From positions 18,848,001 through 18,912,000 of the forward strand of contig CM119379.1 of NCBI GenBank assembly GCA_051294905.1: a DNA stretch of 64,000 nt. The letters run 5' to 3'. Source of the DNA: Botryllus schlosseri. Taxonomy: Eukaryota. Shown here piece after piece: positions 1 through 64,000 of this stretch. Both the position numbers and the translations under genes were made by a program. Each line of letters starts with the position of its first letter. Within the stretch, counting starts at the first letter, position 1. The notes under the pieces were generated by a model. The model did no database searches. It was not told where the DNA came from and was given only the letters and a program-made list of their open reading frames with translations.

Positions 1-388
1 TCTAGTACATTCTCCGTACTTCTTGCCGTGGATCTGGAAATGTCTCTCAGTAGTATAATACAGTTCCATTGCTTCCAGTACTAATGTCATCTACTGCGTC
101 CCGAATGGCTTTACTGCTTAAACCTGGCACATGTGCATGTGCATCGGAGCGACAAGGTGATAAGCTACATACGTGTCATTTTGAATTATAGCAAAGCCAG
201 GGTAATTTAATAACAACGGATTATATATCGAAGCGTGGTTAGTTATCAGGCCACCATATCGATCGTGAAAGACCACAAATAAATTACACAGTATACTGAG
301 TAGCCTATTTCTAATACTTATCTATCTGCCCGATGAATTTCATGGAACGAAATAGGCAGCTTGTATGACGTTCAAATATTATCTATAA

Positions 389-1094
389 CAGGGCTGGCCA
401 ACCTTTTCGGCCAAAGGGCCACATTCGATTGAGGAACATTCGCGCGGGCCACTATCCGCGCCAAGCGCGAAATTTTTTTGAAGTTCATAGGTCAATAATA
501 TTGTCACTAGACTATATTACGGGCCTGATGTATATCGCTGGGCTAAGTTTGCGAGGACTGGGCTATTCGGCGCATTGACATATCGATATCGAAAGCTGTG
601 ACCAACATGCGTCAATCATTTCGTGCCTAGGTTTCATGGTCGACGGTCTTACTGCGAGCGCAAACGCAAGGTCGCATATGTTAAACGACACTTTGTCTCG
701 TAATCCCGAATATAGTTAGACTCAATCTGATACATAAGGTGTTCTTCCATTTTCACAAAAGGGCAACAATATTAAAAACAAGAAATCGAGTGACAACATA
801 TTGCGCTAAGCTTGTAGAAAATTTTTACCTTTGATAAATCGATCGCAAATTATTCTGCTCTATTGTAGTGTACGAAGATATACCAATATGTGAATGGCTG
901 ATGGATCTGTCAATACGTTGGAACTGATATTATAGTCATCGCATCTCAAGTATTGCGGCCAGACTAATCAAATTTTTGGTTGGCCTTGCAAGCTCAAAAT
1001 CTGTGCAATCCATTTTTGATGATATTAGAAATTTCGGAAATTACCTCGCGGGCCACTCAAAACCTTCTCGCGAGCCACGGATTGGCCGGCCCTG
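389..1094. mobile_element. Non-autonomous hAT (Charlie-like) MITE, family A
   Basis: Termini CAGGGCTGGCCAA / ATTGGCCGGCCCTG. Perfect 8-bp TSD ATCTATAA at 381-388 and 1095-1102. Inverted near-identical copy at 45475-46146. Confidence 0.9.
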
Positions 1095-1555
1095 ATCTAT
1101 AACGACAACAACGCCGAAACTCTTCACTGTCTTTGTAATGATATGTTTATTAGAATATAAATTGTGAGTAGATATGCATAGAGCGAAGGTAAGAGCATCT
1201 TCATCAGGCCCTCTGCGTGCATCGCATATTTCACTAGCGTTACAGTTAAGGTTGGATGCTGATTCATTCACCACATGACTGCATTCATTTTTCGCAAAAC
1301 AATATAGTATCTGCCGAACTTTCCTTGCACAAATAACTTGGAACAGTGATATAGAATCTGATGAAGTAGGCTACAACTCAATCCGCGTCTCTGTTCCAGA
1401 ACTACGATGTGATATATTTTGACAAATCCTCATCGTGTCTTCGACGAGATCCACGCTGTTTGCTGGATATCATCAACAGAAAGACGTATCCAGGATCTTT
1501 TGGGGAGGGTATGTTTTTGACAACGGCGTGCAGACTTGTACAAACTGAACATTCG

Positions 1556-1733
1556 GCTAGTTGATGGTCAACTAACTGACGGTTTTTCGAGTATAGTTCT
1601 AGTTCTAGCTCTAGTTGCAGATTTTGAAAATAGAGTAGTTCTAGTTGTAGTTTTAGTTGCGGATTTTTAAAATTGAGTAGTTCTAGTTTAGTTGCATATT
1701 TAAAAAAATATTAGTTGCCAAACAACTAGAAAA
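1556..1733. repeat. TAGTTC/TAGTTG-rich minisatellite-like repeat, probable MITE fragment
   Basis: Starts with hairpin TAGTTGATGGTCAACTAA, then ~35-45 bp units of (TAGTTC)n-GCGGATTTTGAAAAT. Same family as 3442-3776. Confidence 0.7.
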
Positions 1734-1774
1734 TACTGTCGTGGTTTTGGGCGACTTGAGATGCCGGTGTTCTG

Positions 1775-2290
1775 CAGGGTTGTAACGAAGTCACAAGCCT
1801 CCGAGTCACAAGTCAATCTCGCTTTTCAAGTTTCGACTCGAGTCAAGTCGAGTCATTTTCAACTCATCACCGAGTCAAGTCCGAGTCTAAGTCAGCGAGC
1901 AGAGGGTCGAGTCCGAATCATGGTATTATGACTTGAGTCCGAGTCCAAGTCATTGTGTTGATTGCTCAATTTCCACTTAAGTCTTGGTAAACCCACTTTT
2001 TATAACTCTGTTTGGTGATATGATATGATTCGCATTTATTATATACTAATTCTGCTCACTTTTACCAGTTTCTGGTCACATTTTTAATTACTGGTACCAA
2101 TGAACGAAATCCCTATAGTGTGGTTACTTTACTATTCTTCAAAATTACAATGAAATGTCGGTCTTGGCCGTTTCAATTTCGAGTCATATAACTTGGTTCA
2201 AGTCGTGCGCAATGACTCGGGTCAAGTCGTGTCAAATCGTGACATAAGTCGGACTCGAGTCGAGTCATGACTCGAGTCATTACAACCTTG
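1775..2290. mobile_element. hAT-type MITE with internal GACTCGAGTC/AGTCA arrays
   Basis: Termini CAGGGTTGTAA / TTACAACCTTG. Flanks GTGTTCTG and GTGTTGTG (8-bp TSD, 1 mismatch). Related to 60486-61474. Confidence 0.8.
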
Positions 2291-3064
2291 GTGTTGTGTT
2301 GAATGATGTTTGTGCAGCCATTGCTCGCTCAGAGCCATCACTGCTATATAACAGTGGCGTAGCCAGCGGGTGACTTTTTGGGGTCGGAATCTTACCCATT
2401 TCAAACTCTAATGCCCGTTCTTTTGAAATTTCGATTCAATGTCTGATATTTCCGATTAAATAAAAATTAATGTGTTGACTAGGAGAGTGAAATCTAGTTC
2501 TGTACGATTCTTAACCTTTATGGACTTGGGAACTCCTACGCCGCATATGGGCCACTATTTCTGAGTATGACAGGCAGGAAATACGTTGGCGAGCTAAGTC
2601 AAAAGCTTACACTATATTCCGCGGTGTATTAATTTCTAATAATTTATGAATTGAAAGCAATGAATTGCGTGGTTCACAAGCTTCTGGGGTGGATGAGTTA
2701 TTATTAGGCAATTAAGAATTTAGAGTCAAAGTACAAATATAAGATTTGTCCCACGTAATTATTCAAAACAATTGTAAACAAGAAATATCGTTAACTCTTT
2801 TTAATCACACTAACCCATGGACACGTCCTTCTATTAAGACAACAAAATGTATGGGATGTCACAGCTTGGTCACTATCCCGAGCGGTGTGCAGCTTGGTAC
2901 AATCGTCCTGTCGTTTTGGTAATTTCGCTGGCAGGTTTTCCGAATTCGTTTTCTCGCAGCCTCAGCCGAATGACTGCATGCTTATGTCATAATCCCGACT
3001 TAAATTAACCCATGTTATATCGACTTTATTATTAATATAGATTACGCCAGGGATCGACTACCCG

Positions 3065-3078
3065 TGGCACGCGTGCCA
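3065..3078. promoter_or_regulatory. Perfect 14-bp palindrome TGGCACGCGTGCCA, candidate Hes/Hey (class C) site
   Basis: Contains CACGCG on both strands with TGG/CCA flanks. A second TGGCACGC lies at about 3104. Confidence 0.4.
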
Positions 3079-3441
3079 TAAGTTGCGCGCATAATGATTT
3101 TCCATGGCACGCTAAATGATATGATGTACATTATTACAATCATGTTTCTTGTAAAAAGTGAAACAAAACTTTTCAAAATGGAAACAGCTCGAAGGTGAAT
3201 CCAAATTATTTCGTAAATCAACATGAAGTGCGGTCTTTTGGGACAAATTTTATTTTTCTTGATTATTTTTTTCGCACTTTCCACGTATATAGTCCGTATT
3301 TGGCCGGCGAGCCATAAAATGCCCAGGTATGCCCTACACTAATCGGGGAACCTCTAATTTTCAGTGAGTCACAAAACATAAGTCTACAACTACAACCAGT
3401 ACCAGTGAAGCTACTCAGACAGACATGTATGAGCTACCCCT

Positions 3442-3776
3442 TTAGTTGGTGGTCAACTAATTAACGGTTTTTCTAGTAGTACTAGTACTAGTTCAAGTTC
3501 TAGTTGCTGAGTTTGAAAATTGAATAGTTGTAGTTATAATTGCGGCTATTGAAAATTGGGTATAGCTCTAGCACTAGTTCTATAGTTTCGGATTTTGAAA
3601 ATCGGGTTTGGTTATAGTTCTAGTTCTAGTTATAGTTGTTGGTTTTAAAAATTGAGTATAGTTCAGTTCTAGCTGCGGATTTTGAAGATCGGGTAGTTTA
3701 GTTATAGTTATAGTTGCGAGTTTTAAAAATTGAGTAGTTCTAGTTCCAGTTGTGCTTTTTGAAAATCCAGTAGTTT
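3442..3776. repeat. TAGTTC-rich minisatellite-like repeat, second copy
   Basis: Same head TTAGTTGGTGGTCAACTAA and unit structure as 1556-1733. Confidence 0.7.
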
Positions 3777-4180
3777 GTACAAGTCTGACGGCGTGACGAC
3801 ATGATTATCCATTGCGACGAAATGGAACTGAATGACGTCACGATGTACAAGTCTGATATCTGAAGGGGGCATGGGTGCCGTGCACTCCTCGACACGCCAC
3901 TGCAAATAGACATAATCATAATGAGTCAACATACGTATGTAGCATATTACTATGTTATACGTAATTAGGTTAAGGCTTTTGTTTCATCGTCAATGTGCTC
4001 CGTCAACCCAAACGATCGCATATTACGGTAAAGGCACGAAATTACGGTACGATAATTCACCGTACCGTGTTGCTGGTACGGTACGATATTCTACAATACT
4101 GCGCTAGAAGGTTAGGACAAAATTCATGGAACGAATTACAGTAAATATCATCGTACAGTTCCGTGCGTCTTATAATTGAA

Positions 4181-4329
4181 TGAAATAAACCCGAATGTTT
4201 TCGGCTGACACTCATCGCGGGTATACTCGTCAGAAAGTAGTAGAAGTAGAGCATTGGAAAGAACATTGTTGATGATAATTACCCCTGGACCCTGACGAGT
4301 GTCAGCCGAAAATAGTAAGGTTTATTTCA
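4181..4329. repeat. Inverted repeat with ~42-bp arms
   Basis: Arms 4181-4222 and 4289-4329. Perfect 16-bp core TTTTCGGCTGACACTC / GAGTGTCAGCCGAAAA. Confidence 0.7.
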
Positions 4330-7087
4330 ATATATTATTTCAATAATATATTACTTCTAATCTCAGCCAATTTGCATCAATGTTGACGGAGCTGATGGCA
4401 TTGACGTTTTACGAAAAAACACGAATGCGATGATATCGAGCGGATTTATATTGGATATGGATATACAGAAGCAGTTCTCGAACTCAGGTACACTCTGCAA
4501 TGTTGACTGGCGGACATGGGTAACAGGCAGCCTATGCGTTTCTGATAGCTATTTATCATGTGCGCAATCCAGGCGCTCCGTAACCATTAAATCTTCTTTG
4601 GGTTGTTTAACTAAAGTGGAGAGGTAAGTATGTATGGCGCGTGACAGACGTTTCGTGAATATTTTAAACTTCAAAGGATTAACACGATTAATTTATTAAC
4701 GGTTAATGTGATACGCGTAATCCGTAGCGGCGACTTTTATACGTAAATGTTACCGACGCCTACTTGCTACTCAGCTTCAGCAAGGGCCTTTGACAATGAT
4801 ATATTGTGAAATAGGCTAACCATTATAAATAGCGTGCGTCAAAATGTCGAATGTCGATTATAGGTAAACAGCTTTCTTTACCCCCGGAAAAGTCTATTAT
4901 CCCACTCTGCTTCGAAGTCTAGTCGAAAAAGACTTAATTCCGACTGATTAAATGTTGGAAGCCTCGGGATAACTGTGCTGTTCATATTGTGGCGGGTTTT
5001 CCATGCTAACATACCTATACAATCGCAAGCCTCAAAATGGTAGGCGCAGCCGGGAGACCATCGTGACCAAGGTGACTTTCAAATGTTAATAGCTTGGAGC
5101 AGCGTGTGGCCTTCGCTATTTTGTTGTGGTACCAACATTGTGACCTACCATCACTGTCGAAAATAATGTATTTATGAAAATTAGTAATTGAGAACAAATA
5201 ATTAAACGAATACTCGAGGTTGAGGCGTGGAAAGTTGTATTTACCGGTTCGAAAAACGTTCATAGTCGATTCGATACATTTGACACAAATGCTGTGTTTG
5301 CACATCATTGCTCTTCAATCTTCATATGTCTTGGCGATTTGATAACAAAGTGTCACGAACTTTTGAAACGCGCCCTGCCAGACTACAAATTTCAGAGTGT
5401 CTTATCGTGTTTGCGCATTATTAACACTATCAAGTGTCTCTTCCCATTGAATGTATTCAGTTATCTGACCTTTATTTATCTTCATAATTCCATACAAAAG
5501 GACTGGCGGCGTGACATAGATTTTTGTGTAAGCAGACAATAACTGGACACGACAACGTGCGTTTACTTGGCCACAACTAGAATTGAAGTTATATATGTTT
5601 ATAGTCATGACTGGTTGTGTACAAACGATTGCGTCATGGGGAGTATAAGTTTCTGGTGCGGTTCGCAACATGCACGGAGCGACTTTCGAGACGTGCCCGC
5701 AATTGAACTCACCGGACACTCTTCGGCGTCACCATACGATAGAAGGTAGTCTCACTCGCTAGTACATTTGGGTTTAGGGTACACCTACACAGGGATGGAA
5801 TTTTGGTTGTGTAGGCCTTTGTATTGCTTTGAGGTTTATATGCGTGTACTATCATTCAAGTTTGAAACAAGATAACTTCATTCCGGAAAATGTTTAAACA
5901 AAAACGGTGCTACGTGCTTATTGGAAGTGCACACATACTCTCAACGCGATAGCATTTCCGGTACTGATACTTGAGGAATTCAGCAATTACCGGGCATAGA
6001 GTTTTGTAGCGTTAATTGTCAGACGACAATTTTAGCATAAATAAATGTCCCTATTTTCTGAAAATAGCTTTTACACAAAGCAAAAAAAAAAAACTGCAAA
6101 GCAAAAGCAAAAAACTGCTCTCGAAGCGTAATTCCCAATTATGAAAAACCTAAAGGCGTTTTGTCTACCCTTCTCAGCGAAAGTATACACAAAATTATTG
6201 GTCACAGTATTAGAAACAGTCAAGACACTTTGAAATGGTATATTGGCGTACGCAAGCAACCGACGAGAGGGTGATTATTATCAAATTATTGCGGGGTGAA
6301 TGACTCACCAACATATTCATATTGACTATATTTGATTTGATTTGACTTGAGTTCTCTGCACTACGTGGTGATAAATAAAGACCAAATATACCTGTAGGGT
6401 TTCTTGTTTGAATTGTAGAATCAGTTCGCAGAATCAGTTCGCATTAATGCACAGACAGTACTTTGGCGAATCATTTCGTTTGGGCGATTCTAAATTTGGA
6501 CACAAAATATTGATATACAGTCAACACCATTGTTCCTATCCTTTCCGGTTGTTTGCCTGGCTCCGGAAATACCCGTCACTTTTTGAAAACAATTCAGCGT
6601 TATTCGAGATGAAATTGTTATCACATGCACATACGGTATACTTTTCTCGGCATGATCGTCACATACTTCCTGATAATAGCTGAACAAAGTTGAATCAACA
6701 ATTTGTGTCGATTCCGTGGATACGTCGGTTTTAAAGTTTTTGCTGTGCACCCTATATAAATATCTGTATGTGACCGCTGGTATTAAAGGTGCAACATCGG
6801 GGATAATCAGGTTAGTGTTTAGTATTGTCGGTCACTCAAATATGTTTTTTCGTCAACTTCTTAGCTATGGTCATATGAAGCATTATATCCGGGCGGAGAA
6901 TCACTATAAGCACTAATAGTGTTATTAGTATTATGATACAACGACGACAGTGACGCTTATTGCTTCATCAAGCGTACGCCCTCACAGTGCAACTCGCATT
7001 GAATAGAATCGCTCCTCACTGACCGAGTTAAAAATAGACTATAGTAACACGCTACCCGCACAAATACGCGGGGTGGGATCAGCCAAG

Positions 7088-7585
7088 TAGGGTTACATTT
7101 AAAACAAATGATTGTTAATTTTTTTTAAAGATGTACAATTATGCTATAATTGTGTAAATATTTTCCAAAGACATATTGTCTGAGCCACGGACAACGATTA
7201 CCACCCGATCTAACCAACGTATACGATATTGGATGGTTGAAACCCTCGATGTAGTCGGGTCAACAGCCATAGTACGTAGATATAGTTCATTGGTACAGAA
7301 AGAATGTTGAGGTGATGATGACCGCCCAATGTAAAAATGCTGCATGACGATGTAGTAGTGGTTAATGATAAATTTGGTCCGTATATGACAGGGGTTGGAA
7401 GTCTATTACGTCAAAGGAGCCATATTCATCCTATATTTTCAATTGTGAATATGTATCCACTATGACGTCACAATTGAATATGCATAACGTCATGGCTTCG
7501 AAAAAAACACAATAAAAAACACGTTTGAAACAAGAGCTTTAAACATGCTTGTTTTAAATTTATTTTTGTTTTAAACACAACCCTA
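7088..7585. mobile_element. hAT-type MITE, family R
   Basis: Termini TAGGGTT / AACCCTA. Internal sequence aligns in reverse with 45202-46259. TSD decayed (5/8 match). Confidence 0.7.
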
Positions 7586-9703
7586 GAGTCAGGGCTTGTG
7601 CATTGCATGGAGAGACGCAATGCGAGAAAAACTTCCAGTGCACCAACGCAAGCGGCAGTATATATTTGATAGATGCACGGCAATTGTCAGCTGCGCCAAG
7701 AAATTGCTAAGCGATATCCTATGAGTGAAGGACCATTTGATATGATAGGGATTGATATTATACACCTTTTTCGACGCTTCGTGATACTTACGCAAACAAA
7801 TAGTAACAGCGAAATACAAAACAAGCTATGCTCGACTTTCAGGAAACCGGAATCAATGCTATCGCTTTTCCAAAACATTAGGCCTCGTGCAATCACTGGG
7901 TTGAGCAAGTACAATGTACTGCGCCCATAGAGCGTTCACGCTTTTACCTTCGAAGTTTGCTCGTGAATTTCGTGACACGAAATGAGGCATCAATCTATTT
8001 TACTTGCGCTTATAGCAGAACCAAGATCTTGAAAGTGGAAATAACTGAATAATGTTATTGACGAACAAATTAATTTCATCACTGATCAACAGCAATGGAC
8101 ATCATCCTACTAAACCTCGTATATAAGAATTCTCGGTAACCAGCCTACGCTGTGCAGAGTGTGCACTGTGCACCGAGCAGACATGAACTCTAAATACAGC
8201 AGCTGCCACGGTGGACAGCGTCTCTTTTCTGTAGCGAAAAAAGCATTTGTAGGTCAAGAAAAGATTTTCGAGTTGATCGCTGACATTAAGAATACCTTCG
8301 GTATAATCGTATAAAAACCTTCAACCAAGGTAAATGTGGTGAGATTTATCCGTGCCGGACTCCACATTGGCGTGAATCGACAGATCATGCGCGATAAAAG
8401 AACATTGTGTCAACGTGTTAAACCACTTATATCTATTTTTATTTATATCTCTAACAAGGGAAAAAAGAAGTGCGGTCTCCAGTTGTATCGTAATCACGCT
8501 GGAGTTTTCAAATTTAAAACAACGAGAATTTAGAGATTTTCTGGCGATGACATCGGTGTTGATATCAAACGATAACAGATTTTGTAAATCCGGTAACGTT
8601 TCAAACCATTTCGGAGCTAAAAGTAAATTGTACAATCAAACGTATCCAGGAATCCGGAACTGAAATACGAAAGTTTCAATCCAGAATACAATCGCTTTAA
8701 GTGAACTAATAGTTCAATTGATTATCTCGCTAAATATGTGATTTGTTATGAAATGCCATGGGATCACAATCACAGCATTAACCTATCCATATACAACATA
8801 CCCATCCACGTCTACTAGTGTCTTAAGAACCGCAACAAATCAACAAACCGCTTCAATAACATCCGTAAGCATGGTGTGTTCGAGGGTAATTCGGACGCTA
8901 TCAGTATACTTGCAAGAGATCTTAGAAATTCCATACCATGATTGATAATTTTTCACGTTTCAGTTTTGAATTGCTTTCCGCATCGTATCAACGGCATCAT
9001 ACGATTATACTCCTGCCCAGATTAAACTATAGCAAGATGGACAAATGTGAAGGTTCAGACCAGATCGCAAAGCTGGTATCCACGGACTTCCTGTTATGCG
9101 GTCGGCACTTCGGAATTGCGTGAAAAGGAAAAGTGTTGGTGCTGACGCAATAACTAAACGAGTACTTTGTCGCTCCATTGTCAAATTACAACTTTGGAGT
9201 GGTCAAAATCAAATTGATGATGCCCCTCGTTTTCTTGTCCGGAAAACGAGTATGCCCGCTAATTAAGCGAGTTATGAATGTATTTCACAATTCATATGCG
9301 TCATGTGACACCTCAGTTGTTGAAGCTGTGCCTGTACAAAAGCGACATATACCCATCGAACCACCAGAATTCTTTTCAATTGGCATTGTTAGCAACTCTA
9401 ATGCAACGAGCTCCGAAAACACTGAAAACTACGCATCACCATATAGATTATTATAGATGTATACAGTGCGAGACCAAGGTGATGTGATTTCGGCATATTC
9501 AAGTGAGGTAAAGAGATAAAGCTTATTAAAGTGATAGCGGGCCGTGCTCTAAGTTCGGAGTTCTAAACAATAACAACCGCAGCACAGTCAAGCATTGAAT
9601 AATTAACTTAGCTAGGTTAATAAACTAACTTCAAACAATTGTTTACTCTAGGTAATTGATACGTCATAGTAATCGAAACCCTTTTCATTCTCTCGCCAGT
9701 ACG

Positions 9704-9710
9704 TATAAAG
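9704..9710 (+). promoter_or_regulatory. Candidate TATA box of Id-A
   Basis: TATAAAG about 108 nt upstream of the ATG at 9812. Confidence 0.5.
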
Positions 9711-9811
9711 AAGGAAAAGGAGAGATTTCTCTTCAATAAAAATCTATCGACCCAAGCTCTGTAAGTTATAGACATTGAGGTGTTAGTCGTACGGGAATTC
9801 CTACAAAGAAA

Positions 9812-10144
9812 ATGGGAAAGTCACCATTGCAATGCGACTGTGAGCTGAAAGAAAAATCTTCGGCGCTCCAAGCTCTGCCTTACGCGCCCGATGGGGGCGG
9901 ATTAGACGCGGTGGAAGAGGAATATGAAGTCAGTCGATTGCTGCACGAACTCATGGCTATTATTCCGAAGAAAAGTGAAAAGAGCCCGTCTGAGGCAGTT
10001 CGAGAAACCGATACCGTAGCCGGCGTTATCGACTACATACTGTATCTTGAAAAGCAAGTCGGGCACGAAACGACCGCCATGTTGAAGAGGAAGATGTGTC
10101 TCGAATTCCGCAGATTGCTACGACGTAAATCATCCGACGCATGA
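9812..10144 (+). CDS. Id: Id/emc-like HLH protein lacking a basic region (Id-A), divergent, 110 aa, apparently single exon
   Basis: Helix 1 EVSRLLHELMAIIP, loop, helix 2 ...VIDYILYLEKQV carrying the Id-type VIDYI signature. An acidic rather than basic stretch precedes helix 1. N-terminus MGKSP resembles Id-B MGKAISP. TATA upstream; AATAAA at 10915-10920. Confidence 0.8.
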   Translation: MGKSPLQCDCELKEKSSALQALPYAPDGGGLDAVEEEYEVSRLLHELMAIIPKKSEKSPSEAVRETDTVAGVIDYILYLEKQVGHETTAMLKRKMCLEFRRLLRRKSSDA

Positions 10145-13140
10145 AAACTAAGGCGGCGCAGCTATGCCGGAGAAATGCAAGGGTATCCGCGGAAGCGGAT
10201 TGCGAATCACTGTAAAGTTTGCCAAACAGTAACTATGCATCGTTTACTGACAATATGTGAAGGTTCGCCCAGAATGACAAAGGCCAAGGTGGGCACTGGT
10301 TTCCAAGATGGTGGATGGTGGAAGTTTTTTGACATCGTATACGGGTTACATCTGATTTATAGTTTGTTGTACTTTTCGCCATTTGTTAATTATATAATCT
10401 TGAATGCCACGGAAAACACGTTTTATATCGAATGTATGTTTCGAAGCTTCGGAGATATAAGTTCAGTCAGTGCCAGCGGTGACGAAGCGTAGCATATCAT
10501 GGGTGAACGCTGCATGGGAACTGGGTATTGCGCATATATCCGTTGTCTATAGCGCTCACAAGTGCGACCGGAACATTCTCAGGAGTAATTCAGGCGTTCT
10601 TGTTCTACCGCAAAGTAATTCAATAGATATGTGTAATGACTATGGTCACTGCGATATTGAGTTGGCCAAGAGCAGAGCAATCGTAACAAACGTGGATATT
10701 GATCTTAATCGGGTATCTGCGATAGCTACCACTAGTGATGCGCCTACGTATGTCTGCAAGTGGTTGGATCAGGGATTCCAAACTGTGTGCCGCCCCATAA
10801 TCTCAGGTATTCCGCGAATCTATCTATAATTTGGAATATGACTGCACAATACTTTCAGGGCGGATGTATTGCTTCGTATCCGGATATGACCAACAACCCC
10901 TCTGCATTATCTGCAATAAATCCTTAGTTAACGAGTTTCCAGGAAGCTTAACAGAAATTTGAAGAAAAATCATGCAAAATTACATAATAAACCTAAAGGA
11001 TATTTCGCGCACATGAAGTCATGACTTTAGCTACTAGCTCATGATCGCTCCAAAAGCAATCAAAATCATATGGCCATTAGCATTTTCGTGAATATATGAA
11101 TATCGCTTTTATGTTTTGGCTGGAATTAAAAGCTCGAAACGACGGAAATACATGTATGTTTGTCAGCAAAACAGCAATGCAACATCGTTTCAGTCGCAGA
11201 CATGATCGTGTTCGTATAAACAAGCTCATCAAATATTTTTCTAGTGTGCCACAAGTTAAAAAGGTCTGACATCCAGTGCGCCAGATAACCAAAATCAGCG
11301 GATAATCTTTCGCGTACGTTACGAGGTAGGCTGAATCTATCGTAAGGCGTAATGATGTTAACGGTTCGTCAAAAGGGCCTGGCAATATGATTCCACGTTG
11401 ATACAAAAGCACGAATGAAGATGTCCAAGCGCAATCGCCAACATCGAATACTGTTTAGTGTTTACTGACGTGCTGTCGCAAGCCAAGCGACTTATCGAAA
11501 CGGCACATGAGAACCGTCTACCGGTGCCCAGGAGGCGACTTCACACGAGCCAGATGCTGAGCCGGGATAACGCACGGATATGCGACAGCATTGCAACTGT
11601 TCTCTGTATCGCAACAGTCGCGTGACTCGCGTTTGTGACAACTGTCGTGACGACATCTGCACTGGGCAACTGTATTGATAATCTAACCGTATCCTTCCAC
11701 GTCACCGCTGTGCAGCGTCACCGACTCAGGAATATCGGCCATACGCCTTGCAAGCGGTAATGAATGATGGGGTTTACAGTGCCTAATCCGCATGAGTCAA
11801 TAAGTCATCTTGAATCATCAGTATTGGTATTTTACTATGATTACCACCGAAAAAATAAATACCGCTCATCTTGGAATGTACCGCTGCCGGTAGACAATGT
11901 AACTAACAATTTATGTGTGATAAGACTAGTAATGCATGGCACCCGACAACATCTAACCCCAAATGAGCGATACCAAAAGTCTACGATAGTTGACAGGTGA
12001 GATCAATCCATGACCTTTCGTTACCGTGGAAGAAACGTTACTACTTTTAATTTCTATCATATTTTTAATAGGCCAATTTCCAAGTCAGTTTTAGTAAGTC
12101 CCCCTCGATCAGTTAATGCGTAAGATCAGAGGCCGGTTAGTAGCCTCTTTGCCAAATGCAATTTCTGTCAGTTGTCTTTGAATGTTAAACTCTATGAGAA
12201 TTTGAACTGATATGTATCAGTCTGTGCACCGTCAGCTACCTTCAGCGGGAGCTAACATCAGCTAAGTGAGCGTCTTGGTCCGTATAAGCTTTTTATGTCT
12301 GGGTTTCGGTGAAATCATAGCCTCACAGTGAAACCGTGACGCTTCATTTCCATTAAAATATGTATTCCGATTTCATCCCGAGTACTTCACTACCATCCCA
12401 CGTAGCATGTATTTTATATGCGTCACAAGCAGTGACGTGCGGTCCAATGAGGCGGGTGAGGCAGTGCCTCACCTGTCGTCTGGGTGAGTAAGTGAAAATC
12501 GTGAAAACCCTCGATGAGTCGATGATTATTGATGTTTTACATCGATGTTTATAAATAACTAAATTTGAACATTTTATTCAGCCAACATCATCAATTTGCA
12601 TTATTATTAAAAATACTGCGCGAAAGGAGAAGTGAGGCACGGGCGGATCGTGCCTCACCTGCGACAATGCAATTCCTCATAAATAGCTCGGAATTCATAA
12701 TAACTGGTATCAATCAATGCTATCGTCACACTGATTCCGAAAATCCAAATATTTACATTGTCAGGAGTGTCAGGGCACCAGATCCCCCCAAAATTGTCAA
12801 AGACGGTGACATTAGGTTTTATTACCGACAATGCTATCGCAGAGAAACAATGGCCAGGTGAGGCACAAACGAATCTGCCTTATGCACTATTCGCTAACAA
12901 TTGGACAATCGAAGCGCAGTAAAACACGCTATCGATTTCGGAATGCAACAGTTTTGTGGGAATTACATAGCCGCGACGGCCAATACGTAATGCAGAGCCA
13001 ATACATTCCCTTACTTATGTAGCTGTTATGTATTTTCCATCCACACCTACATACCTTACGGTATGTGATAGCCACTTGCATAGGCTTCATTGTTGTTGTC
13101 TGTGTCCTTTATGCTGTGTTCGACTGCTATACCTATACAA

Positions 13141-13703
13141 TAGAGGTCGACCGATTATCGACATGGCCGATTATCTAGGTCGATATTTAGAGCTTTCTCG
13201 ATTAGCGATATCGGCCTATGAAGGCCGATATCGCGGCCGATATTTTATATTTGAAAAAAATTCAAAAATTTCGGAAATTCAATGCTCCGTGTTCTCAATC
13301 TCAAGAAATCGACTATGCAAATGGCGATATATGACAGATTACCCTTGCAGGACGAGTTTAGCTGGGTGAGCATGCAGAGAAACAATGCTTCCTGCATTAC
13401 AATTTACCTTTTCTGGACTGATCTGCAATTCTGTATCATATTTTGCTTTTTGAGTTATCCCAAATTTCATCGAATGTGCACAATTAAGCAATAATTCTTT
13501 TCAATTTCAGTTTTCTCGTTTGTTGTTCAGCTTTCTGTGGCATGTACAAGTGCCATCTTGCCTAATATATAATATTTTTGGTGAAATTGTTCTCTGCCCC
13601 TTCCATATTAATATGGGCCTATGATATCGGTATCGGCCTTGTGAGTGAGCCGATATATCGGTATCGGTATCGGCCTGTAAAAATCAATATCGGTCGACCT
13701 CTA
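13141..13703. mobile_element. hAT MITE with ATCGGC arrays, nested in 12430-14231
   Basis: 15-bp TIR TAGAGGTCGACCGAT. Perfect TSD CTATACAA at 13133-13140 and 13704-13711. Confidence 0.92.
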
Positions 13704-14126
13704 CTATACAACCCTTAATTGTGATATGTGACAGCTATACTTACATGGCCTGCGTTGTCGTTGTTTGTGGTCAGTGGTGCCACTTCCAGTGTTTTTACAC
13801 CAGATATAGTGTATTTTGACTTGACCTAGTGTCCTAGTGCATTTTCTTTCGAAATTCGACAAATCCAGTGTTTTTTTACTGAAAAAATATCTGTAATCTA
13901 TTTTCATGTGCTTCGAATAATTTATACCGGTACTTGAAGAGATAGTAAATATTATCCGTCTAAACTTGCCCATTTAGCACAATAGCGACCAGTCCTACAT
14001 GTATTGAAGAATGTGGAATTGCAAGGGCTATCAGTGTGCTGTGCAAGAAAATGCTCTCTATACGCGCTGCTGTTACTCACATTTCGCGTCTCTTTATCAG
14101 GTACTTTACGTGCGTTCGTGCGTATT

Positions 14127-14128
<2 letters not shown>

Positions 14129-14163
<35 letters not shown>
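14129..14163. repeat. (TG)n microsatellite
   Basis: About 17 uninterrupted TG units followed by degenerate TG repeats. Confidence 0.95.
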
Positions 14164-14165
<2 letters not shown>

Positions 14166-16789
14166 ATGTGTATGTGCATGTGTGTGGGGTGGGCGTGCCT
14201 CACCAGCCATGAACCTCACCGCACGTCACTGGTCACAAGCCACACGTTACCTACTCGTTCGTTACTGCTTTTAGACCACACCAATCGCCAGATGCCTCAA
14301 GGTATTTTCTTACGCCCAACCGCACATGAGTGCTCAAAAACTACGGCGTGGTCACTAATATGTGCGGTCTCTTCATTTAGTAACGAGTCATTTTTTATTG
14401 TTATGTTGTTTTGTCTCCGATCTCAACTGTAATACTTCGAATTTGTGCTCGGTATTACCATCTAGCGGTTGTGTATAGTGGATTAGCACCGTGAGAGGTT
14501 AATTTCTCCTAAATACCGATGTAATGTGACAGCGTGCAACAGTTGTGGCGTGAGCTGGTAAATATATACACTCGAGTTACAAGTGGCGATGACACCAGAA
14601 AGGCAGGTGCTACTTCGAAACACATGTTGCCTGCGCCCTCTTTGACGGACAGCTGCAACCTACAAAAGGCCGTTGGTATTCGCTGATTGAAAGATGGTCA
14701 TTGGTGAACTGTTTTCATACCTGAAGAAATAATGTTTAAAGTCCGAGTACTGAGGATGACGAAATCTTGATTAAATTACTGCCTGATTAATTTCCATTTA
14801 GGAAAAGCAACAAGTCGTTTGTTTGAATTGCAGCACACACTGAGCCATTGTTTCTGTGACCTCTCTCATGGGCGGTGACATAGAGCGTAGTGTTGAAAAT
14901 TTCGTGACAGTGATATACGATCGCTGAAAGACGTTGTGTAGGAAGCACATTTCCGCAATTCGAAGTTAATCAATGAAATCGCCTTTCCTTTTGTTCCGAC
15001 TTCGATTGTTTGATGTCAGCCGAGTTTAAGATCAATACTTTTGATCGATACGGCATCGGAAGCATGGTGCAAAGACCGGGTGACTTGATTTTTGGTTTAA
15101 AGGGGAATTAATGCGCGCAATAAAACTAAATGTGTGTATAAAACGCGGGTCAATAGTTTAATCTCGTTCGTAATTGGAACATGATCGATGCCGTAAATGG
15201 AAAAGTAGAAGCGGCTAACGTTGAAATCATGGCGTCGTTGAGACTTTACTGTGATATTGCAATATACATGTAGCCCACCGCATAAATAGGATTGGCCGCG
15301 GTCTCACAGTGACGTCATAGATTCCGAAATAATATCAATACTTTAATCAATTTAATCAAACAGTGTGCGTAATTCTCAGTAGTGCAACGAACAGAAATTC
15401 GATGCTTTTCTCTAGCCATCACCATGTCCTATAGATATCTCCATCCATCACTTTCACGTTGGTCGATGGATGGCTGGATGCCTGTTGGCTTAGAATACAT
15501 GCAATCTACCCATCTAACATCTGTCCACCTCAAATATGCCCGAGACAAGCAATGTAGAAATGTTGCTTATTTGAATTCTCACAATTATTATTATCGCAAC
15601 AGAATAAACAGTTTTGCGGTATCTCTGAAGGCTTTAATAGGTCTCGGATTTTGAAATTCCGCTCACTTGTAACTGCTATTTACTCCATTATGCCATCTAG
15701 CGGTGGAAAGTTACCGGCAGGTTATATTGTTGGGAATGGGATCAATGCTTCAAGCTTGCATTTAGAAAAGAGTATGGTAATGCCTACTGTAAATATTATG
15801 ACATGGAGCACTGCAGATTTTACGAATAAGTCACTGGTGAAGGCAAGATCCGTGTGTTTTCGATATTGATCGGTCATCTGCACAACGCTGGCGTGCGGCG
15901 TCATGTAATTCCCCGGCGTGCATATTTAAACCCTGTCTCCGCGAATTTATTAACAGCTTGCCAGACATGTTTTAGTCACATCTGGTAAAACCCAATTTGT
16001 ACATTCTGTCGCGAACGCATGGTTGATCAATTAATATCGGCTTTTTCTTATCGGTCTTTAATGACCACCCATTTCTTAACGACGCTTTAAGATTTTCCCT
16101 CTTTTTTGCGCAATTTCGGTTTTCTTAATACTAAAGCATGCCACCGAAAAAAATTTGTCAATATTATGCATCGGGGATTTGGCTTGTGTAAGCGCGTGGG
16201 GATACGCTCATGCATTATTCAGCGTTTCTCTGAAAACATCGAAAACTTTCATTGAATTTGCTGTCCGCGAGACGTGGTCTAGATCTGCCACGCGGTGCGA
16301 ATGTGCGTCGGTGTATACTGTATATTCTTGCAATAAACACGGGCTAAAGTTACCTCGGTGTAAGCCGTCTGTAAGAAAAGTAATCAGATGCATCTGCATG
16401 AGCTGATCCCATACGCCTGCCGTTTATCACCTGTCAAAGCACTCGCAAACGGCTGGCGCGTTGAAAACCGGTTCGGATTTGCTCTGCTCTGCGTACATTA
16501 CCCGCATCTGTGTTTGCCGTATGCCGGGCGAACCCGGCTGCCGGACAGCGGCGGGTCGGCCGCAGTCTTCTAATTGATCTGTAAAATTAGCGAAGCAGAT
16601 GCCGAAGCCGCAACAGGTGAACAGAAACGCGTAGGCATATGGCTATTTAACGGAATATGGATCCCAACGCGAAATTACGCGGGCTGTTGAACTTGCGAAA
16701 GCCCACACAATCAATTCCGAACTTTGATGGCCCGCGAGAGCTTATGTCCACGTTACGCTGAATGTACGCACATGTAGCCAAAGTCGCTA

Positions 16790-17313
16790 CTCATGTAGAA
16801 GTAGCGACCCAAATTGCTACTTTATTACAAGTATAAGTGACTATTAACAAGACATTTCACTACTACCTAAAGTGGAAGTAGATAATGAAAGTTGTGAAAA
16901 GTACTCAAGTATGTAGTTTCAAAAAGTAGATCTGATGGAGCGATCGCACACTGTTAGCAGTTATGTGAGGCGGCTACCTTCGAGATCGCGACTAATGCGA
17001 AATGCCTATTGACATTATACAAATAGGTGCAATCATCATATATATCTATATATAGTTACGTTACAGGGTTCGCGCGGTTTCACTCATATATTTCACTTCA
17101 ATTTCACTCATAAAAGCGAAGCAGACTAGTACCGCTAGTACCGAAATTACTTTTTACTTTTCGAAATCCAGGGTTTAAAAAGTTAATGGACTTGTCTAAA
17201 AAACGAAGAGGGATAAATTAAAATCATAACCAATCGCATATGAAGTTTAAATAGGAAAAACGTGTACTTGAGTACACGGGAAAATGTCAGTACTTTTTTA
17301 CTGACCACCTCTA
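16790..17313. repeat. Degenerate AAGTA/TACTT-rich MITE remnant
   Basis: AAGTA-rich left part and TACTT-rich right part ending ...GACCACCTCTA. Similar fragment at about 17860-18050. No clear TSD. Confidence 0.4.
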
Positions 17314-19732
17314 AGTTTACGGCGTTTTCCTCGCAACAAATCAACGACACGGGTATTTTTATCGCTTAATTCAGCACCGTTTGCATCCATAAGTGCTACA
17401 AAACAACGCACAGGTGCGTATCAGCGCCTTATTGACGGCGGCGGCTGTGCTGACACCGCGTAACGACCGCCTGCGAAATGGAGATTGCTACTTTTAACTG
17501 CGTAATAAGTAAGAAATATTCGATAATGGCGATGAAGGGTCGATTGCGCTTAGCGTGGCGAGGATTTGCGGTCAGCCGAAATTGCTGCATAATGGCCTGG
17601 CGTGGAAGGCCGCAATTGTCAATATGTTTAAGCGTTCCGTATCGCCGTGATCACATTATAAAGAGATCGTGATAGACACTGATTTTCGTAGGTATAGACA
17701 ATTCGGCGGTGTGCCTGCGTTTAGCAAAAACTCTATTTGTGGTTGTGTGTGCGACATACATGGTTATTTTCGCACAAAAGAATGTGTGAAGTAGTTTGCG
17801 TATTTGGTAAAGAAATGTGAATGTCCCGAGAGCAGGGGTTGTCGAATTAGTCATCTCTGGTTCTTAAGTCACCAAGTCGAAGTCAAGATTTCTAAGTAAG
17901 TAAAAAAGTGAGTATTCAAGGCCTATTTTTTCCTACAAACTGAAAACTAGAAGTGGGAGTAGTCCAAAATCATAACCACTTGCAGTACACAAGCACTGCA
18001 ATTAGACAAAGATACTGGATTAATTCGCAAGAGTAGAAGTACATCGTTCGTTACAGACAACCTCCGCTCGCCGGATCAATACACGAAAAATAAATAGCAG
18101 AAAACTACTTCACCTCAATTTTTGCATGAATATTCCGGTAAACGTTTGCTTTCCTACTAGTGAAATACATGGGTGTTTTCTTGATCTAGTTTAAGTTCCA
18201 TGCACGCCATCAGGACAATCGTGATTTCGACATCACAATAAGACCGCGGCGTCAATGTCACTGAGGGGAATTATTGCCGCTGTTTCACTTTTCGTCGTTA
18301 TAGCTAAGGGCCGTATACGCTTGGACGTGCATTACTACACTGCAAGCCTTATGCATACGAAGTATACACGAAGAATTATGATTATCGACTAGCAACAGGA
18401 CTGCGTTTGGTAGATCATCCTCATCTACCTTTACATCATTATTAACGGTGTATTGTATTTTACACATTGATTTTGGGTTCATTTCCTTGGGGTCGTTCTT
18501 AGTGCCGGATTAAAACACACGGGAACCAATCTTGTGCCTTATATCATGTCAGTGGCATGACATGCAAAATCGCATTTACTTCCATCATCATCGATTTCGC
18601 CGTGTTTAACCCAGAGAATATTGCTGTAAGCATAAGCGGGGCTGTAGCCTACACTGTAAACTGTACAGTGTACTGTACATGTACAAGTACATGTCTACAT
18701 ACAGTGATGCATGGTTGACAAGAATTTGAGTATGGCGTAGCCTACATACCACAAATTGTGGGGATAACAATGCAATGACCCACGTTTTGTGGCGATAATT
18801 TCGCCTCGCCACTAGCATCAATCAACAACATTTTTTTCTGCCATAAATAACAACGCAACAGAAATATCTACACCTGGCTTTGATCAATGGAATATTCATA
18901 TTAAGTACATTGATATACGTGGACGTCGTACAGTACATGTAACACATTCCACGGCGGCAATGTCAGACAGAGTCCGCATTGCGGCAAGACCCGTGATCCA
19001 GTCTGGCTATCACATCAGGAATAGATGTTAGTGCGAATTTTATGGTTGAATGATATGATATGTTCCTGAACCTTGAAAACGCAGAGTGCGCCGTAAAAGG
19101 TTAGCCTAATCATCGATCGGTGATTTCGGAAGCAGGCCAAATACCGGACGCGAATCTGGCTGAAGGAAACATGTCAGACAAGTGATTTCGACGTTGTGTA
19201 GGGTTCGATTCTCCGGCGATTGGAATCACTTGAAGTCCAGGTGCGGGAATGTGCGGTTACACGCGTTGCGACTGTATTTAAAGAGTAAATTATCCCTATT
19301 CGCGCCCTACACTGACGAGAATGCGTGCAGAAGTATGTCCGCACAACGATGCCAAGTGCCTTCAAACTGTAACTCTGAATGTGACTTTATGACCCCTCAC
19401 AGCATGAAAAGGTGTAGCAAGTTCCAGTTGACATTACGTAGGAAATACATTTCGATAAAGAAAACAGGGCGCATTGCAGATCTGTTAGTGTCCTACTGAG
19501 TCACCAAAGTCTGATTTGACACAACATTTTGATTGTCTCAACATTCCAGAAGAATCACAGGAGATGCAGTAGATTTTACCTTTCACAACGTTGCAGTAAA
19601 TCGCGTTTACAAACTTGATACGAATCGATGACAAATGCTTGCCCGTAATCATTTGGTGAGTGACGATTTATGTGGTCTTTACCGACAACAGCGACGGAAC
19701 TCGAGCAATTCGAAACTCTATTGTTTCGTCAT

Positions 19733-19765
19733 AGACACAGGTGTCTCCCGGCGCCAGGTCGTCTG
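19733..19765 (+). promoter_or_regulatory. Composite E-box + BMP-responsive element, module 1
   Basis: AGACA-CAGGTG(19738-19743)-N6-GGCGCC(19750)-AGGTC-GTCTG. Confidence 0.7.
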
Positions 19766-20304
19766 CTAACTTTCGTTCGGTAAACTCACCGGTAGTTTGT
19801 TTTTCTTTTCATTTCGTTGGCTCCCATCACAACCGAATACCGCCGAACACTGAAATTGCCAATAAGCGATATACCGCAAACTGTGAGCGTTAATTTGACG
19901 TAGCAACGACCGAGTGGAAAATTTTAGCTTCCACTACACGCAAGGCAAGGTTCTGCGAAGCAAAGTCCGGATTACAACGGTGTAATGCGGGCGGATATAG
20001 TCCTATTGTTTCAATAAGGAGTACAAACACAGAGAGCAAGTATTTGTTTCCGGACGCCGCGCGCAGGTGTCGCAATTCACAGCGTAGAATTTACACAGGG
20101 CGCCGCTACTTTTGATTACGACAGGCCAATCCCATGTTGCGTCCTGAAGTTCAGTCAGGTAAGCGACTTTCTTTGACGCAATCAATGACGGCTGGGTCAC
20201 TCTGATACCGTTCTCTTGCTACGATTGAATCCAAATGCTTAATTCTACAATGTACCGTACATGGCCTTGACCGTTGACCAATGAGTCAATGACCGTGGAA
20301 AAAA

Positions 20305-20735
20305 ATGACAATTGGCTGTTGTTGTTTGTGGCATTCATGTTTTTTTTTTCGGCAACAATGGTCATTTACACCAGACCGATATTCTCTTCCATCATTCCGT
20401 ATCTGTTTGTTTGTGTGTGATATTCATGGTCTTTGTCGACTACTGCGGTCATGGTCATTTATACCAGGCCAATCTTCGTCATTTTTTATCCCGTATCTAC
20501 CGAGTTGTAGCACGGACCACTTCTAGGCTTTTATAAGACACCGCTTACACACGGATGAGATAGCGAAGAGGAGCCTAGTTAAACCTCCAACACTTTGGCA
20601 GGAGTTCTGGAGTCGGACTCGAATCCGCAACCCATTAGTGTTGCAGCTGTGGATAATTATACCACTTCACTATCTCGTCAATGCATTCCGTATCTGCCGA
20701 CTTGGTAGCACGGCCCATTTCTAGGCTTTTTTACG
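20305..20735 (-). mobile_element. tRNA-derived SINE family A: full copy with duplicated 3' tail plus an adjacent partial copy
   Basis: On the minus strand: A-box-like TAGTGAAGTGG, B-box-like GATTCGAGTCC, and the same body and (CAAA)/(AAC) tail as 33362-33620 and 41313-41592. Confidence 0.8.
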
Positions 20736-21426
20736 ACACTGGCCCACTGCCCACTCACATTTCCAACAACCCAGGTGGATTTTGACGTGTAGGTTGTTGT
20801 TGATGGCGTACCACCATACGTTGTGTCGTCGTTTCAATTTTAAAATTGATTTACATTTTCATCGGCTCCGGTCACCCTTGCGTGTCAAAGAGAATTCTTG
20901 GCGTTCACCAGATCGTGTTTTCTTAACAATTTCCATGCAGCCTTGACGCATAAGCGCACACACCAATTACGATAATGGCGAAAGTGGTTTTGTTTGGAGG
21001 AACATCGGCCGCGCGATACCAGTAAACAGTTTATGTCACGATAAACCTATAAATATATATCTCCGAAATTATTCGCGTAAAATCTGTTTTCGCGTGTTTA
21101 CACCCGACCCCGGGCGAACGGTGCTAAACGTAAACACGCGTCGACTTCTTACGAATCGCGCGATTAGCTCTACTAAATGATGGGATATTTATAATGTCTA
21201 ATTGGACCGCACTTTGTTACGGGAATACCGTAACCTTTCCCAATCGCCGTCGGCACCACGACATCGTTGAGCCTGCGAAAAGAAACGGCCGCTATCTCAG
21301 CCCGAATCAGACGCGCGTTTTCATTCCGTCGCCGCGTCACCTGTACTCACACTTCAGCCGGGCAAATTGATAAGGCTGATTGTTTATGCGAGCCTCATCT
21401 CAAACGGTCGTACATGCGATCGCATG

Positions 21427-21457
21427 AGACACAGGTGTCTCGGCGCCAGCCAGTCTG
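21427..21457 (+). promoter_or_regulatory. Composite E-box + BMP-responsive element, module 2
   Basis: AGACA-CAGGTG(21432-21437)-N4-GGCGCC(21442)-AGCCA-GTCTG. Confidence 0.7.
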
Positions 21458-22915
21458 ACCGAAAGACGCTCTCGCCTACATTATCCGCGCCTCTAACTTT
21501 CGCTCGATCAGGTGTAGCACGATTCGCAACACAAAGAAACAAAACCTCGAGAACGCGCCAGCAACAGGTGAGATGTTTATAAGTAAACCGACCTGGCGTC
21601 GCCAAGGTACTTAACACGTGTTTAACGCCTTATATACAAGTCACAATTCATTGATGTGATTTTCGGATCTCCGAGAGATAAACCGGTACAATCGTAGGAA
21701 TGTGGATTAAGCGTATGACGGAATTTCGTTATCAAACTAATTCCACGGGAGTAAGTCGGAGATTTCGACCGCATCACTGGCAATAAAGCCACGCAAACTC
21801 TTTTGGACATACACCCAAAAGAATAATACATTAATGAGGCGGATTCTCAGATTGTATTAATGCGGTATCGCTATCTTTGTATGCTCTATTTGTTGGCACG
21901 TGTGGGCCAGGTGTCCTGGCGTGTACTAATTTACAACTTCGCACAAATGACAGTGGTTGCGGATGGCTCGCTAATTTACGTCGTGCCTAAGCCGCAGACG
22001 TTGAGAAAAGTAGCACCTTTTTAAAAGATTTGGGGTGTCTATGTGTGGAAGTAATCTGGTTCATTTCAATATTTTTCGGTGGAGGATTTTTTTATGCATA
22101 AAGTAGAGAATTATGCGGCATTACAGTTGATAACATGCCCGGCAAACAATTTTGTCAAATTATGACAGCTATAATTTGCACCGAAATTATATCTCGATAC
22201 ATTGGCTACGTTACAATACGAGCCATGTTCTGGTAGCATGGCATTGGCTACAAAAGATTCATTTTTTGATAAAAATCATTTCATCATACAAAATAAAAGC
22301 TGGCAATTTTGTGTGACATTTACAGGTACAATCAAGACTGATTCGGTAGTATTTCAGCTGAGCGCCTGTTTGGTTATGGAGCTATAGCGAAAAATACAGC
22401 CAGGTTCACTTTGCCACTAGCGCTTGTTTAAAATTTATCATTTAGTTATCTCGAAGATAGTAACATAATTGCCCCTGCGGTTGTAGGCTAATAGGGGCGT
22501 GTTGCGTAGCGACGGAAATGCGATTTACCGAATTCTGCAGAGTCGATAAGATCGTGGCGGGTTTTAAACCTCAACTTTTTAATCATATTACAAGTTCCCA
22601 AATCTGCTCGTGTGCCCACGTTACCGAATTGGAGTCATGCGGATCTTTATAATATCGCGATTTAGCCTTTCCTGGTTGTATTATGAGCGACTGTCTGTTA
22701 TCGAGCGGTATTTACATGATCCTAGTCACCGCCTCGAAACGGCGAACTTGAAAGACGAAATGCGCCTTGACGGTTATTTGTTCACAAAAAAGAACCGCAA
22801 TAAAGTTACGCGGGGTGCAACGGCCCGTGAGATTCCAAGGCGTAATCTGTTTCATACCACCAGCTCTCGACAACGGCACGAACAAAGAAGATGCGCGAAG
22901 GGCCTGACTCGCGTG

Positions 22916-22941
22916 CAGGTGTCGAGGCGCCGCGGCGTCTG
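22916..22941 (+). promoter_or_regulatory. Composite E-box + BMP-responsive element, module 3
   Basis: CAGGTG-N4-GGCGCC(22926)-GCGGC-GTCTG. Confidence 0.7.
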
Positions 22942-23343
22942 CCGGCAAAATACACGGTTTCAATCCTGGCCAGTCGCGATAACTTTGAAGGCGCGATAAC
23001 TAAATCCGCGCATTCCATCGCACGGCGCCAGGAAACTCGAAACAAACAACGCACATTGTTCAAAACAATAATCGCCGCAAATCATAGCCGTCTTCATGTG
23101 ACTTTCTCAATCGTCCGACTTCTATTATCCCCCGACCGGCCTTTTGATGCCTGGATCCGTGTTGGCCTGCATCGACAGAATTACCCTAAGTGAATTACGT
23201 AATCGGATACGCTACGGCATTGAAATATTCAACCCCAAAACACATCCATATTTTACACAAAGGAACGCCGACTTTATGTGTGCGGTGTGAATTCGATTAT
23301 TCTGTTACGGTGTCCAATCAATTTGCCTTTGTCAAAGTATCTG

Positions 23344-23370
23344 CAGCTGGGTGCTGGCGACGTTGTGTCT
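23344..23370 (+). promoter_or_regulatory. Composite E-box + BMP-responsive element, module 4 (promoter-proximal)
   Basis: CAGCTG-N6-GGCGAC(23356)-GTTGT-GTCT, about 250 bp upstream of the Id-B ATG. Confidence 0.65.
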
Positions 23371-23525
23371 CTGGGAAGATTTGTTGGTGAATGGAAGTTT
23401 CGCCCGGCATCTCCCAAACAAGAAACGGCTAAGCCGAGTATCATAATGAAGAGACCGAGGGAGGTCTTCTCAAAACGAGAGAAACCAGGGGCGAACTCGT
23501 CTCTCATCAAACAAGACAGAATTTC

Positions 23526-23534
23526 TATATAAAA
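23526..23534 (+). promoter_or_regulatory. TATA box of Id-B
   Basis: TATATAAAA about 90 nt upstream of the ATG at 23623. Confidence 0.65.
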
Positions 23535-23622
23535 CCAAGGCGCGACTGCCCACGGGTCATAGTAAGTCGCAGTACCTGAAGTGTCGATATCTTTAAGCTG
23601 CACGTTTGGATTACACGGAAAC

Positions 23623-23940
23623 ATGGGCAAAGCAATCTCGCCAAGACCCATCTCTACAACCACTTGCAGTGAGTGTCTCACCAAGCTGTCACCTAGCTCG
23701 ATCAAAATCAGCAGGCAGGAAGGATTCGAAATTGGTGACTTGCTTCACAAATTGAAATCCGTGGTGCCGGCTGTATCTACGAAATCAACTGAGGAGTTGT
23801 CGTCTTTGGAGATAATGCAACACGCGATCGATTACATATACGACCTGCGTTCGACGTTGATAGAAGCGGAACAGGAAAGTTTCAGCGCTGCAAGCAATAC
23901 GGTTGCGACAGAGCATGTGACTGTCGCCAGTGTATGTTAG
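23623..23940 (+). CDS. Id: Id/emc HLH inhibitor of DNA binding (Id-B), 105 aa if unspliced
   Basis: N-terminus MGKAISPR...LSPSSIKISR resembles vertebrate ID2/ID3 (MKAxSPVR...LSxxSLxIxR). HLH LLHKLKSVVP...SSLEIMQHAIDYIYDL; no basic region. First ATG is 23623 (the ORF track starts at an upstream GTG). Confidence 0.93.
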   Translation: MGKAISPRPISTTTCSECLTKLSPSSIKISRQEGFEIGDLLHKLKSVVPAVSTKSTEELSSLEIMQHAIDYIYDLRSTLIEAEQESFSAASNTVATEHVTVASVC

Positions 23941-24344
23941 GCAGTCCGTTATGGAAAGGAAAACTGCCAGCAGCGGCCTGGTTATTTTCAAGGTGTGTTT
24001 AACTCCATTAAGTGTTACATAAGCGTGATAGTAATGTTACTTTTTACTTAGGTTACTCACACATATATCTAACACTGTTGCGATAACAGCTTAAATTTTG
24101 CTTCAGACTCGAGCCCGTAACGACCGACGCTAGGAAATGTGAACGCGGACCAAGTCGACCCGAATGCCCGGCGAAAAAGGACACCGGTCTTTATCTGATA
24201 TAAGGTTCGTAATATTTTCTGTACGCATCGTATCCACATTTTTTTTAACAAGTGTATGTATGCTGTGAACCTTCACGTGTATGGCACATTGTCACTGCTC
24301 TATTCGTATGTAGATGAAAAACTTATGCCTGTTTTATTTTACAG

Positions 24345-24494
24345 AATTTCAAAACTGCCGGTACCCTGAAGACTGAAAATAGCGTTCGCGTACATCATCA
24401 CCCTCAACGTCATGGGGAGATACGCTATCTGTTCTCATACCTTTCACGATTACACTTCGACCTATGTTTTTCGTGTTGTGAAATGTTGCTTTAA
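24345..24494 (+). CDS. Id: Candidate second exon of Id-B (alternative C-terminus NFKTAG...CEMLL*), or a 3'UTR exon
   Basis: Phase-0 donor AGT|GTATGT at 23932 and a strong acceptor TTTTATTTTACAG ending at 24344. Reading frame is open for 49 codons. Confidence 0.35.
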   Translation, partial: NFKTAGTLKTENSVRVHHHPQRHGEIRYLFSYLSRLHFDLCFSCCEMLL

Positions 24495-24929
24495 ATAAGA
24501 ATACTCTGAAATGTTACGTTGCATACTCAATGGGAGTGTTGTTTGGTTAGGGCTTCTGTAATGTCAGCGATTGTGGGAGTTCGTGATAATTTATGACAGG
24601 GGCACTGTCGGTTAATGTGGCGCAACACCGTTAGACGTAAATAACAGCCGCGTTGTAACGAGCTATACATGTGTACAGCTGTTTGCCATTGTCAGATGTT
24701 TTACGTGATTGTCGCAGCTGCGAAATTCGCCCACTTCAGCCTCGCTCCCGCGCGGCGTTAACTGTGTTTACCGCTTTTCGCGTTAGACGAATGCTCAATT
24801 GCTCAAACACTGGCGAAACGCGTTGCAACAAGTTCTAGCCTGGTTATGACGTGGACCACCTTTCACCGCGTGAATTTACAGTCGTATGCAGGTTTAACCG
24901 CACAGTATGCAAACTCGGCGTTGTTGGCC

Positions 24930-24956
24930 CAGGTGCGATTAGGCGCCAGACAGTCC
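24930..24956 (+). promoter_or_regulatory. Composite E-box + near-consensus BRE, module 5
   Basis: CAGGTG-N6-GGCGCC(24942)-AGACA-GTCC. One mismatch to GTCT; the spacer itself contains AGAC. Confidence 0.5.
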
Positions 24957-25228
24957 GCACCCTGAGGTCACAGGATTTGCCCGACATGCGTGCTTTATAA
25001 ATTGAGAGCTACGCTACTTCACACACGCAACGGTGTTAGACACTGGTACATTTCCGCATTGGATGCAGGACGCGTAAATATGTGGATTTTGACGCATCGC
25101 TTATGAGAGCTATCTGTAATCGACGTGCTGCTGTATTTGCACATATACAATTGTACAAATGTACATGCTTTTATTCGATATCTCCTGAGCTAAGCTGGAC
25201 ACAAGTACAGCTAAGAAAAGATGTGACG

Positions 25229-25262
25229 CAGGTGCGTTGGCGGCCTTGGCGCCAGATAGTCT
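25229..25262 (+). promoter_or_regulatory. Composite E-box + BMP-responsive element, module 6
   Basis: CAGGTG-N4-GGCGGC-CTT-GGCGCC(25248)-AGATA-GTCT. Confidence 0.65.
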
Positions 25263-26754
25263 CATAAGTTCGCATAGTTACAGCAGAAATCGACGTCTTA
25301 CGCGAAATGATTTCATTGCGGCTTGGTGAAAACTTCAAAATCCTATTTGATAAATTCCAATATTCGGTGACGGTTTTCGTATCCTATAAACATCCATGGG
25401 ATTATCCGATTATCTGCTTAGCCTGTTCACATAAGAAAGAATCATTTGAACTGACAAATGGTCACTGGTCAGTGGTCAGTTGTGCTTTCCAATCCCATGC
25501 CACTCTTGAGCCACTATCTGGGTTATGTCCGGAATACTTCGGTGAGGAAGTTGACCGTGATGGTAAATTCAAGATTATAAACTCTTTTGCTGCCAATCGC
25601 GTTGGATGCTCATAACAGCCCATATATGACATCCTGTATCCATCCCTGGCCCATTATACACAAGGTTGGGCCATATCACCATATGTATGGCTCAGTCGTG
25701 ATTCCCAAATTATGTGACTTCATAATATTTTGCTAGCACATACGTATGCCGACATAGCGCTGGTTGTGGTAATATTTCTTGCTTAACCCGAGGGTTTGGG
25801 TCCAAGTACAGCGCACCGGAACTATGGGTGGGTGGGTGATTAGATCAGGGGTTATCTCACAAGCGGTTGAAAGTGCTAGGAGAAAATCCTATTTTTCACG
25901 TCACAGAATTCTGAAGCTTGACCCCCCGCCTGACGAGTAGAAAAAGTTTGGATTACAGAATTATTTGAACAAAATCTAACTATACCCGTCCCTTTCAGAC
26001 GTACAACAATTGAGATCGACATTGAAATTTCGTAATTATATTCATGATATGGTCTCCTTCGTCATGATATTCCAGAACAAAACTCGCAAAGTGCGTTGCA
26101 AAGTACGGGCCGACTGTCCGTGAAGATTTGATTACAAAATTCCTTACGGGAAAGCGTAATCGATTCGCACAAGCCTTAGCTGTAGGCGACGTTCCAGTCT
26201 TCACTCTTTAGGAAATACAGGCGCATCTCATATGACATAAAGTAGGGGTCTAATGGATCATCCGATACTAAAATCGACTAAAATGACAGTGAATTAATCC
26301 TGAAATAATAATTCCTAATCGCTCACGTCGGTTTTGATCACACTACTTATACTCAGAACGCAAATAATAAAAAAGTGTACGTTACGACAATTACATTCGC
26401 TTATGCCCCTCCGAACAGCTGTGTCATATAAATCATGTTCAAAGCCACGGCCCTATTCATTAGCAGATATCAACACGGATAAAATGCGTAATCATAATAT
26501 CCTGTTGTGTGAAAAGGTGTACGAACATTGAATAATGAACATAGAAAGGAAACGCAAAATGTGGGTGCTTTTAGATTACTGTCGGGCGGTCCTGATTTGC
26601 GTTAGTTTCGTAAACATGCCGATAATACACTCTTGAGCAAACAATTCATCGAATTGTAAAGGGTTACCAAAAAGAGCAAGACACCGACAATGGTTCACGG
26701 CGTGGAAGTTCGCTAAGACTAATAAGAAAACTAAACTTTTCGGTAGAGCGTCAG

Positions 26755-26780
26755 CAGACACAGCGGCGTCCCGCCACCTG
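26755..26780 (-). promoter_or_regulatory. Composite E-box + BMP-responsive element, module 7 (reverse strand)
   Basis: Minus strand reads CAGGTG-GCGG-GACGCC-GCTGT-GTCTG (plus strand CAGAC ACAGC GGCGTC CCGC CACCTG). Confidence 0.65.
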
Positions 26781-27957
26781 GTAAAATTCGGTTATCACCT
26801 GAACAGGATTTGATCGAATGGAAAATACCTCATCGCATGTCGATAGCCGAGAGATTACAGTCAGGCGCGTGACAGATCATTCTGAATCACCTTGGTTTTA
26901 ATTGACGGAATTAGCGCCGCTTACATTTGAGATTACAATTATCCAACAAATCAGCTCCCTTGGCATTGTACTGATGAGATCTTCGGAGAGCTAAAAAACG
27001 CAAAAGCGGAACATTGCAGCGCGAACTACGCGCGCTATACTAACGTCACCGCATCACCGCAAATATGGACGAATGCGTGACTATGAAGATATGTTTTAAA
27101 GATATAGCTGCGACGGGTGTTTCATAATACGCAATAAATCGTTAACAAAGAAAACCCAGTGATGTGTGATCTGTTTTCATTTATGTACAACGACACCCTA
27201 TGTCCGATCAGCGGTCTCTTCTAATGGTTCGAAAATTGGCGATGATTTATAGTTGACTGTGGTTGGTAACGCTAAGAAGCGTGTGCTACTAAAGCTGCAA
27301 TTATTGTTATGTGAATAATCGAGCTATATCATTGCGTTCCGCGAACTGCGGTGATATCACTGCTTAAATATCCGAGCCAAGGAAGCGTTATTTGAAACTC
27401 TATATACGCCTAATTCCGCGCTCAATCGGAATAACAAACAAGTTTGCTTAGGTGCGCGCGGCTTTGCTGTTTGCTAGTAATATTTGCAAATTTCCTTTTA
27501 GGTATTGGTATTTGCAATTATACTAATTGTGAAAGGCGGTCGAGATGAAAGTAGGCAAAGTGCAGTTGCCCCAGACTTGGACCTGCGAATTCAACCTTTC
27601 GACCCGTCGAAATGGGGAGATAATAAGCGTTGTTGCTTCCCTAATGAGTTGCTCTCCACAAATCATTGCGATAAGGCTAAATTCATATGTTTGATACCGA
27701 AATCTTTCGGACAGATGATGCCTCAAACTTGATCACTGTATAGGAAAGACTCTGGAACAGGTTGCAAATCGGAATAGGTTCGCCGTATCTGGACGTTAGC
27801 AGCGTAGACTTTATGAACCATCATGAACCCGATCGATATTTCGCACTCGTGCTGCATGCATGTAAATGGGGATGGGCGCACAAAAAATGTGAAGTCATTT
27901 ATGTGACTCGCGTACAGGCCGGTGCGTCTGTTGCGCGCCACGTCTACAGGGAATATT

Positions 27958-28020
27958 TGTGGGAGGGTGGGAAGGACGGCTCGGGCAGCTGCCGGCCTGC
28001 GCTCGCTGAAGTTTCCCACG
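27958..28020. promoter_or_regulatory. Candidate Notch/CSL (Su(H)/RBPJ) + E-box enhancer
   Basis: GTGGGAA at 27967-27973 and TTCCCACG at 28013-28020 in inverted orientation, CAGCTG at 27986-27991 between them, plus TGTGGGAG at 27958, all in a CpG-rich patch. Confidence 0.45.
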
Positions 28021-28685
28021 TCGTTCGTTTGACTACGCGCGTAAGTTCAGTTCGAACAATAACGCTACAACGCGTTTCAGACGCCTATCGTGTTTCTATC
28101 GTACAACGATAGGTCGCAAGGTATCGTTAGAAAGGAAATTGATTGAATATGACGCCACTTGATATAGCACGCCGAGTAATAATAAGGCCTCCCTGTCTGG
28201 ATGAGTATTTTACCATATAATCAGATATGGACCTAATACCAATGAAGTCTATACTTAACCGGTGCAGCGAACATAACTATCATCGCTATTTCAATTGGCA
28301 TTCCTGTATTTTACACCGGATTGGTAATAGATCTGTGACGTCACATTCTGACCACCAGGGATGTTTTGCTCGAAGTTGTTTCCACCATTATAGGTAGAAG
28401 TTGAAGGATGGGGACAAAGATACTGTTTGGTCGACCAGTTTATTTTCTGACTCTTCGAACTGCAAGTTTGATTATTATTTTTATCGCACATGCGCATCTA
28501 AATATATATACCGCACTGTAGATAAATGGGTGGAAATAAGTTCATTAACCAGATTTACACCATGACGAGGGGTGCATATTATTGGAGTTTCTGGTTGTTA
28601 ATTTGACCTTTACGTCTGTTCAAGATGGCTAAAATAAGTCAAATGCAATGTTTGGTATGGAATTATGTCTCAGGAGTGTAAAGTG

Positions 28686-29513
28686 CAGGGGTGTCAAGCT
28701 CGAATTAAGTCGCGGGTCGCACCAGTCAACTGATTCCAGAATGTTTCCTCATGCCATTGCTATATTTATTATTATGAACTGTGATACAGTGTCATATACT
28801 ATTATAATAGTGTATCGCGGTTCATAGGGGTATCGAGCATGTATCGACATATATATTCGCAAACATTGGAATTGGTAAAAACGGGATGATCGGCCGGTTG
28901 AACACAGTTATGAACCTCTAAAACAGTGGCGGTAACGACGATATAAGTAGCCATATTACTGTGCTCCCTTAGCTTAAGTCGTAATCTGGCTTTGATCCTG
29001 TGTATGCGATCTGAGATACAAGAGATTAACTGTAAACGATTGGCGTGTCTCCGGATTCCGCGGACCTTTCGAGTCGGAAGTGACACAGCAGTACGCCCAC
29101 AGATACTTGAATTATTCTATGTAACTATAATATATTCTCGATATAAACTGCATATAACGGTTCCGCTTTGGCGTATTCACTTCGGTGAATAACTACTTTC
29201 TCGTCAATTTTTCCATAAAACTCTGAACTCAACGTGCACTTTTTTGGCTTCTCAAAATTGGGAATAGTGGCAACTATACAGTGAAATCACAACACCGCAG
29301 TCGGGTGGTTATAATGTGAGTTACGTACATACTCGACATTTGCTGTCTTGAGGGATTATTTAATGGCAGTATTTATTTGAAAACATCTCAACATGTGCTA
29401 CAGATGCTGGATAAGATAAGCATTTTTCAATCTACTCAGAATTGCTTCGCAGGCCGGATGAAATGGTCTGGCGGGCCGGATGGGACCCGCGGGCCGTATG
29501 TTTGACACCCCTG
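28686..29513. mobile_element. hAT MITE, family B/C
   Basis: TIR CAGGGGTGTCAA / TTGACACCCCTG. Flanks GTAAAGTG and GTATAGTG (1 mismatch). Inverted relative of 48577-49211. Confidence 0.88.
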
Positions 29514-29537
29514 GTATAGTGGGCTCGGTCTACGCTA

Positions 29538-29862
29538 TAGGGTTACCATATTTTGAAAATCTAAAAAGAGGACACTTTTTCAGAATTTGCAGACTTGCAA
29601 AACCGGAGGAGAATTCTAAATCTTACTTACATAGTGGTCGGTTGACTAAAAAAAGGTCAACTTTCCGCTCAGCTCCCGAAATACCCGCCAGTGCGTCACT
29701 TCGGTTGCTGATTTATGGCATTTCAGTCGGATTTTCCGATATATAGGACCAAAATTCTCAAAAAAAGAGGACAAAATCTCAAAAAAGAGGACAAAAGGGC
29801 GTCCTCCGAGGACACTTTCAAAAAAGTCAAAAAAGAGGACAAATCCTATTAAAAGAGGACGT
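29538..29862. mobile_element. Truncated hAT-type MITE with AAAAGAGGAC repeats
   Basis: Left end TAGGGTTACCATA and multiple AAAAGAGGACA copies. Right TIR missing. Confidence 0.6.
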
Positions 29863-30494
29863 TAGTCTATGCGTACCGTATTTTTGCGCTTTATTGCAGT
29901 GATACGCGAAAAGCCTGTTACAACCCTGAGATATATCTTTGTATGAAATGGCACGTTTGACTAATTTGCACCAACTGGAGCGGTTGGGAATGCAAAACGT
30001 TTTACCGGAAAGTGATGCTTTATTTACCCTTCCGGTAGGACGGAAATCGTTAGATCACACGATTTTCGTTTGACGTTCGGAGATGACATGGTCATAGATC
30101 CCGGCTGCAGTACTTTCTAAGTTCCAATCGACGACATCATGAGCTGATAAGATGCGAGCGTCGTTTGTATGTTGACTTGAAAAGGGATGGGATTTGGGGA
30201 TTTAATCGGGATTATTCATATTGGGATTCGGATTTACAAAGTTTGCGAGACGTAGGATTAGGACTTGGGGTGTGAACACGAAAAATGCCGAACAATTTCT
30301 AAGTTTCATATGGGTTTGAATAAATTTAAACGGATAACGAATACAAACTTGAATTAGGAAGAGGAGGCGGGTGGTAACGTGGTTGTTTAATCCACCTTTA
30401 ACGGCGCGTGTCGATTAAAGCCTCGGTATTAGTATAGACGTGTCGTAGGTTTATCTGGGCTCTTCCGTCATTTGTGTTAATGTGGCATCTAGAC

Positions 30495-31790
30495 CAGTGG
30501 TTCTCAACCTTTTTCACCTCGCGGACCTGTAAAATTTCAAAAAATGTCTGGCGGACCGTTGAATTTTTAAAATTGGAATGAAGCCAAAATGTAGAGTATG
30601 CAACCGTTTTCTGCAATTATATGGTGCTAGAGAGCAACATTTAGAGGGTTTTGATCTTAATTTATTATCTTCATGATGGCATCCAGGTGATTTTATGGTA
30701 GTCAGTCTGCTGAGTCAACATAAAATTGCCTTGTCCAGATAAACGTGCCGTTAAACGTCCAGATAAACGTTGAGAGTCGTTTACAAACGTTCGCGCCGAA
30801 GGCCGTGGGTTTAACCGACCACGCCAACTTGAATAATATCCTTCTCTTTGACAATATCGAGAGAACAAGCGTTTCGGAGTCGAACCAAGCACCTTGTCGT
30901 TCCATCTTGCTCATTGCCCACTACCAGCAGACGCATAGGCTACTCTGGCAACTACGAATACTATGCGTGCCGCAAGAAAACACCTTACAGCGACTATACC
31001 ACCCCCAGACCCTACACTTGGGTAGATGTTTTCACCTGTACTTGTGAGCACACTCATTCAACTCAGTGTCAGCAGAGAGTTTATGTTGCATCATCGCGCC
31101 AATAGCGAAAATTTTCGATCATTCATGTCTTAATCGGGTTTCTCGCTGCCGAATTTTGCCACACCGTTTGGAGTCCCATGTTAGCCTTAACGTCATTATG
31201 TGTTGGTACGTCGTGGTGCGGTAATGCCTGACGCCGAAATGCCTATTTTTATAAATCATGCGTGTTTCTCGGAGAAGGGCTCCTAAACATTTAGTGACAC
31301 TAAATCGCGAAAAGCGCGAAAAGAAATTGAAAAATGTTGGGGAAAAAGTTTCAAAAAAATACACCATGATTTATGTTCATTTTCAAAATAATTTTGGGCT
31401 CTTTTGAAGCTCGTCCCCTCTCCAATTGGGTGGTTTGAGGGAACCCGTTACGGTCCTGCACAAAATTAATGAATCAAAAACGAGTGATTGCGCAAACTGC
31501 GCTGTTTAGCGACGAGTCAGCTCGTATCTGTTATGTACTTGTCGCTCGCATGTCGTCTAATGACACGTCCTGAACTTGAAGTCAAATCAAACATGTTTCC
31601 ATAGCCCTAATGTTACCTCACGAAGTTCTGAATTATTTTAAAATTTGATGTTTTATTTATTTTATTATTGGACACGCCTTTAACATTGCATCTTGAACTT
31701 GTGGTATAAAATTGTAATATACCTGGCGGACCGACAGGAATGTCGTCGCGGACCGGCACCGGTCCGCGGACCGGCGGTTGAGAACCACTG
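30495..31790. mobile_element. Non-autonomous hAT-Charlie element
   Basis: 15-bp TIR CAGTGGTTCTCAACC. Perfect TSD ATCTAGAC at 30487-30494 and 31791-31798, matching the NTCTAGAN target preference of Charlie elements. Confidence 0.92.
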
Positions 31791-32349
31791 ATCTAGACGT
31801 AACGGCCCAGGGAAAAACCCATACGCAACAAGAGAATGAAAGAGCAAGGAAACGTCAGAGAACAACAGCAGATCATGGACAATATCAATTATACACTGGG
31901 TCGGCCATTGTTACAATGTGGAATTGTGGATCTTAGATTGATAGACCGTGCTTGATCATTTCGACATCCTCCTAACTGTTCATGGAGCCACATTGTGTGT
32001 TATGTATGGTGTTGTATGTTGTGTGTCTAGCGCGGATTCAAATAATTGCGTACAATTACGTATTTCTTTGTACAAATGAAGTAAAATGCAATGAAAAACT
32101 CGGCTCAGAAGCAGCGGACGTCAAAGTTTCTGAAGAAATCGTGGAATTTGGGGGTCTAGTCAAAGTGATGACCTTTATTCCTTTTAGTCAACACCGCACA
32201 TTACCGGGAAAATACGGGTATATCAGGAGTCCATCCGAAGTGATGAAGTAACAGTACTTCATTATGCGGACCACCTCTGATTGTTGATCTTTATGATATC
32301 GAGGTAATGCATAATTTTGAAACTTGAAACTTGCTCAATTCTAACGCTG

Positions 32350-32800
32350 TTACACTGAATGACTAGCGACAGCTTGCGTCCGGCTACAACAAAGCCTGCT
32401 CGCATTCCGACCCACTCGGCCTTGTTTGTATACGCGGCGCACGCGAGTCGCGACCACGCCCCCGTTACACCTCACGTATTTCAAATCGCGACTGATGCTT
32501 GACAGTCTCATTAATTGGCGCGAAAATTGAACTCTCGTAGCACGCCCGCTTCGCAAAACAAATGCTAAGTCCCGCGAGGACGGTCTGGCGTTCAGGGCGC
32601 GAGTATTTGCACTGTGATAACAACTGAAGCGGAATAGCTCGGGTCGCAAGCCGCCCGAAATCGATTTACGATATATTCCGCGTTTCACGACATATGGACG
32701 GGTCGTCTGGGCTTCGAACGCAGCGCGGCCTGCAAGGCAGGCGTGCGCATGTCGTTATAAGCGATTCCCGCCCAAAAAACGTCTGCATCAGGGATATCTC
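32350..32800. promoter_or_regulatory. CpG-rich promoter/enhancer-like island with E2F-, NRF1- and CHR-like motifs
   Basis: TTGGCGCGAAAA at 32515-32526, TTCCCGCC at 32765-32772, GCGTGCGCATG at 32741-32751, TTCAAA at 32480-32485. No adjacent gene recognised. Confidence 0.35.
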
Positions 32801-33361
32801 TGGTCTCCATACGTGGGTTGTTATGATTTGAATTGGTGTATGGAGTCGGCAGTTATGCGAGTGTGGGGAAAACTATTGGCGACATTCAATTCGGCTTATT
32901 ATTAACTTTTCATTCAATGAATAAACCACGAGATTGCGATACAAAGAAAAGACAGGAAGGAAGGTGCCGAAATGGCTTGGAGTGGGGTTTAAATCGGACA
33001 CCTAACTTAGCCTAGAAGCATGTAAATAAGATGCTTGCACACTGGATTATAGAAATAAAAGGGTAACACAGTTGATAAACTATTCACTAAACAGGCTGCG
33101 GCATTGACGTCGATTAAGCCGGCATTCACATGATATCTACACAATACGGCACTTATCTATTTAAATAAATACGAGTAATTTACGAAGTAAGATAACTGCG
33201 ATTTTATTTTATTCATACTTCGTTTGCAATAGCAGTTACTGAAGCACTCGGATAAGCATATATCTCAGTATTGATAATGATGTATTTGATCGTAGGTTCG
33301 GGCTTTATTTGGTTTCTATACCTTCTCGTGCGTAACATTCACGGCATATATCATACTATCC

Positions 33362-33620
33362 GGAGCTATGACGAGATACCGTGGTGGTATGAACCACAGC
33401 TGCGGGTTCGAGTCCGACCGAGGTCGACTCCAGAGTCCCTTCCCAAGTGTTGGTGGTTTATCTAGGCTGACCAACTGATCAGCGTAAGCGGAGTCTTAAA
33501 GCCTAGAAGTGGGCCGTGCTACAAGTCGGCAGCAAGTGAATCGTAATAAAGAGTATCGGCCTGGTGTTAATGACCTGACCATTGTAGTTGAAAAACATAG
33601 TAACAACATTATAACAATAA
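33362..33620 (+). mobile_element. tRNA-derived SINE family A
   Basis: B-box GGTTCGAGTCC. Body aligns with 41313-41592 and with the reverse complement of 20430-20685. Confidence 0.8.
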
Positions 33621-34380
33621 TAAGCCATACATATATTTTGGTATTATATCATTCGATAAGAAATAGTGTTTTTAGAATTTGGCGAAACCTTGACACAAGT
33701 GATATATTTCACACCAAAAGTACTTTGTATATTGTTGATTCTGAACGATAAGATCGCAGACAATGAAGGAATTCTCCTCGAGGTACGCAACGTCACGTCA
33801 TTCTAATTGAGGTAGTATATCTGTGACGTCAAGCCACTGTTTTTTTAATGCTTTGAAAGGATGTAAATGTGAACAAATGAATGACTGAATGTATGCCTTT
33901 GGTAAAATGGCAGCACCCTGCAGTGGCTGTAATATCCGAAAGTACAACCGCATCCCACAAAAATATATTGGATTCTGCTGACTGAAGCAAATGAAAGATT
34001 TCCATTTTCGTACTGTCTCGGTCAGATCCTTCAATTCTTTTGTATTCATAACGGCAAAGCCGCATAGTATAGTGATAGCAGAGGCCCGCTTCTTCAAATG
34101 CTTCCGAAACTACCTTTCCTCCCCAATTCGTGCCGTTGAATTTCTGAAAGGGTTAGCATAAACTACGCTGTGGGTGGTCAGTTCATATTGAACTAATTCG
34201 CTAAGCTTTTTATTGGCGCTTAAGACGAGCTTTACGGCGTGAGAACGGTCTTGGTTTTGAGCGTGGCCGTATATAATTTTATCCGCGGTTAAGTCAATGT
34301 ATATTAATGAAATAAAGCTTACCATGGCACAGTTACAGCGAAACTGCCACACAACATCGTATTCGTTGATATGTTATAAG

Positions 34381-35024
34381 TAGGGCGAATTTTTTGACAT
34401 GCGAAAGAAAGATCAAAATTTTGTCACAATTGTATAGCGTTAGGTCAAAAAGTGTCAAAATTGTTTACGAAGTCAATTCTTTTTTGCAACTCGCATTTCG
34501 TTTGTATCGCAGGTTTTGCACTGTCAGTGAACTTCTCATTTGACATTTTACAACTTGTAGCCTACTTTATAGGCCTACCGTTGTAGACGGCCCATTGTGG
34601 ATCATAAACATTCAATTGAAGCAAATAGATTGGCATGGTGTTATGCTCAGCGCACCGCAATATCCTAAATGAAGTAAGACTACGTGGGCATTGCATGGTT
34701 CTTATATCAAGAAGCGCATGATAAAAAATTGTGATGTAGACACCATTGTCAGAATGAAGCGACACGGTGTGTCACCTGCAGTGTACGCACAACTTCAGTG
34801 TTGTCAGCCAGCAACCGTTGCTGTTGAACGTTCTTTCTTCATTCTTGCCAGTTCCAACCAGAAATGAAAATAAGTAGTACAATTCTAACATTATGTGGAA
34901 AACACCAAATTTGCCTACGTTGGTCAAAATTTGGTCAAAATTAAGTTATTGAAGATCAAAAAATGCCAAAATTTTGATTGTTTAGGTCAAAACCATCCAT
35001 TTTTTAGCTAAAAATATCGCCGTA
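34381..35024 (+). mobile_element. Internally deleted hAT element with GGTCAAAA subterminal repeats
   Basis: Termini TAGGGCGAATTTTT / AAAAATATCGCCGTA. Flanks GTTATAAG and GTTACAAA (6/8). Carries a transposase remnant. Confidence 0.7.
34703..34867 (+). pseudogene. hAT transposase C-terminal dimerization-domain remnant
   Basis: Translates YIKKRMIKNCDVDTIVRMKRHGVSPAVYAQLQCCQPATVAVERSFFIL, matching the hAT P.TS..VERSFS motif. Confidence 0.75.
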
Positions 35025-38000
35025 GTTACAAACGTACTCCTATGAATCGAATGTCAAGTAGCATTCTAGGGATGCCTCGATGTCGAGATCTCAAGGCAAC
35101 ATTTCAAATTACCACCACATACCAGACGAATTCCTCTTCAAATGCCTCACTTATATTAAATAGAGAAACATACACTTCGCCGGTCATATGTCATCGGGGC
35201 ATGTTTAGTAAACTTTGCAACGAACAATCGAAGATGTATGCGTGTACCAACGGACCTGCTGACTAACTTTATTAACATGGATTGATTTTACACGAACGAC
35301 TAGCGGATATATCAGTAGGCTAGACTTTGATCCTTAGCTCAAAGGTGGGAAGTAATGATATCGATGTGTGTCAATGTATAAGATCCTTTTTGAATCGATC
35401 TATCGATAATTCCTATTTCTGACTTTTAGCACATGGACACTATGACTGTGCTATATACTAGAATGAAAGCGTGAATCCTCCCCCAATGACGTAAGAGTGA
35501 CTGGTTTGATTGGTAGACTTCAGCAAGTCGTTTCCACTCCTTCCTAATTATTCATTGTATCGCAATTGTGTGGTAACTGAACCTCTCTTTGATATTGGCT
35601 CATGTTTTGACAAAGAATCACGTTCACAATATCGGAAATACAGTGACGTCAAGTTGGGAGTCGATTGCCTCAACTAGAAATTGTCAGATATGTCATATAT
35701 GTGCGTCTATTGTGAGTAGCATAGGTAAAAATTCGCACGAATACGTATAATGATTGTGTGCACGTGGGTTGCGTAAATGTGTTCAGGAACTGCATATATT
35801 GTGTGTACTACTGAAATCAACGATACTTCTATCCTCAAGTGGTCAGTATATCGATAAGTCAAATTTCATCAAAGTGAGCCATTTAGCATCTCGGAATCGA
35901 CGCGGGAGTGCGTTACTGTTGCTGAACCCAAACCTGTTTGGATAAGATTTTTCACGCACAAACATTAACACACTGTTTAGGTACTCCCATTGTCATTATT
36001 CATTGTAATTTAATGTAATTAGTATTACTGTCACAGAAGAGATGGTTACCTTATGCAGACTATCGTAATTTCGTCACTGTATAAGCCTAATGTCATGGAT
36101 GTTATATTCAACGAACACGAAAAATCCACTATATACTTTCCAAACAAAATGGACATTATAATACTTCGTACTCATTATAGGTTGAAGATCAATTCCGAAA
36201 ATTATTAAATATCTGGTCTTGGTGGGTTTCCTAATAATAATAGGTCAGACTGAGTTTTATTGTTGCGAGCGTCATCAATCAATCATTTCGCTTTATGCCA
36301 ATCGACAAGTGTTGCATAATACGTTACACGCCGGGCGCTGCAGTTTTGAGGATATTCCTTGCCATTAACCTTGTCTGACCGACAAAACTCGATGTAATTG
36401 CCAGCAATCGCCCGCGTATTTAAAAGATTATTCAGCATCAGTGATTTCGGAAGTTGAGTGCTTGTTCCTTGTGACAAATTGGCGGGCCAGGATTTGCGGG
36501 TTGGATGAGCACGCCGACGCGAAATGGAATAAATCAACACGATACCGGATGTGATCACGGAATCCGATTTCTTGATACAACAAATCTATTTTACTCCCCG
36601 GTACAGTAGGCTACTGAAAACCGCGTCTAGAACAGTCTATGCTCACACTCTTATGTTCACTTAATTATAGTAATAATATAAATATTGTTGTTATCATTGC
36701 AATATACACTTTTGAGATAGCAGTGGGCAGTAACACAGTTCCATTCTTGCCTTAGGAGATTTCATTCCGATATTACCGCAGAAATCCCATTCCTCTTCTA
36801 AGACTTCTGTATGAACATGAAATTGTATAAAACAGTTCTTGTAGATGTACAATTGTACATATCGTGCAGTTGTACGCATTATTATTAGTGCTCAGATCTG
36901 GCGAACTATTCAGAACTCAAGATTGCCAGACCACCGTGAGACATATCGGCCTGGCCTACTGAAACTGGTTACGTTATCTCCTGTTGCTTTGCTTTCCATT
37001 CCTGTCAAGTGTCCGTGCCTCTTATATACAACTTCTGGGCCATGGTGTGGCTTTTCCAATCTTGCCCTTGTACCGCAATCTTGTGACGTTTTGAATTGAT
37101 GGAATTATGAATAAACTGAATGCGATTTCCTTATGCAGCGGCCGAATAGAGGTATTGCGACCTCGTTAATGGATTTAGTAGGGTCATGGCCATGGTAGGG
37201 TGCACTCAAATTTCCACCAACAGTTGACAGTGACGTTCTTTTGGTACGGGAGAGTCAGACACATAATGCCAAGGCTTTCCGTGAACTGAAACCTCACAGT
37301 TATTCAAGTTCGCACCGTATCGTTACCAACTCTTTCGCGCGACAGAGACATTCTGAGACTTCGTTTGATAGACTTCACCAAGTTGTTTCGACTTCTTTCT
37401 AGTTTTCACTCCACCGCAGCGACGCATGTGCCCTTTGTACTTAGTTGTATTCGTACTTGGTAGAGCCCGCGCATTCCATACGTGCACAACTGCACAGTGC
37501 ACATATACATTACACAATGCATGCTTGCACAGCACATATAAGCAGAGGGGTTACCTATGCGGTCACCGTGAACTCCAATGGCATTCGAAAATAAACCGCG
37601 CTAGAGGAAAGTGTCGGCGAAGTTACATTATCGCATATAGTTATTTAATACGGCGTTCTATGACACTTACACCTGCCATATTGCGTAAAAGTGGGGAGTT
37701 ACAAATTGCGATAGGACGACCGCGACTCGGCCAGCTGTGCCAAGGCGTATCGCAGTATTTTCTTGATGTGCATTTGAGTGTTTCGCTGCAATTTGGAGAA
37801 TATTATAGAGTAAAAACAGATTAAAATACCTTTAATAGTCTAGGGTGCATATACCTTTGAGCGAATTACATCGAGGGCACGTCGAAAATTTGGAATGATT
37901 ACGCCTTAAATACGAAATAATTGGCGCAATTGCAGCCTATATATCTGATTTCATTTTCATATTCGATGTAAACGATATTTATTCGGGCATTAAATATGGC

Positions 38001-38298
38001 ATTATTATGTCAGTCTGGCTTTGAGTATGGTCTCACTTGGTGCAATTTCAGTCATGAATATTCGAAAGTTGAAGTGAAGCATCACTAAATAGACATTTAG
38101 ACGTCAAACATTGGCGCGTGGCATTGTGCGTCAGCAGTTACAGATTGAATGCAAAAGGTATGAAATTCGTAGATTGATTTTGTCTCTATCGGATTGCGTC
38201 GTGAGGGTATACAGTACCATCTAACGGCGATTGAGATAAATAACGTAGAGCATTCCACAGCCGTGCCGAAATGTATACAATACATGTCTACGTAGAAT

Positions 38299-38420
38299 CA
38301 GGGTTGGGATCAAATCACTATATCTTCGAGTCATAAGTCATTTCGAGTCACTGCTAATTTTGACTCGAGACAAGTCAAATCATTTTAAAAAGATTCAATT
38401 TAAGTCACGAGTCAAGTAAC
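38299..38420. mobile_element. Truncated end of the GACTC/AGTCA MITE family
   Basis: CAGGGTTGGGATCAA... aligns with the reverse complement of the right end of 60486-61474. Further fragments at about 39980 and 40545-40610. Confidence 0.65.
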
Positions 38421-39454
38421 GCATATTATACACTGGTCTACACGATATTTGCGCCAGGACTTCTTTGGGTCATCTATACCTAATTTGGGGGCGCTGAATA
38501 CGAATCTGACGTCATTTTCGCTCTATCGCATGACGTTTCCGAGATATTATATATGTTGCATATTTATACTTTTTCGAGGTAATCAAGGAGATTTTGGCTA
38601 CTTGCAGTACTCACTGAAGTGGTAATGTTTTACATCTACTTCAACATCTACTTGAACAGTATTCTGGATGAAATAATTACGTTTGCAATTTGGTTTTTGT
38701 AAAGTATAATGTAGTTCAGAGATAATATTGCACCACTATTAGAAGTTAAATTTTCATAAGAAACCCGTAAAATAGCATCTGAATCACGGTAACTGAATAT
38801 ATTTTCCGACGATTCTACCATGGGTGATGTCATTATAGTCATTCTGCGTTAACTGCGACGATACAACTTCCGATTTCGTATGTATCCACCTCCGACTAAC
38901 TGCTGAAAGTATGCGACAACTGTTGAAAGTGTCACGGCAATAAACCAAAAGAAAAACAGTTCAGAAACAGCTTTCCTCGATTCCGATAAAATGTGACAGT
39001 ATATATGGAAACTGGACAGGAATAATTAGCATGATAAGTACAGGTGGAGATTAATGATGATAAATTCTTTCAAGTTATCAGGATAAGCACTTTTTTCTTT
39101 GGAAAAGCCGACATCCTGTTTCTTTTAAAGTTTCAAAACAAAATCAAAGGGCCACTTATTTGGGTCGTGTACCGGAGTGAACAATTCTCTTCTACATAAT
39201 ATACCAACCATACAATGTTTATTGGTTGCAAACTTTTACATTTTACGAAAGAGCAGTGTGCACTCACAAAATGCGTTGACCGATCAAGTTTGCAGGACAG
39301 ATGTATGAAGATGGATAACGTAGGGAACTAAATTAGGCACGGAGCTAATAATAATCTTTAATCGTAGAGTGGTATATAACGACGATAACGGCTAGAGACC
39401 AAAAATAGTTGCATCCACGGGTCGAAGAGAGGTCCTGATCGGACGATAGAGAAC

Positions 39455-39935
39455 CATACTGGATTCAAGCTCACCGAAAACCCTGTTTTTCTGTTCTGCA
39501 ACAACCCAGGTTTCATCATTATAACTGATTTCAACAACAATATTTGATCTGTTGCTGTTGACGCTCACCGTAATGTCACTAACGACAGCCGAAATTTAAT
39601 TAATGTATGAAAATGAGAAAAATACATATCGATAAAATCTGACGTAATAGAAAAATTCTTAGCACAGAAAAGGATTCAGCAACTTAATATTAGCCTGAAT
39701 CAATCATTAATTGTTTTTTTGAAATTTGTATGGGTCAAAAAGAGCTTCCGATTGAACTAAGATAGAGAATCACTAGATTCAAGTTCGCCGAAAACTCACT
39801 CATTCTGTACTACAACAACCAAGGTTTCATGATAGATGCAGAGAAATTCTGAGCACAGAATCAGATTCAGCAACCTTAAATTAGCCTATATCAATCATTA
39901 AAATTTTTGGCTCAAATTTTTTTTCGAAATTTGTA
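39455..39935. repeat. Diverged tandem duplication (unit roughly 0.3 kb, second copy shorter)
   Basis: GATTCAAGCTCACCGAAAA...AGCACAGAA..GATTCAGCAAC...TTAGCC..ATCAATCATTAA occurs twice in tandem. Confidence 0.6.
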
Positions 39936-41151
39936 GACCAGCGTTATCAATGTGCCAGGAGGCAAGAAAGCAAATTTTCCGATTTCGAGTCAATTTCAAG
40001 TCATCACATATATTAAGTTTGGAATGTTTGATTTTAATAATGGGTGGATGTTGCATATACAATATACATGCATAGCTGCATATATAGGGTTGTCCGCCAC
40101 GAAATAGCCAAACTTGGTGCCATGTCTTCTTTAAAACTACCGAAATGATTTGAATATCGGCGGCTCTTTATGCAAATGGGCGAGAATTCTATGTCCACAA
40201 GGTGGGCTCTATTCATAATATCATGAGAGACGGAATATAATTCAACGTAAACGACACTGATTGGCTGAAATGCTGCATGAACACTATAAAGGCAGCACCG
40301 GCTTCGTGTTTGGATACTTAGGTATAGTTTGTTAGCAATTTTAGTCGAAATCGCCAAGAAATGGCGACTTTAGGTCTGATACACTTTAACTGAATGTTCT
40401 TTTCGCACGTTGGATTGGTGTTATCGTGACAGTTAAGGTCATTATGGCGACAGTTAAGAGCATGCTAGAGTTGTTTATTGTCGCTATTGGCGGAATTAAA
40501 CAAATCGAACATGCAAAACGAAATGCTTTTCATACTACGAGTCCGAGTCAACCCAAGTCATTTCAGGGCAATGACTTGAGTCAAGTCAGGTTAAGTCACA
40601 CTAACACCGGAAATCACACCTTAACGATGTCGCTGGGCGCTTGATGCGTCATGGTTCTAAAACTGTGGCGCCTATGCTGAAGCCTATACTGGGGTTAATC
40701 AAACCAATATCAATCCCACTGCTCTGGAATCATTAGGATAGTGTGCCGCCACAAATTCTCAGGTGTGCCACGAATCTGTTTGTAATTTTTAAAAAATAAC
40801 TCCATAAGTATATAAAACAAAACTGCTTCTTAGTTGATAAATAAGCACACGCGACCATTACAATGAACACAATTATGGCATTGCCGATCACTAGGTGCTA
40901 TGCGTCGAATATAGTCTTTAATTCGTTCCACACTCTTGGTGAATCAACTCATAAACAAAATTTACTCCGCAAAATATGAGCACACTGCCTGGACTTCAGC
41001 TTGTAGTTGGTTAGCCCATCTGGAGGTAATGAATCAAGCAATCTGTCTGCGAAGAACAGCTCATTGATATACGGAATGTCCTGTTTTTAAGCGGTGTTTC
41101 GGCAGATGAGATATGGTGGTCTCATATCAAATCCTATATCATGATAGGTAC

Positions 41152-41887
41152 TAGAGCGGGACAAGGACCGGATCCGGAATTGGTATCCGGCTGAATTTTC
41201 TCATTTTTGACCGGTGCCGGATCAGTACTTTTTCTGATACCGCTGGAGTCTGGTCGGAGCCGGATCGGTGATTTTTACTAAGAATAGGACAGCCTTACGA
41301 TCCTCCACCATCGAAGCAGTGGCGAGATAGCGCAGTGATATAATCCGCGGCTGCAACACCAATGGGTTCGAGTCCGACCGAGGTCGACCTCCGTGTTCCG
41401 GTACCTAAGTGTTGGAGGTTTACCTAGGCTCCTCCTCGCCACCTCATCCGCGTGAGCGGTGTCTTACAAAAGCCTAGAGGTGGACCGTGCTATAAGTCGG
41501 TAGTTACGGAAAATAAGAAGAATATCGGCCTGGTGTGAATGATCATAGTAGTCGACAAACACCATGAATACCCCGAGAACAAACAAACAAACACGCTCAA
41601 AACTATAACTAAAGTGAAACGTTCATGGAAATAAACCTCATACTAAGTCCGAGTCGGCATAATTACTTCAGATAAGGATCAGGCTTGATCTTTGAGTTTT
41701 TAATTTCCTGTTTGCATTGTTTCAATCAATATTCAATACCATCCCGTCAGTAGTTAATATTATCGGAGTTTTTCGGACGGGATCACGGACACTTCTAAAA
41801 CCCGGTCTATAGGAGTCGGAACGCGGAATCGGTTTAAAAAACAGGATCGGAGTGGGACCAAAGAAGTTATCGATCCGTTCCGCACTA
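41152..41887. mobile_element. hAT MITE with CCGGAT/ATCGG arrays, nested in the Charlie remnant
   Basis: Termini TAGAGCGG / CCGCACTA. Perfect TSD ATAGGTAC at 41144-41151 and 41888-41895. Confidence 0.88.
41313..41592 (+). mobile_element. tRNA-derived SINE family A, nested in 41152-41887
   Basis: Head GGCGAGATAGCGCAGTG...GGTTCGAGTCC and (AAAC)n tail. Confidence 0.82.
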
Positions 41888-43661
41888 ATAGGTACAAGAG
41901 CAATCAGAAATTTAATTCCATTTGCATCATGCATCCATGCATTCATGAATATATACACAGCTTCTTTGTTTTGACTGAAATTAAAAGCTGTGCACGAGAG
42001 ATAATGCTTGTAATTGAAGACGAAACGCGCGTATGTTGGCAACAGTGCAATGTAACCTTGTTTCAGTCGTATATAGGTTCGCATAGATAAGCATGGTCTT
42101 TGAATTAACACATCAATTTTTCTTTTAAAGGGCAACTTTTTTGTAAGTGTGCCACGAGCGTTTCATAGTGTTGCCAGTGTGCCAGAAGTCAAAACAGTTT
42201 GGGAACCACTGACCTATCCCATCAATTCAAATGTGTCGACTCTAATTGCAAATTGCTTGTTGACTTTCTCATATATTAGAACTTCTGAATTGGCATGTTG
42301 AAGCAACGGAATGAGAGGACAAACTGTTATCAACAAGTACGTGCACATCTGTACACTGCGCAATTGTGCAGCCACTTCCCGGAAAGGGATTTAGGAGCCT
42401 GGCCTGGCCCGGATGTGATGTATCAATTTCGCCAGGCATGACAATCCAATTTGCTGTTATAAAAATTCACGGCACGCCTGCTTTCATCATCGACGGAAAT
42501 ACAATCAGCTGGTGTTTCACGTTGTCACATATACTTGCACTGAGTGGTTCTCCAATAAACCAACGCCGCGGAAGTAGAATTATCACAACCGTGTAGCACC
42601 CATGAAATTGACAGACATTCAAGTAATACATCTTCAAATAAAGGCAACAGCAACTAGCACGCGCAAATCTCAACGGCAAACGCATAGCGGACGATTAGGT
42701 AAACTGTTTCTTGACCAATTTCCGGCTCTCGACAGTCTCAACGACTATTCATTTCCGAACGCGGTAGATTAGATGTTATCGGGGTTTGATATCACCGGCA
42801 TGCATTGCGATAGTGTATACGGTACTTCGCCACTGATGTATATCCCAAGTTTGCAGTGACCGCATAGCATAATATTTGTACGGGAAGTAACGCGCGACAG
42901 AACGGCATCGTATAAAACCTCGCCCATTGTACAACATGCAACTTCAGTCTGGTAGATGGCGTAGCTCTATTCGGGTGTTGGAGAAGTCAAATATTTGTAT
43001 GAATCCGTTACTATACCCTGGCAGATACTAAGACCAACCAAAGATGGGATTTTACAGCAATTGTCGCCTTGTCAACGCCAATCAAGCTCTTTCATCAAAC
43101 GACAAATATGCTAAACGGAGTTACATCATTAAACGTTCTGATGCATTTTACAGGGACTTCGGGAAATCGCCGGCGCCAATTCAGACATACTTATAGTCGA
43201 CAAATGTGGGCATTATTTCAGTATTTGTGATCTGTAGACTTATTATATGCATTAAATTCACTAAGAAAATTCATAAATGGTAACTGTTAACGTCGTTTGA
43301 TGTGCTATAAAATTACCTGGTGCCCGCCAAATGGTGCCCACGGCAGAATTGAAATGCCTATAATTCACAAACCGACGAGATAACTAGCATCGATATTAGA
43401 AAAGGATAGAGTCGAGGTATAGGAGACATTAAATATTTTGGCATCACCCGTAATCAAAGTTAGCGCTCTGTTCTCTTTCTTTTTGCTTTACAATATTCAA
43501 CAAGCATAGTCAACATTACCATTTAGATGGGACTCCTAATTTATTTTGTGCCGTCGTCGTATATACTTACTACACAATACACTGGGCATATTTAACCTAT
43601 AAGAATACCTAGAATACCTAATGTATCTATTTATAGATTTGACGGATGAATGGGTCATCAT

Positions 43662-44966
43662 CAGGCCTGTTTATTTTTGGATTTCTCCAAAAATAACAAA
43701 AATAGCTTATTTTTGGATGTTTTCAAATTTTATTTTTGGAGAATCTCCAAAAATAAGAAATGAAGTGTTTTGAGCACTATTACTACTGAAAAAATCCACC
43801 AAAAGTATGTTATTATCATGTATTCAAGTCCTCCAACACATATAGATATCATCAGTGATCTTGATCTAACTTTCCAATAGCCCTACATTCTTCACAAATT
43901 TATAGTCTTTGGCCTGGAGAATGCCTTGTAAAGAATATTAATCACTGCGAGACGCCCCGCCGAGACCCTCCTCCCCCGTGATTTTAGCTATATCGGGCTC
44001 GAACGTCGCAATTGTGCGAAACATAGAGGTTAGGGGTCCAAAAATGAAGGAATGTCTAACTCTTCAAACTTTCCAATCTTCCAAGCCTTTGCTCCTGAAA
44101 AGCGCTCGTCAGTAATGCGCTTGAAACCTCTGATCCTCCACGAAGTTGCGTGCCTCATTGAACTTGACAGCCCGACACCCTCTGACCAGAAAACCTTCCT
44201 TGTGGCGGTCCTCGTTGTCCCAGTCCTTGCCTGGACACAGAGCTCGAAGGCGTTCGACTAGGCGCATGAGCTCCTGCTGCTCCATGATCAGAACGTCAAG
44301 ACCATGAAGCTTCGTGACGGTGGTGCTCAGCTCTGTGAGAGCGTGACCATGCGATCGAGAACGATCAGATGGATCCACCGCTGCAGCGAAGGTGCACACA
44401 CCGGACTGTTTTCGTCCATAACATCAAGGAGTTGGTATACGGTTTCCAGTCAACCAAGAGGCCATCCTCTTCATTGACAATAAACGAGCGTCAACAAACT
44501 TGGGGCGCGCACTTTTCATCTAGCGGATCAAGTTGTATTGTCGTCTGAAGCATCAGCAGATCAGTCCCGTCATCGTGTGGACGAACTGATTGTGACAGAG
44601 GTGGCGGTATATGATTTCGTCGTTCCCTTTGCCTCACTCAAGCTGCCTTCCCGTCTTCTCTACGTGTTGCACTGTGAAACTTATAGGAGTACAAAGGCGG
44701 AGGGGCGAACAGGCAAGGTCAGCAGAAACGTGAAGTGGATTGAGTGGAAGTAGTTTTAGCGTTTCGGTTACCCCCGCCCTCACATAGATGCTGTTTTTGT
44801 GTGTTTTTATGAGTTTTCTGGTCGTTTACATCGCTCTGACTTGTTTATTTCACTGAAAAACTTGAAAAAACATCATCCAAAAAAATCTTATTTTTGGATG
44901 TTTTCAAATCTTATTTTTGGAGAATCTCCAAAAGTAATACCCAATATCCAAAAATAAACAGGCCTG
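43662..44966 (-). mobile_element. Internally deleted hAT element
   Basis: 21-bp TIR CAGGCCTGTTTATTTTTGGAT. Perfect TSD GTCATCAT at 43654-43661 and 44967-44974. Multiple TATTTTTGGA subterminal repeats; GC-rich coding-like interior. Confidence 0.92.
44100..44620 (-). pseudogene. Frameshifted hAT-like transposase remnant
   Basis: Reconstructed across stops and frameshifts: QFVHTMTGLIC*CFRRQYNLIR*MKSARPKFVDARLLSMKRMASWLTGNRI/QLLDVMDENSPVCAPSLQRWIHLIVLDRMVT/ELSTTVTKLHGLDVLIMEQ. DARLLSM sits where the hAT TRW-S-M motif is expected; codon use is GC3-rich. Confidence 0.6.
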
Positions 44967-45201
44967 GTCATCATGGAACTAATGTCCCCGGATAACGTTA
45001 GGTCAGGACACGCCAGTATACCCCTTTAGAGCATCAGTTAAAGTTGTAACGGATATTTGCACAACACGCCTTTAATGCTGCTATGCTTCGAGGCCCTTTT
45101 ACAAAGCCAATGATATAATAATCAATACTCATGTACTTGCTACATTATCATCCGCCGCTATTTAATGTAGCAATGACACATTTGAAATTCACTATTATAC
45201 T

Positions 45202-46259
45202 TAGGGTTGTGTCTAAAACAAACATAAATTTAAAACAACCAGGTTTTTTATTTTTATTTTTCTCGAAGTCATGACGTCACGCATATTCAACTGTGACGTC
45301 ATTGTGGATTGATATTCACAATTGAACAAATAGGGTAAAGGTCCTTTGACGAAGGCTTCCAACCCCTGCCATATACGGACCATAAATATCTTTAAACAGG
45401 ACTACATCTTGCAGCACTTTTACGGTCGGCGGTCATCATCATCAGAACATTTATTTCGTACCAATGATCTATACCAGGGCCGGCCAACCCGTGGCCCACG
45501 GGCCACATGTGGCCCGCGAGAAGGTTTTGAGTGGCCCGCGAGGTAATTTCCGACATTTCTGATATCATCAAAAATGGATTGCACAGATTTTGAGCTTGCT
45601 AGGCCAACCAAAAATTTGATTAGTCTGGCCGCAATACTTGAGATGTGATGACTAAAATATCAGTTCCAACGCATTGACAGATCCATCAGCCATTCACATA
45701 TTGGTATATCTTCGTACACTACAGTAGAGCAGAATAATTTGTGATAGATTTATCAAAGGTAAAAATTTTCTACAAGCTTAGCGCAATATGTTGTCACTCG
45801 ATTTCTTGTTTTTAATATTGTTGCCCTTTTGTGAAAATGGAAGAACACCTAATGTATCAGATGAGTCTAACTATATTCGCAATTACGAGACAAAGTGTCG
45901 TTCAACATATGCGACCTTGCGTTTGCGCTCGCAGTAAGACCGTCGACCATGAAACCTAGGCACGAAATGATTGACGCATGTTGGTCACAGCTTTCAATAT
46001 CGATCTGTCCATGCGCCGAATAGCCCAGTCCTCGCAAACTTATAGCCCAGCGATATACAGCAGGCCCGTAATATAGTCAAGTGACAATATCATTGACCTA
46101 TGAACTTCAAAAAATTTTCGCGCTTCGCGCGGATAGTGGCCCGCGCAAGTATTTACACAGTTATTGAACAATTATACAACTTAAAAAACACTTTATTTTA
46201 AAAGATCTTTGTTCAAAACAAAGTGTTTTAAACACCCATTTGTTTTAAATGCAACCCTA
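45202..46259. mobile_element. hAT MITE family R containing a nested family A copy
   Basis: Termini TAGGGTTG / CAACCCTA. Perfect TSD ATTATACT at 45194-45201 and 46260-46267. Aligns with 7088-7585. Confidence 0.9.
45475..46146. mobile_element. hAT MITE family A, inverted and truncated, nested in family R
   Basis: Near-identical reverse complement of 389-1094. One terminus and adjacent host sequence are deleted. Confidence 0.9.
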
Positions 46260-46359
46260 ATTATACTTGTACTACGAGAGCACAGAATATCTAAACATTC
46301 TATAATAGGGCTTATCTCTTGACTATATACTTGGGAAATGTTGGTATTAATAACTTCAC

Positions 46360-46681
46360 GACCCCTCAAGGCAGCGTAATGGTGAAGCGTCCGGCTTCTT
46401 GATCGGAAGGTCGTGGGTCCGATCCCCGGCTGGGTCAGACCAAAGTATAGTAACACTAGAATCCATGACTTCCCTGCTTGGCGCTCATGCATTGCTGGGA
46501 TAGCATGAAGGGGTGGTGCAAGACTTTATCTGCACCTTCCTTGTCCAGCGGCATATGCACATTGCACATCATGCACTCATGGTATGCATATGCACAGATC
46601 GTGTGTATGTCTATCACGAGTCGGTGTATATACCGCAAAAAACATCAAGGAAAAAAAATAAACTACGTCCTTTCCTTTCCC
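46360..46681 (+). mobile_element. tRNA-derived SINE family B (MetaSINE-like core)
   Basis: tRNA-like head with B-box-like GGTCCGATCCCC, core GGTCAGACCAAAG...TTCCCTGCTTGGCGCTCA. Second copy at 51528-51850. Confidence 0.7.
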
Positions 46682-48217
46682 TCAAAGTATGCAAAATAGT
46701 AATACACACCCGGTCCCAGGATTTTGAAACATATTTACGTAATAGGCTTGTTTAATTGATCGAAGAAGTCGTGCATGTCTCATTAAATCATTGTTTCTGC
46801 GGTAATTGCCTCGCTAATGAGGTCGGAACAGTCAATTCCAGATCAGCGTGTTTTCATACCGCTAGCGCGGTATAATATGGACAGTGCAATATGTGGGATA
46901 GTATGTTTTCTAAATGGGGGTTATTATCATAGTGCAGTCATAAATCTCTTTGCGTGATAATACTCCGCAATTACGACTCGTGGGAACGGCGCGACTTGGT
47001 ATTTACACGTACCATAACTGTCATACAAACATAACTCTAAAGAGGTCCAATTGCAGAGTTTCGTCTAGAGCCAAACTTGAAAGACGTATCTAATCAATTA
47101 CTTCTCCGCTGTATAACGTTATTTTTAGTTTCGCACGTTGCCAATTTCAGATGAAATACTATTGCGTTTTCAGTATCATGGCCCCACCTCGTACTTGATC
47201 GCATGCGATTTCTAATTGCTGTGTTGCAATCTATTTGTTACATCAATTCCAAATTGGGTGCTCAGCAAGACTATGCGTTTCCAACAACAACTTGGATCTC
47301 AGTCGGGTCGATGTGTTTTGGCGTTGTGATAATATTTCGACACTCTAACAGTCTATATCTTACCATGTCAAAGCAAAAATGTGTGCTGTCTTTTACAACG
47401 CTGAGTCGACTCATATGATGATAATGTCAAGGCTATACAAACGTGAGGCATGACAGAGTACAAGGACTCTCAGCAAATGCGCAAGAGATGTACAGTATAT
47501 TCAATATTAGTCAGATATATTTCAGTGCGACAGCTAGGTTTGGAAATCCCATCGACACGCGCACACTCCCAAAAGAATTCCACTGCATAGACATATGGAG
47601 GAATATTGAATTGTACCACTTCCTCTAACTTACACCGGTGACGAATGTATCAACCAGGAAACATGACGGCGCCTCTCGTGCACTTTATGACGCCTTCCGT
47701 AAGCTCAAAAGGAAGCTCTACCAAAACATTACAAACAGCATGTGGAAGCGATTATGAGGAAACGATCATGATCGCAAGAAACAGCTGTCAATCTTTGCCG
47801 TTCCGCGAAGTCATCAGCATCAGACAGAATGACGTGCTTCGTCTGCGGCTGCATGGGTATATAAATTGGATATATGGGTTTGATGTGGCGAATACTAGGA
47901 ATCGATACGATTACAGTGCTCTGCTATATATTAATGGGCGCCCAAATCAGCGAAAAAAGTTGTTAGTAAACACTCTCGACTAACTAACGTGCTTGAATCA
48001 TCAACCTGTTATAAACTCGCATCTGGGGTTAAACGCATACACCGAAAGGGTATATGTCCAACGGACACACCTCGAAGATCGCCTTGATCCTCATGCGATC
48101 AATCGTCTCGCGTCGTTGCTTAAACGGGGATTTATGTCCAAGATCAAGTTCAAACACGTTGGCGCGTACGACCGCACACCTTAGATTGAAACAGTTGCTG
48201 CAGCGTATTATATATAT

Positions 48218-49753
48218 CAGGGGTGGCCAACCTGCGGCCGTAAAACGAAATTTGTGCGGCCACCGACGCGTAATTCCATTACTATGTGTTGGCAGCCATC
48301 GACATGCAAATTTAATTTTCAACTTGACTCCCGAATTTTGGAGAGATTTTAATTAATCTTGAGATTTTCTTTTGCGCTAATCAAATGTGACTTCATTCTG
48401 CGATTTTAATATATTAGCGCCCTTTGCGATCTGAGACCCGCACAGTATGCCACAGATGCGAACAACAGATAAAATGATGCGCGCCTTGTAGAAATATCAA
48501 CTTGGAATCGTGTGCTCCTCGCGAATGAAACATGTTTCTGGTACGTTTGGGTGATTCCAATACCTTTCAACTATACCAGGGGTGTCAAACATACGGCTCG
48601 CCAAAATTTGTCATCCAACCCGCGCAGCAATTCTGAGTAGATTGAAAAGATCTTATATTAACCAGCAAAGTTGTAGCAAATGTTGAGATGTTTTGAAGGA
48701 GTTACACAAATATATAACAAACATATACGAGTTACACAAATATGTAACTCAAATATCTGTGGTCGCACTGCTGTGTCACTTCCAAACCAATAGGTCATCG
48801 GACTTTAGAGAAACCCGACTCGCGATTTTATACTAATAAACCAAATTCAAATGTTCGCGTTTACAGTTATATATTGTATTCCTCATAACGCGTAAGCAGG
48901 GCTAATGCCAGACTAAAGCAAAGGGAGCATAGACATATGCCCACTTATATATTCGTTTGCGCCACTGTTTTATCGTTGTTAACTGTATTCAACTGGACAA
49001 ACATCATATTTTTGCCAATTCCATTGTTCACAACTAAAGGTGTTGCGACTCCTTAGGATAAAACCCCTTTAATCCATCCATATGTATATGCCTAACCAAG
49101 TATTCTAGTGAAAAGCAGTAACATTTTGGAATCAGTTGAATATGGTCCGGCCCGCTAGCGATTTGAAGGCTTGAGTCCGGCCAGCGACGCAATTTAAGTT
49201 TGACACCCCTGCACTATATACTGATGATCCTGATGGAAGGTCAAGAAATAACAGCATGCAACTAATAACATGAAAAATAACAATTGACCCATCAGGCCAT
49301 CACCGAAAGATGCATTATCATTTATAAATTGCCCTAATTTTTCGAAAGCACTCCCTCCATCAGCTCAACCGATGAATTTGATCAGTGATCGGTGATCAGT
49401 GATCACATGGGCTGATAAAGGATGAATATTTGATAGCAATATGTGAAACTACTAATATTATTGACGTAATTCATTCGTGAATCTGAAAAAAAATCCCCGC
49501 TTCGAGTATGACGTATCCTAGTAACTATTCATAACATGACCAGACCACTCGTGATTTCTGTGCTTATATAGTAAGCCAATATATATAAAAAAAGAAGTAG
49601 ATAAGTACGGAATTCACCGAAAATGGACACGGACTCGACACGTGGACAGTTTAACATGGTAATTTGGCGTCCAGTTGGTTCATTTCGTCTATGCCTTGTA
49701 GGCTACATAAGTAATGAAAATGCAGCCGCGCAAAGCAAAAATGGCCACCCCTG
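48218..49753. mobile_element. Non-autonomous hAT element with a nested MITE
   Basis: 12-bp TIR CAGGGGTGGCCA. Flanks ATATATAT and ATATATAG (1 mismatch). Confidence 0.75.
48577..49211. mobile_element. hAT MITE family B/C, nested
   Basis: TIR CAGGGGTGTCAAAC. Flanks AACTATAC / CACTATAT (6/8). Ends align with 28686-29513 in the opposite orientation. Confidence 0.85.
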
Positions 49754-51527
49754 ATATATAGGCCTACTGTATATATGATTTCCCATGTCACACTTTTCGG
49801 GGTCCGATTTGCCAAACACGCGCAGTGACAGTCATTCCTAATAGACATACAAATTATATTTGGATCTAGTGGTGTCAAATCGCTCCTGGACTCCATAGAT
49901 TTTCTGAGAAACCCAACAGCATTGGGTGTGAATAAGGGGGGCTTGTAGGCCAAAAACGAACTCTGGCTTTTAATAAAATTCAACCAATATATTATCATAG
50001 AATATGAAGGAACATTTCGCCTCAGTGGCATGGCAATGAGTGACATCTTTTTAATGACACCGAGCGTACTCTGATTAATGACAACTACTCTGGCAATATC
50101 TTTTACAGCCAGGAAGGTATAAATCGTGACGTGTTTAAATTAGCTTTGCGACGTGATATGCCCGTGTTCACAGCGAACATTATATGTAACTTTATGTTCT
50201 CACGAACCCAAACATTTAGGGGCTCGAACCAGAACATTTAGGGGCTCGCACCATCCCTAACAAATATTTCATTCGCATCAAGTTGTGCTCCGAACGATTA
50301 CAACAGTGCAACAATGCACAGTTCTTGCGTCGCAAATTTCGATCAACTTGTTGAATACAAATCAGAAAATGCTACGCCTGCTTCAAACTTCATATATGCT
50401 CGACGAAATCGTGCTAATGTGCTTTCTCAGCGATTACACTTTTCAAGTATCGAACGGAGCTGAGACCGCTCTCTCGGAATGTTTCATTACATCACAATCC
50501 CACTCCCTGATTTGAGGTCTCCATGGTAACGTCGTCGGCGCAATCTCAAAATTTCTTTGTAATGTTTTGCGATGCATTTCATGTCGGTTTGTTGATGCAT
50601 TTCTACATTATACGAGTTCACTCAGTATGCGTGATTGGTTGATTGGTCAACGCACATCCTGTTAGTGCGTTTGATGCCGTATCAAAAGTACCTGGCATAT
50701 TATTTCAATACAACTATCTGAGCTGTGCAACAGAAGGTAACACGAGCTGTCCATCATACCTTCCTATACGCCCCCGACTATATATTAATAATTTCAATAG
50801 ATTATTGAGCGAGGCGTTATGAAGTCTATTGTGTCATATACCAAATCTACAGTGAAATATGATCTAAATTTATGCTCCTGTACGGCCTGCTGTCAGCTAG
50901 CTTCCTTCATCAGATATCTGAAAACGAAAAGCAATGCCAGGAACACCCGCGTATATGTCGCCTTTCCCCTTGCGAATCCTAGCTTCGCATTCAATGGTAA
51001 AATGGATAATTTCGCAGAAATTAACAATGTGACGCACACCACAATTCAAAACTTCATTACTCTCTTCCTATATGGACTCAAATTCGTAAATCGTACTTGA
51101 AACAGGATACACCGCTGTTACAACAATTAGGCAATCAGTGAGATTAACGACATCGGCATTGCGTGCGGGTCGCATCAAGCAGCTATCAGCGCAATGAACA
51201 GGTGTTTATAAAAACTGGATCAACGGTGTTAATAGACGATGGCAATGTAGCAAAGATCAGAACATGCACAATTTGCATATGCTACAAAGTGTATCGGAAG
51301 CATGTTGCAGCATCGACTCTTGGTAGCAAGTGAACATATGCGCCACACTCGATTAAAACCAGCGATATTGCGATATCAATAAAGCCAATCAACAGAATGT
51401 AATGCTTAACGTCTTGCTTGATCTATCGCAGTAATATAATTGTATATGAATTGTACCAACATATCAACCTTGAATCCAAGCTGCAATAGAATGCGTGAGG
51501 TCAATGATTAATAATTAATTTTAATGA

Positions 51528-51850
51528 GACCGACAAGATAGCGTAGCGTCGGGCTTCCTGAACGGTAGGTCGTGGGTCCGATCAAAAAGACCTGATGAGT
51601 AACACTGGTATCCATGTATTCCCTGCTTGGCGCTCATGAATGACTGGGATAGCATTCAGGGGTGGTGCAAGACATAGACAGTCATACAAGGCTATTTTAT
51701 CTGCACCTTCCTTGTCTAGCGGCATATGCACAATGAACATCAAGCAGTCATGGTATGCATATGCACAGATCGTGTGTATATGTATTGAACATCATGAGTC
51801 GGTATATATGCCGCAAAACATCAAGGATAAAAATAAAACTACGTTCTTTC
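51528..51850 (+). mobile_element. tRNA-derived SINE family B, second copy
   Basis: Colinear with 46360-46681 (TTCCCTGCTTGGCGCTCATG...TTTATCTGCACCTTCCTTGTC...GCATATGCACAGATCGTGTGTAT). Confidence 0.75.
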
Positions 51851-54800
51851 CTATGTGTGGAGTCGTGACCAACTGGCCATGTATTCGTAATATGCAAGGT
51901 AGGTCTTTTTTTTAAATAAAATTATGTAGCCTACATTAAATATAAATTAAACTCTAATTACGGTAATGTCACTGCAACGTTCGAAGAACAAGCAAATAAT
52001 TTGTAGCTGTGAAAAGCTCGCAAGAATATAGTTTTGTTTTCGAAGAAATGAGGAGATGTTGAGGATATATGTGTATTGTATATATAATTGATATGCAAAT
52101 CCCAAGTATACCAAGGTTCGGTCACCGTGTTCGGATTCCAAATGTATATGAGCAGAGTAAATACGCAAATTCCGATACCGCATCATTTCTATTCAAATCA
52201 GCCGTCCGTATCAAATGATTACGTTTTACATGGCCACCTGAATGCAGTGTCCGCGAGTTGTATACATTACTGGACGTTTACAATACCATGCGACATCATA
52301 CACAACAAGGCGATACTATTGCTGCTGTTGTGTCGCGTGACAGAACCCGCTATAGATTCACGTGAGTACAGTGTACACGCGCAAATACAGAATAATGATC
52401 CGGAGCGATATACGTGCAAAATTGGATTGGAACATTGATAATGATGGAAGATTAACCTGTACAGATGCCGCGGCGTCTGTCTTCGCGGTACCCCGAAAAC
52501 GACACCGAATCGGAGTTGGTATCACAATAACGTATTTACGAAGAACAAAACATATCGATTTCGCGCGCGATGCCTTATGTCCGCGCTCCATCCAGGCCTT
52601 AATTTACGCCGGGTGGACATATGTTGACAAATAACACGACTGAGACGCTTCCAATACACGGTGATTATAGTTTCTCTTAAAATAGCGTCACCTATCGTAG
52701 GTACAGAGGCCGACGGTGCGTGGAAGGAAGAGAGAGATAAAAGAGAGACTCCTAAGCTTGACTCTTCCTCTGAGTAGCCGCCATTTCGCCACATCTCAAA
52801 GCGGTAATTGAGAGGGATACGGTATCACCAAAAATTCCCCAGTTTGGCCTCGCCGACAACGACCGGCCACGATAGATCTGTCGACGACAAGTGTACTAAA
52901 TAATCCCCCCGAGGCTGGAAACGGCGTGGGAAGTTTACGGAGACACAGTTTAGATCGTCGCAACAGCTAAACTTTAAAAGGGGTCCCGTTACAATCCCGA
53001 TTGGCACCGCATTGCGATGCGGGTTGCTGTTTGTCACATGTGTGTTATACACTCGAACGTACGACGCGTATTATATTATCGTCTCGCATTTATAATGTAA
53101 TGACGTAATCATTCTTAGTGGGTGAAGTTCAGTTATTACAGATATAGCCGACTGGGAGATATTGGATGCGAAAAGAGACATCGGGTACTAGTATCGGGGA
53201 GAAATTCGACTATATGTCAATCTCCCCAGTCTGCTCGCAACCCGTAACGACATTGTATTCCTGAATTATACGATTCTAAACTACCCGTCCTCCCAATCTG
53301 GTACCATCCATTTATCACAGATTCGCGAGCGACAGTTTTTGACACGCTACATGCGGAGTCAATAGAAAAAATGATCAATCGCGTGGAAGCAATATGACAG
53401 GGGTCGCGGAGAAATTGGAGCGATAAACCGAACGCAGTCAATGGCCCCGAAAAGGATCGAAACGCGTTGAATGACAGGAAAGACGCAGAAGAATACAATA
53501 GCTCGCGATGAAAAGAGTTTTCCTGATGTCGACTACTTCGAACATAAGCCTCACTTGCGGGTTGAATTCGATTGTCCTGAACCCTTGTCGGGCGAGACAA
53601 TGTGGACCAATACTCGGAGACAATGGACTGCCGTGCTGTGTGCCTGGATTGTTTTCTTTCACGGTGACTTCAGGAAGTATATGCACTCCTGCGAGTTGAT
53701 AGAGTGATTGTTATCATTAGATATGCCAGGTCTAACAAGCATATGCAAATCTTTCGTACTAAAACCATTGCATTCCAGCACCAAGGCATGAAACTACCGT
53801 ACTATGATGAGGTTGATGCAATTGATAAACTTAAAATGTGCGTCTGACGCAGCTTTAGTCCTGTTCCCGGCCGAGCAGGTGGTCGTCAAACGATATCGAT
53901 TCGGATCATAATTTGCGATCACTGTTTTTGGCTCCGTTTATATGCTAAGCATAGCCATATGGTTCAATATCAATTTCGGTGTAAATTTAGACCAATACCA
54001 TACGCTAAAAATCGTTAATATTCTCGGAGAAAACCTGTCCGTGTTCGATAAATTACGCCGTTTCGTATTCGTTTGTAGCATCTCCGCTGTCAAAGCGAAA
54101 CAAAGCCACTAGGCTTGGAAAATACAAAACGATGCATCGCATGTATGTGTGAGAAGAGCATATCGAAGTGATTCGGTTCATGATTCAATTAACAAGTTGG
54201 CTCTGTATTTCGAGACATACAGAAAGACAAACACAGTCGAGAAATCAATTTCGATTTGAGCACTCATTGCGATCGGAAAATGTCTTTTCGGTCATTCGTA
54301 AGGTAAAAACCCGAGGCCGCTCGAACTTTCGTGATCTGGAATAGGAGATTCTCATTTTGTAGTTGATGTGGCTATCCTGAAAACTTTGTCGTCCATGATA
54401 TAATTTTCATCGTATATTTCTCATCGATAAATGTACCAAATTTCATAGCGAATTCTTGTAATTCCTATTTGCCCAGTGACCTTTGCATTACTGTTTATAT
54501 TCAAGTCAGACGTTTGATCGAAATTTAACATGGTCGGCAGGCGACCAAATTTCTTTGGTAGATATACAACGACAACAGCAACAACCTGCAGTCGACTTCA
54601 CTTAATTTGGACACTTTTATTCCGCTCATTTTTTGACGAATGAAGCGGAGAAAAAGCTTCGTCCGAATAAAGTGGAAAATAAATTGTTCGTTTCATGGTT
54701 TCGTCTAAAGGCAGACAACACATTAAAATACTGCACTGTTGCGTATCAAATGAACTCCATCTGCGCTATACTGCAGTAATGTGGATTAACCGCATCAAAC

Positions 54801-56009
54801 ACACAAGTTATACTTCAGGTTAGTTGTATTGTGTAGGATTTCGATACAAAATCATTCAACAAATATTGTATGCTGTATCGATGTGTAAACATACGTATAG
54901 GGTAAAATGATACAGTAAATCTCCTAGTACTAAAGTCATACAGCAACTGCTGAAACGTTATTTTCACTTATGATAAAGTACAACACAAAACAGTAGGAAC
55001 AGTAGCTAAAAGGTTCCAGCCGTCCAGAAAACTTTTCTGCATCATTCTGTCCTTACAAGATGAGCGCAATTGTAAATGGGTAAAAGCGACTATGAAGCTT
55101 GCACGGCCTCCTACGAGTTCATTGACCATTGGATGGATCGTAATTCTGTTACCATAATCACCTAAATTGTGTTGAAGCAAAAGAAATATTGCTCATTGCG
55201 TCATATCCTAACGCGAGACTGTATCCGAAATATAAGCGGGGAAATGTCCAAATTAACTTAAGTTTTTTAAGGGCAATTTTTTAATTCCCTTCCCGAGCAT
55301 TTTCACCGTATAAAGCGGTAGTTCGGCATATCCGGTATCAGAATTGAGCGGATTCGGCTGTATTTATACATGTATATTGTATATATCCAATGTCCACACA
55401 TATGTATCAATGATAAAATACTATGCCTGTCAAAGAGTAGTAGTCAAGTTCAGGGTGAAAGAGTATAGTAATTCGACGATAGCGAAACCTGCACATGAAA
55501 CAATTTGAACCGTTCCCGCATGTCAAGTATTGCGACTATGACGCAACTAGCAACGATCTAGTGCCCCGAAAATTACAATTCTCAATTCAGAAAACCTTCA
55601 TATGCGGTGATTAAACCGCCCACGTAATCGTGAATAATATACTGTTTCAGGATGATATTCAAATTCATGAGTGATTTGATGATGCGAAATGTGTGGGGTC
55701 AATTGAAAAAATCTGTGATAATCATATCTTTGAAAGATATTACATAGCAAATATGCATAGAATGGGGGGTACATAAAAGTTCACAACTCTGCCTCACGAT
55801 ACCTCTAAAATAGTTAGCAAGCGATCTCATCAATCACAGGATGGCAAAAACATATTCCATCAACACCCGCCAGTGGAAGAAGTCAATCCAACGCAGAAGC
55901 ATGGCTAATGAGTATCACCAGCTTAGTATATGCAGTAATTTTGCGGACGCTAGGTTAAATTAGATTTTCTGTGGTACCATTTAACTGCGTGGAATGTAGA
56001 AGTAGGTAC

Positions 56010-56429
56010 CAGAGATGAGCGGATTTGGAATTTCCATGTCCTAATCCAATCCAAATCCAAATCTTCAAATCTAAATCCAAATCCTACTCCATAACTTTTT
56101 CATATTCAAGTCCATGTCCAATCCTAATCCGATTCCAACTGTAAATTCAGGAAAAATACTAATTTATGCAAGGGAGGGATTGGAAAATTTTCTTTCACAG
56201 CCAACGATTGCCTTGATTCAAGGTAATCTAGTAACCATTAATGCATTTAAACTGATCTGAATAAAGTTTGTCGTCATTCGCCACACGACATATCAATCTC
56301 CCAGAAAATAGGTAAATCCAATCCAAATCCGTTCAGAAAAAAATCTCTAATCCTAATCCAATCCAAATCCGACAAAATTTCACAAGTCCTGTTTTTTCAA
56401 ATCCTAATCCTAATCCATGCTCATCTCTG
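56010..56429. mobile_element. hAT MITE with (AATCC)n arrays
   Basis: TIR CAGAGATGAGC / GCTCATCTCTG. Perfect TSD GTAGGTAC at 56002-56009 and 56430-56437. Confidence 0.9.
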
Positions 56430-57297
56430 GTAGGTACATACCCCTGACTGTAGACCGAAAGGAGAAACGCGGTTTTTCATGACACGATGTCATCACTGTC
56501 TAAGTCAAAATTATTTTGGCACCCTACTAATATCCCTACACCAAGCCAGTGGTCGCAAGAAGCCAATGAATCTGTTACGCTCGATGCTGGCAACGTATCC
56601 TTTGAATTCTAAACGTTGCAAAGACTGTATACTCCATTAAGAGTTTTGTGTGAGGCAGACGCTCTTCCCACTGATCAGTACACGGAACTTCGAAAAGTAT
56701 TCAACTGTCTATAGCTCATGTACATTGTACAGTACATAGTACATCTACTCCCTGCCTGCTACTCAGCATCTCTATATCATAATTGCCCGAAAACACTACC
56801 AATGATGGCGGATAGAGCCTAATGAACTGCAACGACGCAATATTTAGCTAAAACACCGACCCAAGTCTTGGACTTATATTCGTATTTTCGGTTAAAATAT
56901 AATCAAACAACACACTCTATCAAAGTATAAATATAAGAAAACAATAGTACGGTACAGATGTAAAAACGGAATGAAGGCAAGCAAGTACGCATACAGTAAA
57001 CAACTCCCCGTCTATAGTCTACGCGAAGTAGAATCGAGGTAAGGCCACGATCGGTTTGCCGCATGAAATATCATCACATCAGGAGTGTGCATCGTTTAAT
57101 AAAAGAAAATCTAGGTATATAAAACACGACATGTAGTCGGTCGGACATAGCTCGCTTTATGTCAGAATGCTTTGTTCGTTTTCCCACTCACTGGCGTCTT
57201 CGCATTGATTGGCGCGTATAAAACGGCGAGCATTCCGAGCAATCACTTTCACTGGCCAAGCCACATTTTCATCATCGGTAGGCAATGTTGATGCCGT

Positions 57298-58261
57298 TTA
57301 GCGACGGGATGAATTCGAATGGAAATCTCCTGGCACCGATGTATCCTGAAACGGAATTGGCGTGTTAAAACACACTGCACAGTCGACTACGTATGTATAT
57401 AGCAACGCAGTATAAGTATGTCACAACTAAATAAATCGCACTGATGCTTTATCAGCATCGGCGCCGTGTATAATATCGAAATTTTACGTTTGCATTGAAT
57501 AATTGTAGCTGTATTTCGAGATTTGGCGTTAACAAAAGGCGTTATGGGTTGGTGTGTTAGTTACAGAGAGCCGATTATCTTTATGTACAAATTTTAAACG
57601 TGTAAAAAACGAGCAATGCTCATTACTCACCGTCGGCGCAAGTTCCTGATTTCTCTTGTTATCGAGTTGCGCGAACGGGGCTCTGCTTTTCGTGCAGTGG
57701 GCCGACGACGAAATGGAAGATGATGAAATCACAGTGTCCGAATGTTCGAACTCTACCGGCATTTTACTTTCCAACATATCGTGCAAATCGCGTATGTAGT
57801 CGATCGCTCCCAAGACCACGTCCAGTGACGAGACTCGTTGCGGTTTTGATTGCGATAAGGCCGGAATTACCTCCTGTAACTTTCGGTATAGCGTCCTGCC
57901 AAAGACAATACAACTTCTAATAGAAATTCCTGTACGTTGATCTATTTCCAAATTTCAGCAGTCAGATCACAAGACAACACCAGGGCACGCATACAAGAAA
58001 CACAGCATAGACAGACTGCTATCTACAAATTTACCTCAACTCAGCGGTGTCTCCGTTGCCGTCGTCGGGTACGCTTGAAGACTGATTTCTTTGGGACATC
58101 CTCGCCCTGTAATCCCCGCAAAATTCATCTCGCAGTGCACGCAAGACTTTTGTCGACTGCGAATTTATCGGGCCGTCACTTTTAAAGCACACGGTCGACA
58201 GCCTAGACCCGTTCATATGCCGAGGTGAAAATAACAATGTATCTTTTCCTGCTTTCACCAT
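57298..58261 (-). CDS. Id: Id/emc HLH protein (Id-C), three coding exons: 58261-58035, 57895-57631, 57345-57298
   Basis: Intron 1 (58034-57896, GTAAAT..TTTGGCAG) joins ...DTAELR-TLYRKLQEVIP...SSLDVVLGAIDYIRDL in frame. Intron 2 (57630-57346, GTGAGT..TTTCAG, phase 0) follows D-box-like RAPFAQLDN. Last exon DTSVPGDFHSNSSRR*. N-terminus MVKA...FSPR. ATTAAA about 200 nt past the stop. Confidence 0.88.
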
Positions 58262-58334
58262 ATCTGTGCACAGAGATTAAGTTTGCAACGCGACAAAGGC
58301 TGATCGAGTGTTTGCGAACCAACAGCCGTCTCGC

Positions 58335-58341
58335 ATTTATA
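58335..58341 (-). promoter_or_regulatory. Candidate TATA box of Id-C
   Basis: TATAAAT on the minus strand about 75 nt upstream of the ATG at 58261. Confidence 0.5.
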
Positions 58342-60485
58342 TCACATCCAGTGCGTCCCTTGCGACCGATTCTTTTTACACGTTCGCCTTTCTCTCTACG
58401 CTGCATTTCTCTTGCCGGACGCCGTTTGCACCGTCAAAGCACCCTATGTTCGCGGGGACTTGTTTCAAGCAAGCGGAGAATGCGATTCGCTATAAACGCA
58501 ATCAAGGACTGCGGCACAATAAGCGAGATGGGTGTATCAAATTAATTCGGTCACAGTTTGTTTAGTTGGCTTCTCGGTGAGGTAGATCTGTGCCGCTCGA
58601 GATTCAGTTTATGACCGAGTCTTCCGCCCTCACCTTGCATAACATCCGACAAATAAGTATGTCGTAACTCATAAAACGTTCTTTTAGTGCGTTGATTGGG
58701 CAGAGATGCAAACTTGTGGTCGCACTCATCTCCGGTAATTGGAATTTTCTGACAGTGCTTTCGTTTGCTGGACTGACATCACGGCGACTTGACACATCTC
58801 CCACAGTTTCGCGAATAACGAAGGCGCCGTGCAATCATTAAACATCGGCTCTTACAGGAAATAAAGGTGTTGGAGTCCCAGCAATGTCGTAAATATAGAT
58901 AGTACACAAATGCTTGTCTCATCATTTTAACGCACCTGCTAAACTGCTTGACATCGAGCTGTTGTCGGGAGTGTGAGAAATAAACACCAGACGCCACCAA
59001 GTCGGGAGAAAACGCGAGGTAAACTGAATCCGGTCGTTGCGTAGAGCTCAATCCCACAAATAGTACAAGGCATGCATGTGCGGAAGATGTATAGAAGAAA
59101 TATAGTATACTTTCAGACAAAATACAAGTAGATTCTACCGAATAAATATTAGCCTGGGCTTTACGGCGGATCACGATTTGGCGGATCTATTTGGACTAAC
59201 AACCCGGGCACTTCCTTTCATTGCATGTCGATGTCCATTATGTTATTTCTGTTATTTTTCATTCAGTGTGCATGCCTCGTCTTTACAGGTTCCTCTTTGT
59301 ATTATTAACTGTACTTAATGGTGGGTATTCGATTGATGGACTGTTCCAAGTCGCTTCAACAACTCCTATCGTACTGTTGCATTGCAATCTTGGGGTGTTT
59401 TAAACTGATGAGAATATTATTAAACGAATAAATGAAAGTATCGCACAAGGTTTGTAGCGTAAATTATTACCAGCCGCGATCTCCAATCAAAGCAGCAACC
59501 GTATACTTGCACCTATGTCAGAGATCCTATACACGTCTCAAAACAGATTGCTTGCAGGATATGAACGCACATGTTCCGGGGATCCTGCGATTGTTGGCGC
59601 TTATGGTATTTATACACAATAACAGTGTGCCTCTTGCATCCCATATGCTACACAAGCGCCAGCGAAATGCACTGCAAGAAAACTGAGTACGGCCCGTAAA
59701 TATAGAAGAGATACTGGGCTCATAAACGCGGTAAACCCGCATATGTAATCATGGATTACCATCACAAGTTCGTAGCCGATCTTGAAAACGCCGTGACCTT
59801 TATCATGTCCACGTGTGGTTTGTTAACACCAGCTTGTTGTAAATCCGTATACAATGCAAGCGCACCTGTGAAATCATGATTTAATTCAGGACTTTCATTA
59901 CACTGCATAAAAGCAACAATAACAAGTTATTGCTTCCAAAATCCTGCGGCTAGCATAATTGGTCAGTTGTACCTAAATGATTTCGTTTAGAACACGAGAG
60001 GCTTATCCGACAGGTGGCCGAGTGGCCTTTTCAAGACGCAGGTATGCGTAAACCCTGTTTAGAATCTTAGCCGCTTAATATCAACGATGGACTTTGCCTC
60101 ATACATACTGTTGCGAAACGAAATATGTTTATGTGGTATTGACATGACAATGTCATGCCCCTGGCATGTATGCATATTCAAATCATAAGCGAATCAAACT
60201 ATTCATCCACAAATTGACGATACAAGTCATGGCGGACGTCAACAGTCATTCGCCAAACGATTCGATAGACCACTCGTGCGGACTGTACAAACCGTAATCA
60301 AGGTGTAAATTTATTTTGAAGATAATTTGTTCTCCTTTTTTAGTATCAAAAACAAATCTTTAGAAACTTTTATGATGGTTACATCTTTGAGGACACGGAC
60401 AACACTGGGAACGAAATGCTACATAAGGCACAGTGTACGTACAACTAGCACATCAAGCATCGTAGTAGAGTAGACTACCGGAATC

Positions 60486-61474
60486 CAGTGTTGGGATGAC
60501 TCGAGTCATGACTTGACTCGAGTCAGACTCGAGTCACCTTTTTCGCATGACTTGACTTGACTCGAGTCACTTTGCTAAAATGACTTGACTTGACTTGACT
60601 CGGCGTATCAGAAATGTGGATTGACTCGTGACTCGGAGCAAAATTCACGAGTCAATTTCAAGTCATCAAGTAATCGGTGTCGATATAAATCACAGTATCT
60701 TGCATATGTTCGGATTGTTCGCGAAACGCTTGTGTAACCCGCGAAAGCGACCAATCATTCAATGACCGTGCGTTTCACTGAGCCTCGATTGTTCTCTCAC
60801 AAAGAAATTGACCGCAAACGAAGTGATAGAAGCTTACAGTATACGTTGTCGTAACTCAAGCAGTAAAGTAATAGAATAGCAAAATGTATATTTCTGTTAT
60901 CTGTTCTTACCATAACCAAACCTCTTGTTTTATTGAAATTCTAGTCGAATATAGTTTATGTAGTCCTCGACCATTGTCGCAGGCTCCAATAGTATCGTAT
61001 CTATTTGTAGCTGGGTAGGCTACAATGTATTGCATCATTATCATTCCGATTCTCTATTCTCTATTTTGGCTGGTAACCCTAAACTGAGACTATGCCATTA
61101 CGTAGTTTACCAGTTCTACGCATATGTGACCGATACAGCACCTTCTTGCGCTTATATTTAACTCTATATTCGTTCATCGGTTCGGAATCAATGACCACTC
61201 GAACTGTATTTCAGACAGCTAGCAAATTGCAATGACGTATTCATGCCTCATACATACTTCGAAAGGGCAACTTGACTTGAAATGTGACTTGACTCGTGAC
61301 TTGACTCGTGACTTGACTTGACTTGACTTGACTCGAGTCACCTCCAAAAATCGAGTGACTTGACTTGACTCGAGTCACCTTTGAAAATCGATTGACTTGA
61401 CTTGACTCGAGTCAAAATGTGCAATGACTCGAAATGACTCGTGACTCGAAGGTAGTGACTTGATCCCAACACTG
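60486..61474. mobile_element. hAT MITE with GACTT/GACTCGAGTC arrays
   Basis: TIR CAGTGTTGGGAT / ATCCCAACACTG. Perfect TSD CCGGAATC at 60478-60485 and 61475-61482. Confidence 0.92.
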
Positions 61475-63094
61475 CCGGAATCATACATCATATCAACAGT
61501 CCAGTTATTTCCTAACACGGGACTCTGATTTTTACTACATTCGCTAACAGGATGTGAAGTTTGTGAACAGATGTCTAAACATATATTTTGAACTTCAATC
61601 TGTGATAGCACCTATATTGTACCCCACGAATGTCATCCGCACGCGGTTACAACTTAAGGCATATCTCCCGGGCGGGATGTCAGTCGGAATAGCTATGAAG
61701 CTACGAGCGGAAGACTGATCTTTCGGAAACGGAAATTAAATTTCGATCGCCCCACATTAAGGGTGCTAACAATTAGGCGACCAAAAGGGAACGAAGATCA
61801 ACGCATGTTTGAAATCATTTATTTTAAGCGCGAATTGAAATACTAACTGATTATTCAATTTTCAAATGTTGTCTGCTGAGCAATGATTTAATTCAATGCG
61901 CTTTATGTGCTTAAAACAGGTGTTTATCCGATACCAGGTGGATATGATATGATATACGAGATTCGCAATATTCGCACACTCTAATAATGTGATATGTGCC
62001 GCGTATAGATTAGATACAATGCGTTGTATACATTGTTCGCGGTAAACGGAATATGTGTCCGCCATATGTGCCGTAGTACAAAAGTAAAATAAGAGTACGG
62101 AGATGCTAAAAATCAAGATAATCAAATGTGAAATGCAGTGGACAATGGACATTGGAAACCTTAGCAGGCATATCGGTTTTAATTGACCGCAGTAGATTGT
62201 TATGGCAGCATGCACACTACAGTGCAATCAAACATGCATGCGTGAGAAAGCATTCTCGATCTGCTGCAAATGTCTCATGCCTCGGTGTAGATATCATAAA
62301 CCAATCAAAGCAAACCAATCACCATACGGGGTCTGAAATTGCAACAGTTTGTCACAGCGGCATTCGCGCTATAAACTTCTTATCCTATTTGGTCTCCATG
62401 AGAAATCTGCACATATTGATTTAGCGTCTTCTTGTAATCTATGCATGAATGCGATTATGACGAATTTCAAATAAGGCCTTCTTTGATGTGAAGATTAGAA
62501 TAATTGCAATCGGCTTCCAATTTAAACCTTCCATTGTGGGAAACAAAGACTTGAAAGTGGGTTGGATGCAGTTGATAGAAAAGTTAATACACTGATTATT
62601 ACTATATTCAGTCGCGTAGCCGTGTTGCAATATTTGGTGGAGTATCTTGACAATGGGTATTCACAATAACCACGGGCTGACCACATTGTCCGTTTGTCGT
62701 TAATAAAGAAATAATTACCGAATACGTGTCATTGCGAGATTCTGTTTCGGCTCGTATCTACAAGGTATAGGCTACATGCATTCCTAGACATCCCAAAGTT
62801 GTATGCAATGGAACCCATGTGTATTGAGCAAGCCTTGTCTTATCACCATGTCACCAAGTTGCTCGTAGAAATCTTATCATTTCGTAATAGTTATCATAAC
62901 TAAATACTATAGTGACTTCATTCAGACTCACGTTGCTCTCCTATGCCCAATAGCCCATTGACGAAACTTCGTAATAATAGGACAAGCTATAACAGAGCTG
63001 ATAAATAATGTGACAGTAGTGACAAGTACATCCTTTTAGTGTATTCTTTTCGCCGCCCATACTTTTTACGTGATTGGAAATATAGCCTTCAAGA

Positions 63095-63221
63095 TTTTCT
63101 TATACAACCTCGTGGGTTGTGCTATAAGTCGGAAGTTCAGGAATAATAAAATGGAATATCGGCCTTGTGTAAATGACCATAGTATTAGTCGAAACACCAT
63201 GAATACCCGAAACAACAACAA
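63095..63221 (+). mobile_element. 5'-truncated SINE family A copy
   Basis: GTGCTATAAGTCGG...AATATCGGCC.TGTGTAAATGACCAT...CACCATGAATACCC-(AAC)n matches the SINE A 3' end. Confidence 0.7.
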
Positions 63222-63753
63222 TCTTTCACGTAAGATGGACTGTTCCATCGCAAATCACTACACAAGTTGCAAACTGTTGAAGATCCTTTAAATGTATATT
63301 TCAAAGTATTTCAACAGCGGAGCATTACACAACCTCCGAAATCAGTGACATACGTCTATTTACATTACAACCGCGATAGAAGTTAGTAATTCAATACGTT
63401 CGCGAATGACTACCTTACTATTCTTACGAACCAAACATAAACATTGACATATCCGAACATAAAAATGCGAGTCAGTTTGCATTTGCGCTCCGACCCGTAT
63501 AACAGGATTACATCCGGACCCGATAATCCGTGACCGCAACAATAAACATCCAAGGGTAATTTCAGCCGAAACTAATCGACAATTGTCTTGATTGATGGTT
63601 TCTTGCCCGTGAGGCCCGACCTACTAAGAATTATTGAAAAGCTTACATACAAATCAAATCTTTAATGTGATTAGGCACGGATGATCAGGAATGCTATGAT
63701 ATAGTAATTGGAATATCTTCAGCGGAGACAAATTCAATATGTGTACATATATT

Positions 63754-63776
63754 AATAATAATAATAATAATAATAA
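63754..63776. repeat. (AAT)n microsatellite
   Basis: About 7-8 AAT units. Confidence 0.9.
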
Positions 63777-64000
63777 GAGGATTTGCTGATCAAGTAATCA
63801 TGTACTGTGGTCATTTATTTATGATAAATGATAGTATGTGTTTTATGAATGGGTATATCAGCGACTTGATAAAACGGTGTCGGTAGCAAAGTACATTACA
63901 GAAAGACAGCCAAATGCTTATTGATTGTACTTGGTCTTGTTTGTGGTATTCAAGGTGTTTGTCGACTGGAATGGCCATTTACACCCGGCCGATGTTCTTT

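What the first reader, a model, noticed from the sequence alone, without database searches (positions are those of the whole stretch)
9812..58261. Three-gene Id/emc cluster (+,+,-) in an otherwise gene-empty 64 kb
Seen: three basic-less HLH genes with the A/V-IDYI signature and no other recognisable host gene. Id-A and Id-B are tandem; Id-B and Id-C are convergent, about 33 kb apart. Established: most invertebrates have one emc/Id, and vertebrate ID1-4 are dispersed ohnologs. Inference: a lineage-specific cluster sharing a large regulatory landscape, with enhancer sharing or competition between paralogs.
Basis: partly seen in the sequence, partly recalled or inferred. Interest (0 to 1): 0.7.

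Follow-up and report, generated by a model that had tools for sequence, protein, structure and literature searches.

The report
Sea-squirt Id gene cluster, three of seven
The three small genes are real members of the Id family (helix-loop-helix proteins without a DNA-binding arm), but they are only part of a seven-gene cluster, and this sea-squirt Id expansion was already reported for Phallusia and Ciona, so the find is solid but only modestly new.

Summary
Observation confirmed. No other gene was recognisable in the 64 kb by Pfam on 86 ORFs, Rfam or a tRNA scan.

Two corrections:
- **Cluster size.** It has seven genes in about 117 kb of contig C9. The other four lie left of the window, and the scan noted them before (s1-246865). 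No Id-like gene turned up elsewhere in the 495-Mb genome.
- **Age.** It is not species-specific. Every type except Id-E has orthologs in other unnamed samples, most likely other sea squirts. Phallusia mammillata has six named Id paralogs, five on one scaffold. In Ciona, Emc, Emc2 and Bhlh-tun1 (now Id.a) are near neighbours on chromosome 7 (PMC9238270, PMC7693978).

Id-A fails Pfam HLH, but it belongs to a well-supported divergent subfamily (A/F/G, like Phallusia Id.f). RNA-seq shows it as a roughly 0.6-kb unspliced mRNA.

Id-B is flanked by four Smad/BMP elements (GGCGCC-N5-GTCT), each preceded by a CAGGTG E-box. Two of them sit in blocks conserved with Styela clava. The tight composite occurs five times in the genome, four of them in this cluster.

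Enhancer sharing across the cluster was not tested. Verdict: a new member of a known kind.

The parts
9769..10400 (+). Id-A transcript: unspliced, about 0.6 kb. TSS at 9769. The 3' end near 10400 is approximate.
   Evidence: RNA raw reads of three runs from two studies give depth 8-19 over 9701-10500 and zero on both sides. Template-switch-oligo tails mark the 5' end at 9768/9769. No joints were seen. A TATA-like AATAAAAA lies about 30 bp upstream.
9812..10144 (+). Id-A coding sequence: 110 aa, a divergent basic-less HLH of the A/F/G subfamily.
   Evidence: ORF. No Pfam hit on its own. It sits in the A/F/G clade (100/99), sister to P0021 (99/90). hhalign of the subfamily against canonical ascidian Ids gives 96%. 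The AF2 model has helices at 33-50, 65-83 and 85-109.
19738..19764 (+). Composite E-box + Smad/BMP element (CAGGTG, then GGCGCC-N5-GTCT), 3.9 kb upstream of Id-B.
   Evidence: It lies in a block 84% identical to S. clava L005:5042-5092.
21432..21456 (+). Composite E-box + Smad/BMP element, 2.2 kb upstream of Id-B.
   Evidence: It lies in a 38-bp block 97% identical to S. clava L005:7353-7390, which carries the same composite.
22916..22940 (+). Composite E-box + Smad/BMP element, 0.7 kb upstream of Id-B.
23526..23534 (+). TATA box (TATATAAAA) of Id-B.
   Evidence: Read directly from the sequence. Function is inferred.
23623..23940 (+). Id-B coding sequence: 105 aa, single exon, a canonical Id type.
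   Evidence: Pfam HLH 24.1 bits against a cut-off of 20.7. Best PDB hit is ID2, E 7.6e-6. It is 65% identical to Styela clava LOC120345717 in the database search and 60% to the genomic ORF in tblastn.
25248..25262 (+). Smad/BMP element GGCGCC-N5-GTCT, 1.6 kb downstream of the Id-B ATG, with a CAGGTG 13 bp upstream of it.
58035..58261 (-). Id-C exon 1 coding part (ATG at 58261), ending at a GT donor. A TATA box lies at about 58334-58343.
   Evidence: Sequence. The joined reading frame aligns without a break to ortholog P0008 across the junction (45% identity over 170 aa, E 1e-46).
57631..57895 (-). Id-C exon 2, carrying most of the HLH. The intron at 57896-58034 has GT..AG ends and is phase 2.
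   Evidence: Pfam HLH 20.5 bits on the ORF and 21.7 bits in the genome scan.
57298..57345 (-). Putative Id-C exon 3: 15 codons plus the stop, after a GTGAGT donor at 57630.
   Evidence: Splice signals and translation only. Not verified by reads or by the ortholog.
12300..14300 (.). High-copy repeat between Id-A and Id-B. Not a gene of the cluster.
   Evidence: Logan contig depth 100-1000 with partial read matches. No Pfam family.
43651..44973 (.). Copy of a 1.3-kb interspersed repeat. A second, unrelated or related repeat copy lies at 30488-31797.
   Evidence: Dozens of copies at 90-96% identity across the genome. No Pfam family.

Best explanation
The three genes are the right-hand part of a seven-gene tandem cluster of Id-family genes on contig C9 of a sea squirt. 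From left to right the cluster reads Id-D(-), Id-E(-), Id-G(+), Id-F(+), Id-A(+), Id-B(+), Id-C(-) and spans about 117 kb.

Each gene encodes a 78-179 aa helix-loop-helix protein that has no basic DNA-contact region. By inference from the family, the proteins pair with E-proteins and tissue-specific bHLH factors and keep them off DNA, which delays differentiation.

Three subfamilies arose by tandem duplication before the ascidians sampled here diverged:
- canonical types B and D;
- the C/E type;
- a fast-evolving A/F/G type with an extra conserved C-terminal helix, like Phallusia Id.f.

Id-B, and probably Id-D and Id-E, are driven by gene-proximal composite CAGGTG E-box plus Smad (GGCGCC-N5-GTCT) elements. 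This would make them BMP targets. Because an E-box needs the very bHLH activators that Id blocks, it would also put them under negative feedback.

Shown here: the genes, their family, the cluster, the absence of a basic region, transcription of Id-A, and the presence and conservation of the elements. Inferred: dimerisation, BMP response and feedback.
For: **Family.**
- A profile of all types hits ID2, ID1 (three entries) and ID3 as the top five PDB sequences, E 7e-11 to 3e-6, ahead of NeuroD1 and USF2.
- 15 of 16 members and orthologs match Pfam HLH at E up to 1.
- Genome-scan HLH matches for D, B, F and C start at model position 15-19, so the basic part is missing.
- The 13 residues before helix 1 hold 0-4 K/R and no ERxR motif.

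**Cluster.** Seven ORFs lie on C9 and nothing significant lies elsewhere.

**Subfamilies and age.**
- Tree supports: A/F/G 100/99, F 98/96, A 99/90, G 98/98, D 92/91, C 95/94.
- Reciprocal profile hits between the subfamilies; hhalign 96%.
- Two F/G-like genes sit head-to-head on one contig of another sample.

**Expression.** Id-A mRNA with a capped 5' end at 9769.

**Regulation.**
- Four GGCGCC-N5-GTCT sites in the window against 0.10 expected, all around Id-B.
- The tight composite with CAGGTG occurs five times in 495 Mb, four of them in this cluster; the reversed control gave 0.
- The S. clava Id-B locus has five such sites, and two of the window's sites sit in conserved blocks.

**Literature.** Phallusia Id.b, Id.c and Id.e respond to BMP2 and to DMH1 (PMC9238270). 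Knock-down of the Ciona gene then called Id.a (Emc) raises its own expression (PMC7693978).

**Dimerisation.** Id-A residues 33-100 with the genome's own E-protein bHLH scored ipSAE 0.37 against a best control of 0.11. The tool rates this as weak support. The mark was reached by 51 of 78 solved complexes and 2 of 108 mismatched pairs, but at scores of 0.60 or under by only 5 of those 78. The runs agree in at least 83% of contacts, and partner pLDDT is at least 59.
Against: - Id-A alone has no Pfam HLH hit.
- The A/F/G-only profile ranks Pho4, USF and Tye7 above ID1 in the PDB. This subfamily is therefore clearly HLH but not specifically Id by sequence.
- SNPs seen in Id-A reads are 5 non-synonymous to 2 synonymous, including one in helix 1 (I50M). 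That fits weak constraint.
- Human ID1 and ID2 are not resolved relative to the ascidian types.
- No strict Smad element lies near Id-A, Id-C, Id-F or Id-G.
- Expression of Id-B and Id-C in this species was not checked, because only one reads call was available.
- Orthology to the named Ciona and Phallusia genes rests on my by-eye translation of two probe sequences.
Confidence: 0.8

Rival explanations
1. The A/F/G genes, Id-A included, are not Id-type inhibitors. They would be a separate tunicate HLH class that arose inside the Id cluster and took on another role, through its conserved C-terminal helix and motif (LGxET/QN...L..NPxF).
For: - The A/F/G clade is long-branched and strongly separated (100/99).
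- Its C-terminal motif is nearly invariant among the five G-type sequences and is better kept than the HLH.
- AF2 models it as a confident third helix at 85-109.
- PDB ranking is not ID-specific.
- No Smad elements lie nearby.
Against: - It shares the MGK N-terminus, lacks a basic region and sits in the Id cluster.
- Profile hits are reciprocal with canonical Ids.
- Phallusia authors class the similar gene as Id.f.
- The E-protein pairing prediction gives weak support: 0.37 against a best control of 0.11.
Confidence: 0.25
2. One reading: the paralogs share one large regulatory landscape, with enhancers shared or competed for across the gene-poor intervals.
For: No recognisable genes interrupt about 139 kb between the CBM_14 gene at C9:18777250 and the snoRNA host right of the window (note s1-286578). 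The composite E-box/Smad element is almost private to the cluster.
Against: The elements lie within a few kb of individual genes and point the same way as those genes. The stretch tested between Id-B and Id-C holds high-copy repeats. Phallusia paralogs have different expression domains (PMC9238270). No chromatin or contact data were available.
Confidence: 0.25
3. Id-A is a decaying duplicate, transcribed but no longer functional.
For: No Pfam hit. The longest terminal branch among the three window genes, 1.0. SNPs at 5 non-synonymous to 2 synonymous.
Against: The 110-aa ORF is intact, the mRNA is discrete and capped, and A-type orthologs with the same layout exist in two other samples (P0020, P0021).
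Confidence: 0.1

Closest known systems
Ascidian Id paralogs: Phallusia mammillata Id.a-Id.f, and Ciona Id.a (formerly Bhlh-tun1), Emc and Emc2
   Same: - Multiple small basic-less HLH genes.
- Physically linked: five of six Phallusia genes on scaffold S104, and three Ciona genes at KY.Chr7.1153, 1157 and 1158.
- Phallusia Id.b, Id.c and Id.e are BMP-regulated.
- The family includes a divergent Id.f that resembles the A/F/G type here (PMC9238270, PMC7693978).
   Different: There are seven members here, against six named in Phallusia and three in Ciona. The spacing is much wider: 117 kb, against about 9 kb between two Ciona genes. No recognisable genes lie between members, whereas three 'unrelated' models are reported in Ciona. 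One-to-one orthology was not established, because the named sequences could not be fetched.
Vertebrate ID1-ID4
   Same: HLH without a basic region, an MKA/MGKA-type N-terminus, and the (A/V)IDYI helix 2. ID1-ID3 are the closest solved structures. GGCGCC/GTCT Smad elements lie near the gene, as at vertebrate Id promoters (the vertebrate part is from my own knowledge).
   Different: Vertebrate IDs are dispersed ohnologs; these are tandem duplicates. The tree does not resolve the relationship. The A/F/G type has an extra C-terminal helix that the ID-type rows lack in the alignments made here.
Drosophila extramacrochaetae and amphioxus Id
   Same: The same group D family.
   Different: These are single-copy genes. 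The table in PMC9238270 lists one amphioxus Id. No sequence was compared here.

Membership tests
Id/Emc (bHLH group D) | An HLH domain | tested here: met
   Pfam HLH scores: Id-B 24.1 and Id-D 26.8 bits against a cut-off of 20.7; Id-C 20.5-21.7, which is borderline; Id-F 24.1. Id-A passes only through profiles: hhalign 96%, hmmsearch E 0.02 with a canonical-only profile, and an AF2 helix-loop-helix with pLDDT about 90 in the helices.
Id/Emc (bHLH group D) | No basic DNA-contact region before helix 1 | tested here: met
   HLH model matches start at position 15-19 of 53. The 13 residues before helix 1 hold 0-4 K/R, are net acidic in five of seven genes, and have no ERxR motif.
Id/Emc (bHLH group D) | Closer to ID proteins than to other bHLH classes | tested here: inconclusive
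   Met for Id-B alone and for the all-type profile, where ID2, ID1 and ID3 are the top five. Not met for the A/F/G-only profile, where Pho4, USF and Tye7 rank above ID1. Atlas features put an ID-4 cluster joint first for Id-A at 0.88, which is below the trust level.
Id/Emc (bHLH group D) | Heterodimerises with E-proteins and blocks their DNA binding | tested here: inconclusive
   Id-A HLH with the genome's own E-protein bHLH (L028:118-324) scored 0.37 against a best control of 0.11, rated weak support. The mark was reached by 51 of 78 solved complexes and 2 of 108 mismatched pairs. Contact agreement is at least 83% and partner pLDDT at least 59. Blocking of DNA binding is not testable with these tools.
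Id/Emc (bHLH group D) | BMP/Smad-responsive regulation (typical of the family, not defining) | tested here: inconclusive
   Met at sequence level for Id-B (four sites, two in conserved blocks). One site each lies upstream of Id-D and Id-E. None lies near Id-A, Id-C, Id-F or Id-G. The response itself was not measured.
Ascidian Id.a-Id.f set | One-to-one orthology with the named Ciona and Phallusia genes | tested here: inconclusive
   Only Phallusia Id.e and Id.f probe sequences were readable. Translated by eye, Id.e looks canonical and Id.f looks A/F/G-like. The Bhlh-tun1 paper PMC6788811 is not held.

The most novel reading that the evidence does not exclude
The A/F/G genes (Id-A here, Phallusia Id.f-like) are a tunicate-only HLH class born inside the Id cluster. 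Their conserved extra C-terminal helix would give them partners or a function different from classical Id inhibition. The composite CAGGTG + GGCGCC-N5-GTCT element, almost private to this locus in the genome, would be a dedicated BMP-plus-feedback switch for the canonical members only.
Probability: 0.2. Interest if true: 0.5.

Novelty: new member of a known kind. Interest (0 to 1): 0.35.

Why it matters
Id proteins time differentiation downstream of BMP in all animals. Sea squirts turn out to carry a tandem Id expansion independent of the vertebrate ID1-4 set.

A chromosome-scale view adds three things to the published Phallusia and Ciona gene lists:
- an order and orientation map of seven genes in three subfamilies with no intervening genes found;
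- a candidate conserved enhancer code;
- evidence that the most divergent member is transcribed.

This makes the question of subfunctionalisation after tandem duplication, as against whole-genome duplication, testable in a simple chordate. It is not a surprise to specialists.

Tried and rejected
- **Named chordate Ids for a tree.** The tree therefore holds only two human HLH fragments copied, and their place is unresolved.
- **Species names.** The listing of cluster members gave no names for the orthologs, so their species are unknown apart from Styela clava.
- **Synteny in S. clava.** The 10 kb on each side of its Id-B ortholog holds no second Id, and more of that chromosome could not be fetched. 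The contig of P0005 was too large to serve.
- **Bhlh-tun1 sequence.** PMC6788811 is not held. A malformed call cost one look-up.
- **Fold searches with the Id-A model.** Foldseek against the PDB gave nothing at E 0.001 or better, and VIA-align gave only generic long-helix matches with Z up to 5.6. This is uninformative for a small helical monomer and is no evidence against HLH.
- **Complex prediction.** Weak support only.
- **ORF 44109-44399.** I wondered whether it was an eighth HLH. It lies in a 1.3-kb high-copy repeat and has no Pfam hit.
- **zf-C3HC4 hit.** The hit at E 0.004 among 40 ORFs is at chance level; I guess it comes from a Cys-rich translation of the (TG)n tract.
- **Phallusia probe sequences.** The by-eye translation is marked as such.


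Full report
**1. What is in the window.**

*Id-A.*
- It is a 110-aa ORF at 9812-10144 (+).
- A TATA-like motif lies upstream.

*Id-B.*
- Its ORF is 23581-23940 (+).
- The true start is the ATG at 23623 (MGKAISPRP...). Two orthologs begin the same way: P0001 and Styela clava LOC120345717.
- A TATATAAAA box lies 97 bp upstream of the ATG.

*Id-C.*
- It lies on the minus strand and has at least two coding exons.
- A 139-bp GT..AG intron follows.
- Exon 2 (57895-57631) carries most of the HLH.
- The joined protein aligns without a break across the junction to ortholog P0008: 45% identity over 170 aa, E 1e-46.
- A third exon (57345-57298) is suggested by splice signals alone.

**2. Family.**

- Id-B passes Pfam HLH (24.1 bits against a cut-off of 20.7). 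Id-C is borderline (20.5). Id-A has no hit.
- Id-B's best solved relative is human ID2 (E 7.6e-6), followed by ID1 and ID3.
- A profile of all types puts ID2, ID1 (three entries) and ID3 in the first five places, ahead of NeuroD1 and USF2.
- HLH matches begin at model position 15-19, so the basic part is absent.
- The 13 residues before helix 1 hold 0-4 Lys/Arg and are mostly acidic.

**3. The cluster is larger than the window.**

The window is C9:18848001-18912000. Searching the whole 495-Mb assembly with Id-B found a fourth gene 58 kb to the left. A profile search then found three more, giving seven in all:

| Gene | Position on C9 (kb) | Strand |
|---|---|---|
| Id-D | 18789.5 | - |
| Id-E | 18798.8 | - |
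| Id-G | 18831.8 | + |
| Id-F | 18841.1 | + |
| Id-A | 18857.8 | + |
| Id-B | 18871.6 | + |
| Id-C | 18905.6-18906.3 | - |

- The only hit elsewhere is non-significant.
- hmmsearch over all 3,835 ORFs of 30 aa or more in C9:18748001-18932000 finds exactly these seven.
- A Pfam HLH scan of the genome finds 48 HLH exons, and no canonical bHLH lies near the cluster.
- After I had found the four left-hand genes, the scan's index showed them noted on the neighbouring window (s1-246865), with the same reading.

**4. Subfamilies and age.**

Database searches returned orthologs for each type. All come from unnamed samples except S. clava.

| Type | Orthologs found |
|---|---|
| B | P0001, P0002, P0007, P0009 |
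| D | P0003-P0006 |
| C | P0008 |
| G | P0010-P0013 |
| F | P0017, P0018 |
| A | P0020, P0021 |
| F/G-like | P0019, P0022 |

- A maximum-likelihood tree gives a strongly supported A/F/G clade (100/99). Inside it the supports are F 98/96, A 99/90 and G 98/98.
- Outside it the supports are D 92/91, C 95/94 and B 86/74. Id-E sits beside C (84/77). Two human ID fragments are unresolved.
- The duplications therefore predate the split of these species.
- In one other sample, two F/G-like genes lie head-to-head 4.5 kb apart on a single contig.
- Id-A's membership rests on three results:
  - hhalign 96% between the A/F/G and canonical alignments;
  - reciprocal profile hits: the A/F/G-only profile finds D at 1e-10, B at 1e-9, C at 2e-7 and E at 6e-7, and the canonical-only profile finds F at 5e-4, G at 0.011 and A at 0.02;
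  - a confident helix-loop-helix in the AF2 model, plus a third helix at 85-109.
- By sequence against the PDB, the A/F/G profile is HLH but not ID-specific.

**5. Expression.**

- RNA-seq raw reads from three runs of two studies cover 9701-10500 at depth 8-19. This is in a sample of about 6% of two of the runs and 13% of the third. Depth is zero at 8301-9700 and at 10501-12300.
- Template-switch-oligo tails place the 5' end at 9768/9769, and there are no splice joints.
- Id-A is therefore a real, unspliced mRNA of about 0.6 kb.
- Variants seen in the reads are five non-synonymous and two synonymous, which fits fast evolution.
- Only one reads call was allowed, so Id-B and Id-C were not checked in this species.

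**6. Other genes.**

- Of the 127 stop-to-stop ORFs of 75 aa or more in the window, I scanned the 86 longest non-Id ones against Pfam. The only hit was one chance-level zinc-finger match.
- Rfam gave no match at gathering thresholds, and there are no tRNAs.
- The same method applied to the flanks found a TGS1-like methyltransferase (C9:18750205) and CBM_14 genes (18763706 and 18777250) left of Id-D. It found nothing between the Id genes.
- No ORF in the 184 kb exceeds 186 aa.
- The intervals are not empty DNA. Window 12300-14300 is a high-copy repeat. Two 1.3-kb interspersed repeat copies lie at 30488-31797 and 43651-44973.

**7. Regulation.**

- The Smad/BMP-type motif GGCGCC-N5-GTCT occurs four times in the window against 0.10 expected. 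All four are on the + strand, at -3.9, -2.2, -0.7 and +1.6 kb from the Id-B ATG.
- In the 184 kb there are two more. One is 2.3 kb upstream of Id-D and one 4.4 kb upstream of Id-E. Both point the same way as the gene.
- Each site is preceded by a CAGGTG E-box.
- The tight composite CAGGTG-N3-8-GGCGCC-N5-GTCT occurs only five times in the whole genome. Four of these are in this cluster, and the reversed control gave none.
- The S. clava Id-B locus has five sites with the same composite. Window 21425-21462 is 97% identical to L005:7353-7390, and 19737-19786 is 84% identical to L005:5042-5092.
- This agrees with note s1-253980 on the same window.
- It also agrees with experiments in Phallusia, where BMP2 induces Id.b, Id.c and Id.e and DMH1 removes or lowers them (PMC9238270).
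- That the elements work here, and that the E-box gives feedback, is inference.

**8. Mechanism.**

- By family, these proteins should pair with E-proteins and class II bHLH factors and keep them off DNA.
- I located the genome's E-protein bHLH (C15:7323836-7324042) and asked for a complex with Id-A residues 33-100.
- The score was 0.37 against a best control of 0.11, rated 'weak support'.
- The mark was reached by 51 of 78 solved complexes and 2 of 108 mismatched pairs, but at 0.60 or under by only 5 of the 78. Contact agreement is at least 83% and partner pLDDT at least 59.
- A solved ID-E47 complex exists, so a pass may reflect likeness only.

**9. Comparison with what is known.**

- PMC7693978 lists Ciona Emc (KY.Chr7.1153), Emc2 (KY.Chr7.1157) and Bhlh-tun1 (KY.Chr7.1158). 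Emc and Emc2 are about 9 kb apart, in opposite orientation, with three 'unrelated' models between them.
- PMC9238270 renames Bhlh-tun1 as Id.a and reports six Id paralogs in Phallusia.
- Its tables give the gene identifiers:

| Phallusia paralog | Gene identifier |
|---|---|
| Id.a | S104.g03275 |
| Id.b | S104.g03263 |
| Id.c | S104.g03276 |
| Id.d | S104.g03273 |
| Id.e | S104.UNbHLH |
| Id.f | S448.g08865 |

- Five of the six are therefore on one scaffold. The same table lists a single amphioxus Id.
- My by-eye translation of the Id.e and Id.f probe sequences suggests that Id.e is canonical and Id.f is A/F/G-like.
- The expansion, its linkage and its BMP control are thus already on record. 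New here are a seventh member, the chromosome-scale map, the wide spacing with no gene found between members, and the near-private composite element.

**10. Verdict.**

- Novelty: a new member of a known kind.
- Interest is moderate to low (0.35).

Noticed in passing
C9:18831813-18832142 (L009:3837-4139) and orthologs P0010-P0013: The C-terminal tail of the G-type protein (ELEKELGRETIALLHSNPEFYKLF) is almost invariant among five sequences from different samples. It is better conserved than the HLH itself, and a weaker version is shared by the A and F types. AF2 models the equivalent part of Id-A as a confident third helix.
   Followed up: partly
whole genome; window 19738-19764, 21432-21456, 22916-22940; C9:18803530-18803554; C5:7423695-7423718: The composite CAGGTG-N3-8-GGCGCC-N5-GTCT occurs only five times in 495 Mb. 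Four are in the Id cluster. The fifth, on C5, was not examined.
   Followed up: partly
C9:18721225-18777390, left of the cluster: There is a segmental duplication with a period of about 29 kb. TGS1-like methyltransferase exons lie at 18721225 and 18750205. CBM_14 exons lie at 18737987 and 18763706 with identical scores, plus a third at 18777250.
   Followed up: no
window 30488-31797 and 43651-44973: Copies of 1.3-kb interspersed repeats, at 90-96% identity to dozens of loci on many contigs and with no Pfam domain. The likely explanation is a non-autonomous transposon. The ORF at 44109-44399 lies inside one copy.
   Followed up: partly
L005:10001-11072 (Styela clava LOC120345717): The NCBI model of 195 aa splices away from the ORF after about 95 residues. 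The genomic ORF continues to a C-terminus like that of Id-B (tblastn aligns 108 aa over 10001-10324). The public model therefore looks mis-spliced, or is an alternative form.
   Followed up: partly
window 14100-14200: A (TG)n microsatellite gives Cys/Val-rich ORFs in two frames. It is probably the source of the chance zf-C3HC4 hit.
   Followed up: no

Follow-up and report, generated by a model that had tools for sequence, protein, structure and literature searches.

Why should a small Id-family gene be surrounded by repeated BMP/Smad response elements (BREs), and is the E-box that accompanies them part of the regulatory unit? To address this question, we analyzed a 64,000-nucleotide stretch of Botryllus schlosseri DNA (GCA_051294905.1, CM119379.1, positions 18,848,001 to 18,912,000, hereafter the window), in which the original prediction had recognized a repeated element, a CAGSTG E-box followed by GRCGNC-N5-GTCT, around a gene designated Id-B. 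The observation was confirmed and proved stronger than originally stated, whereas its interpretation, a bHLH-Smad AND gate with Id-mediated negative feedback, was only partly supported.

Occurrence of the composite element around Id-B

To determine whether the elements exceed chance expectation, we located all matches in the window and compared them with dinucleotide-preserving shuffles. Exact GRCGNC-N5-GTCT occurred 8 times, at 19750, 21442, 22926, 23356 and 25248 (+), at 26756-26770 (-), and at two distant positions, 38091-38105 (-) and 40363-40377 (+), compared with 0.41-0.44 expected per window. Six of these copies flank Id-B; the two distant copies, which have AT-rich spacers and no E-box, had been missed originally, when inspection by eye found no exact match elsewhere in the window. 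All originally predicted positions were correct, including a one-mismatch copy at 24942 (GTCC instead of GTCT) and E-box spacers of 6, 4, 4, 6, 6, 13 and 4 nt. CAGSTG-N4-6-GRCGNC occurred 8 times, all within 19738-26780, compared with 0.15 expected, and the full composite occurred 5 times compared with 0.000 expected. A by-product of base composition or of a duplicated repeat or transposon carrying the motif was considered, since local GC content is slightly raised (0.44-0.46) and sites A and B (see below) share a 33-nt stretch at 88% identity. Shuffles of the local 7.5 kb, however, gave 0.01 E-box/GC-box pairs against 8 observed, no longer repeat families cover the sites, and the sites occupy orthologous positions in other species with diverged flanks; this explanation is therefore refuted.

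Organization of the Id-B locus

The Id-B coding sequence (23623..23940, +) specifies a 105-aa HLH protein without a basic region (Pfam HLH, E 3.2e-05) that is 65% identical to Styela clava LOC120345717; a sequence alignment also served as evidence. RNA-seq depth and GT..AG joints at 23990/24105 and 24202/24343, seen in 4 runs, defined a transcript at 23560..24640 (+) in which exon 1 extends from about 23560 to 23990, exon 2 spans 24105-24202, and exon 3 extends from 24343 to about 24640, with both introns in the 3'UTR. A total of 213 reads carrying the template-switch oligo started at 23559/23560, and a TATA-like box (CTATATAAAA, 23524..23533, +) lies about 30 nt before these capped 5' ends. 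All composite sites lie outside the transcript, in the promoter and flanks.

Upstream of the transcription start site (TSS), site A (19738..19764, +; CAGGTG-N6-GGCGCC-N5-GTCT(G)) lies at about 3.8 kb, site B (21432..21456, +; CAGGTG-N4-GGCGCC-N5-GTCT(G)), in which an AGAC/GTCT pair flanks and overlaps the E-box, at about 2.1 kb, site C (22916..22940, +; CAGGTG-N4-GGCGCC-N5-GTCT(G)) at about 0.63 kb, and the proximal-promoter site D (23344..23370, +; CAGCTG-N6-GGCGAC-N5-GTCT) at about 0.2 kb. Site B' (21328..21343, -) reads CAGGTG-N4-GGCGAC, as originally noted, with no GTCT at N5. Downstream, site E (24930..24956, +; TTGGCC-CAGGTG-N6-GGCGCC-N5-GTCC, one mismatch) lies about 0.3 kb past the 3' end and site G (26756..26780, -; CAGGTG-N4-GACGCC-N5-GTCT(G)) lies in reverse orientation about 2.1 kb past it. 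Site F (25229..25262, +; CAGGTG-N4-GGCGGC-N3-GGCGCC-N5-GTCT) accounts for the 13-nt spacer: its E-box is 13 nt from the GC box of the BRE but 4 nt from an extra GC box.

Conservation of the element among tunicates

Cross-species conservation had been set beforehand as a test of the element, and we examined it first at the orthologous S. clava locus (L001). Sites A-G were collinear with their S. clava counterparts and kept the same orientation and spacing class. The three boxes were 94-100% identical (E-box 36/36, GC box 34/36, GTCT 23/24), whereas spacers were 53-57% and flanks 43-49% identical. The site A orthologue (L001 5043) retains the E-box, N6 and GTCTG, with GGTGCC as its GC box; site B is identical at 24 of 25 bases (L001 7360-7384); site C has identical boxes and diverged spacers (L001 8671); the site F orthologue (L001 12091) is a simple N4 composite; and the site G orthologue (L001 13824-13800) is likewise on the minus strand. 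At site B' only the E-box, and not the GC box, is conserved, so that this is probably not a full composite. The CAGCTG form, N6 and GGCGAC of site D are conserved in three species, namely in the window, at L001 9679 and at position 512 of L004, an Id locus of a third stolidobranch-type species. At site E both S. clava (L001 11692) and L004 (3028) have an exact GTCT, and a Ciona Id locus (L005 16635) shares the TTGGCC flank and N6. Comparison by blastn also identified two conserved blocks, one at 21560..21630 (73% identity to L001 7546-7616) that contains a double GC box (TGGCGTCGCCA) and reads GGCGAC-N5-GTCG on the minus strand, and one beside site G at 26794..26825 (85% identity to L001 13839-13871) that starts with a second E-box (CACCTG, 26796-26801), which lies 25/26 nt upstream of the GC box in both species.

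The composite was also present at Id loci of two Clavelina paralogues (L008, L011), of a further tunicate (L010) and of Ciona, so that it recurs in at least five tunicates besides B. schlosseri, although Ciona has only one composite, 6.3 kb downstream of the gene. Pooled over 8 tunicate Id loci, 24 of 31 exact BREs carried a same-strand E-box at N4 or N6 (chance rate 0.0014 per BRE, binomial P of 6.5e-63), and counting orthologous groups only, 11 of 14 did so (P of 1e-29). The E-box was never at N5 and never inverted, a sharper rule than the originally proposed spacing. In contrast, a cyprinid id3 locus contained 4 exact BREs, none of which had CAGSTG within 40 nt.

These alignments also bear on the originally proposed alternative that the upstream box is a T-box site (AGGTGT), for which Tbx2/3, a BMP-induced ventral factor, was considered as the binding protein. 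AGGTGT is present in window sites A-C, and site E reads AGGTGTGAA in S. clava and in L004. The extension is not conserved at orthologous positions, however, since window site E reads CAGGTGCG and the Ciona site reads CAGGTGGC, and about 20 of the 30 sites lack AGGTGT while CAGSTG is invariant; as a general explanation the T-box reading is contradicted and very unlikely.

Comparison with described elements

GRCGNC-N5-GTCT is the characterized pSmad1/5-Smad4 site (PMC8569018; PMC4605309) and the 'ID-type' motif of human ID1-4 (PMC11907993). The vertebrate elements (GGCGCC-N5-GTCTG) share the bipartite Smad1/5 GC box and Smad4 GTCT with a 5-bp linker, the target gene family, several copies per locus in promoter and flanking enhancers, and a frequent terminal G, but have no obligatory E-box, whereas the tunicate version is tripartite. 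In human reporters the bipartite motif alone is BMP-sensitive (PMC11907993), so that an obligatory partner is not a general property of the element. The Drosophila Dpp silencer element GRCGNC-N5-GTCTG (Mad/Medea/Schnurri) and the activating element (PMC4605309; PMC9508838) have an identical consensus and strict 5-bp linker, and the GTCTG of most tunicate sites is compatible with Schnurri recruitment; in flies, however, the element represses and needs no E-box, while here it sits on an Id gene, a family in which BMP activates members in ascidians (PMC9238270).

Among systems that combine E-boxes with partner sites, E2A/HEB are reported to act as SMAD2/3-FOXH1 cofactors (Yoon et al. 2011, cited in PMC3615190), a precedent for E-proteins as DNA-bound partners of Smad complexes, but in the Nodal/Activin branch, on a different motif, without known fixed 4/6-bp spacing to a BRE and not at Id genes. 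In the HAMP (hepcidin) promoter, E-boxes and GGCGCC-type BMP elements cooperate, with ATOH8 (PMC4232863), but the sites are separate, with no reported rigid spacing or orientation and no repeated composite unit. The 'Coordinator' motif joins a TWIST1 bHLH E-box to a homeodomain site through DNA-guided fixed spacing (bioRxiv 10.1101/2023.05.29.541540); its partner is not a Smad complex and it is a vertebrate mesenchyme element. SNAIL1-SMAD3/4 and ZEB/SIP1-Smad complexes place CAGGTG next to Smad sites, with physical Smad interaction, but involve TGF-beta Smads, are mostly repressive and are not known to have a defined N4/N6 rule. Literature searches found no prior description of the spaced grammar reported here. 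Thus, the BRE and its association with Id genes are already known, while the E-box fixed at N4 or N6 appears to be new.

Candidate E-box factors and regulatory logic

The analysis itself establishes that the three boxes and their spacing are under strong purifying selection across all three ascidian orders while spacers and flanks drift; that a Smad1/5-Smad4 complex, possibly with Schnurri since most sites end GTCTG, binds the BRE productively only together with a factor on the adjacent E-box is inferred from sequence, as are the identity of that factor, the AND logic and feedback by Id through these particular sites. We consider the most likely partner to be an E-protein-containing bHLH dimer, maternal Tcf3 alone or with a proneural class II partner, and assign this overall reading a probability of roughly 0.55. 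Site D is consistent with this view, because E-protein/class II bHLH dimers accept both CAGCTG and CAGGTG, while Snail and ZEB need CAGGTG or CAGGTA.

A possible but less likely alternative, raised originally as Snail/ZEB repression via CAGGTG, is that the BREs are genuine but the E-box is read by a CAGGTG-binding zinc-finger protein (Snail, Scratch or ZEB/SIP1), acting either as a short-range repressor that vetoes the BMP response in particular tissues or as a Smad-interacting cofactor. CAGGTG is strongly preferred (27 of 30 sites), the base at +1 is mostly a pyrimidine and that at -1 almost never T, which also fits Snail-type consensus sites. The strict orientation is most natural for an asymmetric binder, meaning a zinc finger or a bHLH heterodimer rather than an E-protein homodimer. 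ZEB2/SIP1 was reportedly isolated as a Smad-interacting protein, and a SNAIL1-SMAD3/4 complex uses paired E-box and SBE sites. In addition, ectopic Id.b after BMP2 treatment is confined to the epidermis (PMC9238270), so something gates competence. On the other hand, the conserved CAGCTG of site D is a poor Snail or ZEB site, a repressor would not need one precisely spaced site per BRE, and Ciona Id.b is co-expressed with Snai in lateral neural plate border cells (bioRxiv 10.1101/2023.05.24.542044).

It is unlikely, although not excluded, that the upstream box belongs to an extended, tunicate-specific Smad-complex footprint (for example an extra MH1 contact or a Schnurri-type zinc finger) or to an as yet unknown tunicate factor, its resemblance to an E-box being coincidental. 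The E-box overlaps a GTCT and is preceded by AGAC in sites A and B, and the N4/N6-only rule is not explained by any known bHLH-Smad geometry. These overlapping SBE-like motifs, however, are present in only 2 of 8 sites, the invariant hexamer is exactly CAGSTG in about 30 sites from 6 species, and known Smad MH1 motifs (GTCT, GGCGC-type) do not match CAGGTG (PMC4605309; PMC11907993).

Published work on ascidians fits BMP control of Id.b and Id.c. In Phallusia, BMP2 drives Id.b and Id.c ectopically across the epidermis, and DMH1 removes Id.b ventral epidermal expression and reduces Id.c (PMC9238270), although orthology between Id-B and these genes is not established. Ciona Id.a knockdown raises Id.a, indicating negative autoregulation, and Neurog knockdown abolishes Id.a (PMC7693978), while Smad1/5/9 and Tcf3 are both abundant maternal transcripts in Ciona (bioRxiv 10.64898/2026.07.29.740271). 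As a caution, transcriptional control of the fly Id gene emc by Daughterless has been re-attributed to protein stabilisation (PMC5915177). In our preferred reading, the region is the cis-regulatory landscape of a tunicate Id-family gene, a homotypic cluster of direct BMP response elements; because Id protein titrates E-proteins, each element would be self-limiting, in that BMP plus free E-protein would turn Id on and Id would then remove the E-protein input, giving negative feedback.

E-box-coupled BMP response element motifs around Id-B

To determine whether the BMP response element (BRE) consensus GRCGNC-N5-GTCT, the Smad1/5-Smad4 site, is over-represented around Id-B, we searched the 64-kb window with this pattern and compared the counts with those from dinucleotide-preserving shuffles. 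The exact motif occurred eight times, against 0.44 or 0.41 expected in two separate sets of shuffles, and six of these copies fell within the 7.5-kb region around the gene, where 0.08 were expected. These six copies lie at 19750, 21442, 22926, 23356 and 25248 on the plus strand and at 26756-26770 on the minus strand, and a one-mismatch copy at 24942 ends in GTCC; in order along the window these seven are sites A-G. The original prediction of repeated E-box-BRE composites around this gene held at each of these coordinates, although it missed two further exact matches far from Id-B, at 38091-38105 (-) and 40363-40377 (+), both of which have AT-rich linkers and no E-box and are probably chance matches. 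Every copy around the gene has a same-strand CAGSTG E-box upstream, with spacers of 6, 4, 4, 6, 6, 13 and 4 nt as predicted, and the 13-nt case has an extra GGCGGC 4 nt after the E-box. The pairing CAGSTG-N4-6-GRCGNC occurred eight times in the window, all within 19738-26780, compared with 0.15 in shuffles of the window and 0.01 in shuffles of the local 7.5 kb, and the full three-box pattern occurred five times and never in 300 shuffles. A G, as in the Schnurri-recruiting variant GTCTG, immediately follows GTCT in four of the six exact window sites around Id-B.

Local shuffles thus ruled out a compositional artefact. A search for repeats returned no longer family covering the sites, and the flanks differ between sites, so that an origin by duplication of a repeat or transposon is likewise excluded. 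CAGSTG E-boxes as a whole were about five-fold enriched in 19500-27000 (25 strand-counts against 4.6 in shuffles), which is more than the composites account for and includes a conserved second E-box at 26796-26801 beside site G.

Identity and transcript structure of Id-B

The open reading frame at 23581-23940 (ATG at 23623) encodes a 105-aa HLH-only protein, in which the Pfam HLH match covers profile positions 16-53 only, consistent with a small Id-family (group D) protein lacking a basic region. Its best named relative is Styela clava LOC120345717 at 65% identity, and more distant homologues include Ciona 'DNA-binding protein inhibitor ID-2' and fish ID-3. RNA reads showed that the gene is expressed and spliced: template-switch-capped 5' ends lie at 23559/60, about 30 nt after a TATA-like box, exon 1 runs to 23990, the introns are 23991-24104 and 24203-24342, and exon 3 ends near 24640. 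Because the stop codon (23938-23940) lies in exon 1, both introns are in the 3'UTR, and the mRNA should carry exon junctions downstream of the stop, which could make it an NMD-sensitive, short-lived message. About 50% alternative bases at 23653, 23659, 23684, 23982, 24160 and 24164 in the RNA reads of run X23 suggest heterozygous or strain SNPs in the transcript.

All composite sites lie outside this transcript, at about 3.8, 2.2, 2.1, 0.63 and 0.2 kb upstream of the TSS and at about 0.3, 0.6 and 2.1 kb downstream of the 3' end. This placement, together with the absence of any Rfam hit in the window, led us to reject an RNA-level feature. Two further Id-like HLH open reading frames flank Id-B, at 9779-10141 (+) and 57532-57954 (-), giving a three-gene Id cluster. 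No composite was found near either of them, so BMP-element deployment looks paralogue-specific.

Conservation across tunicates

To assess whether the composite sites are conserved, we first examined the orthologous S. clava locus (L001), which has seven exact BREs in 21 kb, every one with CAGSTG 4 or 6 nt upstream. A blastn comparison showed that the only collinear non-coding similarity between the two species is at and around these sites. Sites A-G pair one to one with the same order, strand and spacing class (A is N6, B is N4, C is N4, D is N6, E is N6, F is N4 and G is N4). Over six pairs, identity was 36/36 for the E-box, 34/36 for the GC box and 23/24 for GTCT, whereas the spacers were 53% and 57% identical (57% for the linker between GC box and GTCT, whose length is always 5 nt) and the 15-nt flanks 49% and 43%. 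A conserved non-coding block at 21560-21630 contains a palindromic double GC box (TGGCGTCGCCA) that reads GGCGAC-N5-GTCG on the minus strand and may be a degenerate extra Smad element, and a short block at 27924-27975, about 3.3 kb past the Id-B 3' end and conserved with L001 15543-15593, carries GCGTCTG and GTCT motifs and may be a further Smad-type element. Two extra composites at L001 19987-20515, about 10 kb downstream of the S. clava Id gene, have no counterpart in the window; one has GTCT directly abutting the GC box, and they may serve another gene or be lineage-specific.

The composite was also found at Id loci of other tunicates. A third species (locus L004) keeps site D, with CAGCTG, N6 and GGCGAC, and site E, with the TTGGCC flank and N6. 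Clavelina lepadiformis has the composite at 2 of 2 BREs near one Id paralogue (L008) and at 3 of 4 near another (L011), and a further tunicate locus, orthologous to the second Clavelina paralogue (L010), has it at 4 of 5. The Ciona Id.a/Id.b pair has two exact BREs, of which one, 6.3 kb downstream, is a composite with the same TTGGCC flank and N6 as site E (L005), while the other is a TGACGTCA-containing match with no E-box (L006). A paralogue locus (L003) has one BRE and no E-box.

Pooled over the tunicate Id loci, 24 of 31 exact BREs carry the E-box at N4 (11 sites) or N6 (13 sites), none at N5 and none in the inverted CACCTG orientation (binomial P = 6.5e-63, or 1e-29 when only orthologous groups are counted), and 17 of these 24 end in GTCTG. 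Across 30 composite sites in six species (the window, L001, L004, L005, L008, L010 and L011) the spacer is only ever 4 or 6 nt, and the spacing class is conserved at orthologous sites; the E-box centre is 10 or 12 bp from the GC-box centre and 20 or 22 bp from the GTCT centre, an arrangement for which no structural reason is apparent. In contrast, a cyprinid id3 locus (L009) has four exact BREs and no CAGSTG within 40 nt of any of them, and on this one vertebrate comparison the E-box coupling looks tunicate-specific.

Putative function of the composite and candidate readers of the E-box

GRCGNC-N5-GTCT is the established pSmad1/5-Smad4 site (PMC8569018; PMC4605309) and the 'ID-type' motif of human ID1-4, which is BMP-sensitive on its own in reporters (PMC11907993). 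In the ascidian Phallusia, BMP2 induces Id.b and Id.c throughout the epidermis, and DMH1 abolishes Id.b in the ventral epidermis and reduces Id.c (PMC9238270). Direct BMP control of this Id gene through these sites is therefore the natural reading, albeit by analogy with Phallusia paralogues of unresolved orthology. Having one precisely placed, oriented E-box per BRE argues for cooperative assembly rather than loose co-occurrence.

We favor an E-protein-containing bHLH dimer as the reader of the E-box. Of the 30 sites, 27 are CAGGTG and 3 are CAGCTG, and the promoter site D is CAGCTG and stays so in three species within the same N6 architecture; bHLH dimers accept this form, whereas Snail and ZEB are not known to. 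In addition, Ciona Id.a, likewise of unresolved orthology to this gene, is up-regulated by its own knockdown and lost on Neurog knockdown (PMC7693978), and Tcf3 and Smad1/5/9 are both abundant maternal transcripts in Ciona, although this support is indirect. The main alternative is a Snail, Scratch or ZEB protein, which fits the CAGGTG bias, the strict orientation and the flank pattern (Y at -2, not T at -1, Y at +1 and S at +2). The flank pattern, however, is not decisive between E-proteins and Snail or ZEB, and the co-expression of Ciona Id.b with Snai in border cells weighs mildly against a Snail veto. A T-box reading, which the original prediction had also listed, fails on conservation, since no AGGTGTGA-type half site is conserved at the sites, and AGGTGT is present in only a subset of them and is not conserved at orthologous positions.

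Since Id titrates E-proteins, each element would be self-limiting, in line with the negative feedback originally proposed. That earlier interpretation is only partly supported. What the analysis itself establishes is the enrichment, orientation, quantized spacing and conservation of the three boxes at an Id-family gene; Smad occupancy, BMP-dependent activity of the elements, Schnurri binding, the bHLH identity of the partner, its sensitivity to Id and the resulting feedback are all inferred. The fly precedent for E-protein activation of Id transcription has been re-attributed to protein stabilization (PMC5915177), and we do not count it as support.

Implications

BRE clusters at Id genes are textbook knowledge. 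In contrast, we found no description of an E-box locked to the BRE at 4 or 6 bp in the ascidian cis-regulatory literature (PMC7710358), in papers naming Id.b, in papers using the GRCGNC consensus or in work on Smad composite motifs, although only open-access text was covered and absence there is not proof; a literature search on the raw motif strings returned only noise. The element differs from the established BRE in its additional, rigidly spaced E-box.

A further reading, held only tentatively, is that tunicates have turned the ancient two-part BMP response element into an obligatory three-part element (E-box, then 4 or 6 bp, then the Smad1/5 GC box, then 5 bp, then the Smad4 GTCT) that an E-protein dimer and the Smad trimer would bind cooperatively through direct, geometry-dependent contact. 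That would make Id induction a hard-wired, self-limiting AND gate, and the element would then be one of the very few rigid enhancer grammars conserved across all ascidian orders despite their near-total loss of non-coding sequence similarity. In this view it might be used genome-wide by tunicate BMP targets, although the loci examined here were Id loci only.

How the short, degenerate Smad motifs gain specificity is an open problem in BMP signaling, and fixed-spacing enhancer 'grammar' is rare and debated. This locus offers a compact natural test case of about 25 bp, in which three boxes in strict orientation, with a spacer of N4 or N6 but never N5, are repeated 7-8 times at one gene and conserved across tunicate orders whose non-coding DNA otherwise does not align. 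If the partner is an E-protein, the element hard-wires a BMP-to-Id negative feedback loop into the response element itself, whereas if the partner is Snail or ZEB, it is a built-in tissue veto of BMP responsiveness. Either way, it shows lineage-specific elaboration of a response element usually described as invariant from flies to humans.
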